Shown: positions 1 through 53,145 of the stretch, piece by piece | Position numbering within the stretch: the first letter of the stretch is position 1 | How the letters are laid out: each line of letters opens with the position of its first letter | Source of the DNA: Shigella phage 2019SD1 | DNA length: 53,145 nucleotides | Direction: 5' to 3' (one strand) | Sequence record: MT360681 | Made by a program: the position numbers and the translations under genes | Notes under the pieces: generated by a model | What the model saw: only the letters and a program-made list of their open reading frames with translations | Database searches by the model: none | What the model was told of the DNA's origin: nothing

Positions 1-178
1 CGGTAACGTGTTTAAAACGGAATCACGAATCGTTAAGGCTGACGGCTATAATGAGATCTTTAAGGGCGAGAATTGCAAATCGCGAGTAGAGCAACCATTC
101 TACATGCAATCAATGCCATACAAGACTCTTGCTGACTTTTACGAAAAAGATGGCACGGCAAAAGGGTTATTGACGGCA

Positions 179-1375
179 GATGAGGCGGCATTCCGTTCCT
201 TGTGGGATGAGAAGCGACTCAATGCAAAAATTATTGATGCGCTTTGTTGGTCGCGTTTGTTTGGTGGATCTGCAATCATTGCTCTTGTTCAGGATGGGCG
301 AGCGCTCAAATCACCTGTAAAGCCCGGTGCCATGCTGGAAGATGTGCGCGTTTATGATCGTTATCAGATTCGCGTTGAAGCGCGCGAAACTAATCCCCGC
401 AAGGTTCGCTATGGTGAGCCAGTGCTTTACACTGTAACGCCGGTGGAGACTTGCCGGAATACCGGTACACTACACGCGAGTTTGCATTATCGATGGGCAA
501 CGCAATTATTGCGGCGGAAGCAGCAGGCAGTATGGAAAGCTAAAGGACTCGCTGACTTGTGCGATGATGAGGAAGGTGTTAGCGCGGCACGCCTGAGACT
601 TGCGCAGGTTGACGATGAGGGTGGAGTAGGCAAGGCTATTGGTATTGATGCTGAGGATGAGGAATATGATGTTCTTAACTCCGACATTAGCGGAGTTGAT
701 TCTTTCTTGAAAAGAAAATGGATCGCATTGTTTCCCTTTCAGGTATTCATGAAATCATCCAGTAAATCACGAATCGTTAAGGCTGACGGCTATAATGAGA
801 TCTTTAAGGGCGAGAATTGCAAATCGCGAGTAGAGCAACCATTCTACATGCAATCAATGCCATACAAGACTCTTGCTGACTTTTACGAAAAAGATGGCAC
901 GGCAAAAGGGTTATTGACGGATCGCATTGTTTCCCTTTCAGGTATTCATGAAATCATCCTGAAAAATAAAAACGTTGGCGGCGTTAGCGCAAGCCAAAAC
1001 ACGGCGCTTGAAACATTCTATAAACTTATTGAGCGAAAACGCGTTGAGGATTACAAGCCTATTCTTGAATTTCTATTACCGTTCATCATTAGTGAGCAGG
1101 AGTGGAGCATTGAGTTTTCACCTTTGAGCGTGCCTAGCGATAAAGATCAGGCTGAAATTCTGAATAAGAATATCGACTCAATCAGCAAGGCTATTGATGG
1201 TCAGTTCCTTGATGTTGAAGAAGCGCGAGACACGTTGCGAGCAATCGCCCCAAGCGTTAAACTAAAGGACACTAATAAAATCAAGCTGCCGGAGCCAGCG
1301 GAGCCGGAGCCGAGCACACAGGGAATGAGTAGACGCTTTACGGTCAATGGCACGGCCTTGCAGAGTCATCGCTAA
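179..1375 (+). CDS. Portal protein (probable); 5' end wraps to about 53035 at window end; carries a 156-bp displaced duplicate insert at 765-920
   Basis: Long ORF directly downstream of large terminase and upstream of MuF-like head gene; acidic C-terminal tail typical of portals; window positions 1-178 are mosaic copies of other regions. Confidence 0.45.
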   Translation, partial: DEAAFRSLWDEKRLNAKIIDALCWSRLFGGSAIIALVQDGRALKSPVKPGAMLEDVRVYDRYQIRVEARETNPRKVRYGEPVLYTVTPVETCRNTGTLHASLHYRWATQLLRRKQQAVWKAKGLADLCDDEEGVSAARLRLAQVDDEGGVGKAIGIDAEDEEYDVLNSDISGVDSFLKRKWIALFPFQVFMKSSSKSRIVKADGYNEIFKGENCKSRVEQPFYMQSMPYKTLADFYEKDGTAKGLLTDRIVSLSGIHEIILKNKNVGGVSASQNTALETFYKLIERKRVEDYKPILEFLLPFIISEQEWSIEFSPLSVPSDKDQAEILNKNIDSISKAIDGQFLDVEEARDTLRAIAPSVKLKDTNKIKLPEPAEPEPSTQGMSRRFTVNGTALQSHR

Positions 1376-1395
1376 GGAAGTTATTCACAAATATT

Positions 1396-2103
1396 GTGAA
1401 AGTGAAGGGCGTTGTTAAACAATGGCGCTTTCCTGAAGCAAGCGAGCGGCAACTTAGCCGCTCAATTCAGGAGGCAATCAGAGATCTTGTAATTCTCATG
1501 CGCAAGCGAACAAAAGCGATGAAGTTTGACGCAACAGATAATGAGATCAACAGCGCAGAAGATGAAATTAACAGCGGCAACAAATTAACAGCGGCAACTG
1601 ACCTTATAGCTGGCATTGTTTCCACTCTTCCTGCAATCGCGTTGACCATTTATAAATTCAATGCGAAGCAGTTTATCAATGTTGCCAAGTCAACAGGCGG
1701 AAAGGATAACACGGCGGTAATTGTTTTGATCGCGATTGGCGCTAACGCTAACGAGGTGGTATCTGACTGGTCAACAAACATTCGCAATGCAAACTTTCGC
1801 GGAAGCAATGATAAACAGGTTAATGATCTTGCAGAAAAGAGATTTGCTGTTTATAGCTCTTGGGGTAAAACGAGATCAGAAAACATTATCGGCGCGTGGA
1901 ATAGTCGCCTGATGCGCCAGCGCCTTTATGATGCTAAGGTGACTCATTATTTCTGGCATGGAATGTTAGATGATAGAGAGCGCTTGCAGCATGTGTTATG
2001 GGAAGGAAAAAGAATATCGCTTGATGCAATTCATGATTTCCACGGTGAGCCGTGGGGTTGCCGTTGCTGGGCGATTCCAGATTGGAATAATAAAGGAGAG
2101 TAA
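1396..2103 (+). CDS. Head morphogenesis protein (Mu F / SPP1 gp7-like minor head protein)
   Basis: Position after portal; C-terminal region with conserved Cys pair (..GEPWGCRCWAIPDW..) as in MuF-like proteins. Confidence 0.4.
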   Translation: MKVKGVVKQWRFPEASERQLSRSIQEAIRDLVILMRKRTKAMKFDATDNEINSAEDEINSGNKLTAATDLIAGIVSTLPAIALTIYKFNAKQFINVAKSTGGKDNTAVIVLIAIGANANEVVSDWSTNIRNANFRGSNDKQVNDLAEKRFAVYSSWGKTRSENIIGAWNSRLMRQRLYDAKVTHYFWHGMLDDRERLQHVLWEGKRISLDAIHDFHGEPWGCRCWAIPDWNNKGE

Positions 2104-2118
2104 TTAAAACTAAAGTCG

Positions 2119-3384
2119 ATGGCATTCCGGCGCAGATTGCAGAAGCTGTTAAGAAGGCAAAGACTGACGCAGAAGAACATGCCAAGCTGGTTGCAGATGC
2201 AACAGAAATTGGCATCAAGTGTGACGGCTAGCGTCGGGTTAAGGCGCATTTTGATGGACGCTAAAGCGATCAAGGTTACTTACGTCAAAGAAGTCACTGG
2301 CGCTGATATTTCAGAAAAAGCCGATGCATATATTGAAACAGCTTTTGACCTTGCGAAGCAGTCTGATAAAATGGCGGCGCAGCGTAAATCTGTTAAGGGC
2401 GATTCTTTCGAATCTGGCAAGAGTGAAAAACCGACTCCCTTGATCCGACTGCTCGTTATAATGGTTTTAGTGGATCGCCCAATTGTGGCGCGAATTGGTT
2501 TGCAGGAGTACCGCACACCGTATGGAATCAGACGAGAGTTCCGACCAGCCTCAGAGGTGTTTAAGGCTGATTCGCTTGCTACGTTCGCAGGCAAGCCGAT
2601 CACTATTGGTCACGTCACTGTGACGCCAGATAATGCGGATCAAGTTGTCGTTGGTTCATGCGCTGGCGCTGGTGTTCCAAATGGGATTGGCGTTGAAGTT
2701 CCGTTAAGCATTTACTCAAAGCGAGCAATTGAGAGCGCAAAAAGAAAGACACGGCGGAAATTTCAGTTGGTTACACATCGGTTGATATTGACAAGCGGCT
2801 GGGGTAATAATAAAACTGGTGATTACTTGTTTGAGGAAGACCTCAAGGAAGACTGGAAGCCTGATTCTCCTGATTGGGTTAAATTTGACGCCATTCAGAC
2901 GAATATCCGCGTTAATCACATTGCGCTTGTCTTTCGTGGTCGTGCTGGCATTGCCAAATTAAATCTTGATAGCGAACAGGATTTTCCGTATAGTGACGAG
3001 GTTCCAAATGACAAAGGAGATGAGGAAATGACAGTAAAAATCAAACTTGATGGCGCGGTAGAATTTGATGTTCCAAAGGCCGTTGCTGATCATATTGAGG
3101 CGTTAAAGGCAGATGCAAAAGCTGCAACCGAAAAGCTGATGGCCTTGAGGCCGAGCGCGACGCCCGACGCTAAAGCGATCAAGGTTACTTACGTCAAAGA
3201 AGTCACTGGCGCTGATATTTCAGAAAAAGCCGATGCATATATTGAAACAGCTTTTGACCTTGCGAAGCAGTCTGATAAAATGGCGGCGCAGCGTAAATCT
3301 GTTAAGGGCGATTCTTTCGAATCTGGCAAGAGTGAAAAACCGACTCCCTTGATCCGACTGCTCGTTCTATGGGCAATAAGCTAA
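2119..3384 (+). CDS. Head scaffold / prohead protease-like protein; contains displaced ~200-bp duplicate (2262-2460 = 3170-3368)
   Basis: Position between MuF-like gene and capsid genes; charged coiled-coil-like C-terminus; N-terminal 50 aa of this frame look out of frame relative to a better-reading alternative frame. Confidence 0.3.
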   Translation: MAFRRRLQKLLRRQRLTQKNMPSWLQMQQKLASSVTASVGLRRILMDAKAIKVTYVKEVTGADISEKADAYIETAFDLAKQSDKMAAQRKSVKGDSFESGKSEKPTPLIRLLVIMVLVDRPIVARIGLQEYRTPYGIRREFRPASEVFKADSLATFAGKPITIGHVTVTPDNADQVVVGSCAGAGVPNGIGVEVPLSIYSKRAIESAKRKTRRKFQLVTHRLILTSGWGNNKTGDYLFEEDLKEDWKPDSPDWVKFDAIQTNIRVNHIALVFRGRAGIAKLNLDSEQDFPYSDEVPNDKGDEEMTVKIKLDGAVEFDVPKAVADHIEALKADAKAATEKLMALRPSATPDAKAIKVTYVKEVTGADISEKADAYIETAFDLAKQSDKMAAQRKSVKGDSFESGKSEKPTPLIRLLVLWAIS

Positions 3385-4069
3385 TTAAGCCGATGGCGGC
3401 AAGCGGCAAGGCTTACGGTGTTGCAATTCGATCCCACTTCCAGACGACTTCGGCTGACGGTCGAATGATTTATGAATCTGGCAGCGGAATCAACGTAATG
3501 ACTGAGGGCGTGTTTGGATGCGTTACGGTCAGGTTTCTGACACTTCAGCTTATAATATTGATGGCGCTTGTGTTCTTGAGAATGCAGCAGGCAACCAGAA
3601 CAAAAACATTTTTGTTGGTGTTGCAGTCCAGCATGGCGGCGTTGATGAAGGCAAAACAAAGATTTTGGCTAAAGACGCTTCCGCGCCAGCGTTCGGCGCT
3701 ACAATCAAACTTTCTGATGATGGTCAGGTTGATACCGCGTCTGGCACTATCGAAACCAACTGGATCGCGACTGGTGATTTCACCGAGTTTCAAGACTTGA
3801 AGCTGGTAGAGGTTCAGGTGCAAAAGTTCCGGCAGTTTCAGCAGGTTAATAAATATGGCGCTCACTTGGCTAAAGACGCTTCCGCGCCAGCGTTCGGCGC
3901 TACAATCAAACTTTCTGATGATGGTCAGGTTGATACCGCGTCTGGCACTATCGAAACCAACTGGATCGCGACTGGTGATTTCACCGAGTTTCAAGACTTG
4001 AAGCTGGTAGAGGTTCAGGTGCAAAAGTTCCGGCAGTTTCAGCAGGTTAATAAATATGGCGCTCACTGA
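3369..4069 (+). CDS. Head-associated protein (hypothetical; possibly decoration protein); frame change near 3515 and tandem ~214-bp duplication at C-terminus
   Basis: Two overlapping ORFs 3369-3800 and 3518-4069 that read as one protein if a 1-bp indel is assumed; 3662-3876 repeated at 3877-4069. Confidence 0.3.
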
Positions 4070-4094
4070 GCGCCTTTTATATTTGGAGTTTCTC

Positions 4095-4707
4095 ATGAGT
4101 GATTATTCAGTCATTGTTGGCGTTGAGTCGCGGGTGCATGGTCGATTCTTCAATAATGGTGATTAACGGATCTTTCGTGGACTCGTGCATATATGAGGAT
4201 GGTGATCCCGTTAATGTGGTTAGTATAGGTAATGTGTGGTGCTTAACTTCTGAGAGCGAAGCGCCAGAATACGGGGATAAAGTATTTGTTACGCCGGATG
4301 GCGACGCGTCTTACAGCGAAGGTGATTTGCTGAGCGGGTGGTTTTTCACTGGCGATCATTGCGGAGATGAATTTATTGCGCCGGGTAAGATTGTTCGGCT
4401 ATCACATATAACAAATGGATACAAAATAGCCAGTGTTAATGGTGGTCTTGTTATTGGCGTGGCAGTAAGACCGCCGGACTCGTGCATATATGAGGATGGT
4501 GATCCCGTTAATGTGGTTAGTATAGGTAATGTGTGGTGCTTAACTTCTGAGAGCGAAGCGCCAGAATACGGGGATAAAGTATTTGTTACGCCGGATGGCG
4601 ACGCGTCTTACAGCGAAGGTGATTTGCTGAGCGGGTGGTTTTTCACTGGCGATCATATAAAGACTGGCCCCGACTCATACATCGTTGGAGTAAGCTTTAG
4701 CGCATAA
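4095..4707 (+). CDS. Hypothetical structural protein; ~180-bp segment duplicated (4183-4362 = 4480-4660)
   Basis: ATG at 4095 after GGAG-like RBS; frame break after ~23 codons; repeated peptide DSCIYEDGDPVNVVSIGNVW..FFTGDH. Confidence 0.25.
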
Positions 4708-4725
4708 CACAAAATTATGTTGCAC

Positions 4726-4743
4726 GTTTAACAAAAATGCTAT
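4726..4743 (-). promoter_or_regulatory. Conserved promoter-like motif copy (variant), leftward orientation
   Basis: GTTTAACAAAAATGCTAT. Confidence 0.35.
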
Positions 4744-4776
4744 CATTGGGGCGTTACATACTAACAGCCTTTATAT

Positions 4777-5724
4777 ATGGAGGAAGAAATTCCGCCGTCT
4801 ATGGAAAAAGAAAAATTTGATCAGCTAGATGCGGATATTGTTTCCAGCTATCTGGCTACTCGCGGCGTTAAGGGTGATGCTTCTGATATGGGTATCTGGA
4901 CTGCGCAAGAGCTTCACAAGATCCGCTCAGCTGCTTACGAGAAAGAGTATCCGGCAGGTTCTGCGCTTCGTGTATTCCCAGTAACTAATGAGCTTTCTGA
5001 TACTGATAAGACTTTTGAATATCAGATGTTTGACAAGGTTGGTTACGCAAAAATTATCGCTGATTACACCGATGACCTGCCTACCGTTGACGCGCTGATG
5101 TCTAGCGAATTCGGTAAAGTGTTCCGCTTGGGTAACGCGTTCTTGATCTCAATTGACGAAATCAAGGCTGGTCAGCGCACTGGTAAGAGCCTTTCCACTC
5201 GCAAGGCAAACGCAGCGCAAAACGCTCATGATCAGGAAGTTAACCGCACGGTGTTTAAGGGTTCAAAGCCGCACAAGATTATTTCAGTTTTCGATCATCC
5301 TAACTTAACCAAGATTCCATCAACTGGATGGTTGAGCAACGATGAGAACACCAAGTTCCTGAAACGGCTTCGGGCGATCTTGAAAAGGCTATTGAAACTA
5401 TCGAGAAGATCACTAATGGTCAGCACCGCGCAACAAATATCCCGCAAGGTTCTTTCCGTTCGAATGGAAAACACCACTGAAAGTTATCTGGAATACTTCC
5501 AGAAACAAAACAGCGGAATCACCATTGACTCAATCGCAGAGCTTGAGGATATTGATGGCACTGGAACGAAAGGTTGCACGGTATATGAGAAAGACCCGAT
5601 GAACATGTCTATCGAAATTCCAGAAGCATTTAACATGCTTCCGGCGCAACCAAAAGATCTGCATTTCAAAGTTCCGTGCACTTCAAAATGTACTGGTCTG
5701 ACGATTTATCGTCCTTTACGCTAG
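4777..5724 (+). CDS. Major capsid protein (probable), with an internal frame disruption near 5360-5450
   Basis: 315-aa ORF in head module; sequence character of phage major head proteins; an alternative frame reads ..SGDLEKAIETIEKITNGQHRATNIP.. through the region where the main frame looks scrambled. Confidence 0.45.
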   Translation: MEEEIPPSMEKEKFDQLDADIVSSYLATRGVKGDASDMGIWTAQELHKIRSAAYEKEYPAGSALRVFPVTNELSDTDKTFEYQMFDKVGYAKIIADYTDDLPTVDALMSSEFGKVFRLGNAFLISIDEIKAGQRTGKSLSTRKANAAQNAHDQEVNRTVFKGSKPHKIISVFDHPNLTKIPSTGWLSNDENTKFLKRLRAILKRLLKLSRRSLMVSTAQQISRKVLSVRMENTTESYLEYFQKQNSGITIDSIAELEDIDGTGTKGCTVYEKDPMNMSIEIPEAFNMLPAQPKDLHFKVPCTSKCTGLTIYRPLR

Positions 5725-6125
5725 TGCTTATTACTGGCTTGAAAAATCTGATTAATCGTATAACATTTGGGAATCCTTAACTGGATTCCCTTTTTATGGA
5801 GGTTATGAAATGGCTAAAGAAAAACTGTAACGCTAAAGGTTTCCGGCGTGTGTCTTATCATTGTTGATGGTGAGCATCATCATCCGTAAAGAGTTTGACG
5901 TAGAAGAATCAAAATTGAAAACAAGCGCGTTTGAATATCTAATTGCAAAAGGCGATCTGGAGGTTAAAGACAACTCCGCATTGAATGAAGAAATCAAACA
6001 GAAAGCAGCAAGCAAACGTAAAAAGACCCGCGAGAGGGCAAGAGCAAAGCCGAACTTGAAGACGGCGGCATCTATTAATAAAGAGGGCGCTATAAGCGCC
6101 CTTTGTCATATCTGGAGGAAACACA

Positions 6126-6569
6126 ATGGTTGATGAATTTTTCACTGACGCAGAAATCACGCAGCAAATCGTGAAATTGGCGCCACCGATGAAGCAGATT
6201 GATCCAGATTTAATGGAGGCATGGATTGATCTTGCAAAGGAATTTGTTTGCAAGAAGCGGTTTAAAGAATCATATCCCAAAGCGGTTGCTCTTTATACGT
6301 TGCACCTTATGACGCTTGACGGAGCGATGAAGCAAGAAGGGAAAGCGGTTGATGAATTTTTCACTGACGCAGAAATCACGCAGCAAATCGTGAAATTGGC
6401 GCCACCGATGAAGCAGATTGATCCAGATTTAATGGAGGCATGGATTGATCTTGCAAAGGAATTTGTTTGCAAGAAGCGGTTTAAAGAATCATATCCCAAA
6501 GCGGTTGCTCTTTATACGTTGCACCTTATGACGCTTGACGGAGCGATGAAGCAAGAAGGGAAAGCGTAG
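6126..6569 (+). CDS. Hypothetical head-tail connector-like protein; exact tandem 219-bp duplication (6129-6347 and 6348-6566)
   Basis: ORF with 73-aa unit repeated twice in frame. Confidence 0.3.
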
Positions 6570-6633
6570 AGAGTTACTCTCGGCGCGTGGCATCATTTTC
6601 CTGACTGGTGAATTTAGTCAGACTTTTGATCGA

Positions 6634-7130
6634 GTGTCAGGCGAATCTAGCGGAAAAGAGATCAGGCAAACTCCGTGGGGTAAAATGTATGAAACGTTAA
6701 ATCGCAAAAAGGCGGCGGATTTGGCCTTTTACTGGATTTCGGAGGCGCTGCAAATGAACTATAACGAGATCGCAAGAATGGCAACTGAAGGAATAAACTT
6801 CTTCAGTGATGGCAACGGTGAGTTTAAGTGCATAACGCAGCGTGGAAGCGTTGAAATCATCGGAGGCGAAGAAGTAGAAAAGCCAGAGATCAGTGTAATG
6901 ATTAAAGGTTTAATTCGTTCCCCAAAATTCCGCGAGGTTGACGGAGAGACAATACGAGTAACCGATAAGTTGGGAGTTTTAACAACAAGTTTGAAATTAA
7001 GAACGGGTATCATATTGATGTTGATGGTGAATTATATGTTGTAGTTGAAGCAAGGCCAATCAGACAAACAAATGTCACTGTTGCTTATCGGCCTATTTTG
7101 AGAAGGATTTCCGTACATGGCTAAAAACTA
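6634..7130 (+). CDS. Hypothetical head-tail adaptor-like protein (frame disrupted near 7000)
   Basis: ORF 6634-7044 plus better-reading continuation in another frame to about 7130. Confidence 0.25.
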
Positions 7131-7816
7131 CACGATAAGGAATTTCACGGCAACATTGATGCGTGGATAAACGCCGTTGATAATGGCCTGAAAGATTGCG
7201 TGGAGTTGTTCGCCGAAAAGTACACACAGATTTGGTTAAGCGTTCTCCGGTTGATACTGGTCGTTACCGTGCAAACTGGCAGGTAACAGCAAACAAGCCG
7301 CCATTGTATGCGCTTAACCAGTACGATAAGCACGGCGACAAAACTATCGCGGAAGGAAAGCGCGCCATATACGCGATTTTACGAGTTAAGCGTTCTCCGG
7401 TTGATACTGGTCGTTACCGTGCAAACTGGCAGGTAACAGCAAACAAGCCGCCATTGTATGCGCTTAACCAGTACGATAAGCACGGCGACAAAACTATCGC
7501 GGAAGGAAAGCGCGCCATATACGCGATTTTACGAGGTGGTGGCGCAGTAAGAGCCATTTATTTTTCTAACATGCTTATTTATGCTAACGCGCTTGAGTAC
7601 GGTCATTCAAAACAAGCGCCAGCGGGTGTACTTGGGATTGTAGCGGTTAAGTTGAGATCTTATATGGCTGAAGCAATAAAAGAGTCGAGGGCTAAAATGC
7701 ACTATGAATTAATGCTATCGGCGCGTAAAGCGCTGGCGACTGAATACGAAAGCAGATTCATGATCGCTTATGAGAACGTAGAGTTTACGCCACCGGTGAC
7801 GGTTCGCCGTGGTTGA
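7090..7816 (+). CDS. HK97 gp10-like tail/neck component; exact tandem 150-bp duplication (7235-7384, 7385-7534)
   Basis: Motif ..VDTGRYRANW.. and ..IYANALEYGH.. resembling HK97 gp10 family; N-terminus in a different frame suggests indels. Confidence 0.4.
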
Positions 7817-8268
7817 AGTTTGACTATGCCGAAGTTGACACAGAATACTTGTCATTGGATCGCAAATGCGTTTCTTATATTGGAATGATTCAGGTTGGCA
7901 TTGTGTTTCCACCGGTTACGGAACTGACAGGCCGCGCGTTCTCGCTAAAGAGATTGCGCAATTCTTTTACGATGGTAAAATGCTGGAGCATGGTTATATA
8001 TATGAGGGTGCAAGAGTTCACAAGCCGCTCAAGAGTGAAAGCGGTTGGCTTCTCCTGCGTTTCTTATATTGGAATGATTCAGGTTGGCATTGTGTTTCCA
8101 CCGGTTACGGAACTGACAGGCCGCGCGTTCTCGCTAAAGAGATTGCGCAATTCTTTTACGATGGTAAAATGCTGGAGCATGGTTATATATATGAGGGTGC
8201 AAGAGTTCACAAGCCGCTCAAGAGTGAAAGCGGTTGGCTTCTCCTGTAAGATTTTATGTTCGAATTGA
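7813..8268 (+). CDS. Hypothetical tail completion / terminator-like protein; tandem ~189-bp duplication (7866-8054, 8055-8243); reading frame ambiguous
   Basis: Two overlapping ORFs in different frames both span the duplicated unit. Confidence 0.2.
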   Translation: MKFDYAEVDTEYLSLDRKCVSYIGMIQVGIVFPPVTELTGRAFSLKRLRNSFTMVKCWSMVIYMRVQEFTSRSRVKAVGFSCVSYIGMIQVGIVFPPVTELTGRAFSLKRLRNSFTMVKCWSMVIYMRVQEFTSRSRVKAVGFSCKILCSN

Positions 8269-8286
8269 AACAAAGGAGTAAAAATT

Positions 8287-8910
8287 ATGCATTTACCAAA
8301 TGGATCGCAAATTTTCGTTGAGAGCAATCGCGGCAGCGAAATCCAAGCAACGGCAGTGTCAAACGCTAAAGATCCTGTATTCACCGTTGCATCTGGCGGC
8401 ACTACGTACAAGAAAGGTGATTATGTGATCATCACCGCTTCATCTTGGGGTAAGATGATTGATCGTGTTATGCGTGTGAAGGCTGACGGTGAAGAAACAA
8501 GCGTAACTCTTGAAGGTGTAGACACTACTGATCAGAACGTGTTTCCGCACGGCGGTACTGCATCTTTTGCCAAGATTGATGCATGGACGGAGATCCCTTG
8601 CGTTCAGGATTTGTCGCAGGACGGTGGTGAACAGCAATACTACACTTATCAGTGTTTGTCAGATGACCGGGAACAGCAGTTACCTACATATAAGAGCGCC
8701 GTTTCTCTGACATATACTTTTGCTCACGAATACGATAACCCGATCTATCCGCTATTACGTTCAGCAGATGAATCAGGCGAAGTAACCGCTCTTCGCATGT
8801 ATGTACCAAAAGCAAAAGAGATGCGTTGCTGGGCTGGTGTGCTTTCGTTTAACGAGATCCCGCAAACGACCGTTAACGAAATGGAAACTGTTTCCTTTCT
8901 GTATCACTGA
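8287..8910 (+). CDS. Major tail protein (probable)
   Basis: GAGT-like RBS plus ATG at 8287; position immediately upstream of chaperone and tape measure genes; followed by strong terminator. Confidence 0.4.
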   Translation: MHLPNGSQIFVESNRGSEIQATAVSNAKDPVFTVASGGTTYKKGDYVIITASSWGKMIDRVMRVKADGEETSVTLEGVDTTDQNVFPHGGTASFAKIDAWTEIPCVQDLSQDGGEQQYYTYQCLSDDREQQLPTYKSAVSLTYTFAHEYDNPIYPLLRSADESGEVTALRMYVPKAKEMRCWAGVLSFNEIPQTTVNEMETVSFLYH

Positions 8911-8952
8911 AAGGTCGATTCACCTTCCTACCTTCTCAAGTAGAGTAATAAC

Positions 8953-8976
8953 AAGGGGCGTTGCGCCCTTTTTGTT
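8953..8976 (+). terminator. Rho-independent terminator after major tail gene
   Basis: GGGGCG-TTG-CGCCC stem-loop followed by TTTTTGTT. Confidence 0.6.
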
Positions 8977-9011
8977 ACTGTACAATCAAGATACACGATT
9001 CATAATCAATT

Positions 9012-9032
9012 CTTTTAACAAAAAGTGCTATC
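9012..9032 (-). promoter_or_regulatory. Conserved promoter-like motif copy, leftward orientation
   Basis: CTTTTAACAAAAAGTGCTATC. Confidence 0.35.
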
Positions 9033-9043
9033 AAGGGAAAGAA

Positions 9044-9412
9044 ATGTCAAAAATGAAATTGACGATTGGGCCGCTTCCTGACTTTAAGTTACCAGTGAAA
9101 TTTGCAATGCCTAACGGAGAAGATCAAACAATTATCTTCACAGTTCGCCACCGCAAAACAAGTGAGATTCACGAGCGATACACGTCAGATACTCCAATGA
9201 GCGATGTTGAAATGATCACCTTCCTTGCTTCTGGTTGGAATCTTGATGATGAATTTAACGAAGAAAATATTAAACAGCTTCTTGATTACTACCCAGCAAC
9301 AGCAATCGGGTTAACTAGCGCATACATGAAAGCGCTTGCGGGGCAGCGAGTAAAAACTAAAAAGGGCGGTTTACCTGTTTTATCAGAAACCGCCGACAGA
9401 TGCAGAGCTTGA
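9044..9412 (+). CDS. Tail assembly chaperone (lambda G-like)
   Basis: ATG after AAGGGAAAG RBS; ~120-aa acidic protein immediately upstream of tape measure gene; A-AAA-AAG heptamer near 3' end. Confidence 0.5.
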   Translation: MSKMKLTIGPLPDFKLPVKFAMPNGEDQTIIFTVRHRKTSEIHERYTSDTPMSDVEMITFLASGWNLDDEFNEENIKQLLDYYPATAIGLTSAYMKALAGQRVKTKKGGLPVLSETADRCRA

Positions 9413-9632
9413 GGCTGTTGGCCTTACAAGGGCAGACTATGAAGGAGAAGATCCGCCAGAGGTTATATTTGATGAAAGCATGATGCAATCATGGGATATA
9501 TTTTGCGCAATGCAAACGCAATGGAGATGTTCAGGCGGTGGCGCTTACGGATTTGATTATAATGTCTTGCCTATGCTTTTGAGATTTACAAGGTTGAGGA
9601 TCGCGAGATGTCAGAACAATACGCAGGCTTGA
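9375..9632 (+). CDS. Tail assembly chaperone T-domain-like extension (frameshift product, GT-like)
   Basis: Alternative frame reads ..PTDAELEAVGLTRADYEGEDPPEVIFDESMMQSWDIFCAMQTQWRCSGGGAYGFDYNVLPMLLRF.. resembling lambda gpT-type domains; overlaps end of G-like gene and start of tape measure. Confidence 0.35.
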   Translation: MFYQKPPTDAELEAVGLTRADYEGEDPPEVIFDESMMQSWDIFCAMQTQWRCSGGGAYGFDYNVLPMLLRFTRLRIARCQNNTQA

Positions 9633-12286
9633 CGCTTGGGGTTGATGTATCTCAACTCAACAATGCTGTAAAGTCTTTGCAGCAATTCAAAAAGGCAAAC
9701 GACGACGCAAAGGGAAGCGTTGAGAACTTTGTTGATTCAGAGGTTGTTGCAAGGCAAAGAGCTAAACAATTGGCTGAGGAATTGGCGAAGCAGAAACAGG
9801 AATTTAAAGCAATTCAGTCTGCAATAGATCCAACAGCCAGCAAGATGGATAAGTTGCGTCAGGCTGCGACACAGCTTGATGCACTATGGAAAAAGGAATT
9901 GTGCCGGATGATACATTCTTTGAATCCGGATGATACATTCTTTGAATTAGGTTCAATTCTTGAGACACAGCAAAACAAGCTGATCGCAACGAAAAAGGCG
10001 CTAACAGAAGAAGGCCGAGCGGCGATTGAGGAAGCAAAGAATAAAGCGGGGCAGAGGCTGAGGCCAGAAAGTTCATTGCGGCATTACAGGCACAAGCAGA
10101 CGCAGCGGAAAAACAAAATCAGAGCTTGTAGAAATGAGAGCCGCACAACTTGGAGTAGAGCCGCACAACTTGGAGTTAGTGCTGAGGCAGCGCCATTTAT
10201 TGCAAAAATGAAGGAGCAGGAAAAACAAGCCTCAAAACTTGGCGTTTCTATGGGGCAGTACAAGCAAGCAATGGCGCAATTACCAATGCAGATCACTGAC
10301 GTTGTTACTTCTCTTGCTTCAGGAATGCCAGTATGGATGGTCGCAATCCAGCAGGGTGGACAGATCAAGGACTCATTCGGTGGTGTTGCGAATACGTTCA
10401 AAGCACTAATGACATTTGTCACGCCGTTAAGTGTAGGAATGACGGCGCTGACTGGTGCTCTTGGTTATGCTGCATATAATGCATACAAAACAAATGCACA
10501 ACTGAAGGAGATCACAAAACCGTTCAGGGGTAACTGGTCTTTCTGGTCAGAACAATACGCAGGCTTGACGCTTGGGGTTGATGTATCTCAACTCAACAAT
10601 GCTGTAAAGTCTTTGCAGCAATTCAAAAAGGCAAACGACGACGCAAAGGGAAGCGTTGAGAACTTTGTTGATTCAGAGGTTGTTGCAAGGCAAAGAGCTA
10701 AACAATTGGCTGAGGAATTGGCGAAGCAGAAACAGGAATTTAAAGCAATTCAGTCTGCAATAGATCCAACAGCCAGCAAGATGGATAAGTTGCGTCAGGC
10801 TGCGACACAGCTTGATGCACTATGGAAAAAGGAATTGTGCCGGATGATACATTCTTTGAATCTGCAATTTGCGAAGAACACCTATGAGGATATAGGAAAG
10901 ATCGTAAAAGATGCGAATAAGGATATGGCGGAACGAGCAGCACGCATCGACAGAGAAAACCTTTCCTTAAACAGAGTTCGAGCGGCGCAAGAGGCTTTAA
11001 ACAAAGCCATAGAGGATCAGAAGAACGTAGCAAGGACAGCAGACGAAGAGTTGAAAAACGAGCGGCTGAGAACGTTGAGTTCAGGCGAAAAGAGCTTGAA
11101 GAGGCGAAGAAGGCGCAGCAGCAAAGGAGAAAGTTGGCGGAGTTGTAAAAGCACCAACAGAGCAGCTGCAAAAGAAAAGGCCGAGATAGGCGATCAGATT
11201 GTTTTGCAACAGAGAAAGAACAAGCAATACCGGACGGGCTTAAATTCATTCAGCAAACTTCAGATGCCATTGATGCTAAACTTGCGACAGTCTGGAGCTA
11301 CAGATATGCAAATCAAGCGAGAGCTTGAGTTGAAGAAGTTGCGAACTGATTATGTTGCTGGCGGGGTAGTATCGACGATGAAATTTATCAGCAGATGGAA
11401 GCAAAGCGATATGTACGGCAACGTGCAAGATATTGCAAGCGAGGCGCTCAACGGTCTAACCAACCAAATGGCTACATTCCTTGCAACAGGCAAGGCGAAC
11501 TTTAAGAGCTTCGCAACGTCAATCATCCAAATGATTATCCAGATGATCACGAAGATGGTTATCTTTAATGCCATATCTGGTGCGATTGGCGGTGACACTT
11601 GGACGATTGGAAGCCTTCTTAAAATGTTGGATTTGCAACTGGTGGATACACTGGCGACGGCGGGAAGTATGAGCCAGCAGGTGTTGTCCATAAAGGCGAG
11701 TTTGTCAACGAAGGAGGCCACGAAGCGGATCGGAGTTGGAAATCTTTACAAAATGATGCGCGGTTATGCAAATGGCGGCGTTGTTGGTGGCACTTCATAC
11801 ACTGGCGGCGGAATTTCATCAGGAGCAACAAACCTTAATATTGGTGGGATTAGCGTTGATATTAACAACGGAAACGATCCAAAAGGGTTGGAGACTGGCG
11901 TAAAAATGATTTTCACTGATATGATTAAGCGTTCCTGTACGCAGGGTGGGGAAGTTTACGAATTTGTTATGTCTAAGCGGGGTGATAGTGAAACTACGAA
12001 GGAGGCCACGAAGCGGATCGGAGTTGGAAATCTTTACAAAATGATGCGCGGTTATGCAAATGGCGGCGTTGTTGGTGGCACTTCATACACTGGCGGCGGA
12101 ATTTCATCAGGAGCAACAAACCTTAATATTGGTGGGATTAGCGTTGATATTAACAACGGAAACGATCCAAAAGGGTTGGAGACTGGCGTAAAAATGATTT
12201 TCACTGATATGATTAAGCGTTCCTGTACGCAGGGTGGGGAAGTTTACGAATTTGTTATGTCTAAGCGGGGTGATAGTGAAACTTGA
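9608..12286 (+). CDS. Tail tape measure protein; contains displaced duplicate (9612-9925 = 10548-10862), tandem 288-bp C-terminal duplication (11708-11995, 11996-12283) and short tandem repeats near 9900 and 10140
   Basis: 892-aa ORF with hydrophobic segment ..[21 protein letters not shown].. typical of tape measure proteins; position after chaperone genes. Confidence 0.7.
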
Positions 12287-12930
12287 GCAATTCAAATGGT
12301 GCACGCAAACGCAAGGAGGCGGCGGCACTATGACCACATCAAATAACGACAGGAAATCTCATTTGGTAATGGTTACACGCAGGTTGCTTCAGGAGGGTTT
12401 AACACGGTACGCAGGGAGTTTTCCATTGTCTATGTTGGCAAGGATTACAGAGACGTTGTTGACTTCCAAACTTGAGCAATTCAAATGGTGCACGCAAACG
12501 CAAGGAGGCGGCGGCACTATGACCACATCAAATAACGACAGGAAATCTCATTTGGTAATGGTTACACGCAGGTTGCTTCAGGAGGGTTTAACACGGTACG
12601 CAGGGAGTTTTCCATTGTCTATGTTGGCAAGGATTACAGAGACGTTGTTGACTTCCTGAATGGACACAGGCTGAAGCCGTTTTATGGTTTATGCCTGACG
12701 GTCAACCCGGTCTATTCAGGGTAAAATCTGGTAGCGTTGGATTAACTCCAATATCAGCAACCGTTCAGGAAGTGAAAGCAACATTTACTGAGCAATTTAC
12801 ATCAATGCAACCTGACGGTCAACCCGGTCTATTCAGGGTAAAATCTGGTAGCGTTGGATTAACTCCAATATCAGCAACCGTTCAGGAAGTGAAAGCAACA
12901 TTTACTGAGCAATTTACATCAATGCAATAA
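12234..12930 (+). CDS. Minor tail protein (lambda M-like, tentative); two tandem duplications (12282-12470/12471-12659 and 12694-12810/12811-12927)
   Basis: Position between tape measure and L-like gene; split into two ORFs each made of an exactly repeated unit. Confidence 0.3.
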
Positions 12931-12933
12931 TTA

Positions 12934-12959
12934 AAGCCGCCTTTGTGCGGCTTTTTATT
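12934..12959 (+). terminator. Rho-independent terminator-like hairpin
   Basis: GCCGC-CTTTGT-GCGGC followed by TTTTTATT. Confidence 0.45.
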
Positions 12960-12990
12960 GATGGTACAATGTACGAAAGGAGGTGCAATT

Positions 12991-13752
12991 ATGGCTAATG
13001 AAACAACAGGTCGCGCAGACCTTGAAAATTGTCTGCAAAGCCTTTACCCCGGCGAGATTATCACGCTAATTGAGATTGACGGCACAAAGTTTGGCGCAAA
13101 CATTTACCGCATACACAATGAGAACATCTCATACACTGCGGAAGAATTATTGCAGGCGCGAGAAACTGGAGTTCTTCCGCCGAAAGAGATTACATTCCGT
13201 GGCGAGGTTTACGGCGCGCGCCCGTTCGGAATATCTGGAATCAACTTCACAAGCAACGGAAAGGCTGATAAGCCACAATTGATACTATCAAACCTTGATA
13301 GCCAAGTGAGCGCGATGATTCGCAACTTTAACGGCATGATGCAAGCTAAGGTTACAATCTGGATCACGCCAGCGGAATTAATGGGGAAAGATGGCAGCAT
13401 TAAAGATGGAGCCTCAAGAAAGCTGGTTTACTACATTGAGCGCCCAAGCCATTACAATAGAATGATGGCGAAATTTGACCTGACATCGCCTTATGATATG
13501 GATGGAATAATGATTCCTCCGCGAATAACTCAAAGCGTTTGTTATTGGGCGCAGCGTGGATGGTATCGAAGCGGAAAGGGTTGCGGATACAATGGATCGC
13601 GAATGTTTGACAAAGACAACAATCCTGTAACCGATCCATCTCAAGACTTTTGCGCCGGAACTGTAACAGCGTGCAAACTTCGTTTTGGTGCAGATCAGCA
13701 GCTTGATTTTGGCGGTGCACCAGTAGCAAGCCTGTTAAGGAGAAATCAGTGA
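12991..13752 (+). CDS. Minor tail protein L
   Basis: AAGGAGGTG RBS plus ATG at 12991; C-terminal Cys-rich segment CGYNGSRMF..CAGTVTACKLRFG resembles lambda gpL. Confidence 0.65.
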   Translation: MANETTGRADLENCLQSLYPGEIITLIEIDGTKFGANIYRIHNENISYTAEELLQARETGVLPPKEITFRGEVYGARPFGISGINFTSNGKADKPQLILSNLDSQVSAMIRNFNGMMQAKVTIWITPAELMGKDGSIKDGASRKLVYYIERPSHYNRMMAKFDLTSPYDMDGIMIPPRITQSVCYWAQRGWYRSGKGCGYNGSRMFDKDNNPVTDPSQDFCAGTVTACKLRFGADQQLDFGGAPVASLLRRNQ

Positions 13753-13795
13753 AGAGGGTTTTGTTGAAACAGGAGAGCCGCCAAAACACGGTGAC

Positions 13796-14464
13796 ATGAT
13801 TAGTGCAAAAATAAAACTTGAAATAATGCAGCACGTAAAGATGAATACCCGCGCGAGGCGTGCGGTGTTATCACTCAAAAATCACGCGTGCAAAAATACC
13901 ACCGCACATGATGATCCTGAAAACCATTTCGAGATGGACGCAATTGAATACGTTGAGGCGTGTGAAAGTGGCGAGCTTATTGCTGTTGTACATAGCCACA
14001 CTGGAGACGGTGCAAGTACAATCCCAAGCGCCCATGATACATGCATGTGTGATGAAATGGGTGTTTCATGGGTTATTGTGTCATGGCCAGAAGGTGATAT
14101 GAGAATCATTGAGCCTGAATCTCGTCCACTGATTGGTCGCCCGTGGTCGCTTGGTGCTTATGATTGCTGGGGGCTTATTATGGCATGGCACAAGCAACAT
14201 GGCGTTATCCTAAATGATTTCAGGAAACCATATGAATGGTGGAAGCCTGAGCACGGTGAAAATCTTTACCGGAAAATTATCGTTATCTTTCAGCTTTCCG
14301 CGCCAGTGTGGAATCATGCAGGCATTTATCTTGGCAACAATCAATTGCTTCATCATGCCTCTGGCAAGTTGTCAAGGGTTGATTTGTATTCTGGATGGTA
14401 TCAGGAACATGCAAAAATGGTTTGTAGACATAAGGATCTGAAATATGACTTTGAAGGTAATTAA
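13796..14464 (+). CDS. Tail assembly protein K (JAB/MPN plus NlpC/P60-like)
   Basis: ..AVVHSHTGDGAS..SAHD.. JAMM-like motif and downstream Cys/His residues; position between L and I. Confidence 0.65.
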   Translation: MISAKIKLEIMQHVKMNTRARRAVLSLKNHACKNTTAHDDPENHFEMDAIEYVEACESGELIAVVHSHTGDGASTIPSAHDTCMCDEMGVSWVIVSWPEGDMRIIEPESRPLIGRPWSLGAYDCWGLIMAWHKQHGVILNDFRKPYEWWKPEHGENLYRKIIVIFQLSAPVWNHAGIYLGNNQLLHHASGKLSRVDLYSGWYQEHAKMVCRHKDLKYDFEGN

Positions 14465-15041
14465 ATTATCTGGATCTTTAGGCCGAAGATTTGGAGTGTT
14501 TCATAAGCTGGCTGTTGATTCATACCCCGAAGCAATACGCGCACTATCTTCACAGGTGGAAGGATTCAAGGACTACATGCAAAGCGAAGTAGGATCGCGA
14601 ATGCGTTACGCTGTATTTGTTGACGGTAAGAATGTAGGACAGCACGATGAAAAAGCGTGGCAATGCGCAAAGGAAGTGAGGATTATTCCAATCCCAACAG
14701 GTTCAAAGTCTGGCGGGTTGTTTCAGGTTGTTCTTGGTGCGGTTATTATGGCGACTGCATTTTTCACTGGAGGCTCTTCACTTGCGTTGATGGGTGCTTT
14801 TGCATCGTCTGCTTTCATGATGGGTGGTGCTATGGTGCTGGGTGGCGTAATGCAAATGATTTCACCACAGCAAGGCGGGTCGCGGTTATCATCCCAATCA
14901 GCAGAGAATAAGCCGTCTTACGCTTTTGGCGGTGCAGTTAACACAACGGCGGCAGGATACCCAATACCATTGCCATACGGTCAAAGGACCGTCGGCGGAG
15001 CTATCTGGTCGGCTGGGAGTTATGCAGAAGATAAGGCTTAA
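14445..15041 (+). CDS. Tail assembly protein I
   Basis: Small protein with Gly/Ala-rich hydrophobic C-terminal half, positioned between K and J as in lambda. Confidence 0.55.
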   Translation: MTLKVIKLSGSLGRRFGVFHKLAVDSYPEAIRALSSQVEGFKDYMQSEVGSRMRYAVFVDGKNVGQHDEKAWQCAKEVRIIPIPTGSKSGGLFQVVLGAVIMATAFFTGGSSLALMGAFASSAFMMGGAMVLGGVMQMISPQQGGSRLSSQSAENKPSYAFGGAVNTTAAGYPIPLPYGQRTVGGAIWSAGSYAEDKA

Positions 15042-15048
15042 TATAAAA

Positions 15049-15074
15049 GAGTCGCGCGTTGCGCGGCTTTTTGC
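15049..15074 (+). terminator. GC-rich hairpin with T-run after I-like gene
   Basis: CGCGCG-TTG-CGCGG stem followed by CTTTTT. Confidence 0.4.
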
Positions 15075-15150
15075 CCGTATAATTCAACAAATCAAATAGC
15101 ACAAAAGGTGAAAAGCCGAGTTCTACTGGAGGGACGTATACATTGCCTTT

Positions 15151-18100
15151 GTGGCTGAAAATATGATAACGGGCAGTAAGGGTGGATCATCAAAACCTTA
15201 TGTTCCGAAAGAGATGGAAGATAACCTGATCTCAATCAACAAAATCAAAATCCTTCTTGCCGTTTCCGATGGCGAGTGCGATCCAAATTTTACACTTCGC
15301 GATCTGTATCTTGATGATGTTCCGGTAATTGCAGACGACGGAACTGTTAACTACCGTGGTGTGAAAGCTGAATTTCGACACGGAACACAAACGCAAGATT
15401 ACATCCGGGGTTTACTGACACATCAAGCGAAGACGCTGGCGCGTGACATTACGACGACAAATCCTTATGTAATTTCTGTAACCAACAAAACATTATCGGC
15501 TATCAGAATAAAAATTCTAATGCCAACAGGCATTAAGCAAGAGGATAACGGCGATCTTGTAGGTGTTAAGGTCACTTATGCTGTTGATATGGCTGTTGAC
15601 GGAGACTCTTACAAAGAAGTATTGATAGACACCATCGAAGGTAAAACGCGTTCCGGTTACGACAGAAGTCGAAGGATTGACCTTCCGGCATTTAATGATC
15701 GCGTATTGCTTAGGGTTAGAAGGGTTACGGCAGACAGCACATCATCTCGCGTTACTGATCTGATTAAGCTACAAAGTTACGCTGAGGTTATTGATGCAAA
15801 ATTCCGTTACCCTCTGACTGGTCTTGTATACGTTGAATTTGACAGTGAGTTGTTCCTAACCAGATCCACGCTGGCGCGTGACATTACGACGACAAATCCT
15901 TATGTAATTTCTGTAACCAACAAAACATTATCGGCTATCAGAATAAAAATTCTAATGCCAACAGGCATTAAGCAAGAGGATAACGGCGATCTTGTAGGTG
16001 TTAAGGTCACTTATGCTGTTGATATGGCTGTTGACGGAGACTCTTACAAAGAAGTATTGATAGACACCATCGAAGGTAAAACGCGTTCCGGTTACGACAG
16101 AAGTCGAAGGATTGACCTTCCGGCATTTAATGATCGCGTATTGCTTAGGGTTAGAAGGGTTACGGCAGACAGCACATCATCTCGCGTTACTGATCTGATT
16201 AAGCTACAAAGTTACGCTGAGGTTATTGATGCAAAATTCCGTTACCCTCTGACTGGTCTTGTATACGTTGAATTTGACAGTGAGTTGTTCCTAACCAGAT
16301 CCCGAGAGTATCACGGTTCATGGGATGGTACTTTCAAGAAAGCGTGGTCGAACAATCCGGCGTGGGTTCTTTATGACATTATCACAAACCAGCGATACGG
16401 ATTAGATCAGCGAGAACTTGGCGTGCAGGTTGACAAATGGAGTCTTTACGAAGCGGCGCAATACTGCGATCAGAAAGTGCCTGACGGAAAAGGCGGCACA
16501 GAGCCGCGTTATCTATGCGACGTTGTTATTCAAAGCCAGATTGAGGCTTATCAGCTTATTCGTGATATTTGCTCAATCTTCCGAGGCATGAGCTTTTGGA
16601 ATGGGGAGAGCCTGTCAATCGTCATTGATAAGCCGCGCGATCCGTCGTACATCTTCACCAATGACAACGTTGTTGATGGCGATTTTCAGTACACAACAGC
16701 AAGCGAAAAGAGCATGTACACGCAGTGCAACGTGACGTTCGACGACGAACAAAACATGTATCAACAGGACGTGGAGGGCGTATTCGACACTGAGGCAGCA
16801 TTGCGCTTTGGATACAATCCAACAAGCATAACAGCTATCGGATGTACACGCAGGAGTGAGGCTAATCGGCGCGGTAGATGGATACTAAAACCAACTTGCG
16901 CAGCACTACGGGATACTAAAACCAACTTGCGCAGCACTACGGTAAACTTTGCTACTGGACTGGAAGGCATGATCCCATCAATAGGTGATGTTATCGCGGT
17001 GTCAGATAACTTTTACAGCAGCAACCTGAAATTAAACCTTTCAGGGCGCGTGATGGAAGTTTCCGGCTTGCAGGTGTTCGTCCCGTTTAAGATTGACGCG
17101 CGACCGGTGATTTCATTATCATCAACAAGCCTGACGGAAAGCCAGTTAAGCGCACAATCTCAAAGGGTTGTGTCGTGGGATAAAGTACCTTACGCATCGC
17201 TGTATGAAATGCAATGGCGAAAAGGTGATGGCAACTGGCTGAATACACCACAGACCGCAAACAAAGAAATTGAGGTTGAAGGTATTTATTCAGGCAACTA
17301 CCGGCCAAACACTTCATTGTCGGATGCGGTTAAGTTAACTGGCGCGCCGGGCTCCCCACCTTACCAGTCAGCGAAGCTGTCACAATTCTTGACCGGGCGA
17401 TGTAGAACCGGAAGCGGAAACAGATCTCACCCTTACCGGCCAAACACTTCATTGTCGGATGCGGTTAAGTTAACTGGCGCGCCGGGCTCCCCACCTTACC
17501 AGTCAGCGAAGCTGTCACAATTCTTGACCGGGCGATGTAGAACCGGAAGCGGAAACAGATCTCACCCTTACCGGTTTGGCATTCGTGTTAAGTGGGGTAT
17601 GCCAGAAGGGAGCGGAGACACGGCATACATTGAGCTTCACCAGTCGCCAGATGGAACAGCGGAAAACTCAAGCCTGTTAACGCTGATACCATACCCACAA
17701 TATGAATATTGGCACGGTACGCTTCCGGCTGGTCATGTTGTATGGTATCGAATCAGAAGCGTGGACAGGATCGGCAATGTTTCCGGTTGGACGGATTTTG
17801 TTCGCGGCATGGCTTCAGATGATGTTGAGGCTGTTTTAGGCAATATTCTTGATAAGATTTTTGATACAGAAGCAGGAAAGGATCTGAAAGAGAATGCCAT
17901 TGATAGCGCAAACAAAATCAAGGATCAGGCGCAAAGCATCATTCAAAACGCATTGGCGAATGATGCAGACGTTAGGATCATGAGGAAGGAAAACGGAAAA
18001 CGCAAAGCCGAGTTTAGGCAATCAATCCAATTGATCGCAAGTGAAACTGAGGCGCGCGTTACCGCAATGACGCAACTCAAGGCTGAATTTGACGAGGAAA

Positions 18101-18771
18101 TAACCAGCGAAGTAACAAGGCTTGATCAGGCAATTGCAACAGAATCGGAAACGCGAGCAACAGCCATTGAGGAATTGAAATCACAGATTGGTGATGATAT
18201 TCAGGGGCAATTAACGCGGGTTGAGGAAGCGATTGCAAGCGAAACAGAGGCGCGCGTTTCTGCTGATACAGCATTAACAGCGAAGTTTGGAGATGTTGAA
18301 TCAGCGCTGACAGAAAAACTTGATTCATGGGCTGGCGTTAATGGAGTTGGCGCACAGTACGCAATGAAACTTGGATTGACATACAACGGGCAGAAGTACA
18401 GCGCCGGAATGGTCATGCAGTTATCAAACAGCGCTCAAGGGTTGATTTCACAAATACTTTTGATGCTGGAAGATTTGCGATCAGTCGAAAATAACCAAGT
18501 TTTCATCAATAGCTTGTTAGTTAAGGATGGTTCAATAAACAATGCGAAGATTGGAAACTTTATTCAGTCAAATAATTGGGATGGTAACAATGGTTGGCAC
18601 ATAAATAAAAATGGCGATGCGTATCTAATGAATGCAACAGTTAGAGGTTCACTTTACGCATCAAACGGAAATTTTTCTTTTAATGGTACTAACAATACAG
18701 TTGTTATAAATAACAATGGTATAACTGTAAACCTTCCTAATGGCGGTCGCGTTGTTGTTGGTGTTTGGTAA
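15151..18771 (+). CDS. Tail tip / host specificity protein J (central tail fibre); tandem 435-bp duplication (15433-15867, 15868-16302), 135-bp tandem duplication (17301-17435, 17436-17570), 30-bp tandem repeat near 16890
   Basis: Clear similarity by eye to lambda gpJ, e.g. ..WDGTFKKAWSNNPAWVLYDIITNQRYGL..VDKWSLYEAAQYCDQKVPDGKGGTEPRY.. Confidence 0.85.
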   Translation: MAENMITGSKGGSSKPYVPKEMEDNLISINKIKILLAVSDGECDPNFTLRDLYLDDVPVIADDGTVNYRGVKAEFRHGTQTQDYIRGLLTHQAKTLARDITTTNPYVISVTNKTLSAIRIKILMPTGIKQEDNGDLVGVKVTYAVDMAVDGDSYKEVLIDTIEGKTRSGYDRSRRIDLPAFNDRVLLRVRRVTADSTSSRVTDLIKLQSYAEVIDAKFRYPLTGLVYVEFDSELFLTRSTLARDITTTNPYVISVTNKTLSAIRIKILMPTGIKQEDNGDLVGVKVTYAVDMAVDGDSYKEVLIDTIEGKTRSGYDRSRRIDLPAFNDRVLLRVRRVTADSTSSRVTDLIKLQSYAEVIDAKFRYPLTGLVYVEFDSELFLTRSREYHGSWDGTFKKAWSNNPAWVLYDIITNQRYGLDQRELGVQVDKWSLYEAAQYCDQKVPDGKGGTEPRYLCDVVIQSQIEAYQLIRDICSIFRGMSFWNGESLSIVIDKPRDPSYIFTNDNVVDGDFQYTTASEKSMYTQCNVTFDDEQNMYQQDVEGVFDTEAALRFGYNPTSITAIGCTRRSEANRRGRWILKPTCAALRDTKTNLRSTTVNFATGLEGMIPSIGDVIAVSDNFYSSNLKLNLSGRVMEVSGLQVFVPFKIDARPVISLSSTSLTESQLSAQSQRVVSWDKVPYASLYEMQWRKGDGNWLNTPQTANKEIEVEGIYSGNYRPNTSLSDAVKLTGAPGSPPYQSAKLSQFLTGRCRTGSGNRSHPYRPNTSLSDAVKLTGAPGSPPYQSAKLSQFLTGRCRTGSGNRSHPYRFGIRVKWGMPEGSGDTAYIELHQSPDGTAENSSLLTLIPYPQYEYWHGTLPAGHVVWYRIRSVDRIGNVSGWTDFVRGMASDDVEAVLGNILDKIFDTEAGKDLKENAIDSANKIKDQAQSIIQNALANDADVRIMRKENGKRKAEFRQSIQLIASETEARVTAMTQLKAEFDEEITSEVTRLDQAIATESETRATAIEELKSQIGDDIQGQLTRVEEAIASETEARVSADTALTAKFGDVESALTEKLDSWAGVNGVGAQYAMKLGLTYNGQKYSAGMVMQLSNSAQGLISQILLMLEDLRSVENNQVFINSLLVKDGSINNAKIGNFIQSNNWDGNNGWHINKNGDAYLMNATVRGSLYASNGNFSFNGTNNTVVINNNGITVNLPNGGRVVVGVW

Positions 18772-18775
18772 TGCA

Positions 18776-18797
18776 AAGGGGCTTTTGCCCCTTTTTA
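18776..18797 (+). terminator. Rho-independent terminator after J
   Basis: GGGGC-TTTT-GCCCC followed by TTTTT. Confidence 0.6.
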
Positions 18798-18880
18798 ATA
18801 CATATTTGGAGTGAATGGTATAGGCATTGAAATATTTATATTAAATGGAAATTGAGCGCCACTCTGAGTAGAATAGTTAC

Positions 18881-19291
18881 CTACCCTTGTTCCCGGGCAC
18901 TTCTTACGTTGCCACCACTCATGCATACGCCCTTGTATCGAATGTTATTATATCCACCCGTAACTCTACATATCGTACCTGTTCTCAGTATTGGGAAAAA
19001 TCCACCGCACCACTGCCAACCATCATTTATCGCCATAATCCCACCAAGAACAAAAGGACGTCTAACGCTTGAGAAAACTATCTGACCAGCAGGATTGCTC
19101 ATAGTGATTCCCGGCTCTGGGATGTAATCCATGTCGTCTATGTAGATAGCCTGAGATGGAAGGCAAAAGCGGTAGATCCCGGACAATGGGATAACCCAAA
19201 CGTAACTCTGGAATCTGACGGCAACACTATATGGTGCAGAGATGCAAACTATAACGGCATTGATGACGTTGGCGCGAGCGTATACGTGCAA
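18881..19291 (-). CDS. Hypothetical protein (frame uncertain)
   Basis: 136-aa minus-strand ORF in region between J and lipoprotein gene; overlapping ORFs in other frames. Confidence 0.2.
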   Translation of the reverse strand: MHVYARANVINAVIVCISAPYSVAVRFQSYVWVIPLSGIYRFCLPSQAIYIDDMDYIPEPGITMSNPAGQIVFSSVRRPFVLGGIMAINDGWQWCGGFFPILRTGTICRVTGGYNNIRYKGVCMSGGNVRSAREQG

Positions 19292-19563
19292 CTCGTAATA
19301 TTTAATAACACTCCACCACCTCCGTATTATTTAACCAGCTTCCAGAAGGTTAATGATTCAACTGGACGGATAACGGTAGGTAATTTTAACGGGCACGGTG
19401 GAAGGAGGATGAGATTTTATGGCAACTGTTACGAGATACTACCCGCTCAGGCTGGAAATCAGGGGATACTTGTTAACGATTCAACCAACTTTGCAGCGAT
19501 ACCGAATAACGCAAGGTTGATGAGCGCTGCATTTGTTGGAGGCATCCGTGTTAACGGTCAGGC

Positions 19564-19828
19564 TCAGTTGCCAGTCCGGTGTTCCTTTCGGAATGTGGGA
19601 TTACCACTCTTTGGTTTTGATTGATACCTTGCCGCTAAAGTTGCCCGGTCGTCATCGGATGAAAGACCTTTGAATCGCATATCGATTTCTCCAGCCGGAA
19701 CCTTCTTACCATCAACGAATAGCATCATACAAGATCCGTAAGTGTAAGTAACACAGTCGCCATTTTAAGATTCTGAGCACAACCAGTCATGGCAATGGCT
19801 GCAATCAAAACGGGGATTAACTTTTTCA
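19564..19828 (-). CDS. Small lipoprotein, candidate superinfection-exclusion protein (Cor/Llp-like); one internal frame change
   Basis: TAAGGAGA RBS, ATG at 19828 (minus), N-terminus MKKLIPVLIAAIAMTGC with lipobox; promoter motif copy 19886-19904 upstream; located next to tail tip gene. Confidence 0.45.
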
Positions 19829-19885
19829 TGTTGGTGTCTCCTTAGTTGTTGTTAGTTGTAACTATACATGATCTTACGGTAGGCG

Positions 19886-19904
19886 TTTAGCAAAAGTGCT
19901 ATTC
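19886..19904 (-). promoter_or_regulatory. Conserved promoter-like motif copy upstream of lipoprotein gene
   Basis: Minus-strand reading AATAGCACTTTTGCTAAAC followed ~20 nt later by TATAGT and RBS. Confidence 0.5.
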
Positions 19905-19929
19905 TGTTCTTTTGTTCCCCAGTGTTCTC

Positions 19930-20130
19930 AAATCTGCGGAGGCTTAAATTTAGCTCAAAAAGTGAACAGCAATAGAGCGCTATACATACATATAAATATA
20001 TATACATACATATAAATCAATAAGTTAGTAGTATATATATTTATATTTGTTTTTCTTGTTATCTATGTTTTGTGTGATTTTATGTGTCTGGTAATTTTTA
20101 TGTGGTTGTGTATTCGAGGCTAAAGATTAC
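19930..20130. promoter_or_regulatory. AT-rich repetitive intergenic region at strand switch (candidate promoter cluster or origin-like region)
   Basis: Repeats ATACATACATATAAATA and TTATGTG/GTGGTTGTGT units; no ORF. Confidence 0.3.
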
Positions 20131-20135
20131 GATGC

Positions 20136-21314
20136 GTGTCAGTGTTTGTGTTAACTAGCCAAACGGCGCTTGCTGCAAAACTGAACTCATTTGGCCTGAA
20201 AGGTACAACCGGAAAGACTTATCCAGATCTTATCAAAATGATGGTTGATTGCGGAGAAGACCTTAACGTTATGTGGTTGATTGAGATGATCGCAGAAAGT
20301 CAAGCGGGGCCGATGGGGTTAAGTTCTATATATCTATATCCGGCGCAAATAGAGGAACAAGAGAACAAAAAGACAACACTGATATTTATCAATCACTTAC
20401 ACGTAAGTTTTGTTATCCAAGTTGGTGAGAACGTTGTTGGAACAGAAAAACAAAATAACTATAATAAGTTTATGGCGTACACCAGCGAAGAAATGAGCAA
20501 CGAGCTTTATCACGATCCAGAAGCGTGGACGGCTGATTATGTTAGCGGCTCAAGCCCGGCAGAGATTTACAGCACATGCCCGGCAGCGTGGAAGTTCAAG
20601 CCGCGCGACGATAAGAGCAAAGCGCTAGTTTTCGGTACGCAGTCGCATACCAACTTTGAAAGCAAGGAGCTTTTCGAAAAACCTATCGACGTGCGCCAGC
20701 GACAGAAGACTTTAAGGATCCGTGGCAATGCGCCGGTTCTTGAATCCATACCTGAACATAACGCATGTATGAATAGCAAGACAGCACAACGTGAATTATC
20801 GCTATTCGGTGAAATTAACGGCGTAAAAGTCAAAGTTCGATGCGATCACGTTGACGTAACAAAGAACGTCAACGCAACGCTGATTGATGGTTACGATGAA
20901 AAAGGCCAGCCGATTTGCAGAGATATTATTTATCCAGAGGCCATTGTGATCACAGACTACAAAACCACAATGAGCGCTAATCCGGCTGAGTTTATGCGCC
21001 CGGCTTACAATCACGGCTATTATTTAAAAATGGCGTTGCAATGTGATTTATTCAGGAAAGCATATCCAGAAGAAAAGCGACCTATAGTTGTGCGCCTGTT
21101 AGCGCAAGAGAAGAAAGAGCCTTATTTGCCGTTGGCTTTCCGCATGAACAACGAGCAATTGAAGATCGGGCGCATTCAGTACATGAGCGTGATTAACCAG
21201 TTTGCCATGTGCCAGCAACATGACGTTTGGCCTTCTTATTCAAACGGTGAGCCGGAGGTTTGCCTTGACACTCCTGATTGGGTGCGCCGCCAGTTTAAGC
21301 AATATCTTATTTAA
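20136..21314 (+). CDS. PD-(D/E)xK family nuclease, putative recombination exonuclease (start uncertain, possibly near 20460)
   Basis: Motifs ..VRCDHVDV.. and ..IVITDYKTT.. suggest a PD-(D/E)xK catalytic core; adjacent to Erf-like and SSB genes. Confidence 0.3.
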   Translation: MSVFVLTSQTALAAKLNSFGLKGTTGKTYPDLIKMMVDCGEDLNVMWLIEMIAESQAGPMGLSSIYLYPAQIEEQENKKTTLIFINHLHVSFVIQVGENVVGTEKQNNYNKFMAYTSEEMSNELYHDPEAWTADYVSGSSPAEIYSTCPAAWKFKPRDDKSKALVFGTQSHTNFESKELFEKPIDVRQRQKTLRIRGNAPVLESIPEHNACMNSKTAQRELSLFGEINGVKVKVRCDHVDVTKNVNATLIDGYDEKGQPICRDIIYPEAIVITDYKTTMSANPAEFMRPAYNHGYYLKMALQCDLFRKAYPEEKRPIVVRLLAQEKKEPYLPLAFRMNNEQLKIGRIQYMSVINQFAMCQQHDVWPSYSNGEPEVCLDTPDWVRRQFKQYLI

Positions 21315-21395
21315 TCGGCACAAATAGCTAAACAAATGAAAAATGCGGTGTTATAATTCACCGCATAAGTTAACAACAAGCGTGAGGAAATAAAC

Positions 21396-21674
21396 ATGGA
21401 AAACAAACAAGTGTCAGATGTGGCAGTTCATATTAACAATTTTGCAACTGGCATGGCTATGTTGCTTCGTGACTTTGTGGCGCCACTTGATCCAACAGAA
21501 GGCGAAGAAGAAATGGAGTACATCAGAAAAGTAATGGATGCAGTCGATAATGTCGTACTTATTGCAACAATGAGCGAAGACAACGATGAAGCAATCAAGG
21601 CGGTAAAAGAAAGTTCTGATCGCATGATGGAAAATCTGATTAAATTACACACCAAAGAAGAAACAAAGCACTAA
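21396..21674 (+). CDS. Hypothetical acidic protein
   Basis: GTGAGGAAA RBS plus ATG; 92-aa ORF. Confidence 0.4.
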   Translation: MENKQVSDVAVHINNFATGMAMLLRDFVAPLDPTEGEEEMEYIRKVMDAVDNVVLIATMSEDNDEAIKAVKESSDRMMENLIKLHTKEETKH

Positions 21675-21747
21675 CAGCAATAAGGCGGCGAAAGCCGCCA
21701 TTAATCACGGGAATTAATCTGCCGTACTTGATGCAATCACTCCAGCA

Positions 21748-22338
21748 TTGAAACTATCAGAGCAATTCGACAAGGTTTTACCAGCACTGCATAAGGCGCG
21801 TAGTTTGTTTGTAAAGGTGAAAAGGATAAGCAAAACACGCACCTCAAAACCGTTACGCAACGCTAATGATAACGAGCTAATGTTGATGCAGGACATGATT
21901 GAAAGCGAACAACCAAACAGAATTAAGGTTGAGACAACAGTTCTTCATGTTTCCGGTCAGTGGGTAAAATTCTATGCTGAATTACCAATCGTTAAAAACG
22001 ATCCTCAAGGTGTAGGATCTGCATTCACATACGCGCGTCGTTATGCAGCAGCAGCAGCATTTGGCTTAAGCCGGGCAGACGATGACGCGCAGATTGCCGT
22101 TAAATCTGCGAACGACTGGAAACGTGACATTGAGAAATGCGAAAGCGTGAACGAATTACAAGAAGTGCTTAAGTCAGCATGGAAGGCAAGCGATCCGGCA
22201 AGCAAGCAGGTAATTAAAGAGCATTACGAAAAACGCAAGGCAGAGCTTGAGATCGGAAAAGCACGAGGATTTAATCCAGCGCAACCAAAGCAAAATCTTG
22301 CCTCGCCAGAAGTTGACACAAAAACGACGAGCAAGTAA
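21748..22338 (+). CDS. Single-strand annealing protein, Erf-like
   Basis: Segment ..[20 protein letters not shown].. resembles the conserved core of ERF family proteins; N-terminal part may be frame-disrupted. Confidence 0.45.
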
Positions 22339-22372
22339 AATCACAAAGTATCACTGATTTTGAATAATTGAC

Positions 22373-22395
22373 ATGGGGCGATTGCGCCCTTTTTA
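22373..22395 (+). terminator. Rho-independent terminator
   Basis: GGGGCG-ATTG-CGCCC followed by TTTTT. Confidence 0.5.
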
Positions 22396-22409
22396 CAGGA
22401 GAATGAATA

Positions 22410-22934
22410 ATGCATATCATTACTGGTGAGATCCGAAAAGAGCCGCGAGTAAAGCAAATGCCTAACGGCAGCACACTTTATGTGGTTGAACTTTCAGAGC
22501 GATACAAAGATAAAGATGGAAACTGGCAATATACAAACTACAGTTTCTTTTTAATGCGAAAACAGAAGGTCTTAAGGGTTGGTATGATGAGGCGTTCCGG
22601 TTGGCAAGGTTATTTCTGTATCTTGCATATCATTACTGGTGAGATCCGAAAAGAGCCGCGAGTAAAGCAAATGCCTAACGGCAGCACACTTTATGTGGTT
22701 GAACTTTCAGAGCGATACAAAGATAAAGATGGAAACTGGCAATATACAAACTACAGTTTCTTTTTAATGCGAAAACAGAAGGTCTTAAGGGTTGGTATGA
22801 TGAGGCGTTCCGGTTGGCAAGGTTATTTCTGTATCTTGTGACACTCTGCGCATTGAAACGCGAGAACACAACGGAAAGATGTATGACAAAGCAATCAACC
22901 TCCTATGGACTTTGACGACGATATTCCTTTCTGA
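22410..22934 (+). CDS. ssb: Single-stranded DNA-binding protein; exact tandem 213-bp duplication of N-terminal OB-fold segment and frame disruption before the C-terminal tail
   Basis: CAGGAGAATGAATA plus ATG; N-terminal ..TGEIRKEPRVKQMPNGSTLYVVELSERYKDKDGNWQYT.. OB-fold-like; a downstream frame ends ..MDFDDDIPF-stop, the hallmark SSB acidic tail. Confidence 0.55.
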
Positions 22935-22940
22935 TCAACA

Positions 22941-22963
22941 AAGGGGCATTACGCCCCTTTTTC
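22941..22963. terminator. Bidirectional hairpin terminator between convergent genes
   Basis: GGGGC-ATTAC-GCCCC with T-run on plus strand and A-run upstream. Confidence 0.5.
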
Positions 22964-23221
22964 ACTTTCAGCCATCCCAAGCACGGCAATAACCTTAACA
23001 GCAATTCGCTTTGCAAGTTCAGTTTGATGAGCGTTAAGTTTTCCAGTGGTCATTATTGACAGCATTCCGCTCATACTTCCAAGTCCGTTAAAATCTGAAA
23101 TTGCCGATTTCATAATTGATATTGGTGAATGACCTTCGTCAGCTATTGTGTGCGCTCTCTCTGACAGGTCTTTAACCACCTGATCTATTCCTTCACTTTT
23201 CGTCATTTTCTTTTCCTTCAT
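22949..23221 (-). CDS. Hypothetical protein
   Basis: 90-aa minus-strand ORF. Confidence 0.3.
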   Translation of the reverse strand: MKEKKMTKSEGIDQVVKDLSERAHTIADEGHSPISIMKSAISDFNGLGSMSGMLSIMTTGKLNAHQTELAKRIAVKVIAVLGMAESEKGA

Positions 23222-23843
23222 GAGTTGATTGCTGTTCTGGCATTACAGGCCATGGGCTAATTGATTCCCTTTCTGCTACTGGCTTTTCAGGTTCAATTCC
23301 TAAAAACTTTCCTACAAACTCACCAACAAAATTTGAGCTATCGCTTACATAAACATGCATCCTGTCCAGATCTGCAACAGTAACGCTATTTGGTGCAATC
23401 ATGATCCTCTGCTGGTGAAAACCGATATACATCACATTGGCTGGACGTTCAAGAGTCCCCATATTTGGCGCAATTACGCCCATTATCCAACAATAATGAA
23501 TATTGCCATCAAGAGGCTCACATCCGGCGTTAAGCCAGTTTACTTTCTGGTGTGGGAATGCCATTGATGAATCAGTAGCGTCACGCCGTAACGACCATTT
23601 AACGCCGCCAATCTCAATAATTTGTTTAGGCCTCATTCCGTTGAATTGAGTCACGCCAGCGCCATTTTGATTAATGTTTTGCATTACTACTCGCGGCAAA
23701 TGCACGCTCGGTAACAGGTAACGCAACGCGAGATCTGATTCGCCAACAGTTTGCTGATTCTCAGGCTGTTTTGATTTGCGATATGAAAGCTCAGTTGCAG
23801 GAAGCGCGTTTTGCTCTTTCTCAGGCAAACCAGACCGCTGCAC
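23193..23843 (-). CDS. Hypothetical protein (216 aa)
   Basis: Minus-strand ORF; upstream end runs into perfect palindrome. Confidence 0.3.
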   Translation of the reverse strand: MQRSGLPEKEQNALPATELSYRKSKQPENQQTVGESDLALRYLLPSVHLPRVVMQNINQNGAGVTQFNGMRPKQIIEIGGVKWSLRRDATDSSMAFPHQKVNWLNAGCEPLDGNIHYCWIMGVIAPNMGTLERPANVMYIGFHQQRIMIAPNSVTVADLDRMHVYVSDSSNFVGEFVGKFLGIEPEKPVAERESISPWPVMPEQQSTHEGKENDEK

Positions 23844-24003
23844 TGAATTGCAAAATCAACCGTGTCGAGCAATTGGTAAACTTCAAGTTGCCTACTCCTC
23901 AGACTCCGCCTACTGGCTGTTGCGCAACAGCCAGTAGGCGGAGTCTGAGGAGTAGGCAACTTGAAGTTTACCAATTGCTCGACACGGTTGATTTTGCAAT
24001 TCA
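23844..24003. repeat. Perfect 160-bp palindrome (two 80-bp inverted arms, centre at 23923/23924)
   Basis: Right arm is exact reverse complement of left arm. Confidence 0.85.
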
Positions 24004-24399
24004 ATATAAAACATTTGTCAGCGATATGTAAGCAACTGGCATAAAGACGAAAAAGCGCAGCCTGAGCCGCGCTTGAGTTAAAAGATTGCATCCTCTCAGA
24101 TATGATTGGAGTTGATGAAAACGGCGAGGAGTACGTTGATCATCAAATTGAAACGGATCGCACAGATGACACTCTGGCGCTCGATAGCAACGTTATGCTA
24201 ACTGATATGGCTTGCGCTATGGTTTACATGGGAGGGATGATCGAAAACCAGAAAAAGGAGATAGACGAATTAAAGGCGGCTGTTGCTGCACTGCTCAATA
24301 AAACTTTACTCCCTACTGGTGGTGGTTTTGGTGGCGAAGCTGGCGCGGCTGGTCTTGGCGGCGCTGTTGGCGGCCTGATTGGGTCATGGTTTGGTAACG

Positions 24400-24870
24400 G
24401 CTTTAATGGTCGTGGTGGTTATGGTGGTGATGGTGCGGCTGTTGCTGTCGGTGCTAACGCTGTTCTTGATGGTATTAATAACATCCAGACAGGTGTAAAC
24501 AACCCGGTCTGCAAACTCTGCAAGGCCAAAACTCCACAAACCTTGCCGTTGAGCGCTCCGCCGCATCAACCTTTAACGGCATTACCAGCCAGAATACGCA
24601 AAACCTGCTTGCATCGGTGCAAGGCTTCGCCGGACCATAACAGGAGACCGGTACAAGTTTCACATATTGGGAATCGACATTCATCATATCTTGAGCAATC
24701 AGGCCGTAACGCTGAATGTCATCTCGCTTATACTTAAACATTGTCGGAAGCCATTGCATGACGCGATCATAACTTTCTTTTCCATCCGTATAAACGATGT
24801 CTTTTTCAGATCTCTGTCAGACGTTGGATTTTTGCAAAATCGTAGTTTCCTGTTCCAAACTGGCCATTAC
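24400..24870 (-). CDS. Fragment resembling the C-terminal intramolecular chaperone (peptidase S74-like) domain of tail fibres/spikes
   Basis: Minus-strand translation ..SEKDIVYTDGKESYDRVMQWLPTMFKYKRDDIQRYGLIAQDMMNVDSQYVKLVPV..; no clear start; downstream frame breaks. Confidence 0.35.
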
Positions 24871-25104
24871 CGACGGTGGGTTTTGACGAGCAATCTCTAT
24901 GCTAGACAGATCTGAAAGGTTCGCATCTTTTCTTAGTAGATTTTCAGCATTAAGGCTTTTAGCAAATTCCTCAGCCTCATTTCGCGCCGTAACAGCGCCG
25001 TTTTTGCAGTTTCAGCGGCGTTATTTGCAGATTGAGCGCCAGTCAGACAAACGGCGTGGTCTGGTACGTATTATACAGAGTATGTTCCTTTTACGCTGAA
25101 ATCT

Positions 25105-25156
25105 GACGCTTGTCCGGTTCTGTAAATTGCGCAATTTACAGAACCGGACAAGCGTC
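25105..25156. repeat. Perfect 52-bp palindrome
   Basis: GACGCTTGTCCGGTTCTGTAAATTGC / GCAATTTACAGAACCGGACAAGCGTC. Confidence 0.8.
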
Positions 25157-25337
25157 AAAACAACGACGCAGGATGGTCGCCAATCGTTTGTGGAGGTAGT
25201 CAGTCGCAATGGGGTTATGCTCTAAAATCAGCTTTCGGAACTATTGCTAATAACCAAGCTTGGCCTGATACAGCTATACACCACTCATTCGCCCCGGTGC
25301 AACAATCTTTTTCATTGATGCACCGTTTCAAGCGGCT

Positions 25338-27494
25338 GTGATTGGTGATAACGCTCATAACAGGATGTTTTATTTTCTCATACCGGGACGTCGGGTTGGT
25401 CCTTTTGATAGTGTTGGTGCTAATACGATTATTTACTCGCCAGACGGATCTTATAGGTTGGTTATCAGAGATGACGGATTACTAGTTTATCAGAAAGGTG
25501 ACGGAACTGAAACCAAGCCATTTGAAATTGCGACTGGTGGGACTGGGGCAACTGATGCAGCAGGTGCTCGCAATAATCTTGGGCTTGGCAGCTATACACC
25601 ACTCATTCGCCCCGGTGCAACAATCTTTTTCATTGATGCACCGTTTCAAGCGGCTGTGATTGGTGATAACGCTCATAACAGGATGTTTTATTTTCTCATA
25701 CCGGGACGTCGGGTTGGTCCTTTTGATAGTGTTGGTGCTAATACGATTATTTACTCGCCAGACGGATCTTATAGGTTGGTTATCAGAGATGACGGATTAC
25801 TAGTTTATCAGAAAGGTGACGGAACTGAAACCAAGCCATTTGAAATTGCGACTGGTGGGACTGGGGCAACTGATGCAGCAGGTGCTCGCAATAATCTTGG
25901 GCTTGGGACTGGGCAAGACGTTCAATTTAAGAGCATTACGGCTACAGACGGCGATATTCTAGTTCCGCAAACTCACGTTGTAGGATGTAAAACTAATACT
26001 GGCGGTAACAAAAATATCTATCTGACGAACTTACCGGAGAATCAACTTCAGGTGGGTGGGACTGGCGCTCAATCTGCAAATAACGCCGCTGAAACTGCAA
26101 AAACGGCGCTGTTACGGCGCGAAATGAGGCTGAGGAATTTGCTAAAAGCCTTAATGCTGAAAATCTACCATGTATTGCTGGGCGACGCTCAAGGTTATAT
26201 CACTGGATACGATACGAAATGGCGAGAGCAATTAACACTCATTCGCCCCGGTGCAACAATCTTTTTCATTGATGCACCGTTTCAAGCGGCTGTGATCAGT
26301 GAAGTTATCAGCGATACACAAATCCGCGCTATCACAACTGGCGGCGCTGAAATTGGGCGGAGCAACTACATTATTTTGCTGCATGACTCAATCACTGTTG
26401 ATGGCCCGGCGCAAGATGTTGCGGAAACTCTGCGTTACTATCAAAGCAAAGAAACTCAGATCGAGGAAGCTATTGAATTTTTCAAAAACTTTGATCTAAA
26501 ACAGTTGCAAGATCTGGCTAATCAGGTTAAAGGTGATGCAGAGAAAACAGCCAATGATCGTGCTGCTACTGAACAACTGAAAAACGACACTCAACATATA
26601 AAGGATTCTGCTGTTGCTGAAACAAACCAGATTAAAGCAGACACTAACGCAATCAAGGCGCAAACACAACAGATTAAAGATTCTGCGATAACGGAAGTTA
26701 ATTCCGCACGCGATCAAGGTGTTTTAGCTGTAAACCAGACTAAAGATCAGGCTGTTTCAGAAATGAATCAGATAAAGGGTGATGTTTCGAATCTGAAAAC
26801 GAAGCTATTTCAGCAAGGGATTCAGCCCAGCAATACATGGCAATGGACGCTCAAGGTTATATCACTGGATACGATACGAAATGGCGAGAGCAATATCAGT
26901 GAAGTTATCAGCGATACACAAATCCGCGCTATCACAACTGGCGGCGCTGAAATTGGGCGGAGCAACTACATTATTTTGCTGCATGACTCAATCACTGTTG
27001 ATGGCCCGGCGCAAGATGTTGCGGAAACTCTGCGTTACTATCAAAGCAAAGAAACTCAGATCGAGGAAGCTATTGAATTTTTCAAAAACTTTGATCTAAA
27101 ACAGTTGCAAGATCTGGCTAATCAGGTTAAAGGTGATGCAGAGAAAACAGCCAATGATCGTGCTGCTACTGAACAACTGAAAAACGACACTCAACATATA
27201 AAGGATTCTGCTGTTGCTGAAACAAACCAGATTAAAGCAGACACTAACGCAATCAAGGCGCAAACACAACAGATTAAAGATTCTGCGATAACGGAAGTTA
27301 ATTCCGCACGCGATCAAGGTGTTTTAGCTGTAAACCAGACTAAAGATCAGGCTGTTTCAGAAATGAATCAGATAAAGGGTGATGTTTCGAATCTGAAAAC
27401 GAAGCTATTTCAGCAAGGGATTCAGCCCAGCAATACACATGCGTTTTCTCCCGTGTTGCATGTTAATGTCAATGCAGATAATAGCATTTGCTAA
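25338..27494 (+). CDS. Long tail fibre protein; 318-bp tandem duplication (25271-25588, 25589-25906), 600-bp tandem duplication (26297-26838 and 26897-27438) and frame disruption near 26100
   Basis: N-terminal ..GGTGATDAAGARNNLGLG.. motif common to phage tail fibres; long coiled-coil-like repeats rich in A/T/N/Q/K. Confidence 0.6.
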   Translation: MIGDNAHNRMFYFLIPGRRVGPFDSVGANTIIYSPDGSYRLVIRDDGLLVYQKGDGTETKPFEIATGGTGATDAAGARNNLGLGSYTPLIRPGATIFFIDAPFQAAVIGDNAHNRMFYFLIPGRRVGPFDSVGANTIIYSPDGSYRLVIRDDGLLVYQKGDGTETKPFEIATGGTGATDAAGARNNLGLGTGQDVQFKSITATDGDILVPQTHVVGCKTNTGGNKNIYLTNLPENQLQVGGTGAQSANNAAETAKTALLRREMRLRNLLKALMLKIYHVLLGDAQGYITGYDTKWREQLTLIRPGATIFFIDAPFQAAVISEVISDTQIRAITTGGAEIGRSNYIILLHDSITVDGPAQDVAETLRYYQSKETQIEEAIEFFKNFDLKQLQDLANQVKGDAEKTANDRAATEQLKNDTQHIKDSAVAETNQIKADTNAIKAQTQQIKDSAITEVNSARDQGVLAVNQTKDQAVSEMNQIKGDVSNLKTKLFQQGIQPSNTWQWTLKVISLDTIRNGESNISEVISDTQIRAITTGGAEIGRSNYIILLHDSITVDGPAQDVAETLRYYQSKETQIEEAIEFFKNFDLKQLQDLANQVKGDAEKTANDRAATEQLKNDTQHIKDSAVAETNQIKADTNAIKAQTQQIKDSAITEVNSARDQGVLAVNQTKDQAVSEMNQIKGDVSNLKTKLFQQGIQPSNTHAFSPVLHVNVNADNSIC

Positions 27495-27495
27495 G

Positions 27496-27516
27496 TCAAA
27501 AAACCCGCAATGCGGG
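27496..27516 (-). terminator. Hairpin with T-run on minus strand
   Basis: CCCGC-AAT-GCGGG preceded by AAAAAA on plus strand. Confidence 0.35.
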
Positions 27517-27535
27517 GCGAAAGTAGCAGTGACAT

Positions 27536-28470
27536 GATCCAACCAACTCCGGTATCATTACCGCACACGTTGCAGATCGCACCGCCATCGCCTTTTTATC
27601 GCCAAGTTTATCCGTCCATCTGAAGCGATCCTTTCCGCCGCAGTGGGGCTTTTCATTGATGAAGAAGGTAAACAGTCTTTTCTAGCAAAGGACTACACGC
27701 GCGGGTCGGTTGTGAGAACAGGAAACACCGATAAGACTATCTATCTTTGCGTTGACTGGATTGATGCGCAACATATTCACCTTGCAACTGGTCAAGAGGT
27801 TTGGGCCTGCTTCGATGCAACTAATATTGAGATTGTAGCTTACAGGTATAAAGGCAACAGAAGAATGCGAGTTGTCTGTAAGAGTACAGACCGTGACGCT
27901 ATCATAGCTGCCGAGGAAAGAGGTCTTGAAATTATGATGCCGATTAATGATAATTACAGGCAAGGGATAGACAGGAAGGTTTACAAACCTGAATCTCTTC
28001 TCAAGCTAACCGGAGAACCTTACAGCGAAGTGATCAATATTTTGGGCCGTTTTCTTGGGAAAGTTCCACAGGACTATAGAATCAAGGCAAATAAGCGAGT
28101 ATCTCGTGATTCTGGTTATTCGTTTGGGAAACAGGCAAGTCATGAATGCTGCGAGCGCGTTATGTCAAAAACATTAAAATTTGATCGCACGCCGTTAAGC
28201 ACATATGAAGGAATATACCCGCCTGAAGATGGTTATTATGAATGCGGCGTAAAAGATGGTCGATACATTCACGCGTTACCATGTTACCGGTGCATTCAGA
28301 TGAAATTGATGATGAAATGTGCAATGTGCTTTTCATTGATGAAGAAGGTAAACAGTCTTTTCCCCCACTGCGGCGGAAAGGATCGCTTCAGATGGACGGA
28401 TAAACTTGGCGATAAAAAGGCGATGGCGGTGCGATCTGCAACGTGTGCGGTAATGATACCGGAGTTGGTT
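27536..28470. repeat. Segment bounded by ~115-bp perfect inverted repeats (27536-27650 and 28354-28470) plus 34-bp direct repeats (27648-27682, 28320-28353)
   Basis: Exact reverse-complement identity of the two outer arms. Confidence 0.8.
27643..28319 (+). CDS. Hypothetical protein encoded inside the inverted-repeat-flanked segment
   Basis: Open frame across the internal segment; GTG start; no recognisable motifs. Confidence 0.25.
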
Positions 28471-28622
28471 GGATCACAAGATTGATGCTTGCCGTTAAAA
28501 ACTTCATTTGGAAGACCGCAAATACTTTGTAGCGCCTCACGCCACAATCCTTGCATATATGGGAGTACATCTTCCTTTTGATAAACCATAAAGTTTTCGT
28601 TATTCATATACACCTCAAACAA
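28354..28622 (-). CDS. Hypothetical protein, N-terminal part only (frame ends inside inverted repeat)
   Basis: Minus-strand start at 28622; protein-like N-terminus MFEVYMNNENFMVYQKEDVLPYMQGLWREALQ.. Confidence 0.25.
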
Positions 28623-28645
28623 AAAGCCTGACAGATGATAACATC

Positions 28646-29158
28646 ATGCCGGGCATTGTTTTTCTTATTGAGTATTACGGCAGCGTGTCAGCAATGTCAA
28701 GCCGTGCTTTTAGTCCAGCGCGAAAGAACAGCGAATCGCGGTATCAACTGGCAAGATTGACAAACGCACAATCAATGGCAATAACGGAACTCGACGGGGT
28801 AAAGATAAGAAAAGCGCAAGCGCCCTACAGGATACTATGTTTTAAAAGAGCAAAGCGTCTTAACGTTAGCCAGCAAACTGTAAATCAGTGGCGTGTTCGC
28901 GGTATGATTTCAGCCGCTGGCGCTCAAAAGGTGCATAACGATTACAAGAAATATGGTTGTCAAGGCTATCGCGCGTCATTCTGCCGTCCAGACCTGCGAT
29001 TTGATTCCAATGGAAAACCGCTCACAAAGAGATGTGATAAGCGTGAAATGTTGCGAGTAGTAAGAATGTCAGATTATGAACCCGGCGGATTCCTGTATAA
29101 ACCTGAAAGCACTAATTGCCATTATTCATTCTCCAATAGCATTTTTGTTAAACAATGA
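28646..29158 (+). CDS. Hypothetical DNA-binding protein (HTH-like)
   Basis: Segment ..RLNVSQQTVNQWRVRGMIS.. resembles a helix-turn-helix. Confidence 0.3.
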   Translation: MPGIVFLIEYYGSVSAMSSRAFSPARKNSESRYQLARLTNAQSMAITELDGVKIRKAQAPYRILCFKRAKRLNVSQQTVNQWRVRGMISAAGAQKVHNDYKKYGCQGYRASFCRPDLRFDSNGKPLTKRCDKREMLRVVRMSDYEPGGFLYKPESTNCHYSFSNSIFVKQ

Positions 29159-29241
29159 TTTAATGATTGTGTATTATACACGCCAAATGGCATTACTCAA
29201 AGGTTTTAGATATTGCGGCAAGGGTATGCAGACATTGCGAC

Positions 29242-30568
29242 ATGATTCCAAACATTGAAAAGCAAATATCAGCACTTGGTGAAGCGGTAATTAAATCCAT
29301 TCAGGAGCGATTCACTGTTGGCGAGGTTGTGCCTTACCCTTACCAGTGCGTTGCATACGCTGAGATCGCAAAGCGTATGAAAAATTATAAGCATCCATTC
29401 TTTGTTAAAGCGTCCGTATCGGCTGGCAAAACATTGATGTTTGCAATGGTTGCTCACCAGTGCCGGAAAATGGGATTAAAACGCAGGACTGAAGACAAAA
29501 GCGCATACTTTCCGATTGTTGTTGGTGCTGAGGGTACTGTAGTTAATGGACTGTTTAAAGCGCTTGGCGACTATGTTCCGCACGTTATCGGGATTGACGA
29601 GTGTCACCGGTGGATTGGGAAGACCTTGCCGACGCAAACAACGAAGAAAGGCGAAAAAGTACCAAATCCAGATTATGACATAACAAAGGGAAGCAGGAAC
29701 AGAAATACAGAGTTCCTGATTGGCGAGGATGGCTTGCCAATGGAGGGAACAGGCCGCACACAATACACTGTCATTATCATGGAAATGATGCGCCGCTGCC
29801 GGAAAGCATATGGTCATGAACTGCGCATCTTTGGTATGACTGGATCGGAGTTTCGCGGCGTAGTCCCGATCCCGGTAGAAGACAAAAGCAGAAAGGATTC
29901 TGGCGTGAACAGGTTACTAATATTGATACCAACTACCCCAACAAATTTTGGCGACGTTGGCGATCTAGGGTATGACCTTTCAGAGTTTGAGGCATCCAGT
30001 GAGGATGGAGTTGCAGACTTTGACGCTAAAACGCTTCGCAGGATGGAACAAAAATTCATGAAGAAGCGACCATGCAGGAGAAAGGCACTGCAAAGAGGCA
30101 GCGGCAGCATTGCCACCGGAACGACTTACAGGATCATTACTGGTAAAACTGGCGACAACCAGCGCAAGGAGTGGCTGAGGGAAGCATACGAAGGGAAGGT
30201 AAAATACATCTTCCGTGTTCAGGCGCTAACAACTGGCGTTAACGTGCCGTTTTGGGATACGTCTGTTATTCTGCGCAAGATTGGATCGCTAACTTTGCTG
30301 ATTCAGCTTTTAGGTCGCGGAATGCGACTACTTAAGAAGTGGCATAAGGAGCAAGGATTCAAGAAAGATGATCACCTCGTCATGGATTTTTCAGGAACGA
30401 TGGACGAGTTAGGGAGCTTTATTTTGATCCGATACTGGAGCAGGCGCAGCACCAGAAGCGATTCAGGAACGGTAAAGATCCGAAGCCGTGCCCTATTTGC
30501 GGAACTCTTAATAGCTATTATGCTCGCCGTTGTATGCACGCACGTAGACGAAAACGACAACAGATGTG
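29242..30568 (+). CDS. SF2 helicase (DEAH-type) with C-terminal zinc ribbon; frame disruption near 30420
   Basis: Walker A-like ASVSAGKT, DECH box (..IGIDECHRW..), motif VI-like ..LIQLLGRGMRL..; alternative frame ends ..KPCPICGTLNSYYARRCMHARRRKRQQM-stop. Confidence 0.6.
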
Positions 30569-30724
30569 AGTGGTTCTTTAAATTCAGGACATGTGATGAT
30601 CAGATTGACCCGCGCACTAAAAGATTATTCAGCGCGGCTGTGGAACTAAAATCATTGATTGACCCAAACGAGAAGTTAAGCGGAAAGCACTATACAAAAA
30701 CGACTGGTTCGGTGCAATCTTTCT

Positions 30725-31206
30725 CTGTTGACATGACGAAAAACCAGAAAGGGATAATATTTAATTATGAGCTTTCCGATGGCATAGACACTTTCAGGGC
30801 GAGAGAGATATTTTCCCTGAATCTGAAAGCCAAATTTGCCGCGCAAAATGGCGAAGCGTTGCTCTTAAGCACATACCAGATCGCCGTGTTGCTGGCATGG
30901 TGGCGAGCTATCGTAATGCAAGAAAAATCATTGATTGACCCAAACGAGAAGTTAAGCGGAAAGCACTATACAAAAACGACTGGTTCGGTGCAATCTTTCT
31001 CTGTTGACATGACGAAAAACCAGAAAGGGATAATATTTAATTATGAGCTTTCCGATGGCATAGACACTTTCAGGGCGAGAGAGATATTTTCCCTGAATCT
31101 GAAAGCCAAATTTGCCGCGCAAAATGGCGAAGCGTTGCTCTTAAGCACATACCAGATCGCCGTGTTGCTGGCATGGTGGCGAGCTATCGTAATGCAAGAA
31201 AAATAA
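30725..31206 (+). CDS. Small hypothetical protein with hydrophobic C-terminus, present as two exact tandem copies (276-bp unit)
   Basis: Repeated peptide MTKNQKGIIFNYELSDGIDTFRAREIFSLNLKAKFAAQNGEALLLSTYQIAVLLAWWRAIVMQEK. Confidence 0.25.
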
Positions 31207-31303
31207 TGCAATATGTGAATCACATCATGCCACCATCGCGTGTGACTCACCGCAAGACTAGCAAGGAGAAGATAATTTGTACAAGAAGGAGTTTAATTAT
31301 GGC

Positions 31304-31808
31304 AATGACTGATAAAGGCGATTATCTGGAGTTTTACGAAAGAGATCCGACGGATACGCTAAAGGAGGAATCACACCAGATCGGGGCGTTTCAATGGTTA
31401 ACTTATGCTCATCCTGAATTTCTTGCCGGCATACGAAAACGAGGGCGACAAGGGATCGCCACCGCAATGATGGATCAGCAAGCAGGACTCGTTAAGGGAG
31501 TAAGTGATTTCATCATCCTGATTGGATTAAAGGCCGTTATCCGTTCGCGGCAAGCAATGACTGATAAAGGCGATTATCTGGAGTTTTACGAAAGAGATCC
31601 GACGGATACGCTAAAGGAGGAATCACACCAGATCGGGGCGTTTCAATGGTTAACTTATGCTCATCCTGAATTTCTTGCCGGCATACGAAAACGAGGGCGA
31701 CAAGGGATCGCCACCGCAATGATGGATCAGCAAGCAGGACTCGTTAAGGGAGTAAGTGATTTCATCATCCTGATTGGATTAAAGGCCGTTATCCGTTCGC
31801 GGCAATAG
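31304..31808 (+). CDS. Hypothetical nuclease-like protein (VRR-NUC-like, tentative); exact tandem 252-bp duplication (31303-31554, 31555-31806)
   Basis: AGGAG RBS plus ATG at 31304; ..GLVKGVSDFIILIG.. loosely resembles VRR-NUC motif. Confidence 0.3.
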
Positions 31809-31900
31809 AGATGAAGCGCGTCAATAAGTCCGGCAAGGGAAAGGCTTCACCAGTCAGCAAGGAAATAACACCAGTTCAACAAGCAGCAGGTAATTAAGAA

Positions 31901-32653
31901 ATGGCGCAATCCTTCGCGCCTGTTTTAACAAAAGTGCTATTTCATCATGTATTCTACAGCGATCATGAATTGCTTATATCCGTATGTTACGGCAGCGAAT
32001 CCGCCAAGCTCACGCACGCGGCGCAAGAAGGCTTTAGTAAAGAAACTGAAGTGACATTTGAACAAATAGAACGAGAAACATTCATTGGCAATGCTCTTGC
32101 TACTGGAGGCCATTACCGTGCCGTTAAACCAAATCAATATTATAAAGTCACTGGCAACCGCTATAACGGCAGCAACACGCCTGACATTGTGCGCGATTTG
32201 TGGTCCACGCCGTCAGAGGTTGTCGAATGGATGGAAAGCGAATACGGTGATTATGACATCGACGCGGCGGCAAGCAAAGAAAACGCTGTATGTGAAAAAT
32301 TCTACAGCAAGGAAACAAATTGCTTAAAGCGTTGGTGGGGTAGTAATAAGCATATCTGGCTGAATCCACCGTACAGCAATATAACGCCTTTCGTTAAGAA
32401 AGCGATTGAGCAAATGGAGCACAATAACCAGATCGACATTCTGTTGCCTTGCGACACATCGACAGGATGGTTTTATGAGGCACAACAGAAAGCAGCGGAA
32501 ATCATCTGGATCACTGGCGAAGTTTACCGGAGGACGGAACAGAATATTCCCGCACAGGACGCCTTGCTTTCACTTCAGCGCTTACAGGTAAACCAGTGCA
32601 GGAAACAACAAAGGAAGCGTTATTTTCATCATGCGCGAACTGAAAGAAGGTGA
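31901..32653 (+). CDS. dam: DNA N6-adenine methyltransferase (phage Dam family); C-terminus probably frame-disrupted
   Basis: ..WSTPSEV..DIDAAAS..HIWLNPPYS.. motifs (NPPY catalytic motif) as in phage Dam-type methyltransferases. Confidence 0.6.
   Translation: MAQSFAPVLTKVLFHHVFYSDHELLISVCYGSESAKLTHAAQEGFSKETEVTFEQIERETFIGNALATGGHYRAVKPNQYYKVTGNRYNGSNTPDIVRDLWSTPSEVVEWMESEYGDYDIDAAASKENAVCEKFYSKETNCLKRWWGSNKHIWLNPPYSNITPFVKKAIEQMEHNNQIDILLPCDTSTGWFYEAQQKAAEIIWITGEVYRRTEQNIPAQDALLSLQRLQVNQCRKQQRKRYFHHARTERR
31921..31942 (-). promoter_or_regulatory. Conserved promoter-like motif copy, leftward orientation, inside start of Dam ORF
   Basis: TGTTTTAACAAAAGTGCTATTT. Confidence 0.3.
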
Positions 32654-32968
32654 GCAGCAGAAAACGCGATACGTTAAGATCAGCGACATTTGCCCGTCTG
32701 TGGCAGAGCGTCGAGCAAGAAAGCGGAGTTAATATCATGCAGAAAGAAAGAAGCGTTTATTTAAATGAAACTGGCGAGTGGTTGCTATTTCGCGCTATGG
32801 TTTGCGAAGCGCTTGATAAAACGATTTCATAAAACCGCTATTAGGTTGCGATCCGTGGGAGTTTACAAGCGCGCTTGACATGAGCTTTGAGGAAACAAGA
32901 AAACTACCGCTTGAAAATGGCATGAGCAGATCGGTAAAGACTTGCAAGAGTTTTACGAATCCGCGTCA

Positions 32969-32990
32969 AAATAGCACTTTTGTTAAAACG
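32969..32990 (+). promoter_or_regulatory. Conserved promoter-like motif copy
   Basis: AAATAGCACTTTTGTTAAAACG followed by hairpin GCCCGG..CGGGC and CATAAT. Confidence 0.5.
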
Positions 32991-33043
32991 CCCGGCCTTG
33001 TGTCGGGCATAATTATTTCATCAAAACGAACAAGAGGAAAACA

Positions 33044-33223
33044 AAATGGTTGTTTACGATCCACGCGCTTTTAAAATTGCCCAAGAAGTTTCACGCGAAT
33101 CTGTTGCTGGCGGTTCTGCTAACGGCTATCAGTTTGATTGGTCGGCAGCAATGACCTTGCTTAAGGTTGCATATGGTCACGCGCCAATTAAAACAGCGGA
33201 GGAATATTATAAGCATGAAGGTT
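33044..33223 (+). CDS. Small hypothetical protein
   Basis: AGAGGAAAACAAA plus ATG, downstream of promoter motif copy at 32969-32990. Confidence 0.3.
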
Positions 33224-33457
33224 GAACAAGGTAGGCAGGCCGTATGGGATCACGCAAAGGAATGTGGGATCTCTGAAGACATAGCCGGGATAGCAAAATA
33301 TTTTGATATTGCTGACATAAGCATTATAAGCGGCGACAAAATGACTTTTCTCAATGAACGACCGCGCAAAATGCATCGCGTCCCAGCAATACCAACAAAG
33401 ATTGATTTCAAAGAGGCTATGGCGAAAATTCGCGAGCCGCGCAAATACTACAAATGA
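33215..33457 (+). CDS. Small hypothetical protein
   Basis: ORF with GGAGGA upstream. Confidence 0.3.
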   Translation: MKVEQGRQAVWDHAKECGISEDIAGIAKYFDIADISIISGDKMTFLNERPRKMHRVPAIPTKIDFKEAMAKIREPRKYYK

Positions 33458-33555
33458 GGATTATTATCATGTGGCGTTTGTTACTTTTGCCCTTACCTGT
33501 TATGATGGCGATCTCTATTGTGTATGTTGTCATAATGAGATAAGGAGAATTTTTG

Positions 33556-33733
33556 ATGAAGCAAATCAAAATCACAGATGAACAATTTATCAATGAGCGC
33601 AAGCAGGAAAGACATATAAGCAGATCGCTAATGAGTATGGCATGAACGTTCGAAGCATTGAGCGCCGCGCGGCACGATTAGCAAAGAAGGAGAGATTGAC
33701 ACAAAAGGTGCGCCGGATTTGGGATTGCTCGTG
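33556..33733 (+). CDS. Small HTH-like DNA-binding protein (one frame disruption)
   Basis: AAGGAGAA RBS plus ATG; alternative frame reads ..GKTYKQIANEYGMNVRSIERRAARLAKKE.. Confidence 0.3.
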
Positions 33734-33806
33734 AATCTGTTTTACGACGCGCCAACGGTGAAGAAGTAAGATTCAGATAATTGAAGGCAACCACGACCAA
33801 AGCGGC

Positions 33807-34997
33807 ATGAGATGGACAATCACCACTCGCGACAAAGAACAGCTAGAAGCATTAATGCAGGCCGCTATGGATGCATTTAGCGAAGAAGTTCCGCGACTTG
33901 ATCCGCAACCGGAATCACAAAAGGATTATAGCGAGACGTTATCACTGTATCCGATCTTTGATATGCACCGGGCGCAATGGCGCATAAGCATGAATGCGGC
34001 GAGAACTGGGATACAGCAACAGCAGAGCGCGAATAATTTCATTGATTATTCCATCCAGTGCGCGCCGGATAGCGAAAAGGCTGTTTTGCTGATTGGTGGT
34101 GACATGCTGCATAGTGACGGCACGGAAGCGGTGACACCTGCAAGCGGTCACGTATTGGATCAAGATAGTCGATACGCAAAACTTGTTTATGTTGCCATCC
34201 GGTCAGTGCGTCGAGCAATAGCAAAGCTGTTATCAAAACATAAAACGAGATGGACAATCACCACTCGCGACAAAGAACAGCTAGAAGCATTAATGCAGGC
34301 CGCTATGGATGCATTTAGCGAAGAAGTTCCGCGACTTGATCCGCAACCGGAATCACAAAAGGATTATAGCGAGACGTTATCACTGTATCCGATCTTTGAT
34401 ATGCACCGGGCGCAATGGCGCATAAGCATGAATGCGGCGAGAACTGGGATACAGCAACAGCAGAGCGCGAATAATTTCATTGATTATTCCATCCAGTGCG
34501 CGCCGGATAGCGAAAAGGCTGTTTTGCTGATTGGTGGTGACATGCTGCATAGTGACGGCACGGAAGCGGTGACACCTGCAAGCGGTCACGTATTGGATCA
34601 AGATAGTCGATACGCAAAACTTGTTTATGTTGCCATCCGGTCAGTGCGTCGAGCAATAGCAAAGCTGTTATCAAAACATAAAACGATCTGGTTGCGCGCA
34701 GCAATGGCGGCAGCATATGAGAATGAGCCGCGAGTGCATGTTGATGTTTCTCCGCGAGTAGTTCATCACACGCAATATGGCAAAACATTCCCGCATACCA
34801 TCATCTGGTTGCGCGCAGCAATGGCGGCAGCATATGAGAATGAGCCGCGAGTGCATGTTGATGTTTCTCCGCGAGTAGTTCATCACACGCAATATGGCAA
34901 AACATTCCCGCATACCATCATGGGCACACTATCCGCAAACCTGAAACATTGGCGGCAAAGATGCATACGCTGCGCGCGAGTACATAGCACTATATAA
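33807..34997 (+). CDS. Hypothetical protein; exact tandem 438-bp duplication (33810-34247, 34248-34685) and 117-bp tandem duplication (34686-34802, 34803-34919)
   Basis: 396-aa ORF composed largely of repeated units. Confidence 0.3.
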   Translation: MRWTITTRDKEQLEALMQAAMDAFSEEVPRLDPQPESQKDYSETLSLYPIFDMHRAQWRISMNAARTGIQQQQSANNFIDYSIQCAPDSEKAVLLIGGDMLHSDGTEAVTPASGHVLDQDSRYAKLVYVAIRSVRRAIAKLLSKHKTRWTITTRDKEQLEALMQAAMDAFSEEVPRLDPQPESQKDYSETLSLYPIFDMHRAQWRISMNAARTGIQQQQSANNFIDYSIQCAPDSEKAVLLIGGDMLHSDGTEAVTPASGHVLDQDSRYAKLVYVAIRSVRRAIAKLLSKHKTIWLRAAMAAAYENEPRVHVDVSPRVVHHTQYGKTFPHTIIWLRAAMAAAYENEPRVHVDVSPRVVHHTQYGKTFPHTIMGTLSANLKHWRQRCIRCARVHSTI

Positions 34998-35012
34998 ATC
35001 ATCAATTTAATT

Positions 35013-35040
35013 GGGCGAGGCATTTTGCTTCGCCCTTTTT
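35013..35040 (+). terminator. Hairpin terminator upstream of lysis genes
   Basis: GGGCGAG-GCATTTTGC-TTCGCCC followed by TTTTTATT. Confidence 0.4.
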
Positions 35041-35112
35041 ATTCCTTTTGTGCGTTCAATGGTTAGGATACAGTCAATTAATTGTTGACTTTTATCTACA
35101 GGAGATCTAATC

Positions 35113-35327
35113 ATGAAAGATTTTTAAACGCTGTAACTTCAGGCACTGGCGGCGCGTCAATCACTGGCGCTGTAACTGGTCAAACAACTATTGCAATAGC
35201 CAGCTTGGTTTTGATGGCTGCATTTGGTATGTGGGGCGCTTATCTTCGTTGGCGTGATAGTAAGGCGCTACGTGACGCTCTTGAATGCGGTGATATTAAG
35301 AAAGCTATTGAGATCAGAGGTAAATAA
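35113..35327 (+). CDS. Holin (start codon present but frame interrupted after 4 codons)
   Basis: CAGGAGATCTAATC plus ATG; translation ..GGASITGAVTGQTTIAIASLVLMAAFGMWGAYLRWRDSK.. with transmembrane segment and charged C-terminus. Confidence 0.45.
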
Positions 35328-35935
35328 TGAGTATAAAACAAAGAAACGTACACACAGAGAGAGTGCGATGCGCTACTGGCAAAGCATATCAAGATCGCAA
35401 AGGATGAAGTTGATAAACGTGTAAAGGTTGATATCCCTGATACAATGACCGCTGCGGCTTTTGGCGTTGCTCTTGCTCTTACTTCTCCATTACTGGAGGA
35501 AATAGAAGGAGTAAAACATAAACCGTACAAAGATATTGCTGGAATATGGACGGTTTGCGCCGGAATAACTGGACCTGACGTAATGCCGACCGCTGCGGCT
35601 TTTGGCGTTGCTCTTGCTCTTACTTCTCCATTACTGGAGGAAATAGAAGGAGTAAAACATAAACCGTACAAAGATATTGCTGGAATATGGACGGTTTGCG
35701 CCGGACGCGCAGCGATGTATTCATTCACATACAATGCTGGCACTGGTGCTTTTAGAAATTCAACCATGCTTAAGCTGATTAATAACGGTCGTTATATGGA
35801 AGCGTGCAATCAGTTATGGCGATGGACAAAATACACCAATCCAAAACAGGAAAGAAAGAAACGTCTAAAGGACTGCGCAACCGCCGCGCGGTGGAATTTA
35901 AATATTGCATTAAGGATCTGTAATCATGAGAAAGT
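35327..35935 (+). CDS. Endolysin, GH24 lysozyme-like; tandem ~141-bp duplication (35447-35587, 35588-35710) and frame disruption near N-terminus
   Basis: ..LEEIEGVKHKPYKDIAGIWTVCAG.. matches the E-G..Y.D..G..T.G.G lysozyme catalytic region; C-terminal ..FTYNAGTGAFRNSTMLKLINNGRYMEACNQLWRW.. Confidence 0.55.
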
Positions 35936-36026
35936 TATCAGCAATCGCGATCGCTGTTATTTAATATGCGTGGTTGTGTTAATTGTGCTGATTTGTCTTT
36001 ACTGGAGAGAAGAAAAGGAGGCTTAA
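35927..36026 (+). CDS. Small membrane protein (possible spanin fragment)
   Basis: ATG at 35927 overlapping end of endolysin; hydrophobic stretch; frame interrupted. Confidence 0.2.
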
Positions 36027-36040
36027 CGCCTCCTTTGTTA
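36015..36040. terminator. Bidirectional rho-independent terminator between endolysin region and convergent minus-strand gene
   Basis: GGAGGC-TTAAC-GCCTCC followed by TTTGTTA. Confidence 0.55.
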
Positions 36041-36280
36041 TTCAATTCTCTTTACAGTAACCAACAAAACGCCGTCATCATCACACAAATTATGCTCTGA
36101 TATGTTAAACGCTCGCATGTCAGAATGAATGAGCGTTAACATTGCGTGCATGAAGTCTTCATGTGAGATTTGAGAAGTAGCGCAAAACTTAAGAATTTCA
36201 TCTATCAGTTTACTTTCCATGATTTTCATGATAACCAAGTTTAGCCTCTGCTTGTTCTCTTGCCATAATTGCATCATCAA
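36038..36280 (-). CDS. Hypothetical protein (80 aa)
   Basis: Minus-strand ORF ending at the bidirectional terminator. Confidence 0.4.
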   Translation of the reverse strand: MMMQLWQENKQRLNLVIMKIMESKLIDEILKFCATSQISHEDFMHAMLTLIHSDMRAFNISEHNLCDDDGVLLVTVKRIE

Positions 36281-36324
36281 TGCTTGAAAATAATCCTAAA
36301 TGAACACTCTTACCTTTATCATAT

Positions 36325-36978
36325 ATGGTTGCATGCCATTTTTTCTTTCTTCCTCCAGCACACCCCTATTCCATTGTCATATATAAATATTTTATTCCAA
36401 TCGATTGGAATAAAATATTTATATATGACAATGGAATATTGTGGGAAATGCACAATGGAAAAATACCAGAAGGAATGGAGATAGATCATATATGGCACAA
36501 TAGGTGGGATAACAGGATTGAAAATTTAAGGCTTGCATCAAGATTAGAGAACAGCAAAAACGTATCTCTACTAAAAAGAAATAAATCTGGTAGGGTTGGG
36601 GTGTGCTGGAGGAAGAAAGAAAGGTGGAGAAACAGAAGGGGAAAAGCAAAGCACGGAAGCGTTGCTGGATGTGTAGATAAAAATGGCTATGTAAGAATAA
36701 GGTATAATGGTGTATTGCTTTTGGCACATAGGATAATATGGGAAATGCACAATGGAAAAATACCAGAAGGAATGGAGATAGATCATATATGGCACAATAG
36801 GTGGGATAACAGGATTGAAAATTTAAGGCTTGCATCAAGATTAGAGAACAGCAAAAACGTATCTCTACTAAAAAGAAATAAATCTGGTAGGGTTGGGGTG
36901 TGCTGGAGGAAGAAAGAAAAAATGGCATGCAACCATATACATATCTTTTCCTTAGAGCTTTTATTTGTTGTCTATTAA
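36325..36978 (+). CDS. HNH homing endonuclease with AP2-like DNA-binding domain; internal ~180-297-bp duplication (36442-36620 approx = 36739-36917)
   Basis: ..NGYVRIRYNGVLLLAHRIIWEMHNGKIPEGMEIDHIWHNRWDNRIENLRLASRLENSKN.. classic HNH motif; ..KSGRVGVCWRKK.. AP2-like. Confidence 0.65.
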   Translation: MVACHFFFLPPAHPYSIVIYKYFIPIDWNKIFIYDNGILWEMHNGKIPEGMEIDHIWHNRWDNRIENLRLASRLENSKNVSLLKRNKSGRVGVCWRKKERWRNRRGKAKHGSVAGCVDKNGYVRIRYNGVLLLAHRIIWEMHNGKIPEGMEIDHIWHNRWDNRIENLRLASRLENSKNVSLLKRNKSGRVGVCWRKKEKMACNHIHIFSLELLFVVY

Positions 36979-36996
36979 CATTTGACGTAAACAGTT

Positions 36997-37500
36997 CTTC
37001 ATCGCTCATTTCTCCGATCCGTAAAACATCCCTAACCCATTCGTTTTGCATACCTTCCGGGCTGTAAAGTTCAAACGAGAAAGGTCGATTTGCGGATCCT
37101 TTCTTACACCAGAACTTTCCATCAACTCCATCTGCTGCATTCAGGAACTGAACTGAGCGAGCAATGTTGCGCGCCAACTTTCCAACAACATCAACATCAT
37201 TGCCAAGAGAAATTACAGGGTAGCGATCATTTCCGTTATTAACATCATTAACCTCACCCCAAAAGCTGGACGATTGACGGTATCCGTTTGCCTGAATGGA
37301 CACGCGCACCGGAGACAATCCTTGTGCATCAGCTAATTCGATAATTTGTTTTGGTGTTAGTTTGTTGGTTTCAAACGAAAAATTCGAGTTGATGGAAAGT
37401 TCTGGTGTAAGAAAGGATCCGCAAATCGACCTTTCTCGTTTGAACTTTACAGCCCGGAAGGTATGCAAAACGAATGGGTTAGGGATGTTTTACGGATCGG
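36997..37500. repeat. Fold-back structure: ~95-bp perfect inverted repeats (36997-37090 and 37405-37500) flanking a ~315-bp segment that codes on the minus strand
   Basis: 37405-37500 is the exact reverse complement of 36997-37090; best reading frame of the enclosed segment is on the minus strand whereas the continuing gene is on the plus strand. Confidence 0.8.
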
Positions 37501-38747
37501 AGAAACTTGGACGCTTCACGGTTGAGTATCACGGAACGGATCAGCCGACCGCTCTTTATGTTGTCACAAGCCAGCCTCCTTCAACTGGTAAATCTGCCGT
37601 TAACAGCCCGGCACTTGCTCCAATGGTTGCAGAAGTAGAAAGAATTAACGATCAGCGAAAGAAGGAAAGAAAAAGATTCAGGCAAAGTTGGCAGGTCTTG
37701 CAAAAGAGACTTGGACGCTTCACGGTTGAGTATCACGGAACGGATCAGCCGACCGCTCTTTATGTTGTCACAAGCCAGCCTCCTTCAACTGGTAAATCTG
37801 CCGTTAACAGCCCGGCACTTGCTCCAATGGTTGCAGAAGTAGAAAGAATTAACGATCAGCGAAAGAAGGAAAGAAAAAGATTCAGGCAAAGTTGGCAGGT
37901 CTTGCAAAAGAGAAGCAAAACATACATTAGCGCCGCCAACGCTTCTGGCTATGCTGGTGATGATGCTGAAATGGGTAAACTAATCGAGATCATCACTCGA
38001 CACGGCAAGGCTAATAAGGGGATCTTGAATGTGCGCGCCATATATGAGGCTGCACGAAAAGTTAAGCCGTTTGTTGGTCAGGCTGGCGTAATGAAGCGTA
38101 TGGAAACGCAACTGCTGCCGATGCTTGAAGAAAGAAATTATATTTGTGTGATTAATGGCGTTGTTTTTGTAAATCCAACATTGCTGGGGAGTGAATCAAA
38201 CATCCAGCTTAAGATCAGCAAATCAGCAATGCGAGTTCTTAACATGGCTCGTCAGGAGATGGAACCGCACCTTGCTGATGGAGGAAAGTATTCGCATACA
38301 ATGCTGCGCGGCGCGCTTGGCAAAATGGATAAGCAGGTGATCAGGATTGCTTCAGTTTTGCACACTATCCGCAACTGGTTTAATCGGCGGATACCCTCAA
38401 AAGTCGAAAGAGATCTGAAAGCATGGGATCACGGTCATGTTTCTATAGCTCGTGCAAACGCTGACAACAATATGAGTTTTAAAGCTCTTGGCTGTATGGC
38501 GGTAATTGCCCGTGATGAAACAATCAATGCCATCATGGATGCAGGATCGCGCGGTATCGGTGTGAGTGAGCGTTATTTGCTTGTGCGTGAGGAATCATTT
38601 TGTGACATCGTTTTCCCTGTGTCCGACACCACGCCGGAAGGACTTGCAAGAATCAACAATCGCCGGGGTAACTTTGCTGTGATTTCAGACGAGGCAACGA
38701 GTATTAACAGCCTTATTGATGATAACTCCTTTTTGATGCGGCAATAA
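37500..38747 (+). CDS. Putative replication protein with P-loop-like motif (primase/helicase-type, tentative); tandem 204-bp duplication (37506-37709, 37710-37913); native N-terminus probably lies in the inverted segment upstream
   Basis: ..VVTSQPPSTGKSAV.. Walker A-like; long ORF in replication region. Confidence 0.3.
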   Translation, partial: EKLGRFTVEYHGTDQPTALYVVTSQPPSTGKSAVNSPALAPMVAEVERINDQRKKERKRFRQSWQVLQKRLGRFTVEYHGTDQPTALYVVTSQPPSTGKSAVNSPALAPMVAEVERINDQRKKERKRFRQSWQVLQKRSKTYISAANASGYAGDDAEMGKLIEIITRHGKANKGILNVRAIYEAARKVKPFVGQAGVMKRMETQLLPMLEERNYICVINGVVFVNPTLLGSESNIQLKISKSAMRVLNMARQEMEPHLADGGKYSHTMLRGALGKMDKQVIRIASVLHTIRNWFNRRIPSKVERDLKAWDHGHVSIARANADNNMSFKALGCMAVIARDETINAIMDAGSRGIGVSERYLLVREESFCDIVFPVSDTTPEGLARINNRRGNFAVISDEATSINSLIDDNSFLMRQ

Positions 38748-38769
38748 TACCGCACCAATGCTACCCGCA

Positions 38770-38788
38770 TTTAACAAAAATGCTATTT
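38770..38788 (-). promoter_or_regulatory. Conserved promoter-like motif copy (variant), leftward orientation
   Basis: Minus-strand reading AAATAGCATTTTTGTTAAA followed by stem-loop TGCGG-TATTATT-CCGCA. Confidence 0.4.
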
Positions 38789-39128
38789 GATCCGCTCTAT
38801 GCTAACTAAGATTTTTCTGGTTCCCTTGCGCTATGGCAATGCGCGGTTACGGAATCAGCAAAATCAAAATAAAGTGATTTGTGGTAAGAAAGACCAATCA
38901 GCCACCCAACCATCGTTTTCTTTATTGGCCTGACTATATCGCCGTGATTGAAGGTTTTGTTGCCGAATGAGTCACCTTATAGCGATATTCTGGTAACGCT
39001 TTCCTTCTTTGAAATGCTTTTTGCACGGGATCTTGTGATCTACAAAGGTGCATTTAATTGTTTTGTTTTGATATGACGATAGTCAGACTCAACAGCGTTT
39101 TGCCACTTACTACCCTTTGTAATGTTCT

Positions 39129-39239
39129 TTACCCGAATTGTTCCAACTCGATCACATCATCGCTACCAGAAATTTTTTCGTATACGGTTTTATAGCGCCC
39201 GCTCATCAAAACGTTGGTTTTATTGCAGATAACTTTCAT
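39129..39239 (-). CDS. Small hypothetical protein (36 aa) or N-terminal remnant of a disrupted gene
   Basis: GGAGAAATAAACG plus ATG (minus strand) 50 bp downstream of promoter motif copy at 39293-39314. Confidence 0.25.
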   Translation of the reverse strand: MKVICNKTNVLMSGRYKTVYEKISGSDDVIELEQFG

Positions 39240-39292
39240 CGTTTATTTCTCCTTTCGTTTCGGTGAAGTGATTATGCCGTGCTTTTACACCG

Positions 39293-39314
39293 CTTTTAAC
39301 AAAAGTGCTATTTT
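39293..39314 (-). promoter_or_regulatory. Conserved promoter-like motif copy
   Basis: Minus-strand reading AAATAGCACTTTTGTTAAAAG then stem CGGTG..CACCG enclosing CATAAT, RBS and ATG. Confidence 0.55.
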
Positions 39315-39386
39315 GCGTTTGCTTCAAATACTGCGCGAGCAAAACCGCGCGGAGTGAGGGAGCGTAATTGTTTTGTTCTGGCAGAC

Positions 39387-39845
39387 TTACCGCATACTGC
39401 GCGAGGCCCTCATCATTGGATAACGGCTTGCGTTCCGGTTCGATAAATCCGTTGCCGCACCAGATAGCCGTCCTTTTGTGTAGCCATCCTTTAGCGGCAT
39501 CTTGTGGTGAAAAGATCCATCGGATTCGTCAAGGTAGTTACCAAAGTCGCGCGGATTGAAATAAAAATCAGGCTTGCGCCATAGCGTTGATAGTCGGCCT
39601 ACAGGATTCTCAGCCATCCATGGAACACCGAAATGATTCCCGACAGTTTCAACCATGATTGCATTTTTGAGAGCAACCTTAATATCATCATCGCTTCGCG
39701 CGTGCTTGATTCCTGATTGGGCAAACATGGTGCAGTCTGGAAACCCAAATACAATATCTGGTTTTGGAATATCCATATTACTGATTCTTTCAATGAAATT
39801 TTCATCAATCCACATATTCACATAATGCAGATTTTCATGCCTCAT
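39387..39845 (-). CDS. Hypothetical protein with loose resemblance to C5-cytosine methyltransferase motifs IV and VI (tentative)
   Basis: ..DIVFGFPDCTMFAQSG.. about 40 aa before ..WMAENPVGRL..; no motif I found. Confidence 0.2.
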   Translation of the reverse strand: MRHENLHYVNMWIDENFIERISNMDIPKPDIVFGFPDCTMFAQSGIKHARSDDDIKVALKNAIMVETVGNHFGVPWMAENPVGRLSTLWRKPDFYFNPRDFGNYLDESDGSFHHKMPLKDGYTKGRLSGAATDLSNRNASRYPMMRASRSMR

Positions 39846-39978
39846 CTTAATGAAATATTCGCCGTGATTGCCTTCATCAGAAAACTTCCAACCCCAAAGA
39901 ACATTACTTGCAGATAACTTTCATCGTTTATTTCTCCTTTCGTTTCGGTGAAGTGATTATGCCGTGCTTTTACACCGC

Positions 39979-40000
39979 TTTTAACAAAAGTGCTATTTTG
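39979..40000 (-). promoter_or_regulatory. Conserved promoter-like motif copy inside 102-bp displaced duplicate (39225-39326 = 39911-40012)
   Basis: Identical to copy at 39293-39314. Confidence 0.4.
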
Positions 40001-40377
40001 CGTTTGCTTCATTAAAGCAATAGCATTGATAGCCAGCCTTCGCATATTCAAGCAGCATGATTCCAGATCCATCAAACATTGAGTAAGCAACTTAACAATC
40101 ATCGTTGATCTGCAAATGCAGCGCCGCGTAAAGTAATCGTGCCAATTCATTTCATCACCTTAAAACGGAAAGCATCGCGGGCAGTTAGGATCGAAGTTGC
40201 ATCCGCAATCATTAACAATCATCGTTGATCTGCAAATGCAGCGCCGCATTCATTATCCATATCCATTTCACCAAGCGCATCATCAAGCGTCCTGATTTTA
40301 TATGCTACTTCAAGCGCGGCCTCTTTATTCAGCCCAGCATCTTCCGCTTTTGCAGTCGCTCAAAAATCCATCCCGCT

Positions 40378-40487
40378 CATTTCATAAACTCCTTGATAAC
40401 AATCATAATAATAGCAAGACCAGCAGTGACAACTAAAAGACCAGCAAGGCCAATCATCACGCCAAATAAAATATCAAGAAATTTCAT
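40378..40487 (-). CDS. Small hydrophobic membrane protein (36 aa)
   Basis: Minus-strand ATG after AGGTGA-like RBS; translation MKFLDILFGVMIGLAGLLVVTAGLAIIMIVIKEFMK. Confidence 0.3.
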
Positions 40488-40536
40488 CATTATTATCACC
40501 TTTATTTAAAGGGAGGCTAAACCTCCCGTTTATTAA

Positions 40537-40763
40537 TTAGATAGCCTTCCAGCTTTCAATAAACATGCTGTTTTCTTCCAGCAGTTTAATCAATTCTTCG
40601 CGTGTATATTTGCGGATTTTACTACCGGATGTGAGCCAACAACAAATACACCTTTACCGCTCGTGATTGTTAACTGATTGATTCCGCAAGATTTATCCAT
40701 CTTAATGGCGACGCGGTGATGTGCATCAACAGTGTGCATGATGTTAGTTACTTTAGCTTTCAT
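40537..40763 (-). CDS. Hypothetical protein (frame disruption near 3' end)
   Basis: Minus-strand ATG preceded by promoter motif variant at 40818-40837 and TATAGT hexamer. Confidence 0.3.
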
Positions 40764-40817
40764 TATGCAATCCTCATTATATTTGGTGTGTTAACTATAC
40801 CGTGTTTTAGAAATATT

Positions 40818-40837
40818 GTTTAGCAATTCGTGCTATC
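40818..40837 (-). promoter_or_regulatory. Conserved promoter-like motif copy (CGAATTG variant)
   Basis: Minus-strand reading GATAGCACGAATTGCTAAAC followed by TATAGT. Confidence 0.45.
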
Positions 40838-40937
40838 AGTTGAAATAGCCGTGGCGCTTTGCTCGCTTGCCGTCTCCGCCATAATGATCATTTGCAACGG
40901 CTACCATCCGTGCATTATGGAATATTATTAGCTTCAT

Positions 40938-41219
40938 CTAATTAATGCCAACAACGTTAAAACTTACAACTTTTGTTCCGCTAAACACATACGCTTCAAC
41001 AGATCCACCAAATAAACTGATTTTTCCCTTGCCGTACTGCGCATTCATATTGCGCCAAACCGTAATGTTAGAACATGACGCGTTACCATTCTTGATAAGA
41101 TTATCAATCTTTTTCCTTAGATCATGATAATCAAGCCAGAATCTATAAGCGCGTTGTTTAATTCGCGCCGCCTTGATTGTTTCGGCTGAGTTTTTAAAAT
41201 CGCTGTTTTTGTAGGCCAT
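40938..41219 (-). CDS. Hypothetical protein (93 aa)
   Basis: Minus-strand ORF. Confidence 0.4.
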   Translation of the reverse strand: MAYKNSDFKNSAETIKAARIKQRAYRFWLDYHDLRKKIDNLIKNGNASCSNITVWRNMNAQYGKGKISLFGGSVEAYVFSGTKVVSFNVVGIN

Positions 41220-41412
41220 TACACAACCTCCATAATAGTATTGAATCCACGCAGTTTGAAAGCATTGCCATGTTTAACAACGTTCCATGTCAGGCCGGAG
41301 TGATACGCAACCATATCATCAAGATCAATGGTGATGATAGCTCCTTTCTTAAAGATTCCTTTCTCGTGAGTGGTGTCACGATGTACAACTTTAACATCAA
41401 CTTGATTTTCCA
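41219..41412 (-). CDS. Hypothetical protein (64 aa)
   Basis: AGGATTTAAAG plus ATG (minus) downstream of promoter motif 41468-41489 and stem-loop with TATATT. Confidence 0.4.
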
Positions 41413-41551
41413 TCTTTAAATCCTCGTTCGTTGTCGATGCGCTTAATATACCAATCAGAGGCGCATCGGTTTTAACAAAAGTGCTATTAGTCCAGAATTC
41501 GATTTCGCGCTCGCCAGTTAACGGATCTTTAATCCAGAATCCGAGCGGCAT
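41413..41551 (-). CDS. Small hypothetical ORF reading through the promoter motif (stop not resolved)
   Basis: Strong GAAGGAGAAATAAAG RBS plus ATG at 41551 (minus). Confidence 0.2.
41468..41489 (-). promoter_or_regulatory. Conserved promoter-like motif copy
   Basis: Minus-strand reading TAATAGCACTTTTGTTAAAACC then 7-bp stem GATGCGC..GCGCATC enclosing TATATT. Confidence 0.55.
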
Positions 41552-41564
41552 CTTTATTTCTCCT

Positions 41565-41808
41565 TCATTGCTGATCGCGTTTAACTGCCCACAGAACATC
41601 GCAGGACTCGTTAATGAATTTTGCCATGCGTTTATCATCACCAGCAGGAATTAGCGCGTTAAACTCGCGTTTGCTACTGAACACAGTCACTTTATGGAAT
41701 GATGCGAACGGCATCGACGGGAACTCTACTGTTTGCGTCAAGATCCGCAATCCCATCTTTTGGCCCCACCGGCCTCTGCAACTTCAAAATCCACTTCATT
41801 AATCATTT
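41565..41808 (-). CDS. Hypothetical protein (frame disruption near start)
   Basis: Minus-strand ORF 41565-41756 with in-context ATG at about 41808 in a neighbouring frame. Confidence 0.25.
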
Positions 41809-42075
41809 CTTGATCTCCTCAGCAATAAACTTCAGTACTTTGCGCAAAAACACTTCGTTATTGATGGTCGCTGGCAATTCCTCTTTCACTTCTTGCGGCA
41901 GGTAAACGTTGTTATGCCGTGTTAAGCAATCGTAGTTGATACGATAAGAGCAAAGCCACTCGCAATCGTTATCCGCTTCCCAAATGCAGAGTTGCAGAAC
42001 ATCACCGAAATCCTCAACAGTCAGATCCAGACCGTGACGTTTTGCAAAGTTGAAAGTGGTTTTGCTGATGTTCAT
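41803..42075 (-). CDS. Hypothetical protein (90 aa), first gene of minus-strand early block
   Basis: AGGAGATAGCA plus ATG (minus) downstream of promoter motif 42137-42157. Confidence 0.45.
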   Translation of the reverse strand: MNISKTTFNFAKRHGLDLTVEDFGDVLQLCIWEADNDCEWLCSYRINYDCLTRHNNVYLPQEVKEELPATINNEVFLRKVLKFIAEEIKK

Positions 42076-42136
42076 TGCTATCTCCTGATGGGTATCTCGT
42101 TTCGATGTGTCTAATGTACCCGATCAGGGCAATTCA

Positions 42137-42157
42137 GTTTTAACAAAAGTGCTATTT
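42137..42157 (-). promoter_or_regulatory. Conserved promoter-like motif copy
   Basis: Minus-strand reading AAATAGCACTTTTGTTAAAAC then imperfect stem enclosing TACATT, RBS AGGAGA, ATG. Confidence 0.55.
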
Positions 42158-42229
42158 GCTGACTGGTCATTATTCCAACTATTCCATTAATCAGGAATAA
42201 CAGGAATAAATCATTCGCGATCACCGGAT

Positions 42230-42740
42230 TGTGAGAACTTGAGTTTGATCAATTTTAATCAAGTGATTAACTTTTTGTGTGGAGGGATAGAGAAATGCGG
42301 TCCTCTTGCGCCCTTTCCGGCAATCCCGGCGCGCACATCTGTTATCTTCTGTTATCGCTGTTATGCGTGTTATTCCGGCGTGGAATCGCATAACAAAAAT
42401 AACAAGATAAATCCATATAACATACTAAAAATAAGGATTATTTATTTATATGTATCTATAAATTACTATCTGTTATGTGTGTTGTGTGGTCATATTGATG
42501 TCTGATGTATTCTTGGTGATTGTGTGTGGTTGTGTGTTGGCAGGTATGTATATATGGGGTGGGGGCGAATCCGCGCATTTTTAGATAACACGCCAAAATA
42601 ACATTGATTTATAAGGAGAAAAACGAGAATCTTGTTGTGTTCTGAAAAGGCAACATTGAAAAACTGCCAATAACAATAAAAACATTTGACGCGCCAGAAT
42701 GGTAAATGATAATGCAGCCACTGAATCACGAGAGGGTATA
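42230..42740. promoter_or_regulatory. Divergent intergenic control region between minus-strand and plus-strand early gene blocks; AT-rich with GTGT-rich repeats
   Basis: No ORFs; repeats similar in style to 19930-20130 (TTATGTGTG, GTGGTTGTGTGTTGG). Confidence 0.4.
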
Positions 42741-42744
42741 AAGC

Positions 42745-43085
42745 ATGAGTGAATCTGTATTTACAAATGAGCTTCGCAAGGTTGCGACTGCGCTCGCATC
42801 TGGAACACATGAATCTATTCAGATACCTGAAAGATGGGTAAGGCAGCACCGGAGGGTAAGAAGTCAGCCAGCAATGCCGGATCATATCTGCGTCAGATTA
42901 TGGGGCGCGTTCCAGAAGTGGCGGAGAAGGGTAGAGTTTCAGTATCAAAGAAACCTTACGGCCCTGATAGCGAATATTTCGGCGAAAATTACTTTGATGT
43001 GGCGATTGTTAGTGCGCCTAATCGCAGGGTGTACAACAAGGCGGCGCTTGAGAAGGCTGTAGCGAAAGCAAAACGCCGTTGCTGA
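42745..43085 (+). CDS. Hypothetical early protein (frame change near 42835)
   Basis: GAGAGGGTATAAAGC plus ATG; two overlapping ORFs that join into one with a 1-bp correction. Confidence 0.35.
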
Positions 43086-43223
43086 GTCAATGCTTAAAGT
43101 TTCACCAAGCCCGGCGAACTACTCGCCAGATGAATATGAAACACTTGCTAAGGCGATTGCAGACTTTCACGCGATCATTAAAGAAACATATCTTAACGAT
43201 GAGGAGAATTTGACTCTGACCGG

Positions 43224-43244
43224 AAATAGCACTTTTGTTAAAAC
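43224..43244 (+). promoter_or_regulatory. Conserved promoter-like motif copy
   Basis: AAATAGCACTTTTGTTAAAAC followed by CATAAT and hairpin, then RBS and ATG at 43323. Confidence 0.55.
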
Positions 43245-43322
43245 TCAAAAACGATAACCAAGCATAATAAATCACATAGGGCGGCACGGCGTCGCCCACA
43301 AAACCAATCAGGAGAAATCACC

Positions 43323-43607
43323 ATGTTAAAACTTGCTGACATCAAATTCCCAATCACCTTCGAATCTCGCGGAGTTGGTCATTTCATTTTACCGATGAGA
43401 AAACATGCCATAAGGTTTGGTCGCATAGCGACAAGTCAGAGCCATCAACTATGGAAATTGATCACTTCATTGATAAGCATAATCAGCACTACATCTCATA
43501 TAAAGACTACGGCTACGCAATGCCGCTACACCTGTTTGCACTATAAGCCATACAAAGGCCGTGTTACCAGTGCGCTCACCGGAACGCGCAGAGATTCCGA
43601 TTGTTGA
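43323..43607 (+). CDS. Hypothetical early protein, paralogous N-terminus to next gene
   Basis: AGGAGAAATCACC plus ATG; ..IKFPITFESRGVGHF.. vs ..IKYPITFHTVGNS.. in next gene. Confidence 0.3.
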   Translation: MLKLADIKFPITFESRGVGHFILPMRKHAIRFGRIATSQSHQLWKLITSLISIISTTSHIKTTATQCRYTCLHYKPYKGRVTSALTGTRRDSDC

Positions 43608-43631
43608 GATGAAAACCTGCGACTATAAAAA

Positions 43632-44774
43632 TTGTGGTGCTTAAGCGTGGATAACATCAAGTATCCGATCACGTTCCACACGGTTGGTAACTCAACTATT
43701 CGATTCACATCTCGCGACAATGGCGTTTATAGCGACGGTCAGAAATCAGAGTTGAAAGTTGATTTCTTTGTCAATGGTCACAACAAATTCAATCCGCACA
43801 ACGAAAAAGATAAGGTGTACTACGTGGAAGATATTACAAAACACTTGTTTGGCGAAACTCCATTCGGCGGCGGGAAGACGTCAATTCAACAAATCATTGA
43901 CGATCAGATCCGCAAGGCAGCCGTTGAAATGAAAGCGCCCGGAGGCTGGCGTATTGATAAGGGCGCCTTTACCATTCAAGAAATCGTAACGCAGGGCGCG
44001 ATTGAAGACATGCCGCTTGGCGCTTCAATCATCGGCATCAAAGACGACAACGGCGACTGGCAGGATGTTTCATTCCTGTTAAGCAGATCGAAGTACACGA
44101 CGACCTGTTTTGCCTCCCGGCGCATCATGGCAGCTACAAGGGCAAAGCCTTTGCCGCAGAGCTTGACATCAAGCGCGGAACGATTGTTAAGTGGAAGGCA
44201 AAAGTGTAAAGATAACATCAAGTATCCGATCACGTTCCACACGGTTGGTAACTCAACTATTCGATTCACATCTCGCGACAATGGCGTTTATAGCGACGGT
44301 CAGAAATCAGAGTTGAAAGTTGATTTCTTTGTCAATGGTCACAACAAATTCAATCCGCACAACGAAAAAGATAAGGTGTACTACGTGGAAGATATTACAA
44401 AACACTTGTTTGGCGAAACTCCATTCGGCGGCGGGAAGACGTCAATTCAACAAATCATTGACGATCAGATCCGCAAGGCAGCCGTTGAAATGAAAGCGCC
44501 CGGAGGCTGGCGTATTGATAAGGGCGCCTTTACCATTCAAGAAATCGTAACGCAGGGCGCGATTGAAGACATGCCGCTTGGCGCTTCAATCATCGGCATC
44601 AAAGACGACAACGGCGACTGGCAGGATGTTTCATTCCTGTTAAGCAGATCGAAGTACACGACGACCTGTTTTGCCTCCCGGCGCATCATGGCAGCTACAA
44701 GGGCAAAGCCTTTGCCGCAGAGCTTGACATCAAGCGCGGAACGATTGTTAAGTGGAAGGCAAAAGTGTAAATAG
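43632..44774 (+). CDS. Hypothetical early protein; exact tandem ~561-bp duplication (43650-44210, 44211-44771); C-terminus frame-disrupted
   Basis: 380-aa ORF consisting of two identical 187-aa units. Confidence 0.35.
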   Translation: MWCLSVDNIKYPITFHTVGNSTIRFTSRDNGVYSDGQKSELKVDFFVNGHNKFNPHNEKDKVYYVEDITKHLFGETPFGGGKTSIQQIIDDQIRKAAVEMKAPGGWRIDKGAFTIQEIVTQGAIEDMPLGASIIGIKDDNGDWQDVSFLLSRSKYTTTCFASRRIMAATRAKPLPQSLTSSAERLLSGRQKCKDNIKYPITFHTVGNSTIRFTSRDNGVYSDGQKSELKVDFFVNGHNKFNPHNEKDKVYYVEDITKHLFGETPFGGGKTSIQQIIDDQIRKAAVEMKAPGGWRIDKGAFTIQEIVTQGAIEDMPLGASIIGIKDDNGDWQDVSFLLSRSKYTTTCFASRRIMAATRAKPLPQSLTSSAERLLSGRQKCK

Positions 44775-44790
44775 CACGAATTGTTAAAAC
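44769..44790 (+). promoter_or_regulatory. Conserved promoter-like motif copy (CGAATTG variant)
   Basis: AAATAGCACGAATTGTTAAAAC followed by GGCC-GTATAAT-GGCC. Confidence 0.55.
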
Positions 44791-44841
44791 TCAAATGTGG
44801 GGCCGTATAATGGCCTCACTTTCAACGAAGGGGATAAAACG

Positions 44842-45062
44842 ATGTACATTAACAAGAATATGAAATGCGTTTCCGTTAACTATGGTTGTGCTGGAATGTT
44901 CAAGCCCGGCGAAATCTATACGGCGCAGAAACTGAAATCATCAACCTGATCCTTTTACGTAAGCAACAGTAAGGGACATCGCATGTTCCTGAACGGCGGA
45001 GAAGGCACTAAGGTTATGGCGCACGCCATGGTGATTGCTGAATTTGAGGAAGTGAAGAAATG
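44842..45062 (+). CDS. Small hypothetical protein (frame disruption)
   Basis: AAGGGGATAAAACG plus ATG downstream of promoter motif 44769-44790. Confidence 0.3.
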
Positions 45063-45063
45063 A

Positions 45064-45609
45064 TTGTCTACGTTAAAATACGAATTTGAACTTTGGGGCA
45101 GCAAATACCATTTTTCCACGAGCAAGCCGATTGTTATCGTTGATCTGGACGGCACTTTATCCGATGGAGCGCATCGCTTGCACCTGCTTCCGACAGAAGA
45201 TTTGCACCTTACAGAAAGCTGGTCTGAGTTCAACAAAGCGGCTGTTGGAGATTCGCCGATCAAGAGTACGGTTGCAGTGGTTAACGGTTTGTGGATGTCA
45301 GGATTTGCCATTGTTATCCTGACCGGACGCAGCGACGAAGTTATGGCGGATACCTGCAAGTGGCTTAGTGAAAGCGGCGTCAAGTACGATGCGTTAATCA
45401 TGCGCCGCAAGAAAGACAACCGCAAAGATACGATCATCAAAGAAGAAGTATTGCGCGCTATCGGACTGGAAAACATTGTGTGCGCTTTTGATGATTCGCC
45501 GAACGTGGTTAAGCACTTCCGCAGCCCGGGAATCACAACCTATCAGGTGACGGAATACGACAAGCCACATAGTCACATCCAATCGCACGGCGTGGAGGAA
45601 TTAAAATGA
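45064..45609 (+). CDS. HAD-superfamily phosphatase-like protein (possible nucleotide or polynucleotide 3'-phosphatase)
   Basis: ..IVIVDLDGTLSDG.. DxDGT motif I of HAD hydrolases. Confidence 0.4.
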   Translation: MSTLKYEFELWGSKYHFSTSKPIVIVDLDGTLSDGAHRLHLLPTEDLHLTESWSEFNKAAVGDSPIKSTVAVVNGLWMSGFAIVILTGRSDEVMADTCKWLSESGVKYDALIMRRKKDNRKDTIIKEEVLRAIGLENIVCAFDDSPNVVKHFRSPGITTYQVTEYDKPHSHIQSHGVEELK

Positions 45610-45767
45610 CACGGATTCTATTTGTGATTATCACAAGCTACAATTCAGCCGCCATTGAGTCTCGCGAGTTCCACGGTGAATCAAGATGTCAGGCCGCGAG
45701 AGAGCAAGTGATTTTGCATATGTCAGATAACGATAAAGAAGTTGAAGCATTCTGCGTTCGTAAATAG
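45606..45767 (+). CDS. Small hypothetical protein
   Basis: ATG overlapping previous stop; stop codon embedded in promoter motif 45763-45782. Confidence 0.3.
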   Translation: MTRILFVIITSYNSAAIESREFHGESRCQAAREQVILHMSDNDKEVEAFCVRK

Positions 45768-45782
45768 CACTTTTGCAAAACA
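45763..45782 (+). promoter_or_regulatory. Conserved promoter-like motif copy
   Basis: AAATAGCACTTTTGCAAAAC followed by GGGCTT-GCGGTATAGT-AAGCCC. Confidence 0.55.
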
Positions 45783-45836
45783 GATTATCGGGCTTGCGGT
45801 ATAGTAAGCCCATCGACAACAAACGAGGATTGAATC

Positions 45837-46133
45837 GTGGTTAATAAAGTTGAGTTTTTCAAAGCGGTAGAAAAGATTGACGGCGCGCCAAGTTTCTTTG
45901 CTATCCATTCCATTGACGGCGAAGACGTTGCATACAACGTGATTAGTCGAGACGGTATATCAAAACTTAGCGACCGGTGGGTTATATTGTGGCGAACGGT
46001 AAATGTGCATGGCGGTTATATTGTGGCGAACGGTAAATGTGCATGGCTAGATTCGCAACTAGAGCCGCGCCGCCGCGACATGCAAAATCCAGTTCTGCTT
46101 TACACGCTGGTAATTGAAGGAGTCAACAAATGA
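45837..46133 (+). CDS. Hypothetical protein; 41-bp tandem repeat at about 45968-46049
   Basis: GTG start after ACGAGGA RBS. Confidence 0.35.
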   Translation: MVNKVEFFKAVEKIDGAPSFFAIHSIDGEDVAYNVISRDGISKLSDRWVILWRTVNVHGGYIVANGKCAWLDSQLEPRRRDMQNPVLLYTLVIEGVNK

Positions 46134-46315
46134 TTTGGTTACTTGTATTTTTATTGGTTTTCTTTTATATTTCAGGATTATTCATATTCCGCGCATTGGT
46201 TAAAGTGTGTGATTGCACTGATAAAGATCAGCCTCTTGTTCTGATGTTCTGGTTTGTGTGGTTTTGGGTGGCGCTTTACCAGATTGTGCGGGATGAAAGC
46301 GGCTTTAAGTGGTGA
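46130..46315 (+). CDS. Small membrane protein
   Basis: Hydrophobic N-terminal half MIWLLVFLLVFFYISGLFIF. Confidence 0.35.
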   Translation: MIWLLVFLLVFFYISGLFIFRALVKVCDCTDKDQPLVLMFWFVWFWVALYQIVRDESGFKW

Positions 46316-46397
46316 TTCTTACTATAGCGCATTCATGCAGTGAAGAAGAAGCGCTACAGCTACGACGAGCACCGCGAGAGCGTCGTTTAAACAGCCT

Positions 46398-46946
46398 ATG
46401 TTTGATATTGCATTCTCAATGCTTGGCGTTTACCGATATGACGAGTTCATTGATCTGTATTTTGATATTGCATTCTCAATGCTTGGCGTTTACCGATATG
46501 ACGAGTTCATTGATCTGTATAACGACCGCGAGCAGAAAGAAAAGCCTCAAGCAATCTTGCAAGGAAAGTCGCCGCGCCAGTTCATGATCTGGATTAGCGA
46601 AGAAGTCATGAAGCCAGCTTTTGGCGAGCAGTATTTCGGAAATCGCATGGTTGAGCAAGTGCACGAGATGTACAGAGATTTGGCTGTTGTAATTAGTGAT
46701 GGCGGATTCACTGAAGAAATCAAGCCGCTCATTAAGGCAGGCCATGAAGTTCACATTTGCAGACTGCATCGCGAAGGTTTTACGTTTGATGGCGATTCGC
46801 GAAACTATATTGACCTGAGCGGATACCATCACCGAGTAAAACATTACGACTTCACAATGATTGATGGCGATCCAGAAAAACTGTTGACGAGATCATCAAA
46901 ACTATCCAGTGGAAACACATTAAGATCAAATAGCACGAATTGCTAA
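46398..46946 (+). CDS. Hypothetical protein; 63-bp tandem duplication at N-terminus (46398-46460, 46461-46523)
   Basis: ORF; stop embedded in promoter motif 46928-46949. Confidence 0.3.
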   Translation: MFDIAFSMLGVYRYDEFIDLYFDIAFSMLGVYRYDEFIDLYNDREQKEKPQAILQGKSPRQFMIWISEEVMKPAFGEQYFGNRMVEQVHEMYRDLAVVISDGGFTEEIKPLIKAGHEVHICRLHREGFTFDGDSRNYIDLSGYHHRVKHYDFTMIDGDPEKLLTRSSKLSSGNTLRSNSTNC

Positions 46947-46949
46947 AAC
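46928..46949 (+). promoter_or_regulatory. Conserved promoter-like motif copy (CGAATTG variant)
   Basis: AAATAGCACGAATTGCTAAAAC followed by GGTT-GCGGTATAGT-AACC. Confidence 0.55.
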
Positions 46950-47005
46950 AGATTAAAGGGGTTGCGGTATAGTAACCACACACCAAGCAACGAAAGGAAA
47001 TGACA

Positions 47006-47299
47006 ATGCGAGTTTTAATTGTTTACGAAACAAATCCAGACGGCGTCAATTTCTATGATATCGAAATGACAAGCGAACAATATGAGATCGTGAAAACCGC
47101 GCAAGGTAAGTTTATTAATTGCCACGAGGACACGCCGGGGACTGAATACCTCAACATTGCGCTATGTTCAAATCTTGAATATCTGGACGAATGCGATCAG
47201 TCTCTTCCTCATGCGTGCGCATGGAAAGATAAAACAATCATTGATCTGGAAAACCCAGCCAAGTTTGATGCAATCATTTACACTGGGATTATGTGCTAA
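47006..47299 (+). CDS. Hypothetical protein
   Basis: AAAGGAAATGACA plus ATG; downstream of promoter motif. Confidence 0.45.
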   Translation: MRVLIVYETNPDGVNFYDIEMTSEQYEIVKTAQGKFINCHEDTPGTEYLNIALCSNLEYLDECDQSLPHACAWKDKTIIDLENPAKFDAIIYTGIMC

Positions 47300-47319
47300 A
47301 TAGCACGAATTGCCAAAAG
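47298..47319 (+). promoter_or_regulatory. Conserved promoter-like motif copy (CGAATTG variant)
   Basis: AAATAGCACGAATTGCCAAAAG followed by TATAAT. Confidence 0.5.
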
Positions 47320-47373
47320 CGGGGTGCAATGCCTCGCTATAATGCAAACACCAATCAACGAGAGGGCTTGAAC

Positions 47374-47778
47374 ATGTTAGAACTTCACAAAATCCGCGTA
47401 GGCACAAAATTTGTTGTAACACGGGTATGTGGTGAGATGTGCGGTATTCGTAAAGGCGAGATTGTAACGGCTTCAGATCGCTATATCGGATCGACCAAAG
47501 AGTTTAACAGACCACGCATCAAGAATGGCTATATCATAACTCGCCGTTTGGGATTTGATCATTATTGCGTAGTGGCAACTCAAGGCGTTTTGATTGAGCT
47601 TAAGCGAATCAGCGATCATCGCGGCTGCCATATTAAGACAATGAAAACACCATTTCAGCGAGCGCGATACGATGCGCGACGGATGCGCCGACTTGCTCGA
47701 AATGCGATCAAGTTCAAAAAGCACGGCAGTAATTTTTACAGAACGTACAAAGGGATTGCGCGAAATGATGGGAAATAA
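47374..47778 (+). CDS. Hypothetical basic protein
   Basis: GAGAGGG RBS plus ATG; downstream of promoter motif 47298-47319. Confidence 0.45.
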   Translation: MLELHKIRVGTKFVVTRVCGEMCGIRKGEIVTASDRYIGSTKEFNRPRIKNGYIITRRLGFDHYCVVATQGVLIELKRISDHRGCHIKTMKTPFQRARYDARRMRRLARNAIKFKKHGSNFYRTYKGIARNDGK

Positions 47779-47908
47779 CAACAACGCAACCAATCCTAAG
47801 CCGCCATTTGATTTTCATGAAATCATGATTGTGTTATTCTTGATTCTCTTAGTTTTTATTCAGTGAGGGCAGCACTATGGTTTTAATGCACTAAAACGAA
47901 TCTTCACT

Positions 47909-48265
47909 ATGGAGTTCAATAGCTACAGTGAGGCGCGTGAATACGCTAAAAATTGCACAAGTTCATACCTTACAAGCTGCGTTTGCTGGTTGTCAAAAGT
48001 GCGACGTATGGGATCACGTATGAAAAGAGTAATTATCACTTTTATTGCCCTTATCGCTGGTTCCCATTTGGCTTATGGGTATAGCGGCATTGTTGAGTCA
48101 GTCGGCGGAATGATTATCTTCTGGCTGGCGCATATTACGGCTACGGCGATGGATTTAAAATGGCAAGCGTTACATCCTGACCGGGAAGAAATAATGTTTA
48201 ACCGCGCCGCTTCGGTGGCGCTAAAAGGAGGAAACAAATGGCTAAAAGCAATCGTAAGATGTTGA
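47909..48265 (+). CDS. Hypothetical membrane protein (start uncertain, possibly 48020)
   Basis: Hydrophobic segments ..VIITFIALIAGSHLAYGYSGIVESVGGMIIFWLAHI.. Confidence 0.3.
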   Translation: MEFNSYSEAREYAKNCTSSYLTSCVCWLSKVRRMGSRMKRVIITFIALIAGSHLAYGYSGIVESVGGMIIFWLAHITATAMDLKWQALHPDREEIMFNRAASVALKGGNKWLKAIVRC

Positions 48266-48525
48266 TTAACGCATTCGAAAAGGCAGCGCTTGAGCGTGGT
48301 TGGAATGACTCATTCCACACAGCAAATTGCATCCGACGTTACGGATTCAAGAATTGCCGCTCTTGGGCGCGTCAAATGGCTTCATGGTATGATCTTGATG
48401 CGCATTACCTTGATATGGATTGCGCCCTTGTTGAAATGATTGAGCAGGCCGCACTAGAGGATCGACCATTAACGCAATCTGATTTTGACGATTTTGTGCG
48501 CGATGAAATCTATTACATGAGCTAA
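48238..48525 (+). CDS. Hypothetical protein
   Basis: AAAGGAGGAAACAA plus ATG; stop overlaps promoter motif 48523-48543. Confidence 0.45.
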   Translation: MAKSNRKMLINAFEKAALERGWNDSFHTANCIRRYGFKNCRSWARQMASWYDLDAHYLDMDCALVEMIEQAALEDRPLTQSDFDDFVRDEIYYMS

Positions 48526-48543
48526 TAGCACTTTTGTTAAAAC
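48523..48543 (+). promoter_or_regulatory. Conserved promoter-like motif copy
   Basis: TAATAGCACTTTTGTTAAAAC followed by stem-loop GAGG..CCTC. Confidence 0.5.
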
Positions 48544-48599
48544 TTCCGCGAGGGCATTTGTTAAAGTGTCCTCATTGAAGCGAAACAGAGGAAATCAAA

Positions 48600-48812
48600 A
48601 TGAAAATTCGAATCACCGGGGTTGACATTGACCGCAACGACGGAAGCATTACCCTTGAGCAATGCGGGTTCAAAGTTGGTGACATTGTAGATGTTGACGG
48701 ATTCTTTCGCGATGGTTCTTACTGCGTGTTGGCAATCCGCAACACGGAAGAAATTCGAATCGGTGATAACATCGGCGTAAACCATGACGAATGCGAGGTA
48801 GTAGAAGAATGA
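48600..48812 (+). CDS. Hypothetical protein
   Basis: AGAGGAAATCAAA plus ATG downstream of promoter motif. Confidence 0.45.
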   Translation: MKIRITGVDIDRNDGSITLEQCGFKVGDIVDVDGFFRDGSYCVLAIRNTEEIRIGDNIGVNHDECEVVEE

Positions 48813-49110
48813 TCACGATTAACCTTTCAGAAGAGCAAGCAAAGAAACTCCTGCACGCTGTAGGTTCTCGTGCACTTTGCGGATCAACTGATGAAATGAT
48901 TATTGATCATGAGGTTGCAAGAGAGCTTTTACTCAGCTTGATCAAAAATTCTCACCACGTCCGACTGACGCGGCAGAAACTGCAAAATGGCTTGCTGAGA
49001 ATGGATACACGGCTTTAAAAGTTCATAACTGGAAGCGAAAGCGCAAAAGACTGCTGATCGTGTATCTGGTGTTGTTTCTCGCTGCATTATGGTTGATGTG
49101 GAGAAATTAA
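48809..49110 (+). CDS. Hypothetical protein with C-terminal transmembrane segment (frame disruption)
   Basis: Alternative frame ends ..KRKRLLIVYLVLFLAALWLMWRN. Confidence 0.3.
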
Positions 49111-49111
49111 A

Positions 49112-49360
49112 ATGATTTACATTCACACTTACGGGATCGGGAAGTTTGCCAACAAGCAGATCCGAAATATTTACGACGCGCTCGACGATGCGAAAGAACA
49201 GCAACGCGTTTTAGGTGGTGTCATTCAGGCTTTTGAGTCGGTGGAAAATATTGATGACGATCTTGCCGAGCGAGAGTACATAAAGGAGCTTGTCGTTGAT
49301 GAAGTGTCTTGCATTATCGACGAGTTGAGCACTGACGCGCCGATTCGCAAGAAACCTTGA
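49112..49360 (+). CDS. Hypothetical acidic protein
   Basis: 82-aa ORF. Confidence 0.4.
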   Translation: MIYIHTYGIGKFANKQIRNIYDALDDAKEQQRVLGGVIQAFESVENIDDDLAEREYIKELVVDEVSCIIDELSTDAPIRKKP

Positions 49361-49634
49361 GCACGGTTCGTCGGAATGGGATTGCTGGAAGGTTAAGACG
49401 CTAAACAATCTCCGCAATATCCTTTATGGAAAATTTAACGAAAGCGAATAGCTCTTAGGGAGCCTCAATAGCACTTTGACGAGGCATTTTTAGGTAAGGT
49501 GATTCAATGGATAACTACATAAAGCCGTCGCAGTGGTGCGCACAGAAGTAAGAGGAAGCATTAGAGCGCGGCGATACTGAAACAGCAATGCACTATTTCG
49601 AAATGTACAACTTGTGGAAGGGTAGAGGTCTGTA

Positions 49635-49868
49635 ATGTTTGGAATGAACGAGGCACAATTCAACGCTGCAAAACGCCGGGCTAAGAAGTGCGGCGAGGCA
49701 ATGAAGGCGGATGTGGAAAAGCGCGGGAAGTATGTTGATGAAGTTATGAAGGGCATTATTGCCGAACATTATCAGCCAGTTGCGCCAATGCTGACAATCA
49801 CCCAATTCATCTGGTTGTGTGGTTATCTTCGTGGGAGATGGGGAACGCATTTGACCGCGAATGATTGA
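49635..49868 (+). CDS. Hypothetical protein
   Basis: 77-aa ORF. Confidence 0.4.
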   Translation: MFGMNEAQFNAAKRRAKKCGEAMKADVEKRGKYVDEVMKGIIAEHYQPVAPMLTITQFIWLCGYLRGRWGTHLTAND

Positions 49869-50008
49869 CAAATATTTCCTGATTGGTTAACATCTTCGGC
49901 GTTTACATAAGAGCGGCGTTAGTGCCGAACGGGTGGCGCGGTTGCCACGCAACAACGGCGATATGCAGGTTTTACCGTAAGACGTATCGCCTTTTTATAG
50001 GTGAATAT

Positions 50009-50242
50009 ATGGAAAAGTACAAATTAACTTTCATGTTTAACAGTATGGTGATGAATCCATTAAATGGTTACGCTTGCAATAGCTTTTCTGTTACCGTTAA
50101 TGAGGATGAAATTGATGATGATGGTAAATTTATTCGAATAGGTGATTACATTTATCCTATTCACAATATCAATTGCATCAAGCGCGAGATTGTTAAAGAT
50201 GAAGTACAAAGTAAAGCTGACAATCAGGCGAATGGGGCGTAA
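50009..50242 (+). CDS. Hypothetical protein
   Basis: AGGTGAATAT plus ATG. Confidence 0.35.
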   Translation: MEKYKLTFMFNSMVMNPLNGYACNSFSVTVNEDEIDDDGKFIRIGDYIYPIHNINCIKREIVKDEVQSKADNQANGA

Positions 50243-50381
50243 TTGCTCGTCATGCAGACAAAGTTTTGAATGTGAGGTTGAAGCGCGCGGAGAGCTTGAG
50301 GCGGCAGCAAGAGCAAAAGAGTTGTCCGGCGCTAATCAAGACACTCACCAGTTTTCAATAGATCTTGTAAGGAAAATATCA

Positions 50382-50492
50382 TGAGTTCTGTAATTATTGG
50401 TTTGGTTGCTTTAATCGTTGGTGTTCTAATCGGCTTTGTTGCTGTATCTTTCGTGGTGGCTGTTGGCGTTCGCTATAAGTCAAAAAGGTGAA
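50382..50492 (+). CDS. Small membrane protein (36 aa)
   Basis: AAGGAAAATATC plus ATG; translation MSSVIIGLVALIVGVLIGFVAVSFVVAVGVRYKSKR. Confidence 0.3.
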
Positions 50493-50623
50493 TTTGCTTT
50501 AGCGTTTTGGGATGAAGAGCAGAAAGTTTGGCAGGTTCGCGGTCACTATTTATCAATCGGTGGCAGGATTCACAGCACTATGAAAACAAATCCAGAGAAA
50601 GTAAAATACAAGTATTGACCAAC

Positions 50624-50649
50624 TACCCGCCAAATGGCGGGTTTTTATT
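50624..50649 (+). terminator. Rho-independent terminator closing the early gene block
   Basis: CCCGCC-AAATG-GCGGG followed by TTTTTATT. Confidence 0.6.
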
Positions 50650-50809
50650 GCCTGCAATTTGTCTATAATGATGCTTTGTTATAAAGGAGGGCGCATTATG
50701 GCTAAAACGTTAAGCCAGTAGTAAAGGCTTGCAATTTTAAAAACTATATAATAAGCAATATGGCGATATAGCAAAAGGGAAGTATTTAAATTAATGGCAG
50801 TTCAGGAGT

Positions 50810-51250
50810 ATGACAAAGGCGCACAAGTACACGCCGGAACAGGTATTTGATCTGGCTGTGCGTTACTTTACGTGGGCCGAGGAAAACCATATAGAGGCTG
50901 CGGAAACTGCATCCTTTCAGGGTGACGTATACGAAAGCAAGATTCACAAGCCGCGCGTGTTCACCTTAAATGGATTCCGCTTATTCGCTGGCCTTTCTGC
51001 TTCCGTACTTGAAAAATGGCGACGTGAGCGAGGATTCAGCGAGGTTATGGACTTTATTGACGGCGTTGTTTATGAGCAAAAATTCCAGCTTGCCGCAAAC
51101 AATATTGTTAACGCCGGATTCATTGGTAAGGAGATCGGCATTGAAAAGCCAGCTACCGTTACCATTGAGAATAACACAAGCGCCAGCGTTGACGCTGTAA
51201 CGGCGGATGAAGTCAAAGAGGCGGTAATTGACATTCTGGAGAAGATATAA
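50810..51250 (+). CDS. Terminase small subunit (probable)
   Basis: 146-aa ORF immediately upstream of large terminase; N-terminal ..YTPEQVFDLAVRYFTWAEEN.. typical of small terminase DNA-binding regions. Confidence 0.5.
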   Translation: MTKAHKYTPEQVFDLAVRYFTWAEENHIEAAETASFQGDVYESKIHKPRVFTLNGFRLFAGLSASVLEKWRRERGFSEVMDFIDGVVYEQKFQLAANNIVNAGFIGKEIGIEKPATVTIENNTSASVDAVTADEVKEAVIDILEKI

Positions 51251-51257
51251 TGCTGAT

Positions 51258-51520
51258 ATGATCAAGATCAATCCCGTTCAGCGAGATAAAGATAAGGTTA
51301 CGCGAGCAATGGACGCAGCGCCAGTAATGCGCGCCGGACGCGTGGCACTTCCAGAATATCATCCTATGCTGGCTGAGATACTCGCTGAAGTTGCGGCGTT
51401 CACATTCGATGATTCGCATCCTCATGATGATATTGTTGATAACATCATTGATGCTGTTAACATTGAAATGAACATGGCAGATGATCCGGTAGGAAGAATG
51501 AAAAATTGGCAGGTTTGCGG
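51258..51520 (+). repeat. Displaced copy of the large-terminase C-terminal coding segment (more complete than the copy at 52796-52980), fused to a promoter-motif copy
   Basis: 51258-51520 matches 52796-52980 except that the downstream copy lacks ~75 bp; occupies the position where the terminase N-terminus would be expected. Confidence 0.75.
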
Positions 51521-51523
51521 AAC

Positions 51524-51545
51524 AAATAGCACGAATCGACAAACC
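51524..51545 (+). promoter_or_regulatory. Conserved promoter-like motif copy (variant) upstream of large terminase reading frame
   Basis: AAATAGCACGAATCGACAAACC. Confidence 0.3.
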
Positions 51546-51589
51546 AATATAGGAAGACTTAACAGCGGCGCAAAACGCGCCGTTAAGGA

Positions 51590-52982
51590 AATGAGCGAAT
51601 ATTCATTCGAAAAGATGATCCGCATTTGGTTTCAACTTCTCGGGGCAAAGGTTCTTAGGAAACTGGCATTTCAGTTACCTATGCAGCGAAGTGCAGGAGC
51701 TATGGCCGGAAAGCTGGCAAAGGCGAGCGCAAAGGACTTGATTGTAACCGATGTCGGCAAGGTTAAATTGCAAGTTAACTCGCGTTCTATCGGTGGTCAG
51801 GTTACTGGTCTGCGTGGCGGCTACATGGATGATGGATTTACTGGTATGCTGGTTCTTGATGATCCAGACAAGCCGGATGACATGCTTTCTAAGGTGAAGC
51901 GCGAAGCCGGACACATGCGCCTAAAGAACACGGTGCGATCACGTCGAATGAAGGACACAACGCCAATCGTAATGGTCCAGCAACGGCTACACGTCAATGA
52001 TTCAACATGGTTCATGACAAACGGCGGCATGGGCGGCATCCAGTTTAAGGTGGTCAGTATTCCGGCGCTCGTTACTAAGGAATATCGCGAAACGCTTCCT
52101 GATTGGTTAAAGCCTGAGTTTGATCGCGATGTTTTATCCAGTAAGCCAGTAATGATTGATGGTGTTGCTCATTATTCATTCTGGCCTGCTAAGAAAGCGC
52201 GGAGGAATTACTTGCACTTCGAAATGCTGATCCGTACACGTTCGCCAGTCAGTATCAGCAACAGCCTGTTGCGCTTGGCGGTAACGTGTTTAAAACGGAG
52301 TGGTTTCAGTATTACGGCAGCAGCGAGAAATGCACGCTACCAAAACCGGATCGCTTTGAGTATACATTTATCACGGTTGATACCGCGCAGAAAACGGGTG
52401 AGCTTAACGACTACTCCGTATAAAGATCGCGTTTACTTCATTGATGGTGTTCGCGGAAAATGGGAAGCACCAGACCTTGAAACTAATTTTGTTGCGTTCG
52501 TTAATCAGTGCTGGAAGCGTAATAAAGAATGCGGAACGTTGCGAAGGATTCATGTTGAAGATAAGTCATCTGGCACTGGCTTGATTCAGAGCGCAGCGAA
52601 AAAATTATATAAAGATCGCGTTTACTTCATTGATGGTGTTCGCGGAAAATGGGAAGCACCAGACGAAACTAATTTTGTTGCGTTCGTTAATCAGTGCTGG
52701 AAGCGTAATAAAGAATGCGGAACGTTGCGAAGGATTCATGTTGAAGATAAGTCATCTGGCACTGGCTTGATTCAGAGCGCAGCGAAAAATTATGATCAAG
52801 ATCAATCCCGTTCAGCGAGACTGGCTGAGATACTCGCTGAAGTTGCGGCGTTCACATTCGATGATTCGCATCCTCATGATGATATTGTTGATAACATCAT
52901 TGATGCTGTTAACATTGAAATGAACATGGCAGATGATCCGGTAGGAAGAATGAAAAAATTGGCAGGTTTGCGGAACAAATAA
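51590..52982 (+). CDS. Terminase large subunit (N-terminal region uncertain; internal frame change near 52195; 180-bp tandem duplication 52425-52610 approx)
   Basis: ..ADPYTFASQYQQQPVALGGNVFKTEWFQYYG.. and C-terminal ..FTFDDSHPHDDIVDNIIDAVN.. typical of terminase nuclease domain; Walker A-like ..SRGKGS.. only visible in a shifted frame near 51600. Confidence 0.55.
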
Positions 52983-52985
52983 TCA

Positions 52986-53012
52986 AAGGCTGGTAAATCC
53001 AGCCTTTTTATT
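52986..53012 (+). terminator. Rho-independent terminator after large terminase
   Basis: AGGCTGG-TAAAT-CCAGCCT followed by TTTTATT. Confidence 0.6.
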
Positions 53013-53034
53013 GAGGAAAGATATACCAGAGGAA

Positions 53035-53145
53035 ATGGTTTCCCGGCTTTACTGTTGACGGCGTGGCAGATGAGGCGGCATTCCGTTCCTTGTGGGATGA
53101 GAAGCGACTCAATGCAAAATTATTGATGCGCTTTGTTGGTCGCGT
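53035..53145 (+). CDS. Portal protein N-terminal segment (continues at position 179 after wrap)
   Basis: ATG at 53035 after AGGAAAG-like RBS and terminase terminator; downstream sequence identical to 179-255 apart from one A-run length difference; the frame needs a 1-bp correction. Confidence 0.35.

Follow-up and report, generated by a model that had tools for sequence, protein, structure and literature searches.

Background

The closest relative of the DNA analysed here is Shigella phage pSf-1 (NC_021331), type phage of the genus Hanrivervirus (Drexlerviridae, Tempevirinae). Systematic consensus errors of Oxford Nanopore (ONT) sequencing have been described as homopolymer deletions and errors at the Dcm motif CCWGG (CCAGG/CCTGG) (Wick, Judd and Holt 2019, PMC6591954). 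Both bear on Shigella phage 2019SD1 (MT360681), whose 53,145 nucleotides are called the window below. An earlier reading of the sequence alone (the sequence-only reading) had considered the window full of exact tandem, displaced and inverted duplications that are not natural, and had offered as causes either an assembly or amplification artefact (chimeric reads) or a synthetic or perturbed sequence. We conclude that the window very probably derives from the draft genome of a real phage, whose letters were rearranged as text once the contig had been assembled and its genes called. The repeats do exist in the sequence; they are software-made, however, and without biological meaning, i.e. not a real feature.

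Results

Substrate phage and sequencing errors

Alignable parts of the window are 92-95% identical to pSf-1 at the nucleotide level (112 HSPs; about 110 alignment blocks). Coverage of the window was 87% at 94.8% identity in the first 25 kb and 63% at 92.6% in the next 25 kb, and most of the 94 pSf-1 proteins were detected by tblastn. Where checked, differences were mostly synonymous: the gp79 protein is 100% identical, its DNA about 92%. The window lacks a counterpart for about 9 kb of pSf-1; the window segments absent from pSf-1 (24850-26184 in the tail-fibre region, 36208-36950, 39364-40145, 46948-47299 and 49040-49471) are ordinary mosaicism. After undoing the edits, the gene order is that of pSf-1. 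Identity together with shared gene content and order places the substrate in Hanrivervirus, at genus level only, the text being edited and error-laden. A tRNA scan of the window found none.

Compared with pSf-1, the window carries 170 one-base deletions and 21 one-base insertions. Deletions affect 33% of 5-mers, 84% of homopolymers of at least 6 nt and 41 of 92 CCWGG (Dcm) sites; genes are thereby broken into frameshifted ORF fragments. Such deletion-biased errors at homopolymers and CCAGG/CCTGG are those of an unpolished ONT consensus, and the substrate has the same profile as the published one. Judged from its sequence, the substrate is a real Hanrivervirus-like T1 phage (Drexlerviridae) in the form of an unpolished nanopore-type consensus. 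This nature of the substrate, with its homopolymer and Dcm-site deletions, had been overlooked in the sequence-only reading. Both copies of duplicated blocks contain identical consensus errors, and the ORFs used as edit units include error products, namely fragments of gp70, gp73, gp78, SSB and gp5.

The draft contig also retains an untrimmed terminal overlap: a segment recurs at the two ends of the contig in versions that differ independently in consensus, with unequal homopolymer lengths at the same locus. The overlap itself is partly scrambled, as block 21-176 is absent from the end copy and re-inserted after an ATG at 765-920.

Repeats and their absence from relatives

In an exact k-mer scan of the whole window, as the sequence-only reading had proposed, exact repeats of at least 40 nt spanned 14,362 of 53,145 positions (27%), versus just 92 positions (0.2%) in pSf-1; the asserted abundance of duplications is thus real. 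There were 55 maximal exact direct repeats of at least 20 nt, about 30 of them at least 60 nt long, and 21 exact inverted repeats with arm lengths including 80, 109, 114 and 120 nt; 23844-24003 is a palindrome of 160 nt without loop. Of 26 pairs listed previously, 21 were 97-100% identical at the coordinates given. The other five are real with positions off by a few bases: the pairs noted as 3662/3877, 46398/46461, 2262=3170 and 39225=39911 lie at 3665-3865/3866-4066, 46401-46460/46461-46520, 2257-2457=3166-3366 and 39223-39326=39908-40011, respectively, and 51258-51520=52796-52980 is a composite (51257-51286=52791-52820, 51369-51505=52821-52957 and 51501-28=52954-81) with an 82-nt gap and a homopolymer difference of 1 nt. 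All 18 tandems of 60-561 bp had periods in multiples of three (3n), and only four short ones (20, 22, 31 and 34 bp) did not, in agreement with the remark that units are mostly 3n. The statement that copies show no divergence holds nearly everywhere, except in the terminase region, where a 3-nt gap and runs of A5 versus A6 set the copies apart. The duplications are matched in number by deletions, transpositions and in-place inversions, which the sequence-only reading had missed.

The suggested comparison with the nearest reference phages gave single copies: the 561-bp unit at 43650-44210 was present once in 91 of 91 related phages, and the window aligns to the closest relatives in 37-40 separate pieces each. 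None of the tested junctions occurred in any relative or public contig searched. One junction-spanning probe was absent from IMG/VR, and one plain probe from IMG/VR, metagenome collections and GTDB genome collections. Exact-protein look-up of two window ORFs returned no record, the mechanical start of one probably not being the called gene start.

Junctions coincide with START and STOP codons

At nearly all rearrangement junctions, the codon just before the STOP of one ORF is followed directly by the codon next to the START of another, and the moved ORF bodies are in their own sense orientation, 3n and stop-free. Ten of the 18 tandem units were STOP-adjacent, ten START-adjacent and seven both. 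Random-placement and codon-aligned nulls gave means of about 2, 2 and 0.1, and the observed values were reached in 0 of 20,000 trials. All four non-3n tandems read START-X-X-STOP, as predicted ahead of the test. Unambiguous tandems were codon-aligned in seven of eight cases; the 318-bp tandem (25271) is out of codon register with the open frame around it. Microhomology at tandems was no more than expected by chance (0-6 nt, mostly 0-2).

The same was observed relative to pSf-1. Among 87 junctions of abutting blocks (tolerance 1 nt; inverted blocks included and read in their own orientation), STOP followed the left block in 54, START preceded the right block in 64, and both applied in 41; null means were 20, 23 and 7.5, and the observed values were reached in 0 of 3,000 trials. 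About one third of junctions have no START or STOP in pSf-1, which would in part be expected with only 92-95% identity and some regions lacking a homologue. Internal deletions of at least 11 nt corresponded exactly to STOP...START in pSf-1 in 8 of 12 cases, 2-nt TG losses were located at ATGA/GTGA, and spacers that were cut out turn up directly upstream of the START of the chain. Displaced and inverted copies were mostly uninformative when tested against ORF edges of the final window, because later edits alter ORFs, while the test against pSf-1 worked.

All seven blocks tested in the J-like chain were 3n and stop-free. The parent reconstruction of this gene, and with it the re-derived ORF list, is approximate, skipped stretches being filled from pSf-1, which is without the errors of the parent, and for this reason the exact edit order and duplication rule are not reproducible. 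The window has open frames of 1219, 907 and 741 codons, against a mean of 499 and a maximum of 619 for pSf-1 after simulated nanopore-type deletions. No recombination-site sequence recurred at junctions in the exact-repeat catalogue of the window, the sole dispersed repeat being a natural 20-nt motif also found in pSf-1. Edited features are collected in Table 1.

Table 1. Edited, duplicated, inverted and overlapping features of the window
Feature	Position	Strand	Structure
Untrimmed terminal overlap, one side	1..256	+	1-21 = 52279-52299 (mid-terminase); 175-256 = 53065-53145
201-bp tandem, two copies	3665..4069	+	End flush with TGA
gp70 first fragment	6126..6569	+	ATG, body 6129-6347, same body 6348-6566, TAG; premature stop after 1-nt deletion at 6338
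150-bp tandem, two copies	7232..7534	+	TTG, units 7235-7384 / 7385-7534
Artefactual ORF in tail-terminator gene gp73	7866..8249	+	ATG, body 7869-8057 twice, TAA; ATG out of frame until CC[A]GG deletion at 7914
Chimeric tape-measure ORF chain, 892 aa	9608..12286	+	Fusions, re-inserted copy, TG losses, tandem
Tape-measure chain, first body	9611-9926	+	Copy re-inserted at 10547-10862
Tape-measure chain, overlap fusions	9904-9947; 10137-10176	+	GTG, 22 nt, 22 nt, TAG; ATG, 20, 20, TAG
Tape-measure chain, TG losses at ATGA	11279, 11708	+	
Tape-measure chain, 288-bp tandem	11708-11995 / 11996-12283	+	Upstream of TGA
gp78 fragment 1	12276..12659	+	GTG, body 12279-12467 twice, TGA; 26 true codons, then out-of-frame tail past deletion at 12352
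gp78 C-terminal fragment, start = internal Met	12691..12930	+	ATG, body 12694-12810 twice, TAA
gp80 chain	13752..14464	+	STOP..START spacers gone: 11 nt (at 13907), 50 nt (at 14282); 50-nt spacer now at 13752-13795, in front of ATG 13796
Chimeric J-like tail ORF chain, 1206 aa	15117..18771	+	Relocated 41-nt spacer (15117-15150), GTG 15151, then stop-free 3n blocks
J-like chain, blocks		+	A' (to 15432), B' 15433-15867, B' 15868-16302, 16303-16911, 16912-17166, 17167-17304
J-like chain, spurious minus-strand ORF body	17305-17439, again 17440-17574		Rest of chain after
Truncated SSB fragment	22410..22841	+	ATG, body 22413-22625 twice, TGA
gp92 C-terminal block	23716..24003	.	Flipped copy adjoining unflipped; loop-less palindrome, arms 23844-23923 / 23924-24003
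Tail-fibre region	24936..27494	+	318-bp tandem 25271-25588 / 25589-25906; 600-nt-offset repeat 26295-26837 = 26895-27437; 61-nt copy 26236-26296; 109-nt inverted arms 24936-25044 / 26060-26168
Primase (minus strand in pSf-1)	27535..28607	.	Frameshift fragments 27649-28002, 28003-28362, 28363-28476 flipped in place to + sense; additional unflipped copy 27535-27648 (114-nt inverted repeat); 35-nt overlap duplication; N-terminal 44 codons remain antisense
276-bp tandem	30652..31206	+	End flush with TAA
Truncated gp5 fragment	31299..31808	+	ATG (AGGAG RBS), body 31302-31553 twice, TAG
DNA repair exonuclease gene	33807..34921	+	ATG, 438-bp unit twice (33810-34247 / 34248-34685), then 117-bp tandem (34686-34802 / 34803-34919)
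HNH/gp16/helicase region	36322..38747	.	Helicase fragments flipped to + sense, chained as 483-aa ORF 37296-38747; inverted repeats 37009-37128 / 37386-37505 and 36322-36366 / 36895-36939; direct repeat 36442-36622 = 36739-36919
Helicase 204-bp tandem	37506-37709 / 37710-37913		In 483-aa ORF
Largest tandem, 561 bp	43647..44774	+	GTG, body 43650-44210 twice, TAG
Overlap fusion	45977..46050	+	GTG, 34 nt, 34 nt, TAG
60-bp tandem, two copies	46398..46520	+	Preceded by ATG
Scrambled large-terminase chain, 584 aa	51228..52982	+	C-terminal fragment first (51258-51551), N-terminal second; 204-nt gap vs pSf-1 (68 codons missing); one fragment in two versions, 52419-52607 (A6) and 52608-52820 (A5 + 3-nt gap); TAA..ATG spacer of 82 nt removed

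Discussion

A proposed model of annotation-aware text editing

The START/STOP-flush junctions bear out the earlier view that the duplications are not natural and that biology in the window is untrustworthy. They also support the second of its suggested causes, a synthetic or perturbed sequence, and not the first, since junctions fall on START and STOP of predicted ORFs, positions that reads, polymerases and overlap-based assemblers have no means of knowing, and blocks are joined without overlap. The model that we propose has two steps. First, as the error profile and contig ends show, a Hanrivervirus-like T1 phage was assembled from nanopore reads with no polishing; loss of single bases from homopolymers and from Dcm (CCWGG) sites cut most larger genes into short frameshifted ORFs, and the contig retained about 1 kb of untrimmed terminal overlap. 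Second, as the junction anatomy shows, a program, whose involvement we infer, holding a list of predicted ORFs repeatedly took an ORF body (everything from the first codon past START to the last before STOP, read in the sense of that ORF) and copied or moved it to just after a START, either that ORF's own or one belonging to a neighbouring ORF no more than about 2 kb away.

Depending on source and target, different products arise: i) with the same ORF as target, an in-frame tandem START-body-body-STOP; ii) with the next downstream fragment as target, a fusion losing STOP...START, the old spacer staying ahead of the chain; iii) with a target overlapping the source, START-X-X-STOP, i.e. the 20-34 nt tandems; iv) with a minus-strand source, an in-place inversion or inverted repeat; and v) with the original kept on copying, a displaced repeat. 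As no block contains a stop or departs from 3n, the chains appear as very long, though chimeric, ORFs. Many ORFs exist only through sequencing errors, and therefore the editing came after consensus calling and gene calling. The 3-nt gap between the terminase copies is not accounted for by the edit rule alone and requires the two-version terminal overlap.

The edits may represent a deliberate perturbation (a decoy, or simulated gene fusions and duplications) or a pipeline bug. That the scrambling stems from an assembly or annotation "repair" pipeline in actual current use, and not from a deliberate decoy, appears very improbable.

Two other procedures were considered and rejected. Simple concatenation of extracted genes does not fit, as internal junctions are without START/STOP, yet intergenic sequence and START/STOP at chain ends are kept. 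A protein-guided assembler (Plass/PenguiN-like) requires overlap of joined pieces, while the blocks abut without any; this was judged by reasoning only.

Alternative explanations

A generative sequence model (genome language model) that had memorised T1-like phages could have copied, looped and jumped by mistake without closing ORFs. Autoregressive generators typically fail by producing exact repeats and loops, ORFs in the window are open, and an identical source was not found in the public collections probed. To our knowledge, there is no agreed defining feature of such output at the sequence level, and the argument against this origin, which we regard as very improbable, is made indirectly, from the error signature and the rule-like junctions. 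The substrate carries a physical-sequencing signature (41/92 CCWGG sites, 84% of homopolymers of at least 6 nt), and largely synonymous changes separate it from pSf-1 in the parts checked (gp79 protein 100% at about 92% DNA). Junctions are START/STOP-flush, blocks are exact reverse complements of minus-strand ORF bodies, and cut spacers are conserved and relocated; such behaviour is rule-like, not stochastic.

A wet-lab or assembler artefact would comprise multiple-displacement amplification chimeras, chimeric or palindromic nanopore reads, or blocks wrongly joined or duplicated by an assembler or polisher of the long-read or protein-guided kind. In favour of it, the sequence beneath the edits is plainly a raw assembly of nanopore reads, its terminal overlap left untrimmed, and amplification chimeras do yield inverted duplications and loop-less palindromes. 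However, chimeras and overlap-based assemblers are blind to START/STOP positions and could not produce 3n periods in 18 of 18 tandems; blocks are joined without overlap, tandem microhomology stays at chance level (0-6 nt, mostly 0-2), and both copies carry identical consensus errors. Instead of the arbitrary, annotation-independent junctions, usually at shared sequence or microhomology, that mis-joins would leave, 54, 64 and 41 of 87 junctions were at STOP, START or both (null 20, 23 and 7.5), making this origin extremely improbable.

We give almost no credence to a genuine rearrangement, i.e. recent in-frame duplication and recombination in a viable phage or defective particles with the frame kept by selection. 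T1-like phages do encode Erf/RecE-type recombination functions, the long tandem periods are all 3n and long ORFs are open. Selection could impose 3n length, but not START/STOP-flush breakpoints, and the boundaries are those of ORF fragments made by sequencing errors. Natural breakpoints would be independent of codon phase and START/STOP, whereas 7/8 tandems were codon-aligned and 10/10/7 of 18 flush (STOP, START, both). Neither presence in relatives nor compatibility with function was found: 91/91 relatives are single-copy at the one junction checked directly, the closest relatives align in 37-40 pieces each, and about 9 kb of pSf-1 lack a counterpart. Essential genes are scrambled, with the terminase C-terminus moved to the front and 68 codons missing, primase and helicase fragments inverted and antisense sequence inside the J-like gene.

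Physically engineered DNA, such as SCRaMbLE-like site-specific shuffling or a synthetic construct with shuffled ORFs, subsequently nanopore-sequenced, would yield gene-unit deletions, duplications, inversions and translocations, but may practically be discounted, as junctions carry no recombination-site scar or shared sequence instead of a recombination site each, the sole dispersed repeat is natural, and the units are error-defined ORF fragments nonexistent in physical DNA.

Significance

With text editing as the preferred reading, the window is relevant only as quality control, and any biological claim from it is unsafe. Its long ORFs, repeats, palindromes, "domain duplications", gene fusions and inverted segments represent text editing atop sequencing errors and are unfit for reporting as biology or for seeding protein or RNA family searches. 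The breakpoint test (flush on START/STOP, including error-made ORFs) is a cheap, general diagnostic by which in-silico edits made with knowledge of the annotation can be told from natural duplications as well as from chimeric reads or assemblies. If the "repair" pipeline reading were true, public databases could contain further phage genomes corrupted in this manner, their ORF bodies fused, duplicated and flipped, and tallies of "novel" phage proteins, multidomain or repeat-containing, could be inflated.

Comparison with known systems

Published ONT consensus errors account for the frameshifts only; they leave repeats of 60-600 bp, inversions and transpositions unexplained. Natural in-frame tandem duplications of phages, arising by slippage or illegitimate recombination, share head-to-tail 3n copies extending ORFs with the window, whose breakpoints, in contrast, are START/STOP-flush even in error-made ORFs, with identical copies that are absent from relatives and disrupt essential genes. 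Amplification and long-read chimeras and untrimmed circular-contig overlaps have in common with the window loop-less palindromes, inverted repeats and a two-version terminal overlap; this class fits the terminal overlap only, the other junctions being 3n and defined by ORF boundaries. As for in-silico simulation of structural variants or gene fusions, or decoys built on annotated ORFs, we found no specific published tool, and assignment to a particular program or purpose would be inference. In such procedures ORF bodies are likewise copied or moved to ORF boundaries, and ORF openness and local composition are likewise kept.

Repeats and rearrangements relative to pSf-1

An exact-match scan and repeat search confirmed that repeats pervade the window, as a sequence-only reading had claimed: 55 maximal exact direct repeats of at least 20 nt were detected (about 30 of them at least 60 nt long), together with 21 exact inverted repeats, including arms of 80-120 nt. 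Among the 26 pairs listed in that reading, 21 showed 97-100% identity at its own coordinates; for the remaining five the repeats exist, but their coordinates are shifted by 3-5 nt or the pair is composite. Its statement that most tandem units are multiples of three also held, the period being divisible by 3 in all 18 tandem duplications of at least 60 bp, with only four short tandems (periods of 20, 22, 31 and 34 bp) as exceptions. One loop-less palindrome reaches 160 nt (Table). Two more loop-less perfect palindromes were noted, which are most likely of the same kind, that is, a flipped ORF piece beside its unflipped copy and not natural hairpins.

The window is not merely duplicated but scrambled. 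BLAST alignment to pSf-1 (NC_021331), the nearest relative, divided it into approximately 110 blocks separated by 49 forward skips, 40 backward jumps and 20 orientation switches, with no jump of any kind exceeding 2.1 kb. Altogether, about 5.4 kb were inverted, about 6.3 kb were used twice and about 9 kb of pSf-1 had no counterpart. The rearrangements affect essential genes. In the large terminase, the C-terminal piece is placed first and 68 codons are absent; fragments of the primase and helicase are flipped one by one, and an antisense ORF body is present twice in the J-like tail gene.

Features of the window and of the ORF units used in editing
Feature	Position in the window	Remark
20-nt motif copies	31922, 32970, 39293, 39978, 41469, 42137, 43225, 48524	39978 is an edit-made copy
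Loop-less palindrome	23844-24003	160 nt
Loop-less palindrome	25104-25157	arms about 27 nt
Loop-less palindrome	36367-36438	arms about 36 nt
J spacer, 41 nt	15117-15150	before GTG 15151
gp80 spacer, 50 nt	13752-13795	before ATG 13796
Terminal overlap	175-256 = 53065-53145; 1-21 = 52279-52299	spans 1-256 and 52279-53145
One-base deletions at CC[A/T]GG (examples)	7795, 7914, 14271, 17106, 29609, 42226
No nucleotide match to pSf-1	24850-26184, 36208-36950, 39364-40145, 46948-47299, 49040-49471
ATG-7866 ORF within gp73	7866	in frame only after CC[A]GG deletion
gp70 fragment 1		premature TAG after 1-nt deletion
gp78 fragment 1		tail out of frame
SSB fragment		truncated
gp5 fragment		truncated

The underlying phage

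The substrate, a T1-like siphovirus, belongs to the genus Hanrivervirus (Drexlerviridae) and is 92-95% identical to pSf-1. Its substitutions look natural (e.g. the gp79 protein is 100% identical at about 92% DNA identity). Stretches without a nucleotide match to pSf-1 comprise the distal part of the tail fibre, an HNH endonuclease that has diverged from gp17 (about 54% amino-acid identity), small early genes and the region of the methyltransferase; they look like ordinary T1-like mosaic variation, set in an edited text that bars interpretation. The annotation of pSf-1 itself looks uneven, with several adjacent ORFs named 'tail length tape measure protein' (gp75-77, L002 9186-12526 of the pSf-1 sequence) and what may be a split structural gene (gp62/gp63, L002 1211-2490), and its gene boundaries therefore call for caution.

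A 20-nt motif of natural origin, AATAGCACTTTT(T)GTTAAAAC, is dispersed mostly between small early genes and has 11 sites in pSf-1 (L001/L002). Its copies appear oriented in the same way as the neighbouring genes, two plus-strand copies carry a CATAAT box 22 nt after TTGTTA, and chance would produce no copies (100 shuffles gave 0 matches). The motif probably represents an early promoter or regulatory site conserved among Hanriverviruses.

One junction probe and one plain probe both remained without a hit in IMG/VR, the plain probe had no match in metagenome and GTDB genome collections either, and two window proteins that were looked up were not on record.

Consensus errors and the ORFs they created

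The pattern of one-base indels relative to pSf-1 (170 deletions, 21 insertions) does not look natural. Affected were 33% of homopolymeric 5-mers and 84% of 6-mers, and one-base deletions were present at 41 of 92 CC[A/T]GG sites. Errors at homopolymers and Dcm sites are the published signature of Oxford Nanopore consensus sequences left unpolished when the enterobacterial DNA is Dcm-methylated (Wick et al. 2019, PMC6591954), and the substrate of the window carries this signature. The deletions at CC[A/T]GG indicate Dcm methylation of the phage DNA that was sequenced; it could stem from the host (E. coli/Shigella) or from a Dcm-like methyltransferase of the phage itself. Such a methyltransferase is annotated in relatives, e.g. 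KarlJaspers. As a result of the consensus errors, conserved genes are frameshifted every few dozen codons.

A terminal overlap was also left in the contig, reaching from the middle of the terminase as far as the following structural gene. Its two versions are independent consensus sequences with different homopolymer lengths (A5 vs A6), so at least some length differences are errors. Pieces from both contig ends were mixed during editing, which suggests that the ends were handled as neighbours.

Many ORFs serving as edit units owe their existence to consensus errors alone (Table). The editor thus worked from a consensus that already contained the errors, and from the genes called on it. The starts used are not the first starts of the open frames and resemble the choices of a gene caller (ATG 31299 with AGGAG upstream; GTG 12276, the true gp78 start). 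Because ORF bodies, i.e. the codons between START and STOP, were chained into long frames, open frames of 1219, 907 and 741 codons survive about 190 frameshifting indels; in pSf-1 with simulated nanopore-type deletions, the longest frame was about 500 codons (maximum 619).

Breakpoints at START and STOP codons

Seven of the 18 tandems of at least 60 bp have exactly the structure START-body-body-STOP, three further ones stop flush before STOP and three others start flush after START, counts never matched in 20,000 trials with random or codon-aligned placement. For the tandems with periods not divisible by 3, we predicted that overlapping frameshift fragments were joined as A-without-stop plus B-without-start, and all four subsequently proved to be START-X-X-STOP. 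Under the same model, deletions are expected to be STOP...START segments; of the 12 internal deletions of at least 11 nt, eight are precisely this in pSf-1, and 2-nt 'TG' losses coincide with ATGA/GTGA overlaps.

About a third of the junctions are unverifiable on pSf-1 since it is not the true parent. Among 87 abutting junctions, the left block is followed in pSf-1 by STOP in 54, the right block is preceded by START in 64, and both apply to 41 (tolerance 1 nt; inverted blocks were counted, read in their own orientation). Null means were 20, 23 and 7.5, respectively, and the observed values were never attained in 3,000 trials. All seven tested blocks of the J chain have lengths divisible by 3 and contain no stops. 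Spacers cut from the chain interior turn up immediately 5' of the START codon of the chain in J and gp80 (Table), and likewise in gp3, exonuclease VIII and endolysin.

Origin of the rearrangements

Together, the tandems, deletions, junctions, blocks and spacers define one elementary operation, in which the body of ORF X is copied or moved directly behind the START codon of ORF Y. A tandem duplication arises when Y is X itself, and a fusion when Y is the next downstream fragment. An X overlapping Y has the overlap duplicated, and an X on the minus strand gives an inversion or inverted repeat. Although the repeats do exist in the text, they are no genuine feature of the phage's biology, and the earlier warning against trusting them as biology was right in substance. 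Their value lies solely in a quality-control flag and in a simple way of diagnosing in-silico edits made with knowledge of the annotation.

Of the causes put forward previously, a perturbed sequence, altered either deliberately or through a bug, is the correct one, given that breakpoints are tied to START/STOP codons. A generative language model could create loops and leave ORFs open, yet it is very unlikely as the source, since it explains neither the physical signature of errors at Dcm sites and homopolymers nor the flush START/STOP junctions, exactly reverse-complemented ORF bodies and relocated spacers. Chimeras from amplification, nanopore reads or the assembler, also suggested previously, account for the terminal overlap and nothing beyond; this suggestion was wrong, and we give it slightly less credence still, as reads, polymerases and overlap-based assemblers are blind to START/STOP codons and gene calls, whereas the blocks are joined at such codons without shared overlap. 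Engineered site-specific shuffling would have left a site scar, which is absent, and its probability is negligible.

Just as improbable are genuine biological rearrangements: selection can impose lengths divisible by 3, but not breakpoints flush with START and STOP, and many of the units are ORFs created by consensus errors. Editing of the text in silico also agrees with the comparison with related phages proposed in the sequence-only reading, as exact repeats of at least 40 nt make up 27% of the window and only 92 nt in pSf-1, and the 561-bp unit is present as a single copy in 91 of 91 relatives.

Follow-up and report, generated by a model that had tools for sequence, protein, structure and literature searches.

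How the genome of a phage could come to carry frame changes in so many of its conserved genes is the question raised by the record of Shigella phage 2019SD1. The window, meaning the whole stretch of DNA that was analysed, is the entire record MT360681 (53145 bp; UViG_2974632794_000001 in IMG/VR). A sequence-only reading had pointed to disruptions in the major capsid, HK97 gp10-like, SSB, helicase, holin, endolysin, Erf-like, Dam and large terminase genes, and alignment to three relatives, pSf-1 (NC_021331), vojen (NC_049824) and herni (NC_049823), places a change that breaks the frame at, or only a few bases from, every disruption so named.

Frame breakage on a Hanrivervirus backbone

Gene content and gene order are common to 2019SD1 and these three Hanrivervirus phages, with block-wise nucleotide identity of 90-100%, and by the measure of similarity and gene order 2019SD1 is itself a Hanrivervirus; NCBI taxonomy lists this T1-like phage as Hanrivervirus hv2019SD1 (Drexlerviridae, Tempevirinae). 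The relatives are mutually collinear and their genes are intact, whereas the window matches them in more than 30 pieces, at 93-95% identity and with 76-96% of the query covered. Of the 80 herni proteins, only 18 can be found in the window as a single in-frame match, as compared to 63 of 80 from pSf-1 and 80 of 80 from vojen, and 259 gaps within coding sequence have a length that is not a multiple of three. Frame breakage on this scale far exceeds chance and natural divergence. Substitutions, on the other hand, look natural: they fall at 2.4%, 1.5% and 10.6% of first, second and third codon positions, a third-position bias reflecting normal purifying selection, with a transition/transversion ratio of 1.37 and an overall pattern that resembles pSf-1 versus herni. 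The window is a Hanrivervirus backbone bearing nanopore consensus errors and re-stitching at the level of ORFs.

Small deletions and the basecalling signature

Events of 1-2 bases, relative to the relatives, comprise 220 deletions and 7 insertions (190 versus 6 for one base, 30 versus 1 for two), and the density of frameshifts is ~1 per 240 bases, or ~4 per kb. About half of the one-base deletions (97/190) fall in runs of five to six, and 24 of the 190 remove the centre base of CCWGG. Not one CCAGG or CCTGG occurs in the 53,145-nt window, against ~115 in each relative, and none of the 109 aligned CCWGG (Dcm) sites is intact; CCGG is twice as frequent as in the relatives, and CCCGG and CCGGG number 32 and 22, as compared to 2 and 1. 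Homopolymer runs of at least 7 are absent from the window, which holds 6 six-base runs versus 57; six-base runs are read as five in 43 of 53 cases, and five-base runs as four in 56 of 164. The homopolymer context that had been proposed from the letters accounts for many of the small deletions, but about a fifth lie instead at Dcm CCWGG motifs.

The phage was sequenced on a GridION with R9.4 chemistry, with Albacore 2.3.1 for basecalling and Canu 1.8 for assembly; the data are Oxford Nanopore only, with no short-read polishing and no mention of Illumina data (PMC8590004). The raw reads are deposited as SRS7234126. In R9.4 data, consensus errors of default, methylation-unaware ONT basecallers concentrate at the Dcm motifs CCAGG and CCTGG, and then at homopolymers (Wick, Judd & Holt 2019, Genome Biol 20:129, PMC6591954). 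This profile shares with 2019SD1 its error contexts, the Albacore 2.3.x basecaller family and an Enterobacteriaceae host; 2019SD1 differs in that every CCWGG is wrong and polishing is nil, giving a frameshift rate that is extreme for a deposited 'complete genome'. The window fits the profile in its Dcm-motif errors, in its shortened homopolymers with a strong deletion bias and in the unpolished platform behind it, and its small indels are typical of nanopore basecalling that takes no account of methylation, an error pattern that in turn suggests that the CCWGG sites were methylated.

Several genes, here and below all on the plus strand unless otherwise noted, illustrate this kind of damage. 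The Erf-like gene (21748..22364) has one-base deletions at 21822, 21844 and 22320 (an A run), and its final 15 codons are out of frame, while the Dam methyltransferase gene (32039..32729) has lost single bases at 32529 (CCAGG) and 32603 and runs through frames 2, 1 and 3 in that order. In the holin gene (35082..35327), a one-base deletion in a T run at 35125, four codons past the native ATG, is accompanied by an ORF that now starts at an upstream TTG. Single-base deletions at 7139 and 7216 (an A run) also affect the HK97 gp10-like tail completion gene (7130..7534), recognized by a PF04883 Pfam match on its herni homologue, in which the 150 nt at 7235-7384 are then repeated exactly and in tandem at 7385-7534.

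Blocks joined at stop and start codons

Duplications of this sort belong to a second kind of damage, which the sequence-only reading had passed over: ~120 junctions at ORF boundaries, with duplications and in-place inversions, where blocks of the genome have been rejoined. At the exact offset, the left block would be followed in the reference by a stop codon in 42 of 121 junction records (5.8 expected, P = 6e-25), and the right block is immediately preceded by ATG, GTG or TTG in 54 of 121 (6.8 expected, P = 6e-35). For 54 of the 116 junctions within long ORFs, a stop would have come within 0-2 codons had the reference sequence run on, and base-level cases include a collapsed ATGA, a removed TAATG and removed TGA..ATG units; 38189/38190, 28002/28003 and 11995/11996 are examples of block junctions. 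About half of the junctions have no clean stop or start signature at the exact offset, either because the rule was inconsistently applied or because ambiguous alignment, and sequence differences between this phage and the three references, obscure it. The window holds 29 exact repeats that are 60 nt or longer, 28 of them with a spacing divisible by three, and none occurs in pSf-1, vojen or herni. Removed stops and starts, together with whole-codon spacing, point to cut-and-paste at the level of ORFs. Several ORF bodies stand twice in tandem (a + b + b), an arrangement that simple concatenation does not predict, and 31 tiles totalling 6.1 kb are inverted in place.

The major capsid ORF (4777..5724) shows how the two kinds of damage combine. 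A one-base deletion at 5365 is followed at 5443 by removal of a 17-nt stretch, TGA-TTCCGCCGTCT-ATG, consisting of a stop, a spacer and a start, and the same 11-nt spacer, TTCCGCCGTCT, turns up again upstream of the gene's ATG, inserted at 4790-4800. The deletions at 5365 and 5443 amount to a net 18 bases, so that the frame is regained after ~27 codons, but the loss of one more base at 5715 brings in a premature stop codon at 5722-5724. At the end of the tape measure gene (11600..12286), an A5 run has lost one base at 11625, and at 11708 GTCATGACG has shrunk to GTCAACG, with loss of both an overlapping TGA stop and ATG start, and a 288-nt ORF body then stands twice in tandem (11708-11995 and 11996-12283). 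In the 584-codon large terminase ORF (51228..52982), the C-terminal block (51258-51551) sits ahead of the N-terminus, single bases are missing at 51501, 51576, 51708 (CCTGG) and 52193 and two bases at 51642, a 20-nt TGA..ATG stretch is gone at 52418, and segments are duplicated and lost in 52604-52821. The portal gene is scrambled along with the terminase, capsid and tail genes.

Replication and lysis genes are similarly affected. The SSB gene (22410..22931) has one-base deletions at 22548 (a T run) and 22599 (CCAGG), its N-terminal 213 nt are tandemly duplicated from near 22624 with the same two errors copied (22761 and 22812), and 137 nt are missing at 22884/22885. The DNA helicase gene (29167..31309; a 679-aa ORF) contains a relocated 31-nt spacer at 29211-29241, lacks a 23-nt TGA..GTG stretch at 29938, carries a 276-nt tandem duplication (30648-31204), and has lost single bases at 29501, 29609 (CCAGG), 29884, 30050, 30118 (CCTGG), 30414, 30619, 30701 and 30815, with ~15 events in all besides the one at 30414. 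The endolysin gene (35345..35962) is assembled from blocks in the order of roughly aa 56-89, aa 7-52, aa 7-46 again and aa 91-162, with N-terminal junctions at 35344/5, 35445/6, 35584-8 and 35705/6 and a one-base deletion in an A run at 35843. Scattered 1-bp indels had been supposed at the sites named, but the disruptions near 22880 in SSB, at the endolysin N-terminus and near 51600 in the terminase are block duplications, deletions or moves instead.

Two regions carry genes that lie on the minus strand in the relatives and read on the plus strand here. Fragments of primase (27648-28002, 28003-28362 and 28363-28476) and of a transcriptional regulator (28722-28849 and 28850-29119), together spanning 27648..29119, are reverse-complemented in place, and this flipping causes minus-strand genes to read plus; a stop or start codon marks each of the junctions at 28002, 28476, 28849 and 29119. 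Similarly, seven fragments flipped in place (37386..38714), one from YdbL and six from a second DNA helicase, occupy one frame within a 483-codon ORF (37296-38747), and the C-terminal block of the helicase, a minus-strand gene in the relatives, stops immediately before its stop codon.

Re-stitching of blocks is why so damaged a genome keeps long ORFs of natural appearance. Open frames of at least 150 codons hold 80% of the bases in the window, as compared to 41%, and at most 53%, in a control of 200 simulations of nanopore-like errors on the herni genome.

Origin of the damage and its consequences

The damage to the record very probably represents two artefacts stacked on a real, viable T1-like Hanrivervirus. 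The first layer consists of basecalling errors: Albacore systematically miscalls CCWGG (Dcm) sites modified with 5-methylcytosine and shortens homopolymers, and, unpolished, this left the ~220 deletions of 1-2 bases. In the second layer, the frameshifted assembly would have been re-stitched by predicted ORF, with fragments placed in coding orientation, the stop of one fragment and the start of the next removed, and the bodies joined into long open frames. Exact codon-unit duplications, the in-place inversion of minus-strand gene fragments, and the disappearance of the spacers between fragments, of which two were put back upstream of a fused gene, would be side effects of this step. The pattern of the second layer is plain in the junctions; its agent would have been a script, an editor or a hand. 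The source paper describes no editing step and does not mention this two-layer anatomy (PMC8590004).

Sequencing error alone, in which unpolished homopolymer indels are joined by Canu mis-assembly of short or chimeric reads, would account for the spectrum of small indels, and a mean read length of only 1.9 kb and a 73,606-bp scaffold, cut to 53.15 kb for an unstated reason (PMC8590004), suggest a concatemeric or messy assembly of a genome of ~51 kb. An assembler is blind to codons, however, yet the junctions coincide with stops and starts (P of 1e-25 to 1e-35), those very codons have been cut out, duplications keep whole-codon spacing in 28 of 29 cases, and the ORF content is well above that of genomes simulated with errors only; error by itself is thus an improbable explanation.

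Far less probable still, with almost no chance of being correct, is that the damage is real biology, either a phage genome in decay or otherwise defective, or programmed frameshifting or recoding at many sites, perhaps along with selection against CCWGG restriction sites. The complete absence of CCWGG superficially resembles restriction-site avoidance, and long ORFs remain, but 2019SD1 is a lytic phage that forms plaques with a burst size of 151 (PMC8590004) even though in the record its genes for portal, terminase, capsid and tail are in disarray. Nearly all indels are deletions in contexts where nanopore basecalling fails (PMC6591954), relatives at 93-98% identity have unbroken genes at every site, the codon-position pattern is that of normal purifying selection, and the assembly is marked unverified by NCBI. 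Programmed ribosomal frameshifting is rejected, as the sequence-only reading had anticipated, since at each of the sites the homologue in herni and in vojen is one unbroken ORF. The -1 frameshifting of the lambda G/GT type, in tail assembly chaperones, is similar in changing frame within a phage structural module, but it uses one conserved slippery site per genome, common to relatives, whereas the sites in 2019SD1 exceed 200, are in no case shared with a relative, and always lie either in a context of basecaller error or at an ORF boundary that was edited. Pseudogenisation, likewise dismissed beforehand, is rejected on the 2.4/1.5/10.6% codon-position pattern, the intact genes of the relatives, the deletion bias of indels in basecaller contexts, and the plaques. 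Finally, a deliberate in-silico perturbation or machine-generated sequence, absent from public data, is suggested by the designed appearance of ORF-preserving, codon-unit scrambling but has a negligible probability, because identical junctions stand in the IMG/VR record of equal length (junction 28-mers match IMGVR_UViG_2974632794_000001 only) and the scrambled ORFs, once translated, agree exactly with 2019SD1 entries in NCBI, RefSeq and UniProt (QJT70535.1, YP_009901396.1 and others).

Basecalling error followed by re-stitching therefore remains the preferred account, and the earlier suggestion of homopolymer-type sequencing error or deliberate perturbation is borne out: the data are nanopore-only and unpolished, and the sequence was very probably also edited at ORF boundaries after assembly. 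Recoding, pseudogenisation and mobile elements have no part in the frame damage, which is an artefact and not a new mechanism. A more speculative extension, to which we give somewhat less than an even chance, holds that the virion DNA is modified with 5-methylcytosine at essentially every CCWGG, such that the miscalls are an accidental read-out of the methylome. The source of the modification could be a divergent cytosine methylase encoded by the phage itself (minus strand, ~39.4-40.1 kb) rather than host Dcm, and a minority of junctions, which lack start and stop signatures and lie in the region of the tail fibre and HNH (23.7-27.4 kb, 36.2-37.0 kb), may represent true mosaicism in an otherwise ordinary Hanrivervirus.

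MT360681 is unsuitable as a reference, and it serves as exemplar for an ICTV species (Hanrivervirus hv2019SD1), with RefSeq protein accessions, UniProt entries and a place in IMG/VR as a complete viral genome; the record was not found in a curated INPHARED copy. Its proteins already carry the NCBI name prefix UNVERIFIED_ASMBLY, yet this flag is silent on the nature of the fault. Published inferences that rest on the artefact include the strand counts (64 rightward and 13 leftward genes), the 60-69% "similarity" of portal, endolysin and VRR-NUC to relatives, the restriction-site counts, and placement as a distinct clade (PMC8590004). The proteins of the record, which are fused, duplicated and in part out of frame, cluster with no others at 90% identity and can thus seed spurious families. 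The test for stop and start codons at junctions and the census of CCWGG motifs and homopolymers provide fast screens for similar records.

Frame disruptions and consensus errors

The sequence-only reading had described scattered single-base frame disruptions in conserved genes between 4777 and 52982. When annotated genes of the relatives pSf-1 (NC_021331) and herni (NC_049823) were translated and searched against the window by tblastn, alongside base-level alignments, a frame-breaking change was found within a few bases of every site that it had listed. Only 18 of 80 herni proteins match the window as a single in-frame hit, as compared to 63 of 80 in pSf-1 and all 80 in a third relative, vojen (NC_049824). 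Several pSf-1 genes are themselves split across frames with respect to herni, including the portal gene (gp62 and gp63), the helicase gene (gp3 and gp4), TerS, Dcm and gp19, which suggests that older sequencing errors are also present in the pSf-1 record.

Among small indels, counted against the best of the three relatives, deletions far outnumber insertions: 190 against 6 for one base, and 30 against 1 for two bases. Homopolymers 5-6 bases long account for 97 of the one-base deletions, and in 24 the base lost is the middle one of CC[A/T]GG, the Dcm methylation motif (CCWGG), which also hosts many two-base deletions. CCAGG and CCTGG are absent from the window, as compared to about 115 occurrences per relative, and not one of the 109 aligned CCWGG sites is unaltered. 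CCGG is twice as frequent, and the CCCGG/CCGGG counts are 32/22 in place of 2/1. Runs of at least 7 bases do not occur in the window and runs of 6 number only 6, versus 57 in the relatives, with 43 of 53 six-base runs shortened to five and 56 of 164 five-base runs shortened to four.

Default ONT basecallers err at Dcm motifs first and in homopolymers next (Wick et al. 2019, PMC6591954). The small-indel profile of the window is the same, and this layer is a textbook example of a known artefact. Dam sites (GATC) show no depletion, with 299 in the window and 272-293 in the relatives. Because every CCWGG site is miscalled while GATC is kept, it follows that 5mC at CCWGG disturbed the consensus with this basecaller and that any 6mA at GATC had no effect. 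Pfam returned no hits for the cytosine methylase of the relatives or for the window ORF at 39387-39842.

Block junctions and probable re-stitching of open reading frames

Errors alone are insufficient to account for the record. In blastn alignments to pSf-1, the window is made up of more than 100 blocks that abut one another, and locally sequence has been duplicated, lost, moved or inverted in place. Despite some 230 frameshifts, its ORF content looks natural: open frames of 150 codons or more cover 80% of the bases, 14 frames have 300 codons or more, and the longest spans 1219. By comparison, herni given nanopore-like errors has 41% of its bases in frames of 150 codons or more (maximum 53% in 200 simulations), and its longest frame averages 402 codons.

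This natural-looking ORF content results from junctions between blocks that lack stops and starts. At 54 of 116 junctions inside long ORFs, uninterrupted reference sequence would have run into a stop within 0-2 codons. At the exact offset, TAA, TAG or TGA stands right after the left block in the reference in 42 of 121 junction records (5.8 expected, P = 6e-25), and ATG, GTG or TTG stands right before the right block in 54 of 121 (6.8 expected, P = 6e-35), with about half of the junctions having no clean stop or start signature at that offset. Individual cases are clear-cut at base level: the sequence GTC ATG ACG, in which a TGA stop overlaps an ATG start, has become GTCA ACG in the window, TAATG has been removed at two places, and stop-spacer-start units of 11, 17, 20 and 23 nt have been excised. 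A search for relocated spacers (n = 4) found two back in upstream of the fused gene and two absent; the 11-nt spacer excised from the capsid gene at 5443 occurs verbatim at 4790, directly ahead of the capsid ATG, and a 31-nt helicase spacer has been re-inserted at 29211-29241. Sequencing error or assembler artefact as the sole cause is contradicted by these codon-aware junctions and fails. Chimeras from MDA or ligation, and reads concatenated in the order in which they map, were rejected as sources of the in-place inversions, since the junctions respect codons and start and stop signals.

The window contains 29 exact direct repeats 60 nt or longer (6.5 kb in total) and the relatives contain none; in 28 of the 29 the copy spacing is a multiple of three. 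Basecalling errors are identical between the duplicated copies, and thus the duplications arose later than the consensus. In-place inversion affects 31 blocks (6.1 kb), mostly fragments of minus-strand genes of the relatives (primase, regulator, second helicase and tail fibre), which read on the plus strand in the window; the published gene strands of 2019SD1 are 64 rightward and 13 leftward (PMC8590004). The helicase pieces share one frame, and the C-terminal piece ends exactly ahead of its stop codon. Where one block joins its own reverse complement lies a perfect 160-nt palindrome, 23844-24003, consisting of two 80-nt arms that are 100% complementary with no spacer, probably a further product of in-place flipping.

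Judged from this pattern, the most likely mechanism is the joining of ORF fragments into long genes. Gene callers would have split a frameshifted Canu contig into many ORF fragments, which would then have been joined in coding orientation, losing the stop codon of the left-hand fragment and the start codon of the right-hand one at each join, to rebuild long genes. A fragment-joining step is not described in PMC8590004. Plain concatenation of gene calls would cover the inversions, overlaps and lost spacers, but fails on the missing start and stop codons and the doubled ORF bodies, and tandem copies of the form a + b + b, which are frequent, lie outside what simple concatenation predicts; it is retained only as the general class of ORF-level re-stitching.

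At 36171-36967, about 800 nt fail to match pSf-1, vojen or herni at the nucleotide level; their amino-acid similarity to gp17, the HNH endonuclease of pSf-1, is ~54%, and they contain a duplicated unit of 181-192 nt (36431-36622 and 36728-36919); this is probably a truly variable HNH region that was later duplicated by editing. The tail-fibre region, 23700-27440, is the most scrambled part of the window, where inverted and repeated blocks abound (such as 26295-26837 with 26895-27437, and 25271-25588 with 25589-25906). Its amino-acid identity to the fibre of herni is just 40-56%, a figure in which real divergence and artefact may both play a part.

Backbone and provenance of the record

By megablast, the window falls in the T1-like genus Hanrivervirus (Drexlerviridae), with 93-95% identity to Shigella phage pSf-1 and Escherichia phages vojen and herni, in 30-38 pieces per match and with no collinear record. 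Substitutions affect codon positions 1, 2 and 3 at 2.4%, 1.5% and 10.6%, with a transition/transversion ratio of 1.37, a pattern nearly equal to that of pSf-1 versus herni. The backbone is therefore genuine Hanrivervirus and not randomised sequence, and the codon-position bias and transition/transversion ratio rule out random simulated mutation.

Real pseudogenisation, recoding or programmed frameshifting also fails as an explanation of the broken frames: the indels lie in basecaller-error contexts, the homologues are intact in relatives, the selection signature is normal, and the phage is viable. The sequence-only reading, which had preferred sequencing error or perturbation to these biological causes, was sound in that interpretation but overlooked both the errors at Dcm motifs and the rearrangement of blocks. 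The tail assembly chaperone locus is the usual site of a conserved programmed -1 frameshift (G/GT type). In the window (9044-9613), the chaperone gene at 9044-9355 has 99-100% identity to the chaperone proteins of relatives, and a second short chaperone-like ORF lies 3' of it in another frame (9480-9596).

Phage 2019SD1 is lytic, with a burst size of 151, and was sequenced on a GridION R9.4, basecalled with Albacore 2.3.1 and assembled with Canu 1.8 without short-read polishing; a 73,606-bp scaffold "revealed" the 53.15-kb genome (Sci Rep 2021, PMC8590004; accession MT360681). Both record ends, window 1-500 and 53024-53145, lie within the portal gene and overlap in part, corresponding to herni portal nt 27791-28316 and 27950-28074, respectively; thus the linear record starts mid-gene in a circularly permuted assembly. 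Scrambling that keeps ORFs and proceeds in codon units would suit a perturbed or machine-generated sequence outside public data, a reading excluded by junction k-mers and proteins that are already public: two 28-mers across odd junctions each match a single public contig, IMGVR_UViG_2974632794_000001, equal in length to the window (53145 bp), and five window ORF translations are exact GenBank, RefSeq or UniProt entries of 2019SD1 (QJT70535.1, YP_009901396.1 and others). The record was not found in the copy of INPHARED, an annotated phage collection, that was searched.

Consequences for related records

The re-stitching layer is unusual among deposited genomes and is a problem of curation, not of biology. 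Its practical value is as a warning, because 2019SD1 is the species exemplar of Hanrivervirus hv2019SD1 and its proteins circulate in RefSeq, UniProt and IMG/VR. NCBI has already flagged the assembly, and its names for 2019SD1 proteins carry the prefix "UNVERIFIED_ASMBLY". Separately, about 20 unannotated records named 'Campylobacter phage', with Campylobacter jejuni given as host, have T1-like genomes of ~50 kb that are ~90% identical to this group of Escherichia/Shigella phages; MG065636, MG065649, MG065657, MG065680 and MG065681 are among them. The Campylobacter host label of these records looks doubtful.

Follow-up and report, generated by a model that had tools for sequence, protein, structure and literature searches.

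Comparison with closely related phages points, with a high degree of confidence, to a canonical -1 G/GT tail assembly chaperone cassette at 9044-9632 of Shigella phage 2019SD1 (MT360681), in which the T domain would appear to lie in the +1 frame because a base was lost from a homopolymer inside the slippery heptamer. The ordinary -1 G/GT chaperone cassette is an already known type of system. Here, the window is the entire 53,145-nt stretch of this record, to which all coordinates refer, and the group to which it belongs is Hanrivervirus (Drexlerviridae, T1-like).

The G/T pair is located on the forward strand, with the major tail protein gene (8287..8910) upstream and the tape measure protein ORF (9608..12286) downstream on the same strand, and the homologous annotations in the relatives agree with this order; KarlJaspers, JLBYU09 and morffagbaw all carry a 'major tail protein' annotation at the corresponding place. 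Both flanking ORFs are damaged in the window. The major tail protein ORF is truncated by 1-nt losses (gaps at ~8894), the version in the relatives being 663 nt long, and the tape measure ORF is rearranged internally, with 9610-9926 occurring again at 10546-10862 and 11708-11995 again at 11996-12283. The interval between the major tail protein gene and G contains, at 8954-8977, a terminator-like hairpin (GGGGCG TTG CGCCC, then TTTTT), at a position equivalent to that of an annotated rho-independent terminator of T1 (18770-18796). Being upstream of G, this hairpin may lower the expression of G/GT and the tape measure relative to that of the tube protein.

As written, the G-like ORF extends from the ATG at 9044 to the TGA at 9410-9412 (122 aa), ending where the preliminary description of this DNA had placed its end. 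It matches Phage_TAC_4 (PF08748) over residues 1-104 (E 2e-30, 106 bits against a cut-off of 21.1), as well as phrog_569 and phrog_17368. A second frame, whose codons start at positions divisible by 3, stays open from 9354 to a TGA ending at 9632 and encodes ..MQTQWRCSGGGAYGFDYNVLPMLL..; as written it overlaps the start of the tape measure at 9608. This frame matches DUF1799 (PF08809) with an E value of 1.4e-9, over profile positions 2-59 of 80 only, and the T segment matches phrog_680 and phrog_17368. These Pfam and phrog matches, together with a placement downstream of the major tail protein and upstream of the tape measure, bear out the earlier assignment of the locus to a G/GT-type chaperone pair.

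Five phages (morffagbaw, PGN590, KarlJaspers, slyngel and JLBYU09) share ~95-96% identity with the window over 8287-9900 and ~98% over 9044-9700, where substitutions relative to the closest database genomes amount to about 1-2%. No record at least 99% identical to the window was present in a collection of 50,697 phage records. The window makes up the entire IMG/VR contig IMGVR_UViG_2974632794_000001 (53,145 bp), and the locus taken from it is identical to window 7544-10855. Within 9030-9700, exactly three length-changing differences separate the window from three ~98% identical genomes, namely a run of six A's reduced to five, a run of five T's reduced to four and a 102-bp gap. Window 9044-9700 is accordingly 657 nt long against 761 nt in all 40 of the 40 phage-database records that cover the region, the excess being made up of +1, +1 and +102.

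The first of these differences falls within the shift site. To GAGTAAAAAACTAAAAAGGG of the relatives corresponds GAGT-AAAAACTAAAAAGGG in the window, where the A-run at 9352-9356 is one A short; what remains of the heptamer is AAAAAC (9352..9357, forward strand), whereas every relative that has this site reads A_AAA_AAC. The loss of the A puts the native G stop codon TAA (9358..9360, forward strand) out of frame in the window, so that G continues through 17 false codons to 9412 and T seems to be in +1 rather than -1. The last 17 codons of G in the window (9359-9409) are therefore an artefactual read-on in the wrong frame, and native G consists of 9044-9357 plus the missing A (forward strand, 105 aa); G of the relatives is 318 nt long (105 aa) and terminates in CGA GTA AAA AAC TAA. 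Once one A is put back into the window, its G is 105 aa long and identical to that of KarlJaspers, the heptamer and the TAA stop reappear, and T falls in -1. In IMG/VR, a scan for the exact pattern located the six-A form in six contigs and the five-A form only in the window's own contig.

The preliminary description had placed T in the +1 frame, which is correct for the window as written (T stands at +1, equivalently -2, to G, where 9044 mod 3 = 2) but is confined to this record, all relatives being -1. Of the two explanations it had offered, a 1-bp indel masking a standard -1 shift agrees with the A missing from the heptamer, and a conventional -1 arrangement in the corrected sequence, which it had named as evidence against +1, is what appears as far as the comparison with relatives reaches. 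Its slippery heptamer A-AAA-AAG could not be located: bases 9358-9364 read T AAA AAG (codons ACT AAA AAG), and the A-runs there comprise five A's each. The overlap of G and T in the window holds only AAAAAC (9352-9357), T_AAA_AAG (9358-9364) not being a perfect X_XXY_YYZ heptamer. T_AAA_AAG was rejected as a shift site on two further grounds. Its -1 frame (codon starts 1 mod 3) reads KGRFTCFIRNRRQ..., which has no T homology and meets a stop at 9482-9484, and in the relatives the same bases are occupied by the G stop codon and the spacer ahead of the hairpin.

At 14 other loci, where G identity ranges from 100% to 38%, AAAAAAC closes G and directly precedes a TAA or TGA stop, and T lies in -1. 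These include eight near-identical genomes or contigs, IMG/VR contigs at 75% (two), 56%, 52% and 41% G identity, phage T1 (GCA AAA AAC TAA) and the Dhillonvirus 'welsh' (GAA AAA AAC TAA, 38% G identity). The window is the sole +1 case among the loci compared, and no relative with T in +1 was found among these loci and the phage-database records compared. In the Webervirus Klebsiella phage PWKp14, G ends in GCA AAA GTT TAA (1218-1227) and T is still in -1; as this phage has no A_AAA_AAC heptamer, that precise site does not occur throughout the family, and the lack of any perfect X_XXY_YYZ in this phage implies that the shift takes place elsewhere, perhaps at A_AAA_G or G_UUU_AA. At the DNA level, the stretch from ~9332 onwards (the 3' end of G, the shift site and the T domain) is 82-90% identical over many Drexlerviridae genera, and the 5' part of G has no DNA match in those genera among the phage-database hits.

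A putative stimulatory stem-loop is predicted at 9365..9394 on the forward strand, as GGCGGUUU(N14)AAACCGCC, with an 8-bp stem that begins 7 nt after the heptamer, inside the range of 5-9 nt expected for a stimulatory structure. Its folding energy is -19.6 kcal/mol (z = -2.28). The consensus helix is kept in six of eight diverse relatives, the other two giving no prediction. In Dhillonvirus the stem differs in sequence (GGCGGCG/CGCCGCC) and has the same spacing, and 3 pairs are changed on both sides. Since the hairpin falls on codons for conserved T residues (RAVYLxYQKPP), its conservation does not count as separate evidence and lends only moderate support to its putative role as a stimulator of the shift. 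The combination of A_AAA_AAC abutting the G stop with a predicted hairpin 7 nt further on appears to be conserved from T1 and Hanrivervirus to Dhillonvirus, which is a modestly useful result in itself.

Native G-T might also be produced by RNA polymerase slippage on the six A's, with two A's gained or one lost, instead of by a ribosomal -1 shift, on a run that is shorter than those usually productive in bacteria. The X_XXY_YYZ phasing of the site with the G frame, conserved down to 38% G identity, and the hairpin at the classical 7-nt spacing both fit a ribosomal -1 shift. We therefore consider polymerase slippage improbable, although the site is a pure A-run and slippage of this kind is used by some bacterial and phage genes (PMC5009743).

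In the ribosomal -1 cassette that we favour, most ribosomes would stop at the TAA of G and release G alone, and a few percent would slip -1 at A_AAA_AAC, probably aided by the abutting stop codon and the hairpin 7 nt downstream; the slipped ribosomes would then read CTA AAA AGG... and complete a 209-aa G-T fusion whose T part is the DUF1799 domain. In E. coli, A_AAA_AAC is far less shift-prone than A_AAA_AAG, which would suit a low GT:G ratio. The shifting of ribosomes at this site, the part played by the hairpin and the functions of G and GT are inferred by analogy with lambda G/GT. There, the tape measure is coated by G and by the corresponding portion of GT, whose T portion brings in the major tail protein (PMC5009743); GT is needed for lambda tail assembly according to the account that the same paper gives of Levin 1993 and Xu 2013. 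A_AAA_AAC is among the recognised -1 sites, and g-t of the haloarchaeal virus HCTV-2 shifts on this heptamer (PMC5009743). T1-like phages have been described as having a lambda-like G/GT frameshift (PMC6763657), and our literature search returned annotation-level statements only and no experimental demonstration of GT in T1-like phages.

The closest system is formed by T1 genes 40/39 (NC_005833, 18872-19189 and 19339-19506) and their Drexlerviridae orthologues, such as TLS tfmS/tfmA and KarlJaspers bas06_0015/0016. These phages share with the window the gene order, the Pfam families and the hairpin GGCGGTTT..AAACCGCC; their order is major tail protein, terminator, G, T, terminator and tape measure, their G ends in GCA/GTA AAA AAC TAA and their T is in -1. 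The window differs from them in the defects of its record, i.e. five A's for six, four T's for five and 102 bp missing. Lambda G/GT and the present pair are alike in their position upstream of the tape measure, in a short G, in a T that is, or here would be, reached by a -1 shift at an X_XXY_YYZ site near the end of G and in the lack of an independent start for T; the lambda heptamer, however, is G_GGA_AAG, whereas here A_AAA_AAC directly abuts the stop. The lambda proteins presumably belong to Pfam families other than Phage_TAC_4 and DUF1799.

Many database records list G and the T tail as two genes and not as a joined frameshift product, and in several relatives each of the two pieces is annotated as a tape measure chaperone. 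T has no translation start of its own, the -1 frame of the relatives opening just 40 nt before the G stop, and the annotated T ORFs that start with ATG (e.g. bas06_0016) comprise the last 63 codons only. In the T1-like Salmonella phage 36 (NC_029071, 12303-12845), the G/T region is split into three short CDSs with T homology in two frames, and it probably has a similar indel problem.

The two remaining length differences affect the 3' end of T. In the window, the T-domain coding sequence (9357..9607, forward strand) would be read from the CTA at 9357 following the -1 slip. The fusion of the relatives, ...GQRVKN-LKRAVYLFYQKPP...MMHSK, 209 aa long when a -1 slip on A_AAA_AAC is assumed, matches Phage_TAC_4 and, over the full profile (2-80 of 80), DUF1799; the whole G+T fusion (residues 1-208) aligns with phrog_17368. 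By tblastn, T homology in the window follows the frame of 9357 as far as a T-run and continues thereafter in the tape-measure frame. This run of four T's (9577..9580, forward strand) has five T's in all relatives, which read CTATGCTTTTTGAG where the window reads CTATGC-TTTTGAG; the missing T is the second frameshifting 1-nt loss and yields a false 16-residue T tail ending at 9632. Alignment with the relatives, in which the gap takes up columns 581-682, places the junction of the 102-bp loss at 9607..9608, between GAG and ATG. Lost with these 102 bp are the final 19 codons of T with its stop, a hairpin resembling a terminator (GCGCCTACGGGCGC and then a run of T's) and the tape-measure RBS GGAGG; the loss ends exactly at the tape measure ATG, and both the hairpin and GGAGG are present in all relatives. 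A terminator is annotated in T1 at the position equivalent to 9607/9608. When the A and the T are both restored, GT of the window agrees exactly with the first 190 of the 209 residues of KarlJaspers GT, after which the 102-bp gap sets in, and since this gap is a multiple of three and removes the T stop, the repaired T frame would enter the tape measure directly. The earlier reading of a T frame running to 9632 into the tape measure thus stands in that the frame is open and matches DUF1799, while its end at 9632 is an artefact of the T loss and the 102-bp loss. As written, the locus cannot be functional in any frame.

Losses of this kind are found throughout the window. It has 6 homopolymer runs of at least six bases against 65 and 66 in two relatives, and 216 of the 254 one-base gaps relative to KarlJaspers are bases absent from the window. 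Shortening was counted for KarlJaspers runs whose base is kept in the compared sequence, with morffagbaw as the natural-relative control: six-base runs are shortened in 25 of 26 cases in the window (morffagbaw, 1 of 39), five-base runs in 41 of 97 (1 of 119) and four-base runs in 11 of 299 (1 of 352). The six A's of the slippery site and the five T's within T are run types that this record loses. The missing A and T therefore form part of a window-wide, run-length-dependent loss, which would be a property of how the record was produced and not of the phage. In addition, the window is rearranged relative to all relatives by duplications, deletions and inversions, no other public sequence among the phage database records was found to contain its rearrangement junctions, and only 16 of 31 large genes are recovered to at least 90% in one frame. 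The window is not a faithful genome sequence.

The A could in principle have been truly absent, through mutation, from the sequenced DNA, e.g. in a defective or minority genome, in which case the phage would have no GT, and homopolymers are indeed hot spots for genuine slippage mutations as well. Yet the run-length-dependent loss touches nearly all long homopolymers of the window, GT is needed for tail assembly in lambda in the account cited above, and a genome with so few large genes in one frame would be intolerable for a replicating phage, all of which makes a real mutation most improbable.

A non-standard recoding event was the other explanation offered in the preliminary description. It would take a record that is correct as written and a +1 or -2 event in the 9354-9409 overlap, and it is scarcely credible: the frames as written do stand at +1, but the ~98% identical relatives are -1 with a single homopolymer length as the only difference at the site, six-base runs are shortened almost without exception, the five-A form is unique to this contig, and 220 nt downstream the T frame is interrupted in its turn, with its last 19 codons and its stop both absent. 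In the G frame, window 9354-9412 reads AAA ACT AAA AAG GGC GGT TTA CCT GTT TTA TCA GAA ACC GCC GAC AGA TGC AGA GCT TGA, and inspection of it for a +1/-2 shift motif (CCC_UGA, CUU_UGA or a run that allows -2 re-pairing of both tRNAs) gave none. Precedents exist in tail chaperone shifts of -2 (Mu) and +1 in other phages (Xu 2004; PMC5009743) and in annotated actinophage shifts, 350 of 2,718 of which (~13%) are forward (PMC10274946). The geometry of the Mu -2 and other +1 systems is the same as that of the window as written; unlike them, the window owes it to a missing base, its relatives are all -1 and its overlap has no such motif. There is next to no likelihood that the five-A run is genuine and T is reached by a +1/-2 shift, e.g. 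by a single-tRNA -2 slip of tRNA-Lys on ACU AAA AAG. If it were so, the direction of recoding would have switched very recently in an otherwise all -1 genus, and a true +1 chaperone shift here would join the known -2/+1 examples.

The canonical -1 cassette with a base lost from its heptamer carries a caution for genome mining, in that one homopolymer error in a slippery heptamer makes a textbook -1 cassette look like an exotic +1. Slippery sites are rich in homopolymers and hence especially prone to homopolymer loss. Before records with errors of this kind are mined for recoding events, reads or related genomes should be consulted.

The rearrangements have features of their own. About 31 direct duplications are present in the window, nearly all of them exact, e.g. 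7235-7534, 7867-8244, 9610-9926/10546-10862, 11708-12283, 12279-12656, 12694-12927, 15433-16302, 25271-25906, 31302-31805 and 43650-44771. In window coordinates, their start-to-start offset is a multiple of 3 in 30 of the ~31; the same jumps are not multiples of 3 in the coordinates of the relatives (220, 190, 289, 436, 562...) because the units already hold 1-nt losses. Among the nine duplicated units with unambiguous boundaries, seven start on a codon boundary of the enclosing open frame, and five duplicated units end exactly at the last codon ahead of the stop of the enclosing ORF. The phase of the duplications and the 1-nt losses inside the units together suggest that the rearrangements are later than the 1-nt losses. 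The duplications look ORF-aware, as though they were products made in silico.

The stretches 17304-17571, 23844-24003, 24936/26060, 27535/28363, 37009/37386, 51258-52981 and 21-922 comprise short inverted segments, perfect inverted repeats and the genes for the terminase large subunit and portal, which are scrambled in comparison with every relative. None of these junctions occurs in any phage record. The contig ends, 175-256 and 53065-53145, share ~82 bp at 98.8% identity, which fits terminal redundancy or circular permutation of the assembly. Among the T1-like records, 19 (MG0656xx) carry the label 'Campylobacter phage' with C. jejuni as host, an odd host assignment.

Follow-up and report, generated by a model that had tools for sequence, protein, structure and literature searches.

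A structurally described relative of the gene product considered here is Rtp45 of phage Rtp, the structure of which (PDB chain 9rps_D) shows it complexed with Shigella flexneri LptDE-LptM (PMC12685063). Rtp45 is the sole solved member of its family, and the mechanistic model used below is taken from its binding to LptDE (PMC12685063). In the same work, the AlphaFold3 models of Rtp45 and of the Rtp45-LptDE complex are reported to be wrong, the related lipoprotein of phage Oekolampad (SEOeko) could not be expressed by the authors, and the binding of the Oekolampad receptor-binding protein (RBP) to LptD was shown by cryo-EM (PMC12685063). In the BASEL study, allelic types of the locus downstream of gpJ were matched to terminal receptors, and resistance to JeanPiccard and AugustePiccard was linked to lptD mutations (PMC8594841). 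Oekolampad was among the small siphoviruses for which no receptor was known and which were put through resistant-mutant sequencing there, and according to the legend of Figure 4, mutations or small deletions were found for seven such phages (PMC8594841). Four unrelated RBP families have since been confirmed, directed against FhuA, BtuB, LptD, and YncD (bioRxiv 10.64898/2026.04.02.716166). The lipoprotein Cor, together with two accessory genes, forms a cassette characteristic of FhuA-targeting phages (PMC13164509).

The window analyzed here is a stretch of 53,145 nucleotides from Shigella phage 2019SD1 (sequence record MT360681), and its phage is T1-like, a member of the Drexlerviridae close to Hanrivervirus. 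The minus-strand gene at 19601..19829 is very likely an exclusion-lipoprotein gene of the Rtp45 / PF24052 family, belonging to the LptD-type host-recognition module of a Hanrivervirus-like T1-like phage, with the frameshifts that interrupt it and the scrambling of its partner RBP gene being errors of the contig. The importance of this reading lies mainly in the correct annotation of the gene and in the receptor prediction that goes with it.

The gene runs from an ATG at 19829 to a TAA stop at 19603-19601. An earlier note on this DNA had placed the start at 19828; the minus-strand ORF and its strong ribosome-binding site are as described there, but the ATG actually lies at 19829. The Shine-Dalgarno sequence AAGGAG (19838..19843, minus strand) is 8 nt before the ATG and is conserved in pSf-1 and ESh4. 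The beginning of the ORF encodes MKKLIPVLIAAIAMTGC. Codons 1-17 (19779..19829, minus strand) make up a signal peptide, recognized both by direct reading of the sequence and with a PS51257-type regular expression. Its n-region carries lysines at positions 2 and 3 and is followed by a hydrophobic core that leads into the lipobox M-T-G-C (19790-19779), in which the codon of the lipidated Cys17 occupies 19781-19779. The VLIAAIAMTGC segment satisfies the PROSITE PS51257-type lipobox rule, and alanine is found at the +2 position after Cys17. The lipoprotein signal peptide proposed in the earlier note is thus borne out.

The reading frame beyond the signal peptide is broken. A single frame change had been claimed, but alignment and three-frame translation place two 1-nt deletions relative to pSf-1 and ESh4, which deprive the window copy of the intact frame of the Rtp45 family. 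The first falls in a run of four A at 19763..19766 (minus strand), where pSf-1 and ESh4 have five. The second, at 19646..19647 (minus strand), leaves CCGGG in place of the CCAGGG of the relatives, with one base missing. As a result, translation of the lipoprotein is split across all three frames (residues 1-22, 23-61, and 63-76). As deposited, the gene is 229 nt long and yields only 34 amino acids, the signal peptide and 17 further residues, before a stop is reached. Adding the two missing bases brings it to 231 nt, or 76 codons, and the repaired 76-residue protein reads MKKLIPVLIAAIAMTGCAQNLKNGDCVTYTYGSCMMLFVDGKKVPAGEIDMRFKGLSSDDDQGNFSGKVSIKTKEW. Position 19564, previously taken as the end of the gene, is merely the stop of an out-of-frame read-through ORF; the segment 19564-19600 lies outside the lipoprotein gene and is part of an inverted RBP-gene fragment.

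Upstream of the gene, the -10-like hexamer TATAGT (19861..19866, minus strand) is read directly and is invariant in pSf-1 and ESh4. It is preceded by a copy of a phage-wide box, TAGCACTTTTGYTAAA, at 19886..19901 on the same strand, as seen when the copies are aligned with their flanks. The gene does therefore have its own copy of the conserved motif along with a TATAGT, as the earlier note had it, the box at 19901-19886 and the hexamer at 19866-19861. With up to one mismatch allowed, the window contains 13 copies of TAGCACTTTTGYTAAA, where shuffled sequence gives an expectation of 0.00. The 16-nt copies, which read TAGCACTTTTGTTAAA(AC), are found at 4727, 19886, 29137, 31924, 32972, 38770, and 39295, and again at 39980, 41471, 42139, 43227, 45765, and 48526. 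Twelve copies were inspected, and most of these have a -10-like hexamer about 20 nt downstream of the box, followed by a gene start. A scan with the sigma-70 consensus calls no canonical promoter at the TATAGT site, since the TTG-like part of the box is 21-22 nt away from the -10-like hexamer, a non-canonical distance for sigma-70. The single call made by the scan falls within the coding region and does not exceed what shuffled sequence gives. The box and TATAGT form a putative promoter, and the 13-copy box is possibly a phage-specific element for early promoters or for the binding of a regulator. No paper containing the box sequence came up in a literature search, and no terminator-like site was found. 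Further upstream, the AT-rich intergenic region between the divergent lipoprotein and exonuclease genes contains the direct repeat TTTATATGTATGTATA twice, 20 nt apart, at 19981-20016.

Once repaired, the protein can be assigned to a family. It matches PF24052 (Phage_lipoprotein) with 80.7 bits, where the cut-off is 27, and its residues 3-76 cover profile positions 6-80 of 80; phrog_4281 is matched with an E-value of 1.6e-34. In the PDB, the sole chain found at E<=1 is 9rps_D, Rtp45 itself (E 4.5e-8). Identity stands at 82-89% of amino acids with the lipoproteins of Shfl1, pSf-2, SH6, pSf-1, ESh4, and other phages, which are annotated as “putative phage lipoprotein,” and at the nucleotide level the gene is 91% identical to the pSf-1 gp84 region. 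It falls to about 62% with the Dhillonvirus lipoproteins, Oekolampad included, and to about 35% with those of JeanPiccard, Rogue1, and phiEco32-like podoviruses. In an alignment of eight sequences, the protein is 38% identical to Rtp45 and 64% identical to the Oekolampad lipoprotein. In all eight, G16, C17, G24, C26, G32, C34, and G41 are invariant, as are P45, G47, D50, R52, G55, E75, and W76. C26 and C34, kept in every sequence, align with the Cys30-Cys38 disulfide of Rtp45. NCBIfam was also searched, and has no model for the lipoprotein family and none for the RBP. No identical intact copy turned up: amino acid identity reaches 91% at best in IMG/VR and 89.5% among the GenBank phage matches listed, a comparison which rests on the best 45 of them, one record of at least 99% identity lying outside these.

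PF24052-type lipoproteins of about 35% identity also occur in phiEco32-like podoviruses (phiEco32, Bas90, Bas93, and other Kuravirus-like phages). In phiEco32 (NC_010324), the lipoprotein gene is at 2977-3258, right after a tRNA-Arg and among small, mostly hypothetical genes, not beside an RBP gene. Phages of this group may also manipulate LptD.

The earlier note had proposed a Cor- or Llp-like protein. It is easy to see how an FhuA-inactivating lipoprotein of the Cor or Llp family could be suspected here: most Hanriverviruses have a Cor-annotated gene at the orthologous position, slyngel shares 93% of nucleotides over the promoter region and signal peptide, and there is a weak match to phrog_1119 (Cor; E 5.7e-4). 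But that match is limited to residues 1-32, just as BLASTP against slyngel Cor is limited to residues 1-26, and similarity to Cor ends at the lipobox cysteine. The slyngel protein found at the same position, on the other hand, matches phrog_1119 fully (7.6e-28) and also the NCBIfam Cor model NF047972 (69.2 bits, with the cut-off at 31), on which the window protein gives no match. Neither of the accessory genes that go with Cor (phrog_557 and phrog_425; gp29 and gp30 in slyngel) is present, and fragments of a DUF6453 RBP gene are there instead. As for Llp, no chain of it is found in the PDB at E<=1, and the neighboring gene is of the DUF6453 type, not pb5. Cor membership was rejected for want of a full-length profile match in the mature domain, and Llp membership for want of both sequence similarity and a pb5-type RBP neighbor. 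An FhuA-inactivating protein of either family is very improbable, and assignment to the Rtp45 family stands.

A small lipoprotein with an outer-membrane-type +2 residue could also act in lysis instead of exclusion, as an o-spanin or u-spanin lipoprotein, and one GenBank record (vB_EcoS_Chapo) does label its ortholog “u-spanin.” A u-spanin needs a C-terminal hydrophobic segment, though, and here the C-terminus, GKVSIKTKEW, is hydrophilic. The gene has the RBP, J, and exonuclease genes for neighbors, with no lysis cassette containing an i-spanin. In all relatives examined, its place is beside J as the partner of the RBP gene, and no holin or endolysin is annotated in the stretches fetched. Moreover, the homolog Rtp45 has been seen bound to LptDE (PMC12685063). 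The spanin candidate was dropped on the hydrophilic C-terminus and the lack of an adjacent i-spanin gene, and a role in lysis seems extremely improbable.

The partner gene speaks for an exclusion protein directed at LptD. In pSf-1, ESh4, UP30, pSf-2, Oekolampad, JeanPiccard, and Rtp, the order is the same, with the lipoprotein gene followed by the RBP gene, and both convergent with J. The intact relatives have an RBP gene of 311-321 codons beginning 0-3 nt after the lipoprotein gene on the same strand, as in the pairs gp84-gp83 of pSf-1, gp20-gp21 of pSf-2, bas18_0026-0025 of Oekolampad, and rtp45-rtp44 of Rtp. The Oekolampad match of the window protein, bas18_0026, is the exclusion lipoprotein of the structural study (PMC12685063). 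At the window locus, the DUF6453 RBP gene is also present, but it is fragmented, partly inverted, and without its 5' end. Remnants homologous to pSf-1 gp83 (DUF6453) were located by blastn and tblastn at 18795..19184 on the minus strand, with a stop at about 18795-18797; they comprise RBP residues 283-318 and approximately 200-285 in two frames, fused to approximately 52-73. Inverted and permuted pieces then occupy 19187..19605 on the plus strand (residues ~155-211, then ~75-168), and residues 1-49, including the start codon, are absent from the window. The J-like tail-tip gene (15151..18771, plus strand), with internal duplications and inversions of its own, ends at 18771. The lipoprotein gene had been described as directly following J, but about 830 nt of scrambled RBP gene come between the two.

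The identity of this RBP carries the receptor prediction. Its ortholog pSf-1 gp83 scores 426 bits on PF20051 (DUF6453) and matches 9rpt_C, the LptD-bound RBP of Oekolampad (9RPT), over its full length with an E-value of 2.4e-66. Since the ortholog matches an LptD-binding RBP, the implied receptor is LptD, not FhuA, and LptD is the predicted terminal receptor of the phage. In consequence, the FhuA-dependent colicin or siderophore-uptake assay put forward to check the exclusion hypothesis would probably be uninformative. Homology supports the functional class, that of a small outer-membrane-type lipoprotein next to an RBP gene and belonging to an exclusion family. Of the proposal that the gene mediates superinfection exclusion from a position beside the receptor-binding genes, the kind of function is upheld by the homology to Rtp45, while the family and the receptor have to be replaced. 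For the pSf-1-type clade as a whole, LptD binding and an exclusion phenotype would be expected by analogy.

Comparison with the backbone indicates where the module begins and ends. When the 24-kb segment 8000-32000 is used as a query, the aligned part is about 95% identical in nucleotides to Salmonella phage slyngel and Escherichia phage JakobBernoulli; the aligned fraction is about 69% of the query, in 32 pieces, and no record among the GenBank phages searched matches better. On the left, homology to slyngel stops at about 18420, within the last ~120 codons of J, and the pSf-1 alignment continues. Between 18421 and 19776, only a 94-nt stretch at 79% identity can be aligned with slyngel. On the right, nucleotide homology to more than 20 Cor-type phages, which covers the upstream region and the signal peptide, ends at about 19777, 2 nt past the Cys17 codon; in these phages the match ends at query positions 477-481. 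Both boundaries with the Cor-type Hanriverviruses are sharp. With the right one so close to the lipobox Cys codon, the promoter, the ribosome-binding site, and the signal peptide are shared between the two module types, and the mature domain is not. On these alignments, the locus is a predicted LptD-type module set on a slyngel-like backbone, as in pSf-1 and ESh4. A less conventional account would have the Hanrivervirus exchange between Cor/FhuA and Rtp45/LptD modules using fixed junctions, with the mature domain swapped behind a shared promoter, ribosome-binding site, and signal peptide, or, alternatively, the damage being genuine and the lineage defective; we consider it rather unlikely. If the junctions are real, unrelated exclusion lipoproteins would constitute a plug-in cassette behind a common export leader. 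The same region is 87-91% identical in nucleotides to unannotated T1-like coliphage genomes deposited as MG065640-MG065687 (“Campylobacter phage A1xx”). As these are labelled Campylobacter jejuni phages, they are probably contaminants or have mislabelled hosts.

The state of the module has to be judged against that of the contig. Over the 21.3 kb aligned with slyngel (window 7043-32242), there are 112 gaps, 94 of which break the frame inside slyngel coding sequences. Single-nucleotide deletions in the window account for 81 of the 112, and 54 of these 81 fall in homopolymer runs of at least 3, with an A/T bias. Such a gap profile is typical of homopolymer-prone sequencing. There are also 31 direct duplications of at least 60 nt (60-561 nt, 97-100% identical), adding up to 6.8 kb, for example at 15433-16302, 43650-44771, 26295-27437, and 33809-34686. 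About half are strictly tandem, and the start-to-start spacing is divisible by 3 in 30 of the 31, which points to an artefact of codon- or protein-aware assembly or generation, not to natural duplication. Small inversions, transpositions, and deletions relative to slyngel are found at 23716-24635, 26184-29119, 17304-17572, and 20149-20720. The genes rearranged in this way include those for the lateral tail fiber, tape measure, primase, helicase, regulator, J, and exonuclease; the 392-aa “exonuclease” ORF at 20136-21314 is itself a rearranged version of a 353-aa gene.

Against this background, a genuine pseudogene, that is, a lineage in which the exclusion gene has decayed and the RBP gene has been rearranged, as in a defective or laboratory-passaged genome, is distinctly unlikely. 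It would fit with the fact that the lesions are not confined to the window but recur in the public contig IMGVR_UViG_2974632794_000001, which has the full extent of the window, and that 23 of the 81 single-base deletions are not in homopolymers, the second one in the lipoprotein gene among them. However, tape measure, J, primase, helicase, and exonuclease are hit alike, at about 4.4 frame-breaking gaps per kb, which is incompatible with a replicating phage. This rate predicts roughly one gap of the kind in a 231-nt gene, and the two seen in the lipoprotein gene are at background level. Outside the indels, conservation is good, with 91% nucleotide identity to pSf-1, and the spacing of nearly all the duplications by multiples of three argues for a computational or assembly process. 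With lesions in essential genes throughout the contig, the genome could not replicate, and the assembly is therefore best regarded as faulty. Most likely, both frameshifts and the scrambled RBP gene reflect mistakes in the deposited contig, not gene decay. Were the contig accurate, the module would be dead, with a 34-aa product and an RBP gene lacking its start codon. The contig being unreliable, re-sequencing should come before any biological reading of the pseudogenes or novel ORFs that it seems to contain.

For the intact protein, a mechanism can be proposed by analogy with Rtp45. The precursor would be exported, lipidated at Cys17, and, with alanine at +2, sorted to the inner leaflet of the outer membrane. 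The mature protein of 60 amino acids (~6 kDa), held by a Cys26-Cys34 disulfide, would then bind LptD of the LptDE translocon from the periplasmic side, with the contact on LptD located near strands 5-8, between LptE and LptM. A hairpin inserted into the barrel lumen would push extracellular loop 4 outward by up to 20 Å. Through this physical displacement, LptD would be locked in a conformation unfit for RBP binding. Neither the RBP of the phage itself nor the RBPs of related LptD-dependent phages would then bind any longer to infected cells or to lysis debris. The benefit would be twofold: superinfecting relatives would be excluded, and progeny would be spared adsorption to debris.

Set beside the named systems, the window gene shares a general plan with all of them. 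Cor of T1, phi80, and N15 is likewise a small lipoprotein encoded beside tail-tip/RBP genes that disables the phage's own receptor, and the Hanrivervirus Cor gene sits in the same slot, with the same promoter and signal peptide as the window gene. It differs by its unrelated mature domain, its receptor (FhuA), and its two accessory genes. Llp of T5 (8A60), a lipoprotein of the outer membrane, faces the periplasm and blocks RBP binding from the inside (PMC9586334; PMC12685063). While Llp acts on FhuA by long-range allostery, Rtp45 physically displaces a loop of LptD (PMC12685063), and Llp and the window protein have no detectable sequence similarity.

Rtp45 (Q333D9; 9RPS chain D) is of the same Pfam family as the window protein. 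Both have 76 amino acids, the lipobox cysteine, the conserved cysteine pair, and the motif VPAGE(I/V)D(M/V)R(F/Y), and Rtp45 has the same partner, a DUF6453 RBP (rtp44), in the same position convergent with J. The two differ in that identity is 38% and that the signal peptide and the C-terminal third are different; Rtp belongs to the Braunvirinae and the window phage to the Tempevirinae, and the window copy is frameshifted twice. Nearer to it is the bas18_0026/bas18_0025 pair of Oekolampad (9RPT), from a different genus, with 62-64% identity between the lipoproteins and an identical two-gene layout. Nearest of all are its orthologs in pSf-1 (gp84, AGI61467), Shfl1, pSf-2 (gp20), SH6, and ESh4, which have the same promoter region and ribosome-binding site. 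In these pSf-1-type copies, an intact 76-codon ORF is followed by an intact 318-codon RBP gene, whereas the window pair is damaged. The gene is thus already known, as a close ortholog of annotated genes whose family has both a published mechanism and a solved structure, and its proper label is that of an LptD-directed exclusion lipoprotein of the Rtp45 family (PF24052) rather than of Cor or Llp.

Follow-up and report, generated by a model that had tools for sequence, protein, structure and literature searches.

A duplicated AT- and TG-rich non-coding module of T1-like phages (Drexlerviridae), a candidate origin-like or early-control element

Anatomy of the two regions in the 2019SD1 record

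The sequence analysed—here called the window—is the complete GenBank record of Shigella phage 2019SD1 (53,145 bp), assigned by megablast to a T1-like coliphage of the genus Hanrivervirus (Drexlerviridae, Tempevirinae), with PGN590, pSf-1 and ESh4 as the best matches. The product of the ORF at 28646–29158 is identical to the 2019SD1 protein SD1_32. The record carries the flag UNVERIFIED_ASMBLY and its gene order is scrambled: 121 of the 124 adjacent HSP pairs are non-collinear with respect to pSf-1, 18 being strand flips, and about 20 perfect two-copy tandem duplications of 117–438 bp were located by TRF within genes. Due to this misassembly, the biology described below has been drawn from the natural relatives pSf-1, TLS, T1 and Rtp, which span three subfamilies, and the window supplies coordinates only; the record itself is unsuited to gene-level analysis.

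Two regions stand out by composition. The GC content falls below 25% in only three places of the 53 kb if scanned in 80-nt windows, i.e. 19943–20115 (region 1; minimum 13.8%), 42378–42506 (region 2; minimum 15%) and, in a milder form, 36360–36465 (minimum 22.5%), while the T+G content exceeds 80% in only two 60-nt stretches, 20040–20116 and 42469–42570, both on the plus strand and both immediately 3′ of the AT block. The least stable 100-bp duplex windows of the 53 kb are found in region 1 (z = 5.6) and region 2 (z = 4.6), and the motifs TATATA and ATACATA are strongly concentrated in the two regions. This AT/GT composition is far beyond chance. The strings quoted in the first-pass annotation are placed as it described in both regions—ATACATACATATAAATA at 19983, with a second copy carrying one change at 20003, and TTATGTG and GTGGTTGTGT at 20079–20112 in region 1, as well as TGTTATGTGTGTTGTGTGG at 42471 and GATTGTGTGTGGTTGTGTGTTGG at 42518 in region 2—and the AT-rich and GT-rich context it reported was confirmed by the scans of GC, T+G and stability. 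The same annotation located the regions at strand-switch boundaries devoid of ORFs. Both regions do lie between divergent transcription blocks, representing the two long divergent gaps, but they are not the only switches, since pSf-1 has three divergent and three convergent ones; similarly, there are no conserved ORFs, but mechanical ORFs at 42239–42505 (plus strand) and 42490–42885 (minus strand) overlap region 2. A small ORF in region 2, homologous to pSf-1 gp32, was rejected due to an in-frame stop in the window. The GC skew of the sequence tracks gene orientation and is uninformative on origins.

Concerning region 1, its left neighbour is the gene for a Cor-like superinfection-exclusion lipoprotein (19600–19830, minus strand, ATG at 19830), collinear with pSf-1 gp84 and with the Cor genes of slyngel and grams. 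It is followed by a leftward T1-family promoter-like repeat (19885–19903, minus strand), which reads AATAGCACTTTTGCTAAAC, is probably a variant of the 21-nt repeat of TLS with a spacer of 2 nt instead of 3 nt, and matches its region-2 copy at 17 of 18 positions. The left iterons TGTTCT, TGTTCC and TGTTCT (19905–19928, plus strand) were recognised from a motif map and a joint alignment with the left iterons of region 2 and TLS. The (TA)n-rich core (19981–20050) contains a 10-bp-period TATACATACATATAAATATA array (19981–20020) and a perfect 16-nt inverted repeat (19990–20005/20031–20046), of both of which ATACATACATATAAATA is a part; it also contains alternating pyrimidine–purine runs of 14 and 19 nt and a match to the IHF consensus at 20015–20027. 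The native part of the TG-rich tract (20051–20110, plus strand, >80% T+G) comes next and, as judged by comparison with ESh4 and pSf-1, resumes at 20139–20153.

At 20110/20111, region 1 is cut by misplaced fragments of recE. The misassembled insert (20111–20324, plus strand), foreign to the element, is composed of the recE coding fragments 20111–20138 and 20154–20324 with the 15 nt of native TG tract (20139–20153) left between them. The displaced right half of the region (20325–20462, plus strand) contains TATATATCTATATCCGGCG, the inverted iterons GGAAC/AGAACA (~20354–20367), more iterons and an IHF-consensus match at 20387, and beyond it some 60 bp with the recE σ70 promoter, the RBS and the ATG are missing from the window; at the position of the lost recE promoter, region 1 of pSf-1 has TTGACT-16-TACAAT. 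An apparent σ70 promoter at 20437–20465 was rejected, its TATAAT arising from the deletion junction of the misassembly. In pSf-1, ESh4, slyngel, W011D, JLBYU01 and BabyEgg the cor–recE gap is an unbroken sequence of ~500 bp, and the blocks follow the order A-B-C-D-E-F in these six phages versus A-E-D-B-C-F in the window. By this comparison, the junction 20110/20111, at which region 1 ends on the right, was created by the assembly and is not biology.

Region 2, on the other hand, is intact, the segment 41545–43205 being collinear with pSf-1. To its left lies the first of the leftward small early genes (41803–42075, minus strand; from the ORF list, a homologue of pSf-1 gp31), followed by the leftward T1-family promoter-like repeat (42137–42156, minus strand), which reads AATAGCACTTTTGTTAAAAC and is the counterpart of DR18 of TLS. 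The adjacent segment, unique to region 2 and a candidate pac region (42160–42337), bears an inverted repeat TTATTCC..GGAATAA (42170–42209) accompanied by tandem CAGGAATAA; repeats of the GATTG type, a GC-rich stretch and a match to the IHF consensus (42257) are also present. The left iteron arrays (42338–42422) comprise four direct copies of TGTTAT spaced by 9–10 bp (42340–42373) and three inverted copies, ATAACA (42390–42422). The AT-rich core (42395–42470), to which the GC minimum of 15% and the z of 4.6 belong, aligns with the core of region 1; the TG-rich tract (42469–42570, plus strand) reaches up to 85% T+G and ends in GTATGTATATATGGGGTGGGGG. The right inverted iterons (42584–42675) have ATAACA at 42585, 42598 and 42670. 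In all, 12 of the 62 window copies of TGTTAT/ATAACA fall into the 669 bp that make up region 2. The region is closed by a rightward σ70 early promoter with 5′ UTR and RBS (42686–42744, plus strand), TTGACG-16-GATAAT (42686–42713), the equivalent of TLS P01; the first rightward gene starts with the ATG at 42745 and encodes a DUF7174 protein.

One duplicated module across T1-like phages

The direct blastn comparison of the two regions in the window gave an identity of 68% over 111 nt only, which is too weak on its own in AT-rich DNA and was therefore replaced by profile searches with shuffle controls. With an nhmmer profile built exclusively from the region-1 sequences of nine phages, region 2 is recovered in the same orientation, over ~330–420 profile positions, with E-values of 2e-23 (TLS), 1.5e-14 (pSf-1), 6.7e-12 (the window) and 1e-4 (T1), and the reciprocal profile of region 2 finds region 1 with E-values of 8e-10 (pSf-1) and 9e-16 (TLS). 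The scores of 200 composition-preserving shuffles did not exceed 2.2 bits, versus 49 bits for the real sequence. Regions 1 and 2 compared directly are identical at 83% over 123 nt in Rtp and at 78% over 88 nt in T1. At the level of sequence comparison, it is thus shown that a single non-coding module of ~400–450 bp, conserved across the T1-like phages (Drexlerviridae), is present in two paralogous copies, regions 1 and 2; the likeness between them, noticed already in the first-pass annotation as shared short repeats, is real.

The module is a physical landmark of the T1-like genomes, too. In the window, pSf-1, T1, TLS and Rtp—all five genomes—the two least stable 100-bp windows coincide with regions 1 and 2 (z = 4.3–5.9), the third site having a z of at most 3.8, or of at most 3.6 if the four relatives are taken alone. 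The lowest GC content of T1 and of the 2019SD1 window is found in the two regions, which also supply two of the three GC minima of Rtp, with the GC content dropping to 10–16% in the module cores; 30 of the 44 TATATA hexamers of T1 are situated in the two gaps. The cores are built of TA steps, not of phased A-tracts. Of the five IHF-consensus matches in the window, three fall into the two regions.

From left to right, the module comprises the leftward T1-family promoter-like repeat, iterons, the (TA)n core, the TG tract, inverted iterons and the σ70 early promoter. In the joint alignment, the left iterons are followed by a TCCGGCG-type spacer, the (TA)n core with a conserved TATATA, ATAAGGTTA and TATTTATAT; after the TG tract come GTATGTATATAT, CCGGCG or CGCG, the inverted iterons and more iterons, and the right end is formed by TTGAC (−35) and (T/G)A(C/T)AAT GCAG. 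The (TA)n-rich block covers ~70–100 bp between the opposed iteron arrays. Region 2 is ~180 bp longer than region 1, and this extra part corresponds to the probable pac end of T1, TLS and Rtp. The TG-rich tract is confined to Tempevirinae, T1 and Rtp being without it; its composition is kept, albeit with indels between genera, and among the module segments it exhibits the lowest identity (0.61) and one of the higher gap fractions (0.12). The iterons vary with the lineage: they are of the GTTAC type in T1 and Rtp, where all six copies of TGTAACA in the T1 genome are found in the two regions, TGTTCAC and GTTCC in TLS, and TGTTAT and TGTTCT in Hanrivervirus.

It could be objected that the regions are functionless low-complexity DNA or an assembly artefact, given the flagged misassembly of the window and the artificial right edge of region 1. 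Well-assembled relatives belonging to four genera and three subfamilies, however, contain the blocks in collinear positions, and the cross-genus identity, 61–76% along the whole module, is about as good as that of the neighbouring coding sequence (73% for the adjacent recE). This explanation, to which hardly any probability can be given, is refuted for the cores and holds only for 20111–20324. Hijacked copies of the module were not found in the E. coli genomes and plasmids searched. Concerning the literature, neither the paired cores nor their paralogy nor the iterons were found described in its searchable part, the 2004 T1 genome paper (PMID 14972552) lying outside that scope, and no transcriptome or replication mapping of a T1-like phage was found.

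Promoters, candidate regulator and packaging end

According to the first-pass annotation, the regions could be clusters of strong promoters. Promoter prediction does not support this for the block itself: no σ70 consensus pair (−35/−10 with a spacing of 16–18 bp) was found in either AT/TG core, and the promoters are found on the flanks instead. To the right, at a distance of 130–250 bp from the AT/TG block, there is a canonical σ70 early promoter, represented by 42686–42713 in the window and by TTGACT-16-TACAAT in region 1 of pSf-1. To the left of the block, both regions have a minus-strand ATAGCAC...TAAA motif of the T1 family. The genome of TLS has been reported to contain 18 intergenic copies of a 21-nt direct repeat, aaATAGCACnnnTTGnTAAAA, the role of the intergenic repeats being listed as an open question in the 2024 re-annotation (PMC11447400). 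The leftward motifs at 19885–19903 and 42137–42156 (minus strand) probably belong to the same repeat family as these 21-nt repeats of TLS and T1, being one base shorter than aaATAGCACnnnTTGnTAAAA owing to the 2-nt versus 3-nt spacer; both contain ATAGCAC and TTG.TAAA, share the strand of the genes downstream of them and are located 55–65 nt from the start codon. Just three σ70 promoters—P01, P51 and P57—have been described in TLS (PMC11447400); P01 corresponds to the right end of region 2 and P51 to the right end of region 1.

That the AT/TG block itself might hold strong promoters or a gene for a small U/G-rich RNA is improbable. The (TA)n tracts are rich in −10-like hexamers, and a weak hairpin with a T-run follows the TG tract in region 2 of Hanrivervirus. 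Against this stand the missing σ70 consensus pair in both cores and the loose conservation of the TG tract described above—indels between genera and the values of 0.61 and 0.12—as well as the result obtained with the Rfam 15 covariance models, which gave no match at E ≤ 1 for region 2 of the window and region 1 of pSf-1. The terminator-like hairpin and T-run (42559–42574) were also rejected as a feature, being conserved neither in JK16 nor in TLS and absent from region 1.

A more serious possibility, although one given somewhat less than an even chance, is that the module serves only to control early transcription and has no role in replication, the iterons being operators or activator sites for a phage regulator such as the Cro-like gp23 homologue. 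The regulator would switch off or tune the two divergent early promoters, and the AT/TG core would serve, together with IHF, as flexible or bendable upstream DNA for looping between the arrays. Several observations agree with this. Two of the three σ70 promoters of TLS are the right ends of the module, and the third, P57, drives the gene of an HTH ‘transcriptional regulator’ adjoining the primase gene (PMC11447400). The promoter has been conserved within the duplicated module, with the iterons reaching its −35, and in region 1 the leftward ATAGCAC motif directly adjoins the left iterons. The candidate regulator has, moreover, a predicted Cro-type fold, and its sequence differs by lineage like the iterons do. 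A comparison of the gp23 recognition helix with the iterons for covariation was uninformative, all four lineages being different. On the other side, the (TA)n core, positioned ~130–250 bp upstream of the σ70 promoter, is too distant for an UP element, and being the least stable DNA of every genome, it is more extreme than the usual promoter-upstream regions. In addition, the left iterons of region 1 in TLS have been kept without a leftward gene or promoter, ~330 bp from the nearest promoter, and the iterons are absent from the promoter region of the regulator's own gene.

The structural model of the gp23 homologue, an HTH protein, has a pLDDT of 86. Its top match in Foldseek is the Xfaso-1 Cro (E = 6.6e-3), no match being found at E ≤ 0.001; the TM-score amounts to 0.74 if normalised to the 64-residue target but to 0.33 for the 157-residue query, with ~30% identity over ~65 residues. 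The gp23 homologue is the sole candidate found for a putative iteron binder, and its modelled Cro-like fold points to transcription control rather than initiation.

As far as packaging is concerned, the first-pass annotation had offered pac-like sites as another option. Indirect support for this exists for region 2 only: the records of T1, TLS and Rtp all start inside its equivalent, and a terminal repeat is annotated at 1–2800 in the T1 record. The pac end of TLS was placed by a submolar pac-HindIII fragment of ~6 kb, its exact position being set from a likeness to the P22 pac (AGATTT) instead of by measurement (PMC11447400); the HindIII site of TLS is at 5876 and the resolution of the mapping is a few hundred bp. 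Should the AT/TG blocks themselves be pac sites, i.e. sites of terminase binding and of the first cut of the headful series, these record starts, the T1 terminal repeat and the coarseness of the TLS mapping, with the AT core only ~200 bp away, could all be accommodated. Region 1, however, has the same core, yet both the classical and the TLS mapping give a single pac end; the equivalent of the record starts in the window (~42250) lies ~150 bp to the left of the AT block, in the left segment of region 2 absent from region 1; and the exact TLS position was set by resemblance. It is unlikely, and markedly so, that the AT/GT block is the pac site. Since the record starts align to the ~180-bp segment found in region 2 only, the pac assignment is reasonable for that segment (42160–42337), as far as the alignment of records indicates, and not for the block shared by both regions.

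The origin-like reading and its counterparts in known systems

The anatomy of the module is compatible with a replication origin, inasmuch as, in all T1-like genomes examined, the DNA of lowest stability is bordered by inverted iteron arrays. Of the features by which iteron-type origins are known, a cluster of short repeats was found, as was adjacent AT-rich DNA of the unwinding type, the latter in all five genomes. The module is not located beside replication genes, which is usual, though not universal, for such origins: its neighbours are cor and recE in region 1 and small early genes and the DUF7174 gene in region 2, the genes for the primase, the HTH protein and the helicases lying 5–10 kb from the module, in contrast to the origins of λ, P4 or SaPI. 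A conserved σ70 promoter with iterons up to its −35 fits operators or activator sites equally well. DnaA boxes with at most one mismatch were absent from both the window and the pSf-1 modules, and GATC is not clustered, being at or below the genome average in the window and the pSf-1 modules. In the 2024 re-annotation of TLS, it is stated that no origin is known for the T1-like family and that repeats of the origin type were not found in TLS; neither the AT/TG cores nor the iterons nor the paralogy of the regions are described there (PMC11447400).

Several phage systems with similar arrangements can be compared, those of SPP1, P4 and SaPI being the closest. In SPP1, a pac-type siphovirus of Bacillus, the related oriL and oriR are situated ~32 kb apart, each with initiator boxes and an AT-rich region. 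By analogy, the T1-like modules may be seen as a similar pair, i.e. two paralogous distant sites, non-coding or partly coding, in a headful siphovirus, each combining short repeats with an easily melted AT-rich segment. The SPP1 origins are, however, bound by the initiator G38P, the gene of which contains oriL, whereas both copies of the T1-like module lie outside and apart from replication genes and include an early promoter.

The satellite phage P4 offers a different parallel. Its ori and crr are annotated with clusters of the octamer TGTTCACC in both orientations, and these type-1 octamers are bound by the α primase-helicase. The T1-like modules resemble them as two cis regions with octamer or heptamer iterons in both orientations and at roughly helical spacing; the T1-like primase is, in tblastn searches of T1, TLS, pSf-1 and Rtp, homologous to residues 26–262 of P4 α, that is, to the α primase domain, and the TLS iteron TGTTCAC shares seven of the eight bases of the P4 octamer. 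The differences are equally clear. The iterons of the window are TGTTAT/TGTTCT and not TGTTCACC, the 7-mer TGTTCAC being present in TLS only; homologues of neither the α origin-binding domain nor the α helicase were found by tblastn in T1, TLS, pSf-1 and Rtp; the P4 iteron clusters are not the lowest-GC part of the P4 genome; and the nhmmer match between the module and P4 ori lacks significance (E = 0.89). A substitute origin-binding domain was considered in the C-terminus of the DUF3987 helicase but rejected, as the conservation of this protein, 80%, extends to the C-terminus whereas the iterons vary; PDB sequence searches were uninformative.

In the SaPI/PICI origins, two sets of iterons surround an AT-rich stretch of ~80 bp melted by Rep; SaPI origins are found directly downstream of pri-rep, and the specificity of Rep has been shown experimentally. 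The opposed iteron arrays around a ~70–100-bp AT-rich core and the lineage-variable iteron sequence of the T1-like module might be analogous, but the modules are away from replication genes, unlike the SaPI origins adjoining pri-rep. The primary origin of T7 and the T4 oriF and oriG combine a promoter with an adjacent AT-rich unwinding element. A comparable pairing, with transcription as a plausible activator, could exist in the T1-like module, with the difference that in T7 and T4 the AT-rich element is downstream of the promoter and transcribed, whereas here it is upstream, between diverging promoters. A further correspondence is with the promoters and repeats of TLS and T1 themselves, the leftward motifs probably belonging to their 21-nt repeats and the right promoters corresponding to TLS P51 and P01. 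Membership in the SPP1, P4 or SaPI origin families cannot be claimed, because P4-specific features and the adjacency to replication genes were not found.

Taking the anatomy as a whole, the module may tentatively be regarded as an origin-like element at which DNA is unwound with the help of early transcription on its flanks, although the odds remain a little below even; a region that does no more than control the early promoters has almost the same likelihood. The origin-like element is favoured because of the geometry of iteron origins, the likeness to P4 ori/crr, the homology of the primase to P4 α and the promoter-distant iterons of TLS. It would operate in four steps. A phage DNA-binding protein would occupy both iteron arrays, and bending of the IHF type would bring the arrays together. 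Divergent early transcription on both sides would then drive negative supercoiling into the (TA)n core, which would open and allow the phage's own helicase and P4-α-like primase to be loaded. With two copies of the module acting as unwinding elements, there would therefore be two related initiation sites ~22 kb apart. In the classical view, T1 concatemers arise by recombination, in which case a strong origin might be dispensable.

A more specific proposal, and a decidedly more doubtful one, is that both modules together constitute a dual paralogous origin of Drexlerviridae comparable to SPP1 oriL/oriR or P4 ori/crr, in which the (TA)n core would be opened by supercoiling and the Cro-like gp23 would read the iterons, shut the early promoters and license initiation.

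The modules are predicted to be the best candidates for the replication origins of the T1-like family. In every T1-like genome examined, the two related copies are the most meltable DNA and bring together lineage-specific iterons and the few canonical host-type promoters. T1 belongs to the original set of seven T phages, and the T1-like coliphages are widespread, both as laboratory contaminants and as therapy candidates. The two pieces of ~400 bp thus represent a small and concrete target for origin mapping, regulator-binding assays and coliphage engineering.

Assembly state of the record and its database relatives

The GenBank entry of Shigella phage 2019SD1 (1-53145) carries the flag UNVERIFIED_ASMBLY, and its comparison with the related Hanrivervirus pSf-1 revealed 121 of the 124 adjacent HSPs to be non-collinear, 18 strand flips being found among them. 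Internal transpositions, inversions or duplications are present in nearly every gene of the record. The duplications include approximately 20 two-copy tandem ones located within coding regions, with examples at 3665-4067, 6128-6566, 11708-12283, 15433-16302, 25271-25906, 33809-34686 and 52419-52803, the two copies being 100% identical in nearly all cases. The period is a multiple of 3 in all the long duplications (117-438 bp) and not in the shorter ones (17, 20, 22, 31 and 34 bp); a plain assembly error leaves this in-frame bias of the long duplications without explanation.

With regard to related entries, about 20 records of the MG0656xx series, titled 'Campylobacter phage A1xx', marked UNVERIFIED and stating C. 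jejuni as the host, contain Hanrivervirus genomes exhibiting 88-93% identity to the coliphage-type genome of 2019SD1. Both the names and the hosts of these records look wrong, contaminants being a possible cause.

AT-rich regions and their neighbours

The IHF consensus WATCAANNNNTTR is matched exactly at five sites in the window, of which three, at positions 20015, 20387 and 42257, lie within the two AT-rich divergent intergenic gaps (regions 1 and 2). All three recur in pSf-1; region 1 contains one match in Rtp and one in T1, and TLS has none. Directly upstream of the ATG at 20473 there is a sigma-70-like site, TTGGAA-17-TATAAT (20437-20465), which was rejected as an artefact because its TATAAT arises at a deletion junction; that junction removes about 60 bp found in the relatives, where this segment carries the recE ATG together with the RBS and a promoter of the form TTGACT-16-TACAAT.

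Region 2 includes a GC-rich stretch (42296-42409) with a possible 37-codon ORF preceded by a GGAGGG RBS. The pSf-1 annotation places at the equivalent position a 41-codon CDS in a different frame; given this lack of frame conservation, the stretch probably does not code for protein. The first gene to the right of region 2 (42745-43062) encodes a DUF7174 member, as do T1 ST77, TLS gp01 and Rtp1, the T1 protein giving a weak, sub-threshold AcrF2-like match. A third AT-rich locus (36360-36465; GC 22.5%) is situated in a stretch matching pSf-1 poorly and adjoins a 400-nt bin (36401-36800) of extreme GC skew (+0.48; -0.21 in the preceding bin).

The TLS-type repeat and the HTH regulator

Canonical copies of the TLS-type 21-nt repeat ATAGCACnnnTTGnTAAAA were found at 9013-9031 and 40818-40836 on the minus strand, and at 44771-44789, 46930-46948 and 47300-47318 on the plus strand. 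The similarity around each copy spans about 65-90 nt (profile hits, hmm positions 7-89), so the repeat unit exceeds the published 21 nt.

The 'transcriptional regulator' adjoining the primase gene is present as a scrambled copy (28646-29158), an ORF exactly identical to SD1_32, its homologues being pSf-1 gp2, T1 gp23, TLS gp57 and Rtp52. Its core is predicted to adopt a Cro-type all-alpha HTH fold (Foldseek: Xfaso-1 Cro on top, E = 6.6e-3, followed by N15 Cro). Two further elements of the protein are conserved, a basic tail at the N-terminus (DKRTINGNNGTRRGKD) and, in the C-terminal part, the motif FDxNGKPLxxRC. In TLS, the regulator gene is transcribed from one of the only three sigma-70 promoters of that phage (PMC11447400).

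Follow-up and report, generated by a model that had tools for sequence, protein, structure and literature searches.

Shigella phage 2019SD1 very probably carries a standard T1-like nuclease-Erf-SSB recombination module, the broken genes of which are most likely sequencing and assembly artefacts

The recombination module formed by a nuclease, an Erf-like annealing protein and a single-stranded DNA-binding protein (SSB) is already known and is annotated in hundreds of T1-like phage genomes. The modules of pSf-1 (gp85-gp88), JakobBernoulli (bas07_0027-0030) and SECphi27 (Gp75-Gp78) have the same gene order and the same families as the locus described here, while the T1 counterpart consists of an exodeoxyribonuclease VIII, a putative recombination protein and a 140-aa protein and lacks a 92-aa gene. 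The same logic, a 5'-3' exonuclease combined with a single-strand annealing protein, is followed by RecE/RecT of the E. coli Rac prophage and by lambda Exo/Beta/Gam; in contrast to these systems, the annealing protein of T1-like 2019SD1 belongs to the ERF family and not to RecT/Redbeta, and there is no Gam. The founder of the ERF family (PF04404) is P22 Erf. Both proteins are members of Pfam ERF and ring-forming (the latter, for 2019SD1, via a homologue), and each has been proposed to circularise a terminally redundant genome. The P22 module carries abc1/abc2, which are directed against RecBCD, and arf, and a RecE-like nuclease is absent from it. An experimental record exists for SECphi27 Gp77, an Erf-like protein that assembles into a 24-mer ring, is essential for SECphi27, acts as the trigger of the RAZR defence system and has a putative SSB as its neighbour (PMC13017515). 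Loop 19-41 of Gp77 and the helix that follows it contact RAZR, and the escape substitutions S31R and D41Y are located there (PMC13017515). Gp77 is a close homologue of the 2019SD1 Erf, which likewise adjoins a putative SSB.

We analysed a stretch of 53,145 nucleotides (the window) from record MT360681, Shigella phage 2019SD1, a T1-like virulent phage which belongs to the genus Hanrivervirus of the Drexlerviridae. The modules of Hanrivervirus and other T1-like phages are ~92-97% identical to the window at the nucleotide level in colinear blocks, and relatives that are ~95% identical annotate an exonuclease VIII, an Erf-like ssDNA annealing protein and an SSB at the same place. Four plus-strand ORFs lie in 20136-22934, namely the nuclease, a 92-aa ORF, Erf and SSB. 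The original prediction of a three-gene cassette was correct as to the three families and missed the fourth gene. Unlike its relatives, the module in the window is rearranged, duplicated and frameshifted, and in the deposited sequence none of the nuclease, erf and ssb genes is intact; mechanical ORF calling yields 20136-21314 (392 aa), 21748-22338 (196 aa) and 22410-22841 (143 aa) in their place. The features of the locus are as follows (L002 denotes the JakobBernoulli sequence).

20114-20138, plus strand: 25 nt of the nuclease gene, encoding EAKDYDAC, misplaced into the upstream intergenic region (L002 3772-3796)
20152-20325, plus strand: misplaced piece of the nuclease gene, ~174 nt, TSQTALAAKL...AESQA (about L002 3598-3768)
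20463-20720, plus strand: N-terminal part of the nuclease, aa 2-87 of relatives (Met5 ATG at 20472; GTQSHTNFE at 20634-20660)
20721-21314, plus strand: C-terminal PD-(D/E)xK core of the nuclease, assigned by profile matches, motifs and the fold of a homologue
21396-21674, plus strand: intact ORF of a 92-aa acidic protein (pI 4.6), predicted three-helix bundle
21720-21747, plus strand: misplaced 28-nt erf fragment, immediately ahead of the start codon (L002 4919-4946)
21748-22367, plus strand: gene of the Erf-family single-strand annealing protein, assigned by profiles and as a close homologue of SECphi27 Gp77
22410-22934, plus strand: remnant of the SSB gene, assigned by phrog_44 and the C-terminal tail
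22940-22960, no strand assigned: GC-rich hairpin with a T run, terminator-like, which ends the plus-strand module and faces convergent minus-strand genes

We consider it very probable that this interval is a standard T1-like recombination module with a ring-forming Erf mechanism and that its broken genes are most likely artefacts. Profile searches gave significant matches to all three families expected by the original prediction (ERF, SSB and YqaJ/PDDEXK), and every motif it had quoted is found on the plus strand at or close to the positions it gave.

The nuclease-Erf-SSB order is shared by phages from T1 to Hanrivervirus and also by metagenomic relatives. It could be argued that the genes are merely adjacent and do not form one unit, the SSB serving mainly replication and the nuclease acting in host DNA degradation or end processing and not as a partner of Erf. 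Each gene of the module is indeed followed by its own hairpin, promoter-like sites occur inside the module, a lineage-specific gene sits between the nuclease and erf, and SSBs are general replication factors. The conserved gene order nevertheless argues against independent genes, and pairs of an exonuclease and an annealing protein are the rule in phage single-strand annealing systems (lambda Exo/Beta, RecE/RecT). Moreover, the mutants of phage Stevie_ev116 that escape a single defence system, Retron-Vpa2, are hit in an exonuclease and in an ERF-domain recombinase of a single operon. We therefore regard the separation of the three genes as unlikely. A scan of 19500-23400 against Rfam returned no RNA family at E <= 1.

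The nuclease is matched by PF12684 (DUF3799) with E 1.6e-15 and 57.9 bits in the window ORF (cut-off 26; 62.1 bits in an intact relative) and by phrog_412 'exonuclease VIII' with E 1.5e-77. The start at 20136 given in the original prediction has to be abandoned: at this position a chimeric ORF begins inside misplaced nuclease pieces, its GTG codon at 20136 being followed in frame by the 20152-20325 piece (~aa 90-147 of relatives), and the gene proper begins at ~20463-20472. The two motifs on which the nuclease assignment had been based were, on the other hand, the right choice. RCDHVDV (20838-20858) holds the Asp of motif II and ITDYKTT (20949-20969) the D-x-K of motif III, and an alignment of 28 homologues shows R-x-D, D-Y-K and the Q-E found in the window in LLAQEKKEPY (21096-21125) to be nearly invariant; R202, D204, D217, Y218 and K219 of a 70%-identical homologue (P0081) correspond to RCDHVDV and ITDYKTT of the window. 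A catalytic Asp in 'ICRD' ('CRD'), as put forward by the HMMER pairwise alignment to RecE, was rejected, as it sits in the variable insertion between RCDHVDV and ITDYKTT, which many homologues lack. The AF2 model made for P0081, not for the window protein itself, has pLDDT 93.6 and pTM 0.85, and its best Foldseek match in the PDB is E. coli RecE (3h4r; E 1.3e-9, target TM 0.72). The C-terminal domain of RecE is thus the closest nuclease fold, and the D...D-x-K catalytic motif is common to both. The nuclease differs from RecE in being shorter, without the long N-terminal region; its intact length in relatives is 354 aa. The RecE equivalog NF007259, with a cut-off of 1269 bits, gives only 24.9 bits for the window and 37.7 bits for a relative, in a match that covers just the last ~100 residues. 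These comparisons place the nuclease as putatively RecE-like in its nuclease domain, at a distance, and not as a RecE orthologue.

An enzyme of the Cas4/AddB/Exo5 type, i.e., a PD-(D/E)xK nuclease specific for single-stranded DNA or for DNA structures and not a processive double-strand exonuclease of the RecE type, seems very doubtful to us. The nuclease domains of AdnAB, AddAB, Cas4-family proteins, Exo5 and MGME1 do appear as lesser matches in the fold search with P0081 (E 1e-5 to 1e-3), the similarity to RecE is marginal in sequence (phmmer of the nuclease to 3h4r, E 0.057), and a ~70-residue helical insert (about aa 88-156) is absent from RecE. However, RecE leads the structural matches, ahead of the Cas4/AdnAB group by four orders of magnitude, DUF3799 and PHROG 412 group the protein with 'exonuclease VIII' proteins, and the gene adjoins that of an annealing protein.

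The Erf-like assignment of the second gene holds, since PF04404 matches the window ORF significantly (E 2.1e-14, 54.2 bits, cut-off 25; 88.5 bits in an intact relative) and the 11-residue motif quoted for it is present at 22015-22047. phrog_155 'Erf-like ssDNA annealing protein' matches with E 4.6e-27, and phrog_2324, which bears the same name, matches as well. In the window ORF, only positions 39-149 of the ERF profile are aligned and not the complete N-terminal domain (profile positions 1-153); because the domain is complete in relatives (5-149), we attribute the shortfall to the record. The JakobBernoulli Erf matches the PDB entries 9y6u/9y9c ('Gp77') over its full length with E 2e-116, and even the garbled ORF of the window is still 70% identical to Gp77.

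For the third gene the case is a different one. The original prediction was right about the DDDIPF tail and the family; the OB-like N-terminus and the tail, however, are not in one ORF, with the N-terminus at 22410-22550 in frame 3, the middle in frames 2 and 1 and the tail in frame 3 again. PPMDFDDDIPF and a stop codon occupy 22899-22934 (MDFDDDIPF 22905-22931, stop 22932-22934), and this end is identical to the terminus of E. coli SSB, with which the protein further shares a beta-1-like N-terminal motif and, in relatives, a Gln/Gly/Pro-rich linker. In contrast to E. coli SSB, the phage protein is short (150 aa), and its OB domain has diverged below the Pfam and TIGRFAM thresholds even in intact relatives. 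The match to phrog_44 'SSB' has E 1e-19 in the window and 4.5e-26 in an intact relative. PF00436 gives 29.2 bits on the window ORF (cut-off 26) with no single stretch passing, because a duplication in the gene causes the N-terminus to be counted twice; no Pfam SSB match at E <= 0.01 is obtained with the intact relative of 150 aa, and TIGR00621 gives 25.9-29.8 bits (cut-off 53.95). A profile of the family finds only SSBs of the E. coli type in the PDB (E 8e-9; the tail contributes much of the score), and hhalign of the profile against the OB domain of E. coli SSB by itself yields E 0.003 and a probability of 10%. The putative SSB identity, as judged from sequence, rests on the C-terminal tail and PHROG 44 more than on a demonstrable OB fold.

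The 92-aa ORF, placed between those of the nuclease and Erf, possesses a promoter-like site of its own (21329-21357), and hairpins lie on either side of it, at 21343-21366 and 21684-21699. Both Hanrivervirus and a lineage 60% identical to it keep the gene at this position, and T1 lacks it. Pfam, NCBIfam and PADLOC assign no known function to the protein, and its AF2 model, a three-helix bundle with pLDDT 70, has no Foldseek match in the PDB below E 0.97. The label 'tail length tape measure protein' of PHROG 11265 was rejected, being untenable for a protein of 92 aa that is helical, looks cytoplasmic and is encoded among genes of DNA metabolism. The 92-aa protein might inhibit a host nuclease (e.g., RecBCD), like lambda Gam or P22 Abc, or, alternatively, might connect the nuclease with the Erf ring as an adaptor or regulator, and yet we hold it to be quite improbable that it is a functional accessory of the module at all. 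If it were, it would be the 'anti-RecBCD' element that had been assumed earlier. Unlike the P22 module, that of 2019SD1 shows no Abc or Gam homologue: Pfam, NCBIfam and PHROG profiles, PADLOC and a Foldseek search with the model of the 92-aa protein detected no Gam/Abc-type protein, and the protection against RecBCD ascribed to the module in the original prediction lacks support.

From what is known of these protein families, the module would work in three steps. The RecE-like PD-(D/E)xK 5'-3' exonuclease would resect double-stranded DNA ends to 3' single-stranded tails, the ring-forming Erf-family protein would bind these tails and anneal complementary strands, and the small SSB would coat single-stranded DNA. 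Since the last ten residues of the SSB are those of E. coli SSB, the phage protein can probably use the host partners of the SSB tail. The module would be expected to circularise the incoming terminally redundant, headful-packaged DNA through its terminal repeats and also to feed replication that depends on recombination, along the lines suggested for P22 Erf. What experiments have established concerns the close homologue SECphi27 Gp77 (24-mer ring, essentiality).

The genes themselves are damaged in several ways. The nuclease gene has lost its native promoter-like site, ribosome-binding site and ATG (L002 3272-3332); at its junction 20720/20721, 205 nt (L002 3592-3796) are missing, parts of which are found upstream, and single nucleotides are deleted at 20677 (A6 run) and 20735 (a CCAGG site). 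In erf, the start codon is TTG in place of the native ATG, and aa 26-51 are garbled by two 1-nt deletions (21822 and 21844) together with a gap of 34 nt (21865). Another single nucleotide is missing from an A6 run at 22320, which puts the last 15 codons out of frame (14 residues at 22323-22364, native stop at 22365-22367). The ssb gene contains a perfect tandem duplication of 213 nt (22411-22625, second copy 22624-22838), 1-nt deletions in a T6 run (22548/22761) and at a CCAGG site (22599/22812), and a deletion of 139 nt at 22884/22885 that has taken away the Gln/Gly-rich linker and the final part of the fold. Of the frameshifts in the module, two coincide with CCAGG sites and four with homopolymer runs. 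Neighbouring lesions sum to a multiple of 3 in each gene (-207 in the nuclease, -36 in erf and +72 in ssb), the 1-nt deletion near the 3' end of erf lying outside the group that sums to -36.

Damage of this kind is found throughout the record. The window contains no CCWGG site, as compared with 116 in 50 kb of pSf-1; none of the 53 pSf-1 sites found in the window with their flanks is kept, 20 of the 53 reading CCGG and the remaining ones having other forms, e.g., CCCGG. A/T homopolymers of at least 6 nt number 6 in the window versus 77 in pSf-1. Genome-wide, the window aligns to pSf-1 in 117 BLAST blocks that include duplications, inversions and transpositions, and the tail, portal and primase genes have lesions of the same kinds as the recombination module. 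According to the paper that described 2019SD1, the phage was obtained as a plaque-former, it was sequenced by nanopore only (R9.4, Albacore, Canu), and a 73.6-kb scaffold was reduced to 53.15 kb; NCBI has flagged the record UNVERIFIED_ASMBLY. Two ORFs of the window match proteins of 2019SD1 exactly, and the names of these proteins bear the flag; with these matches, the idea of a synthetic or model-generated sequence was dropped.

The lesions in the nuclease, erf and ssb genes are, on the evidence of the sequence and its record, most likely sequencing and assembly errors and not features of the phage. This reading follows from the UNVERIFIED_ASMBLY flag, the nanopore-only sequencing, the complete lack of CCWGG sites, the few homopolymers and the ~117 rearranged blocks, and it is drawn from the deposited sequence. 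The same explanation of the broken erf is favoured by the plaques that 2019SD1 forms, given that SECphi27 depends on its Erf homologue. Missing CCWGG sites and scarce long homopolymers form, to judge by the letters of the record, a base-calling signature. Nanopore base-calling error alone is insufficient to explain the structural scrambling. The periods of all 19 tandem duplications in the window are multiples of 3, and this, with the lesion sums given above, points to a codon-aware processing step. That the lesions are real, so that 2019SD1 has a decayed module of three pseudogenes and depends on host recombination functions, is extremely improbable: no intact nuclease, erf or ssb ORF exists in the deposited sequence and sums of -207, -36 and +72 could mimic selection for an open frame, but the same kinds of lesions affect tail, portal and primase genes of a plaque-forming phage, not one of ~116 expected CCWGG sites and hardly any long homopolymer is left, NCBI has flagged the assembly, and SECphi27 cannot do without its Erf homologue.

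The probable origin of the damage in sequencing and assembly matters in particular where the damage could be taken for biology. The equivalent of Gp77 aa 26-51 is out of frame or missing in the window, and this region, in which the window Erf differs from Gp77, overlaps the one that contacts RAZR. As the garbled loop is the surface sensed by RAZR, it is mistakable for escape evolution. Natural escape of a remodelled loop from RAZR-like sensing was, however, rejected, because the missing 28 nt reappear before the start codon, the frameshifts are typical base-calling errors and the damage is genome-wide; the difference is attributed to an assembly error.

The biological gain from this locus is small, because the module is a known one and, for a close homologue of its Erf, both the structure and the part it plays in triggering immunity have already been described. 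In practice, the locus serves as a warning that MT360681 is corrupted throughout. Odd ORFs that have entered protein databases, such as the 143-aa 'SSB' with an internal repeat or the 66%-identical nuclease, should not be taken for natural variants; the authors of 2019SD1 gave the nuclease as only 66% identical to its relatives. Proteins of 2019SD1 derived from MT360681 are also present in RefSeq.

The prediction, made from sequence alone, of a recombination cassette with a PD-(D/E)xK nuclease, an Erf-like protein and an SSB is correct, and the module is an ordinary one that is already known and annotated. Profile searches matched all three families: the nuclease to PF12684 (DUF3799, PDDEXK-like; E 1.6e-15, exceeding the gathering threshold) and to phrog_412 'exonuclease VIII' (1.5e-77), the Erf to PF04404 (ERF; 2.1e-14) and phrog_155/2324 'Erf-like ssDNA annealing protein', and the SSB to phrog_44 'SSB' (1e-19), with a weak match to PF00436. 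All motifs quoted in the original prediction were found on the plus strand, but its count of three genes did not hold, as there are four plus-strand ORFs in 20136-22934:

20136-21314, plus strand: ORF 1, nuclease with a chimeric start (mechanical ORF, 392 aa)
20838-20858, plus strand: nuclease motif RCDHVDV (sequence)
20949-20969, plus strand: nuclease motif ITDYKTT (sequence)
21396-21674, plus strand: ORF 2, small acidic protein (mechanical ORF, 92 aa)
21748-22338, plus strand: ORF 3, Erf (mechanical ORF, 196 aa, TTG start)
22015-22047, plus strand: Erf motif of 11 residues (sequence)
22410-22841, plus strand: ORF 4, SSB (mechanical ORF, 143 aa)
22905-22931, plus strand: SSB tail MDFDDDIPF, then stop (sequence)
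22940-22960: GC-rich hairpin and T run at the module end, facing convergent minus-strand genes

Smaller hairpins follow genes 1 and 2, and Rfam returned no RNA family in the module region. The NCBIfam RecE equivalog covers only the last ~100 residues, with a score far under its cut-off; the NCBIfam SSB models also score under theirs. For the protection against RecBCD that had been attributed to such modules, no supporting gene was found here.

By megablast, the whole window falls in Hanrivervirus (Drexlerviridae, Tempevirinae), with ~94-95% identity to pSf-1, slyngel, JakobBernoulli, SFP17 and PGN590, all five of which have exonuclease VIII, a small hypothetical protein, an Erf-like protein and an SSB annotated there. 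Phage T1 carries a nuclease, Erf and a 140-aa protein in the order of the module, but without the small gene. Between 18 and 21 'Campylobacter phage' records (host Campylobacter jejuni) share DNA with window positions 1-50000; this host label is unexpected for E. coli/Shigella T1-like DNA, and those records may be contaminated or mislabelled.

In an alignment of 28 nuclease homologues (311-345 aa), almost no variation is seen in the R-x-D of 'VRCDHVDV', in the D-Y-K of 'ITDYKTT', in a Q-E pair or in an N-terminal G-T-x-S-H, which backs the original choice of motifs; the two acidic motifs are separated by a variable insertion of 0-35 residues. An Asp within this insertion, offered as catalytic by a HMMER pairwise alignment to RecE, is not conserved in the alignment and was rejected. 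The AlphaFold model of P0081, the closest homologue retrieved (70% identical; pLDDT 93.6), finds E. coli RecE as its best PDB match (3h4r, E 1.3e-9), followed by the nuclease domains of AdnAB/AddAB, the Cas4 family, Exo5 and MGME1. The conserved motifs and the RecE match of the model thus argue that the nuclease resembles RecE in its predicted fold and active site without being a RecE orthologue.

The Erf of JakobBernoulli matches PDB entries 9y6u/9y9c, 'Gp77', with E 2e-116. Gp77 of phage SECphi27 is an Erf-like protein that forms a 24-fold ring, its gene is adjoined by a putative SSB gene, and it is essential, since the deletion phage grows only with complementation (PMC13017515). It is also the trigger of the RNase RAZR, which assembles around it; the escape substitutions S19R, S31R and D41Y lie within or beside loop 19-41 (PMC13017515). 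In a preprint on Retron-Vpa2, escape mutations of phage Stevie_ev116 were located in an exonuclease and an ERF-domain recombinase of one operon.

An SSB of 150 aa is found in the relatives, where a Gln/Gly/Pro-rich linker precedes a C-terminus, PPMDFDDDIPF, that matches the tip of E. coli SSB residue for residue. Pfam gave no match for an intact relative's SSB, and the family profile and the E. coli OB domain align in hhalign with E 0.003 and 10% probability. Of the two grounds originally put forward for this gene, the DDDIPF tail is present, and the OB domain is poorly supported by sequence. The SSB assignment is accepted, with a putative fold, on PHROG 44, on the tail and on a match to E. 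coli-type SSBs that is colinear over the full length.

The best-supported account of the module has three steps and draws on family knowledge. The nuclease would resect DNA ends 5'-3', Erf rings would anneal the exposed complementary strands, and the SSB would handle single-stranded DNA and host partners via a tail identical to the host's; jointly, the three proteins would serve circularisation of the terminally redundant genome and recombination-dependent replication. Ring formation and essentiality have been shown for the close homologue of Erf, SECphi27 Gp77.

The 92-aa gene is the sole intact gene of the module, its product being 97% identical to that of JakobBernoulli. The protein is acidic (20 D+E vs 10 K+R, pI 4.6) and is predicted with moderate confidence to be a three-helix bundle, a model with no significant structural neighbour; none of the profile libraries credibly names it. 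Its homologues, of 92 aa and 96 aa in two subgroups, come mainly from ~48-53 kb contigs, with many shorter fragments besides, and in the 96-aa lineage the gene again has a DUF3799 nuclease on one side and an ERF protein on the other, with a 138-aa protein coming next. With a promoter-like site of its own and hairpins on both sides, the gene is arranged in the manner of a moron-like insertion. The name 'tail length tape measure protein' (PHROG 11265/RefSeq) is implausible because of the size of the protein and its location within a recombination module, and is surely a mislabel; it has apparently spread through many Drexlerviridae records. That the protein is an accessory of the module, for example acting against a host nuclease, is a hypothetical and rather improbable role.

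The nuclease, erf and ssb genes are each broken in the window. Compared with JakobBernoulli (L002 coordinates), the nuclease lacks L002 3272-3332, with the promoter-like TTGACT-17-TAAAAT, ribosome-binding site and ATG, and at junction 20720/20721 it lacks 205 nt (L002 3592-3796, ~aa 88-156). Two pieces of the latter stretch are found upstream instead, at 20114-20138 and 20152-20325, where the chimeric ORF from 20136 runs through them; single bases are deleted at 20677 (A6 run) and 20735 (CCAGG). In the relatives, the near-consensus promoter-like TTGACT, 17 nt, TAAAAT lies upstream of the nuclease together with a ribosome-binding site and ATG, and this ~60-nt stretch is gone at window 20462/20463. 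In erf, a 28-nt piece of the gene (L002 4919-4946) is inserted at 21720-21747, immediately 5' of the TTG start codon, 34 nt are gone at the native site (21865), and single bases are lost at 21822, 21844 and 22320, which scrambles aa 26-51 and shifts the final 15 codons out of frame. In ssb, a perfect copy of 22411-22625 lies 213 nt downstream (22624-22838), single-base deletions at a T6 run and a CCAGG site occur in both copies, and the loss of 139 nt at 22884/22885 takes out the linker; parts of the coding sequence fall in each of the three frames.

The garbled Erf residues (21822-21865) overlap the RAZR-contacting Gp77 loop 19-41 and the adjacent helix, which carry the escape substitutions. 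The region could be misread as escape evolution; assembly damage is most likely.

Shigella phage 2019SD1 (MT360681), whose complete record the window is, was sequenced with nanopore R9.4, Albacore and Canu only, a 73.6-kb scaffold was cut to 53.15 kb, and its nuclease (ORF23) was given as only 66% identical to those of relatives (PMC8590004). Two ORFs, the one of 92 aa and the odd 'SSB' of 143 aa, exactly match deposited 2019SD1 proteins, whose GenBank names are flagged 'UNVERIFIED_ASMBLY'. Against pSf-1, the window breaks into 117 BLAST blocks genome-wide; the damage, which hits structural and replication genes alike, comprises perfect duplications, both tandem and dispersed, as well as local inversions, transpositions and deletions. 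The lesions are read as artefact because the damage is genome-wide and because a plaque-forming phage cannot bear it, including in an Erf with an essential close homologue; the peculiarities are most likely those of the record, not of the phage.

Basecallers of the R9.4 era make systematic errors at Dcm-methylated CCWGG and compress homopolymers. The window has 0 CCWGG sites vs 116 in 50 kb of pSf-1, and the motif is kept in the window at 0 of the 53 pSf-1 sites with a locatable left flank, 20 of them reading CCGG there and the others different altered forms, CCCGG among them. A/T homopolymers of at least six number 6 vs 77. This loss is a signature of base-calling error, which causes frameshifts throughout the genome. 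A Dcm-like methyltransferase is annotated in one relative.

The period is a multiple of 3 in each of the 19 tandem duplications (60 to 438 nt), and so is the spacing in 32 of the 40 exact repeat pairs. Neighbouring lesions sum likewise to -207 in the nuclease (-1 -205 -1), -36 in erf (-1 -1 -34, an extra 1-nt deletion near the 3' end standing outside the sum) and +72 in ssb (-1 -1 +213 -139). The repeat pattern is far from chance and no assembler behaviour can be named as its cause; the multiples of 3 suggest some codon-aware processing step.

Perfect tandem and dispersed duplications number in the dozens (e.g. 15433-16302, 25271-25906, 33809-34686 and 43650-44771), and inversions or inverted duplications lie within genes at 17304-17572, 27533-28476, 37009-37505 and 23844-24003. 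Compared with pSf-1, the tail tip gene has two inverted copies inside and the primase is in pieces of mixed orientation. The window start (21-229) recurs near the end (175-229 = 53065-53119) and once more at 765-920, which is consistent with the wrap-around of a circularly permuted assembly and one more duplication.
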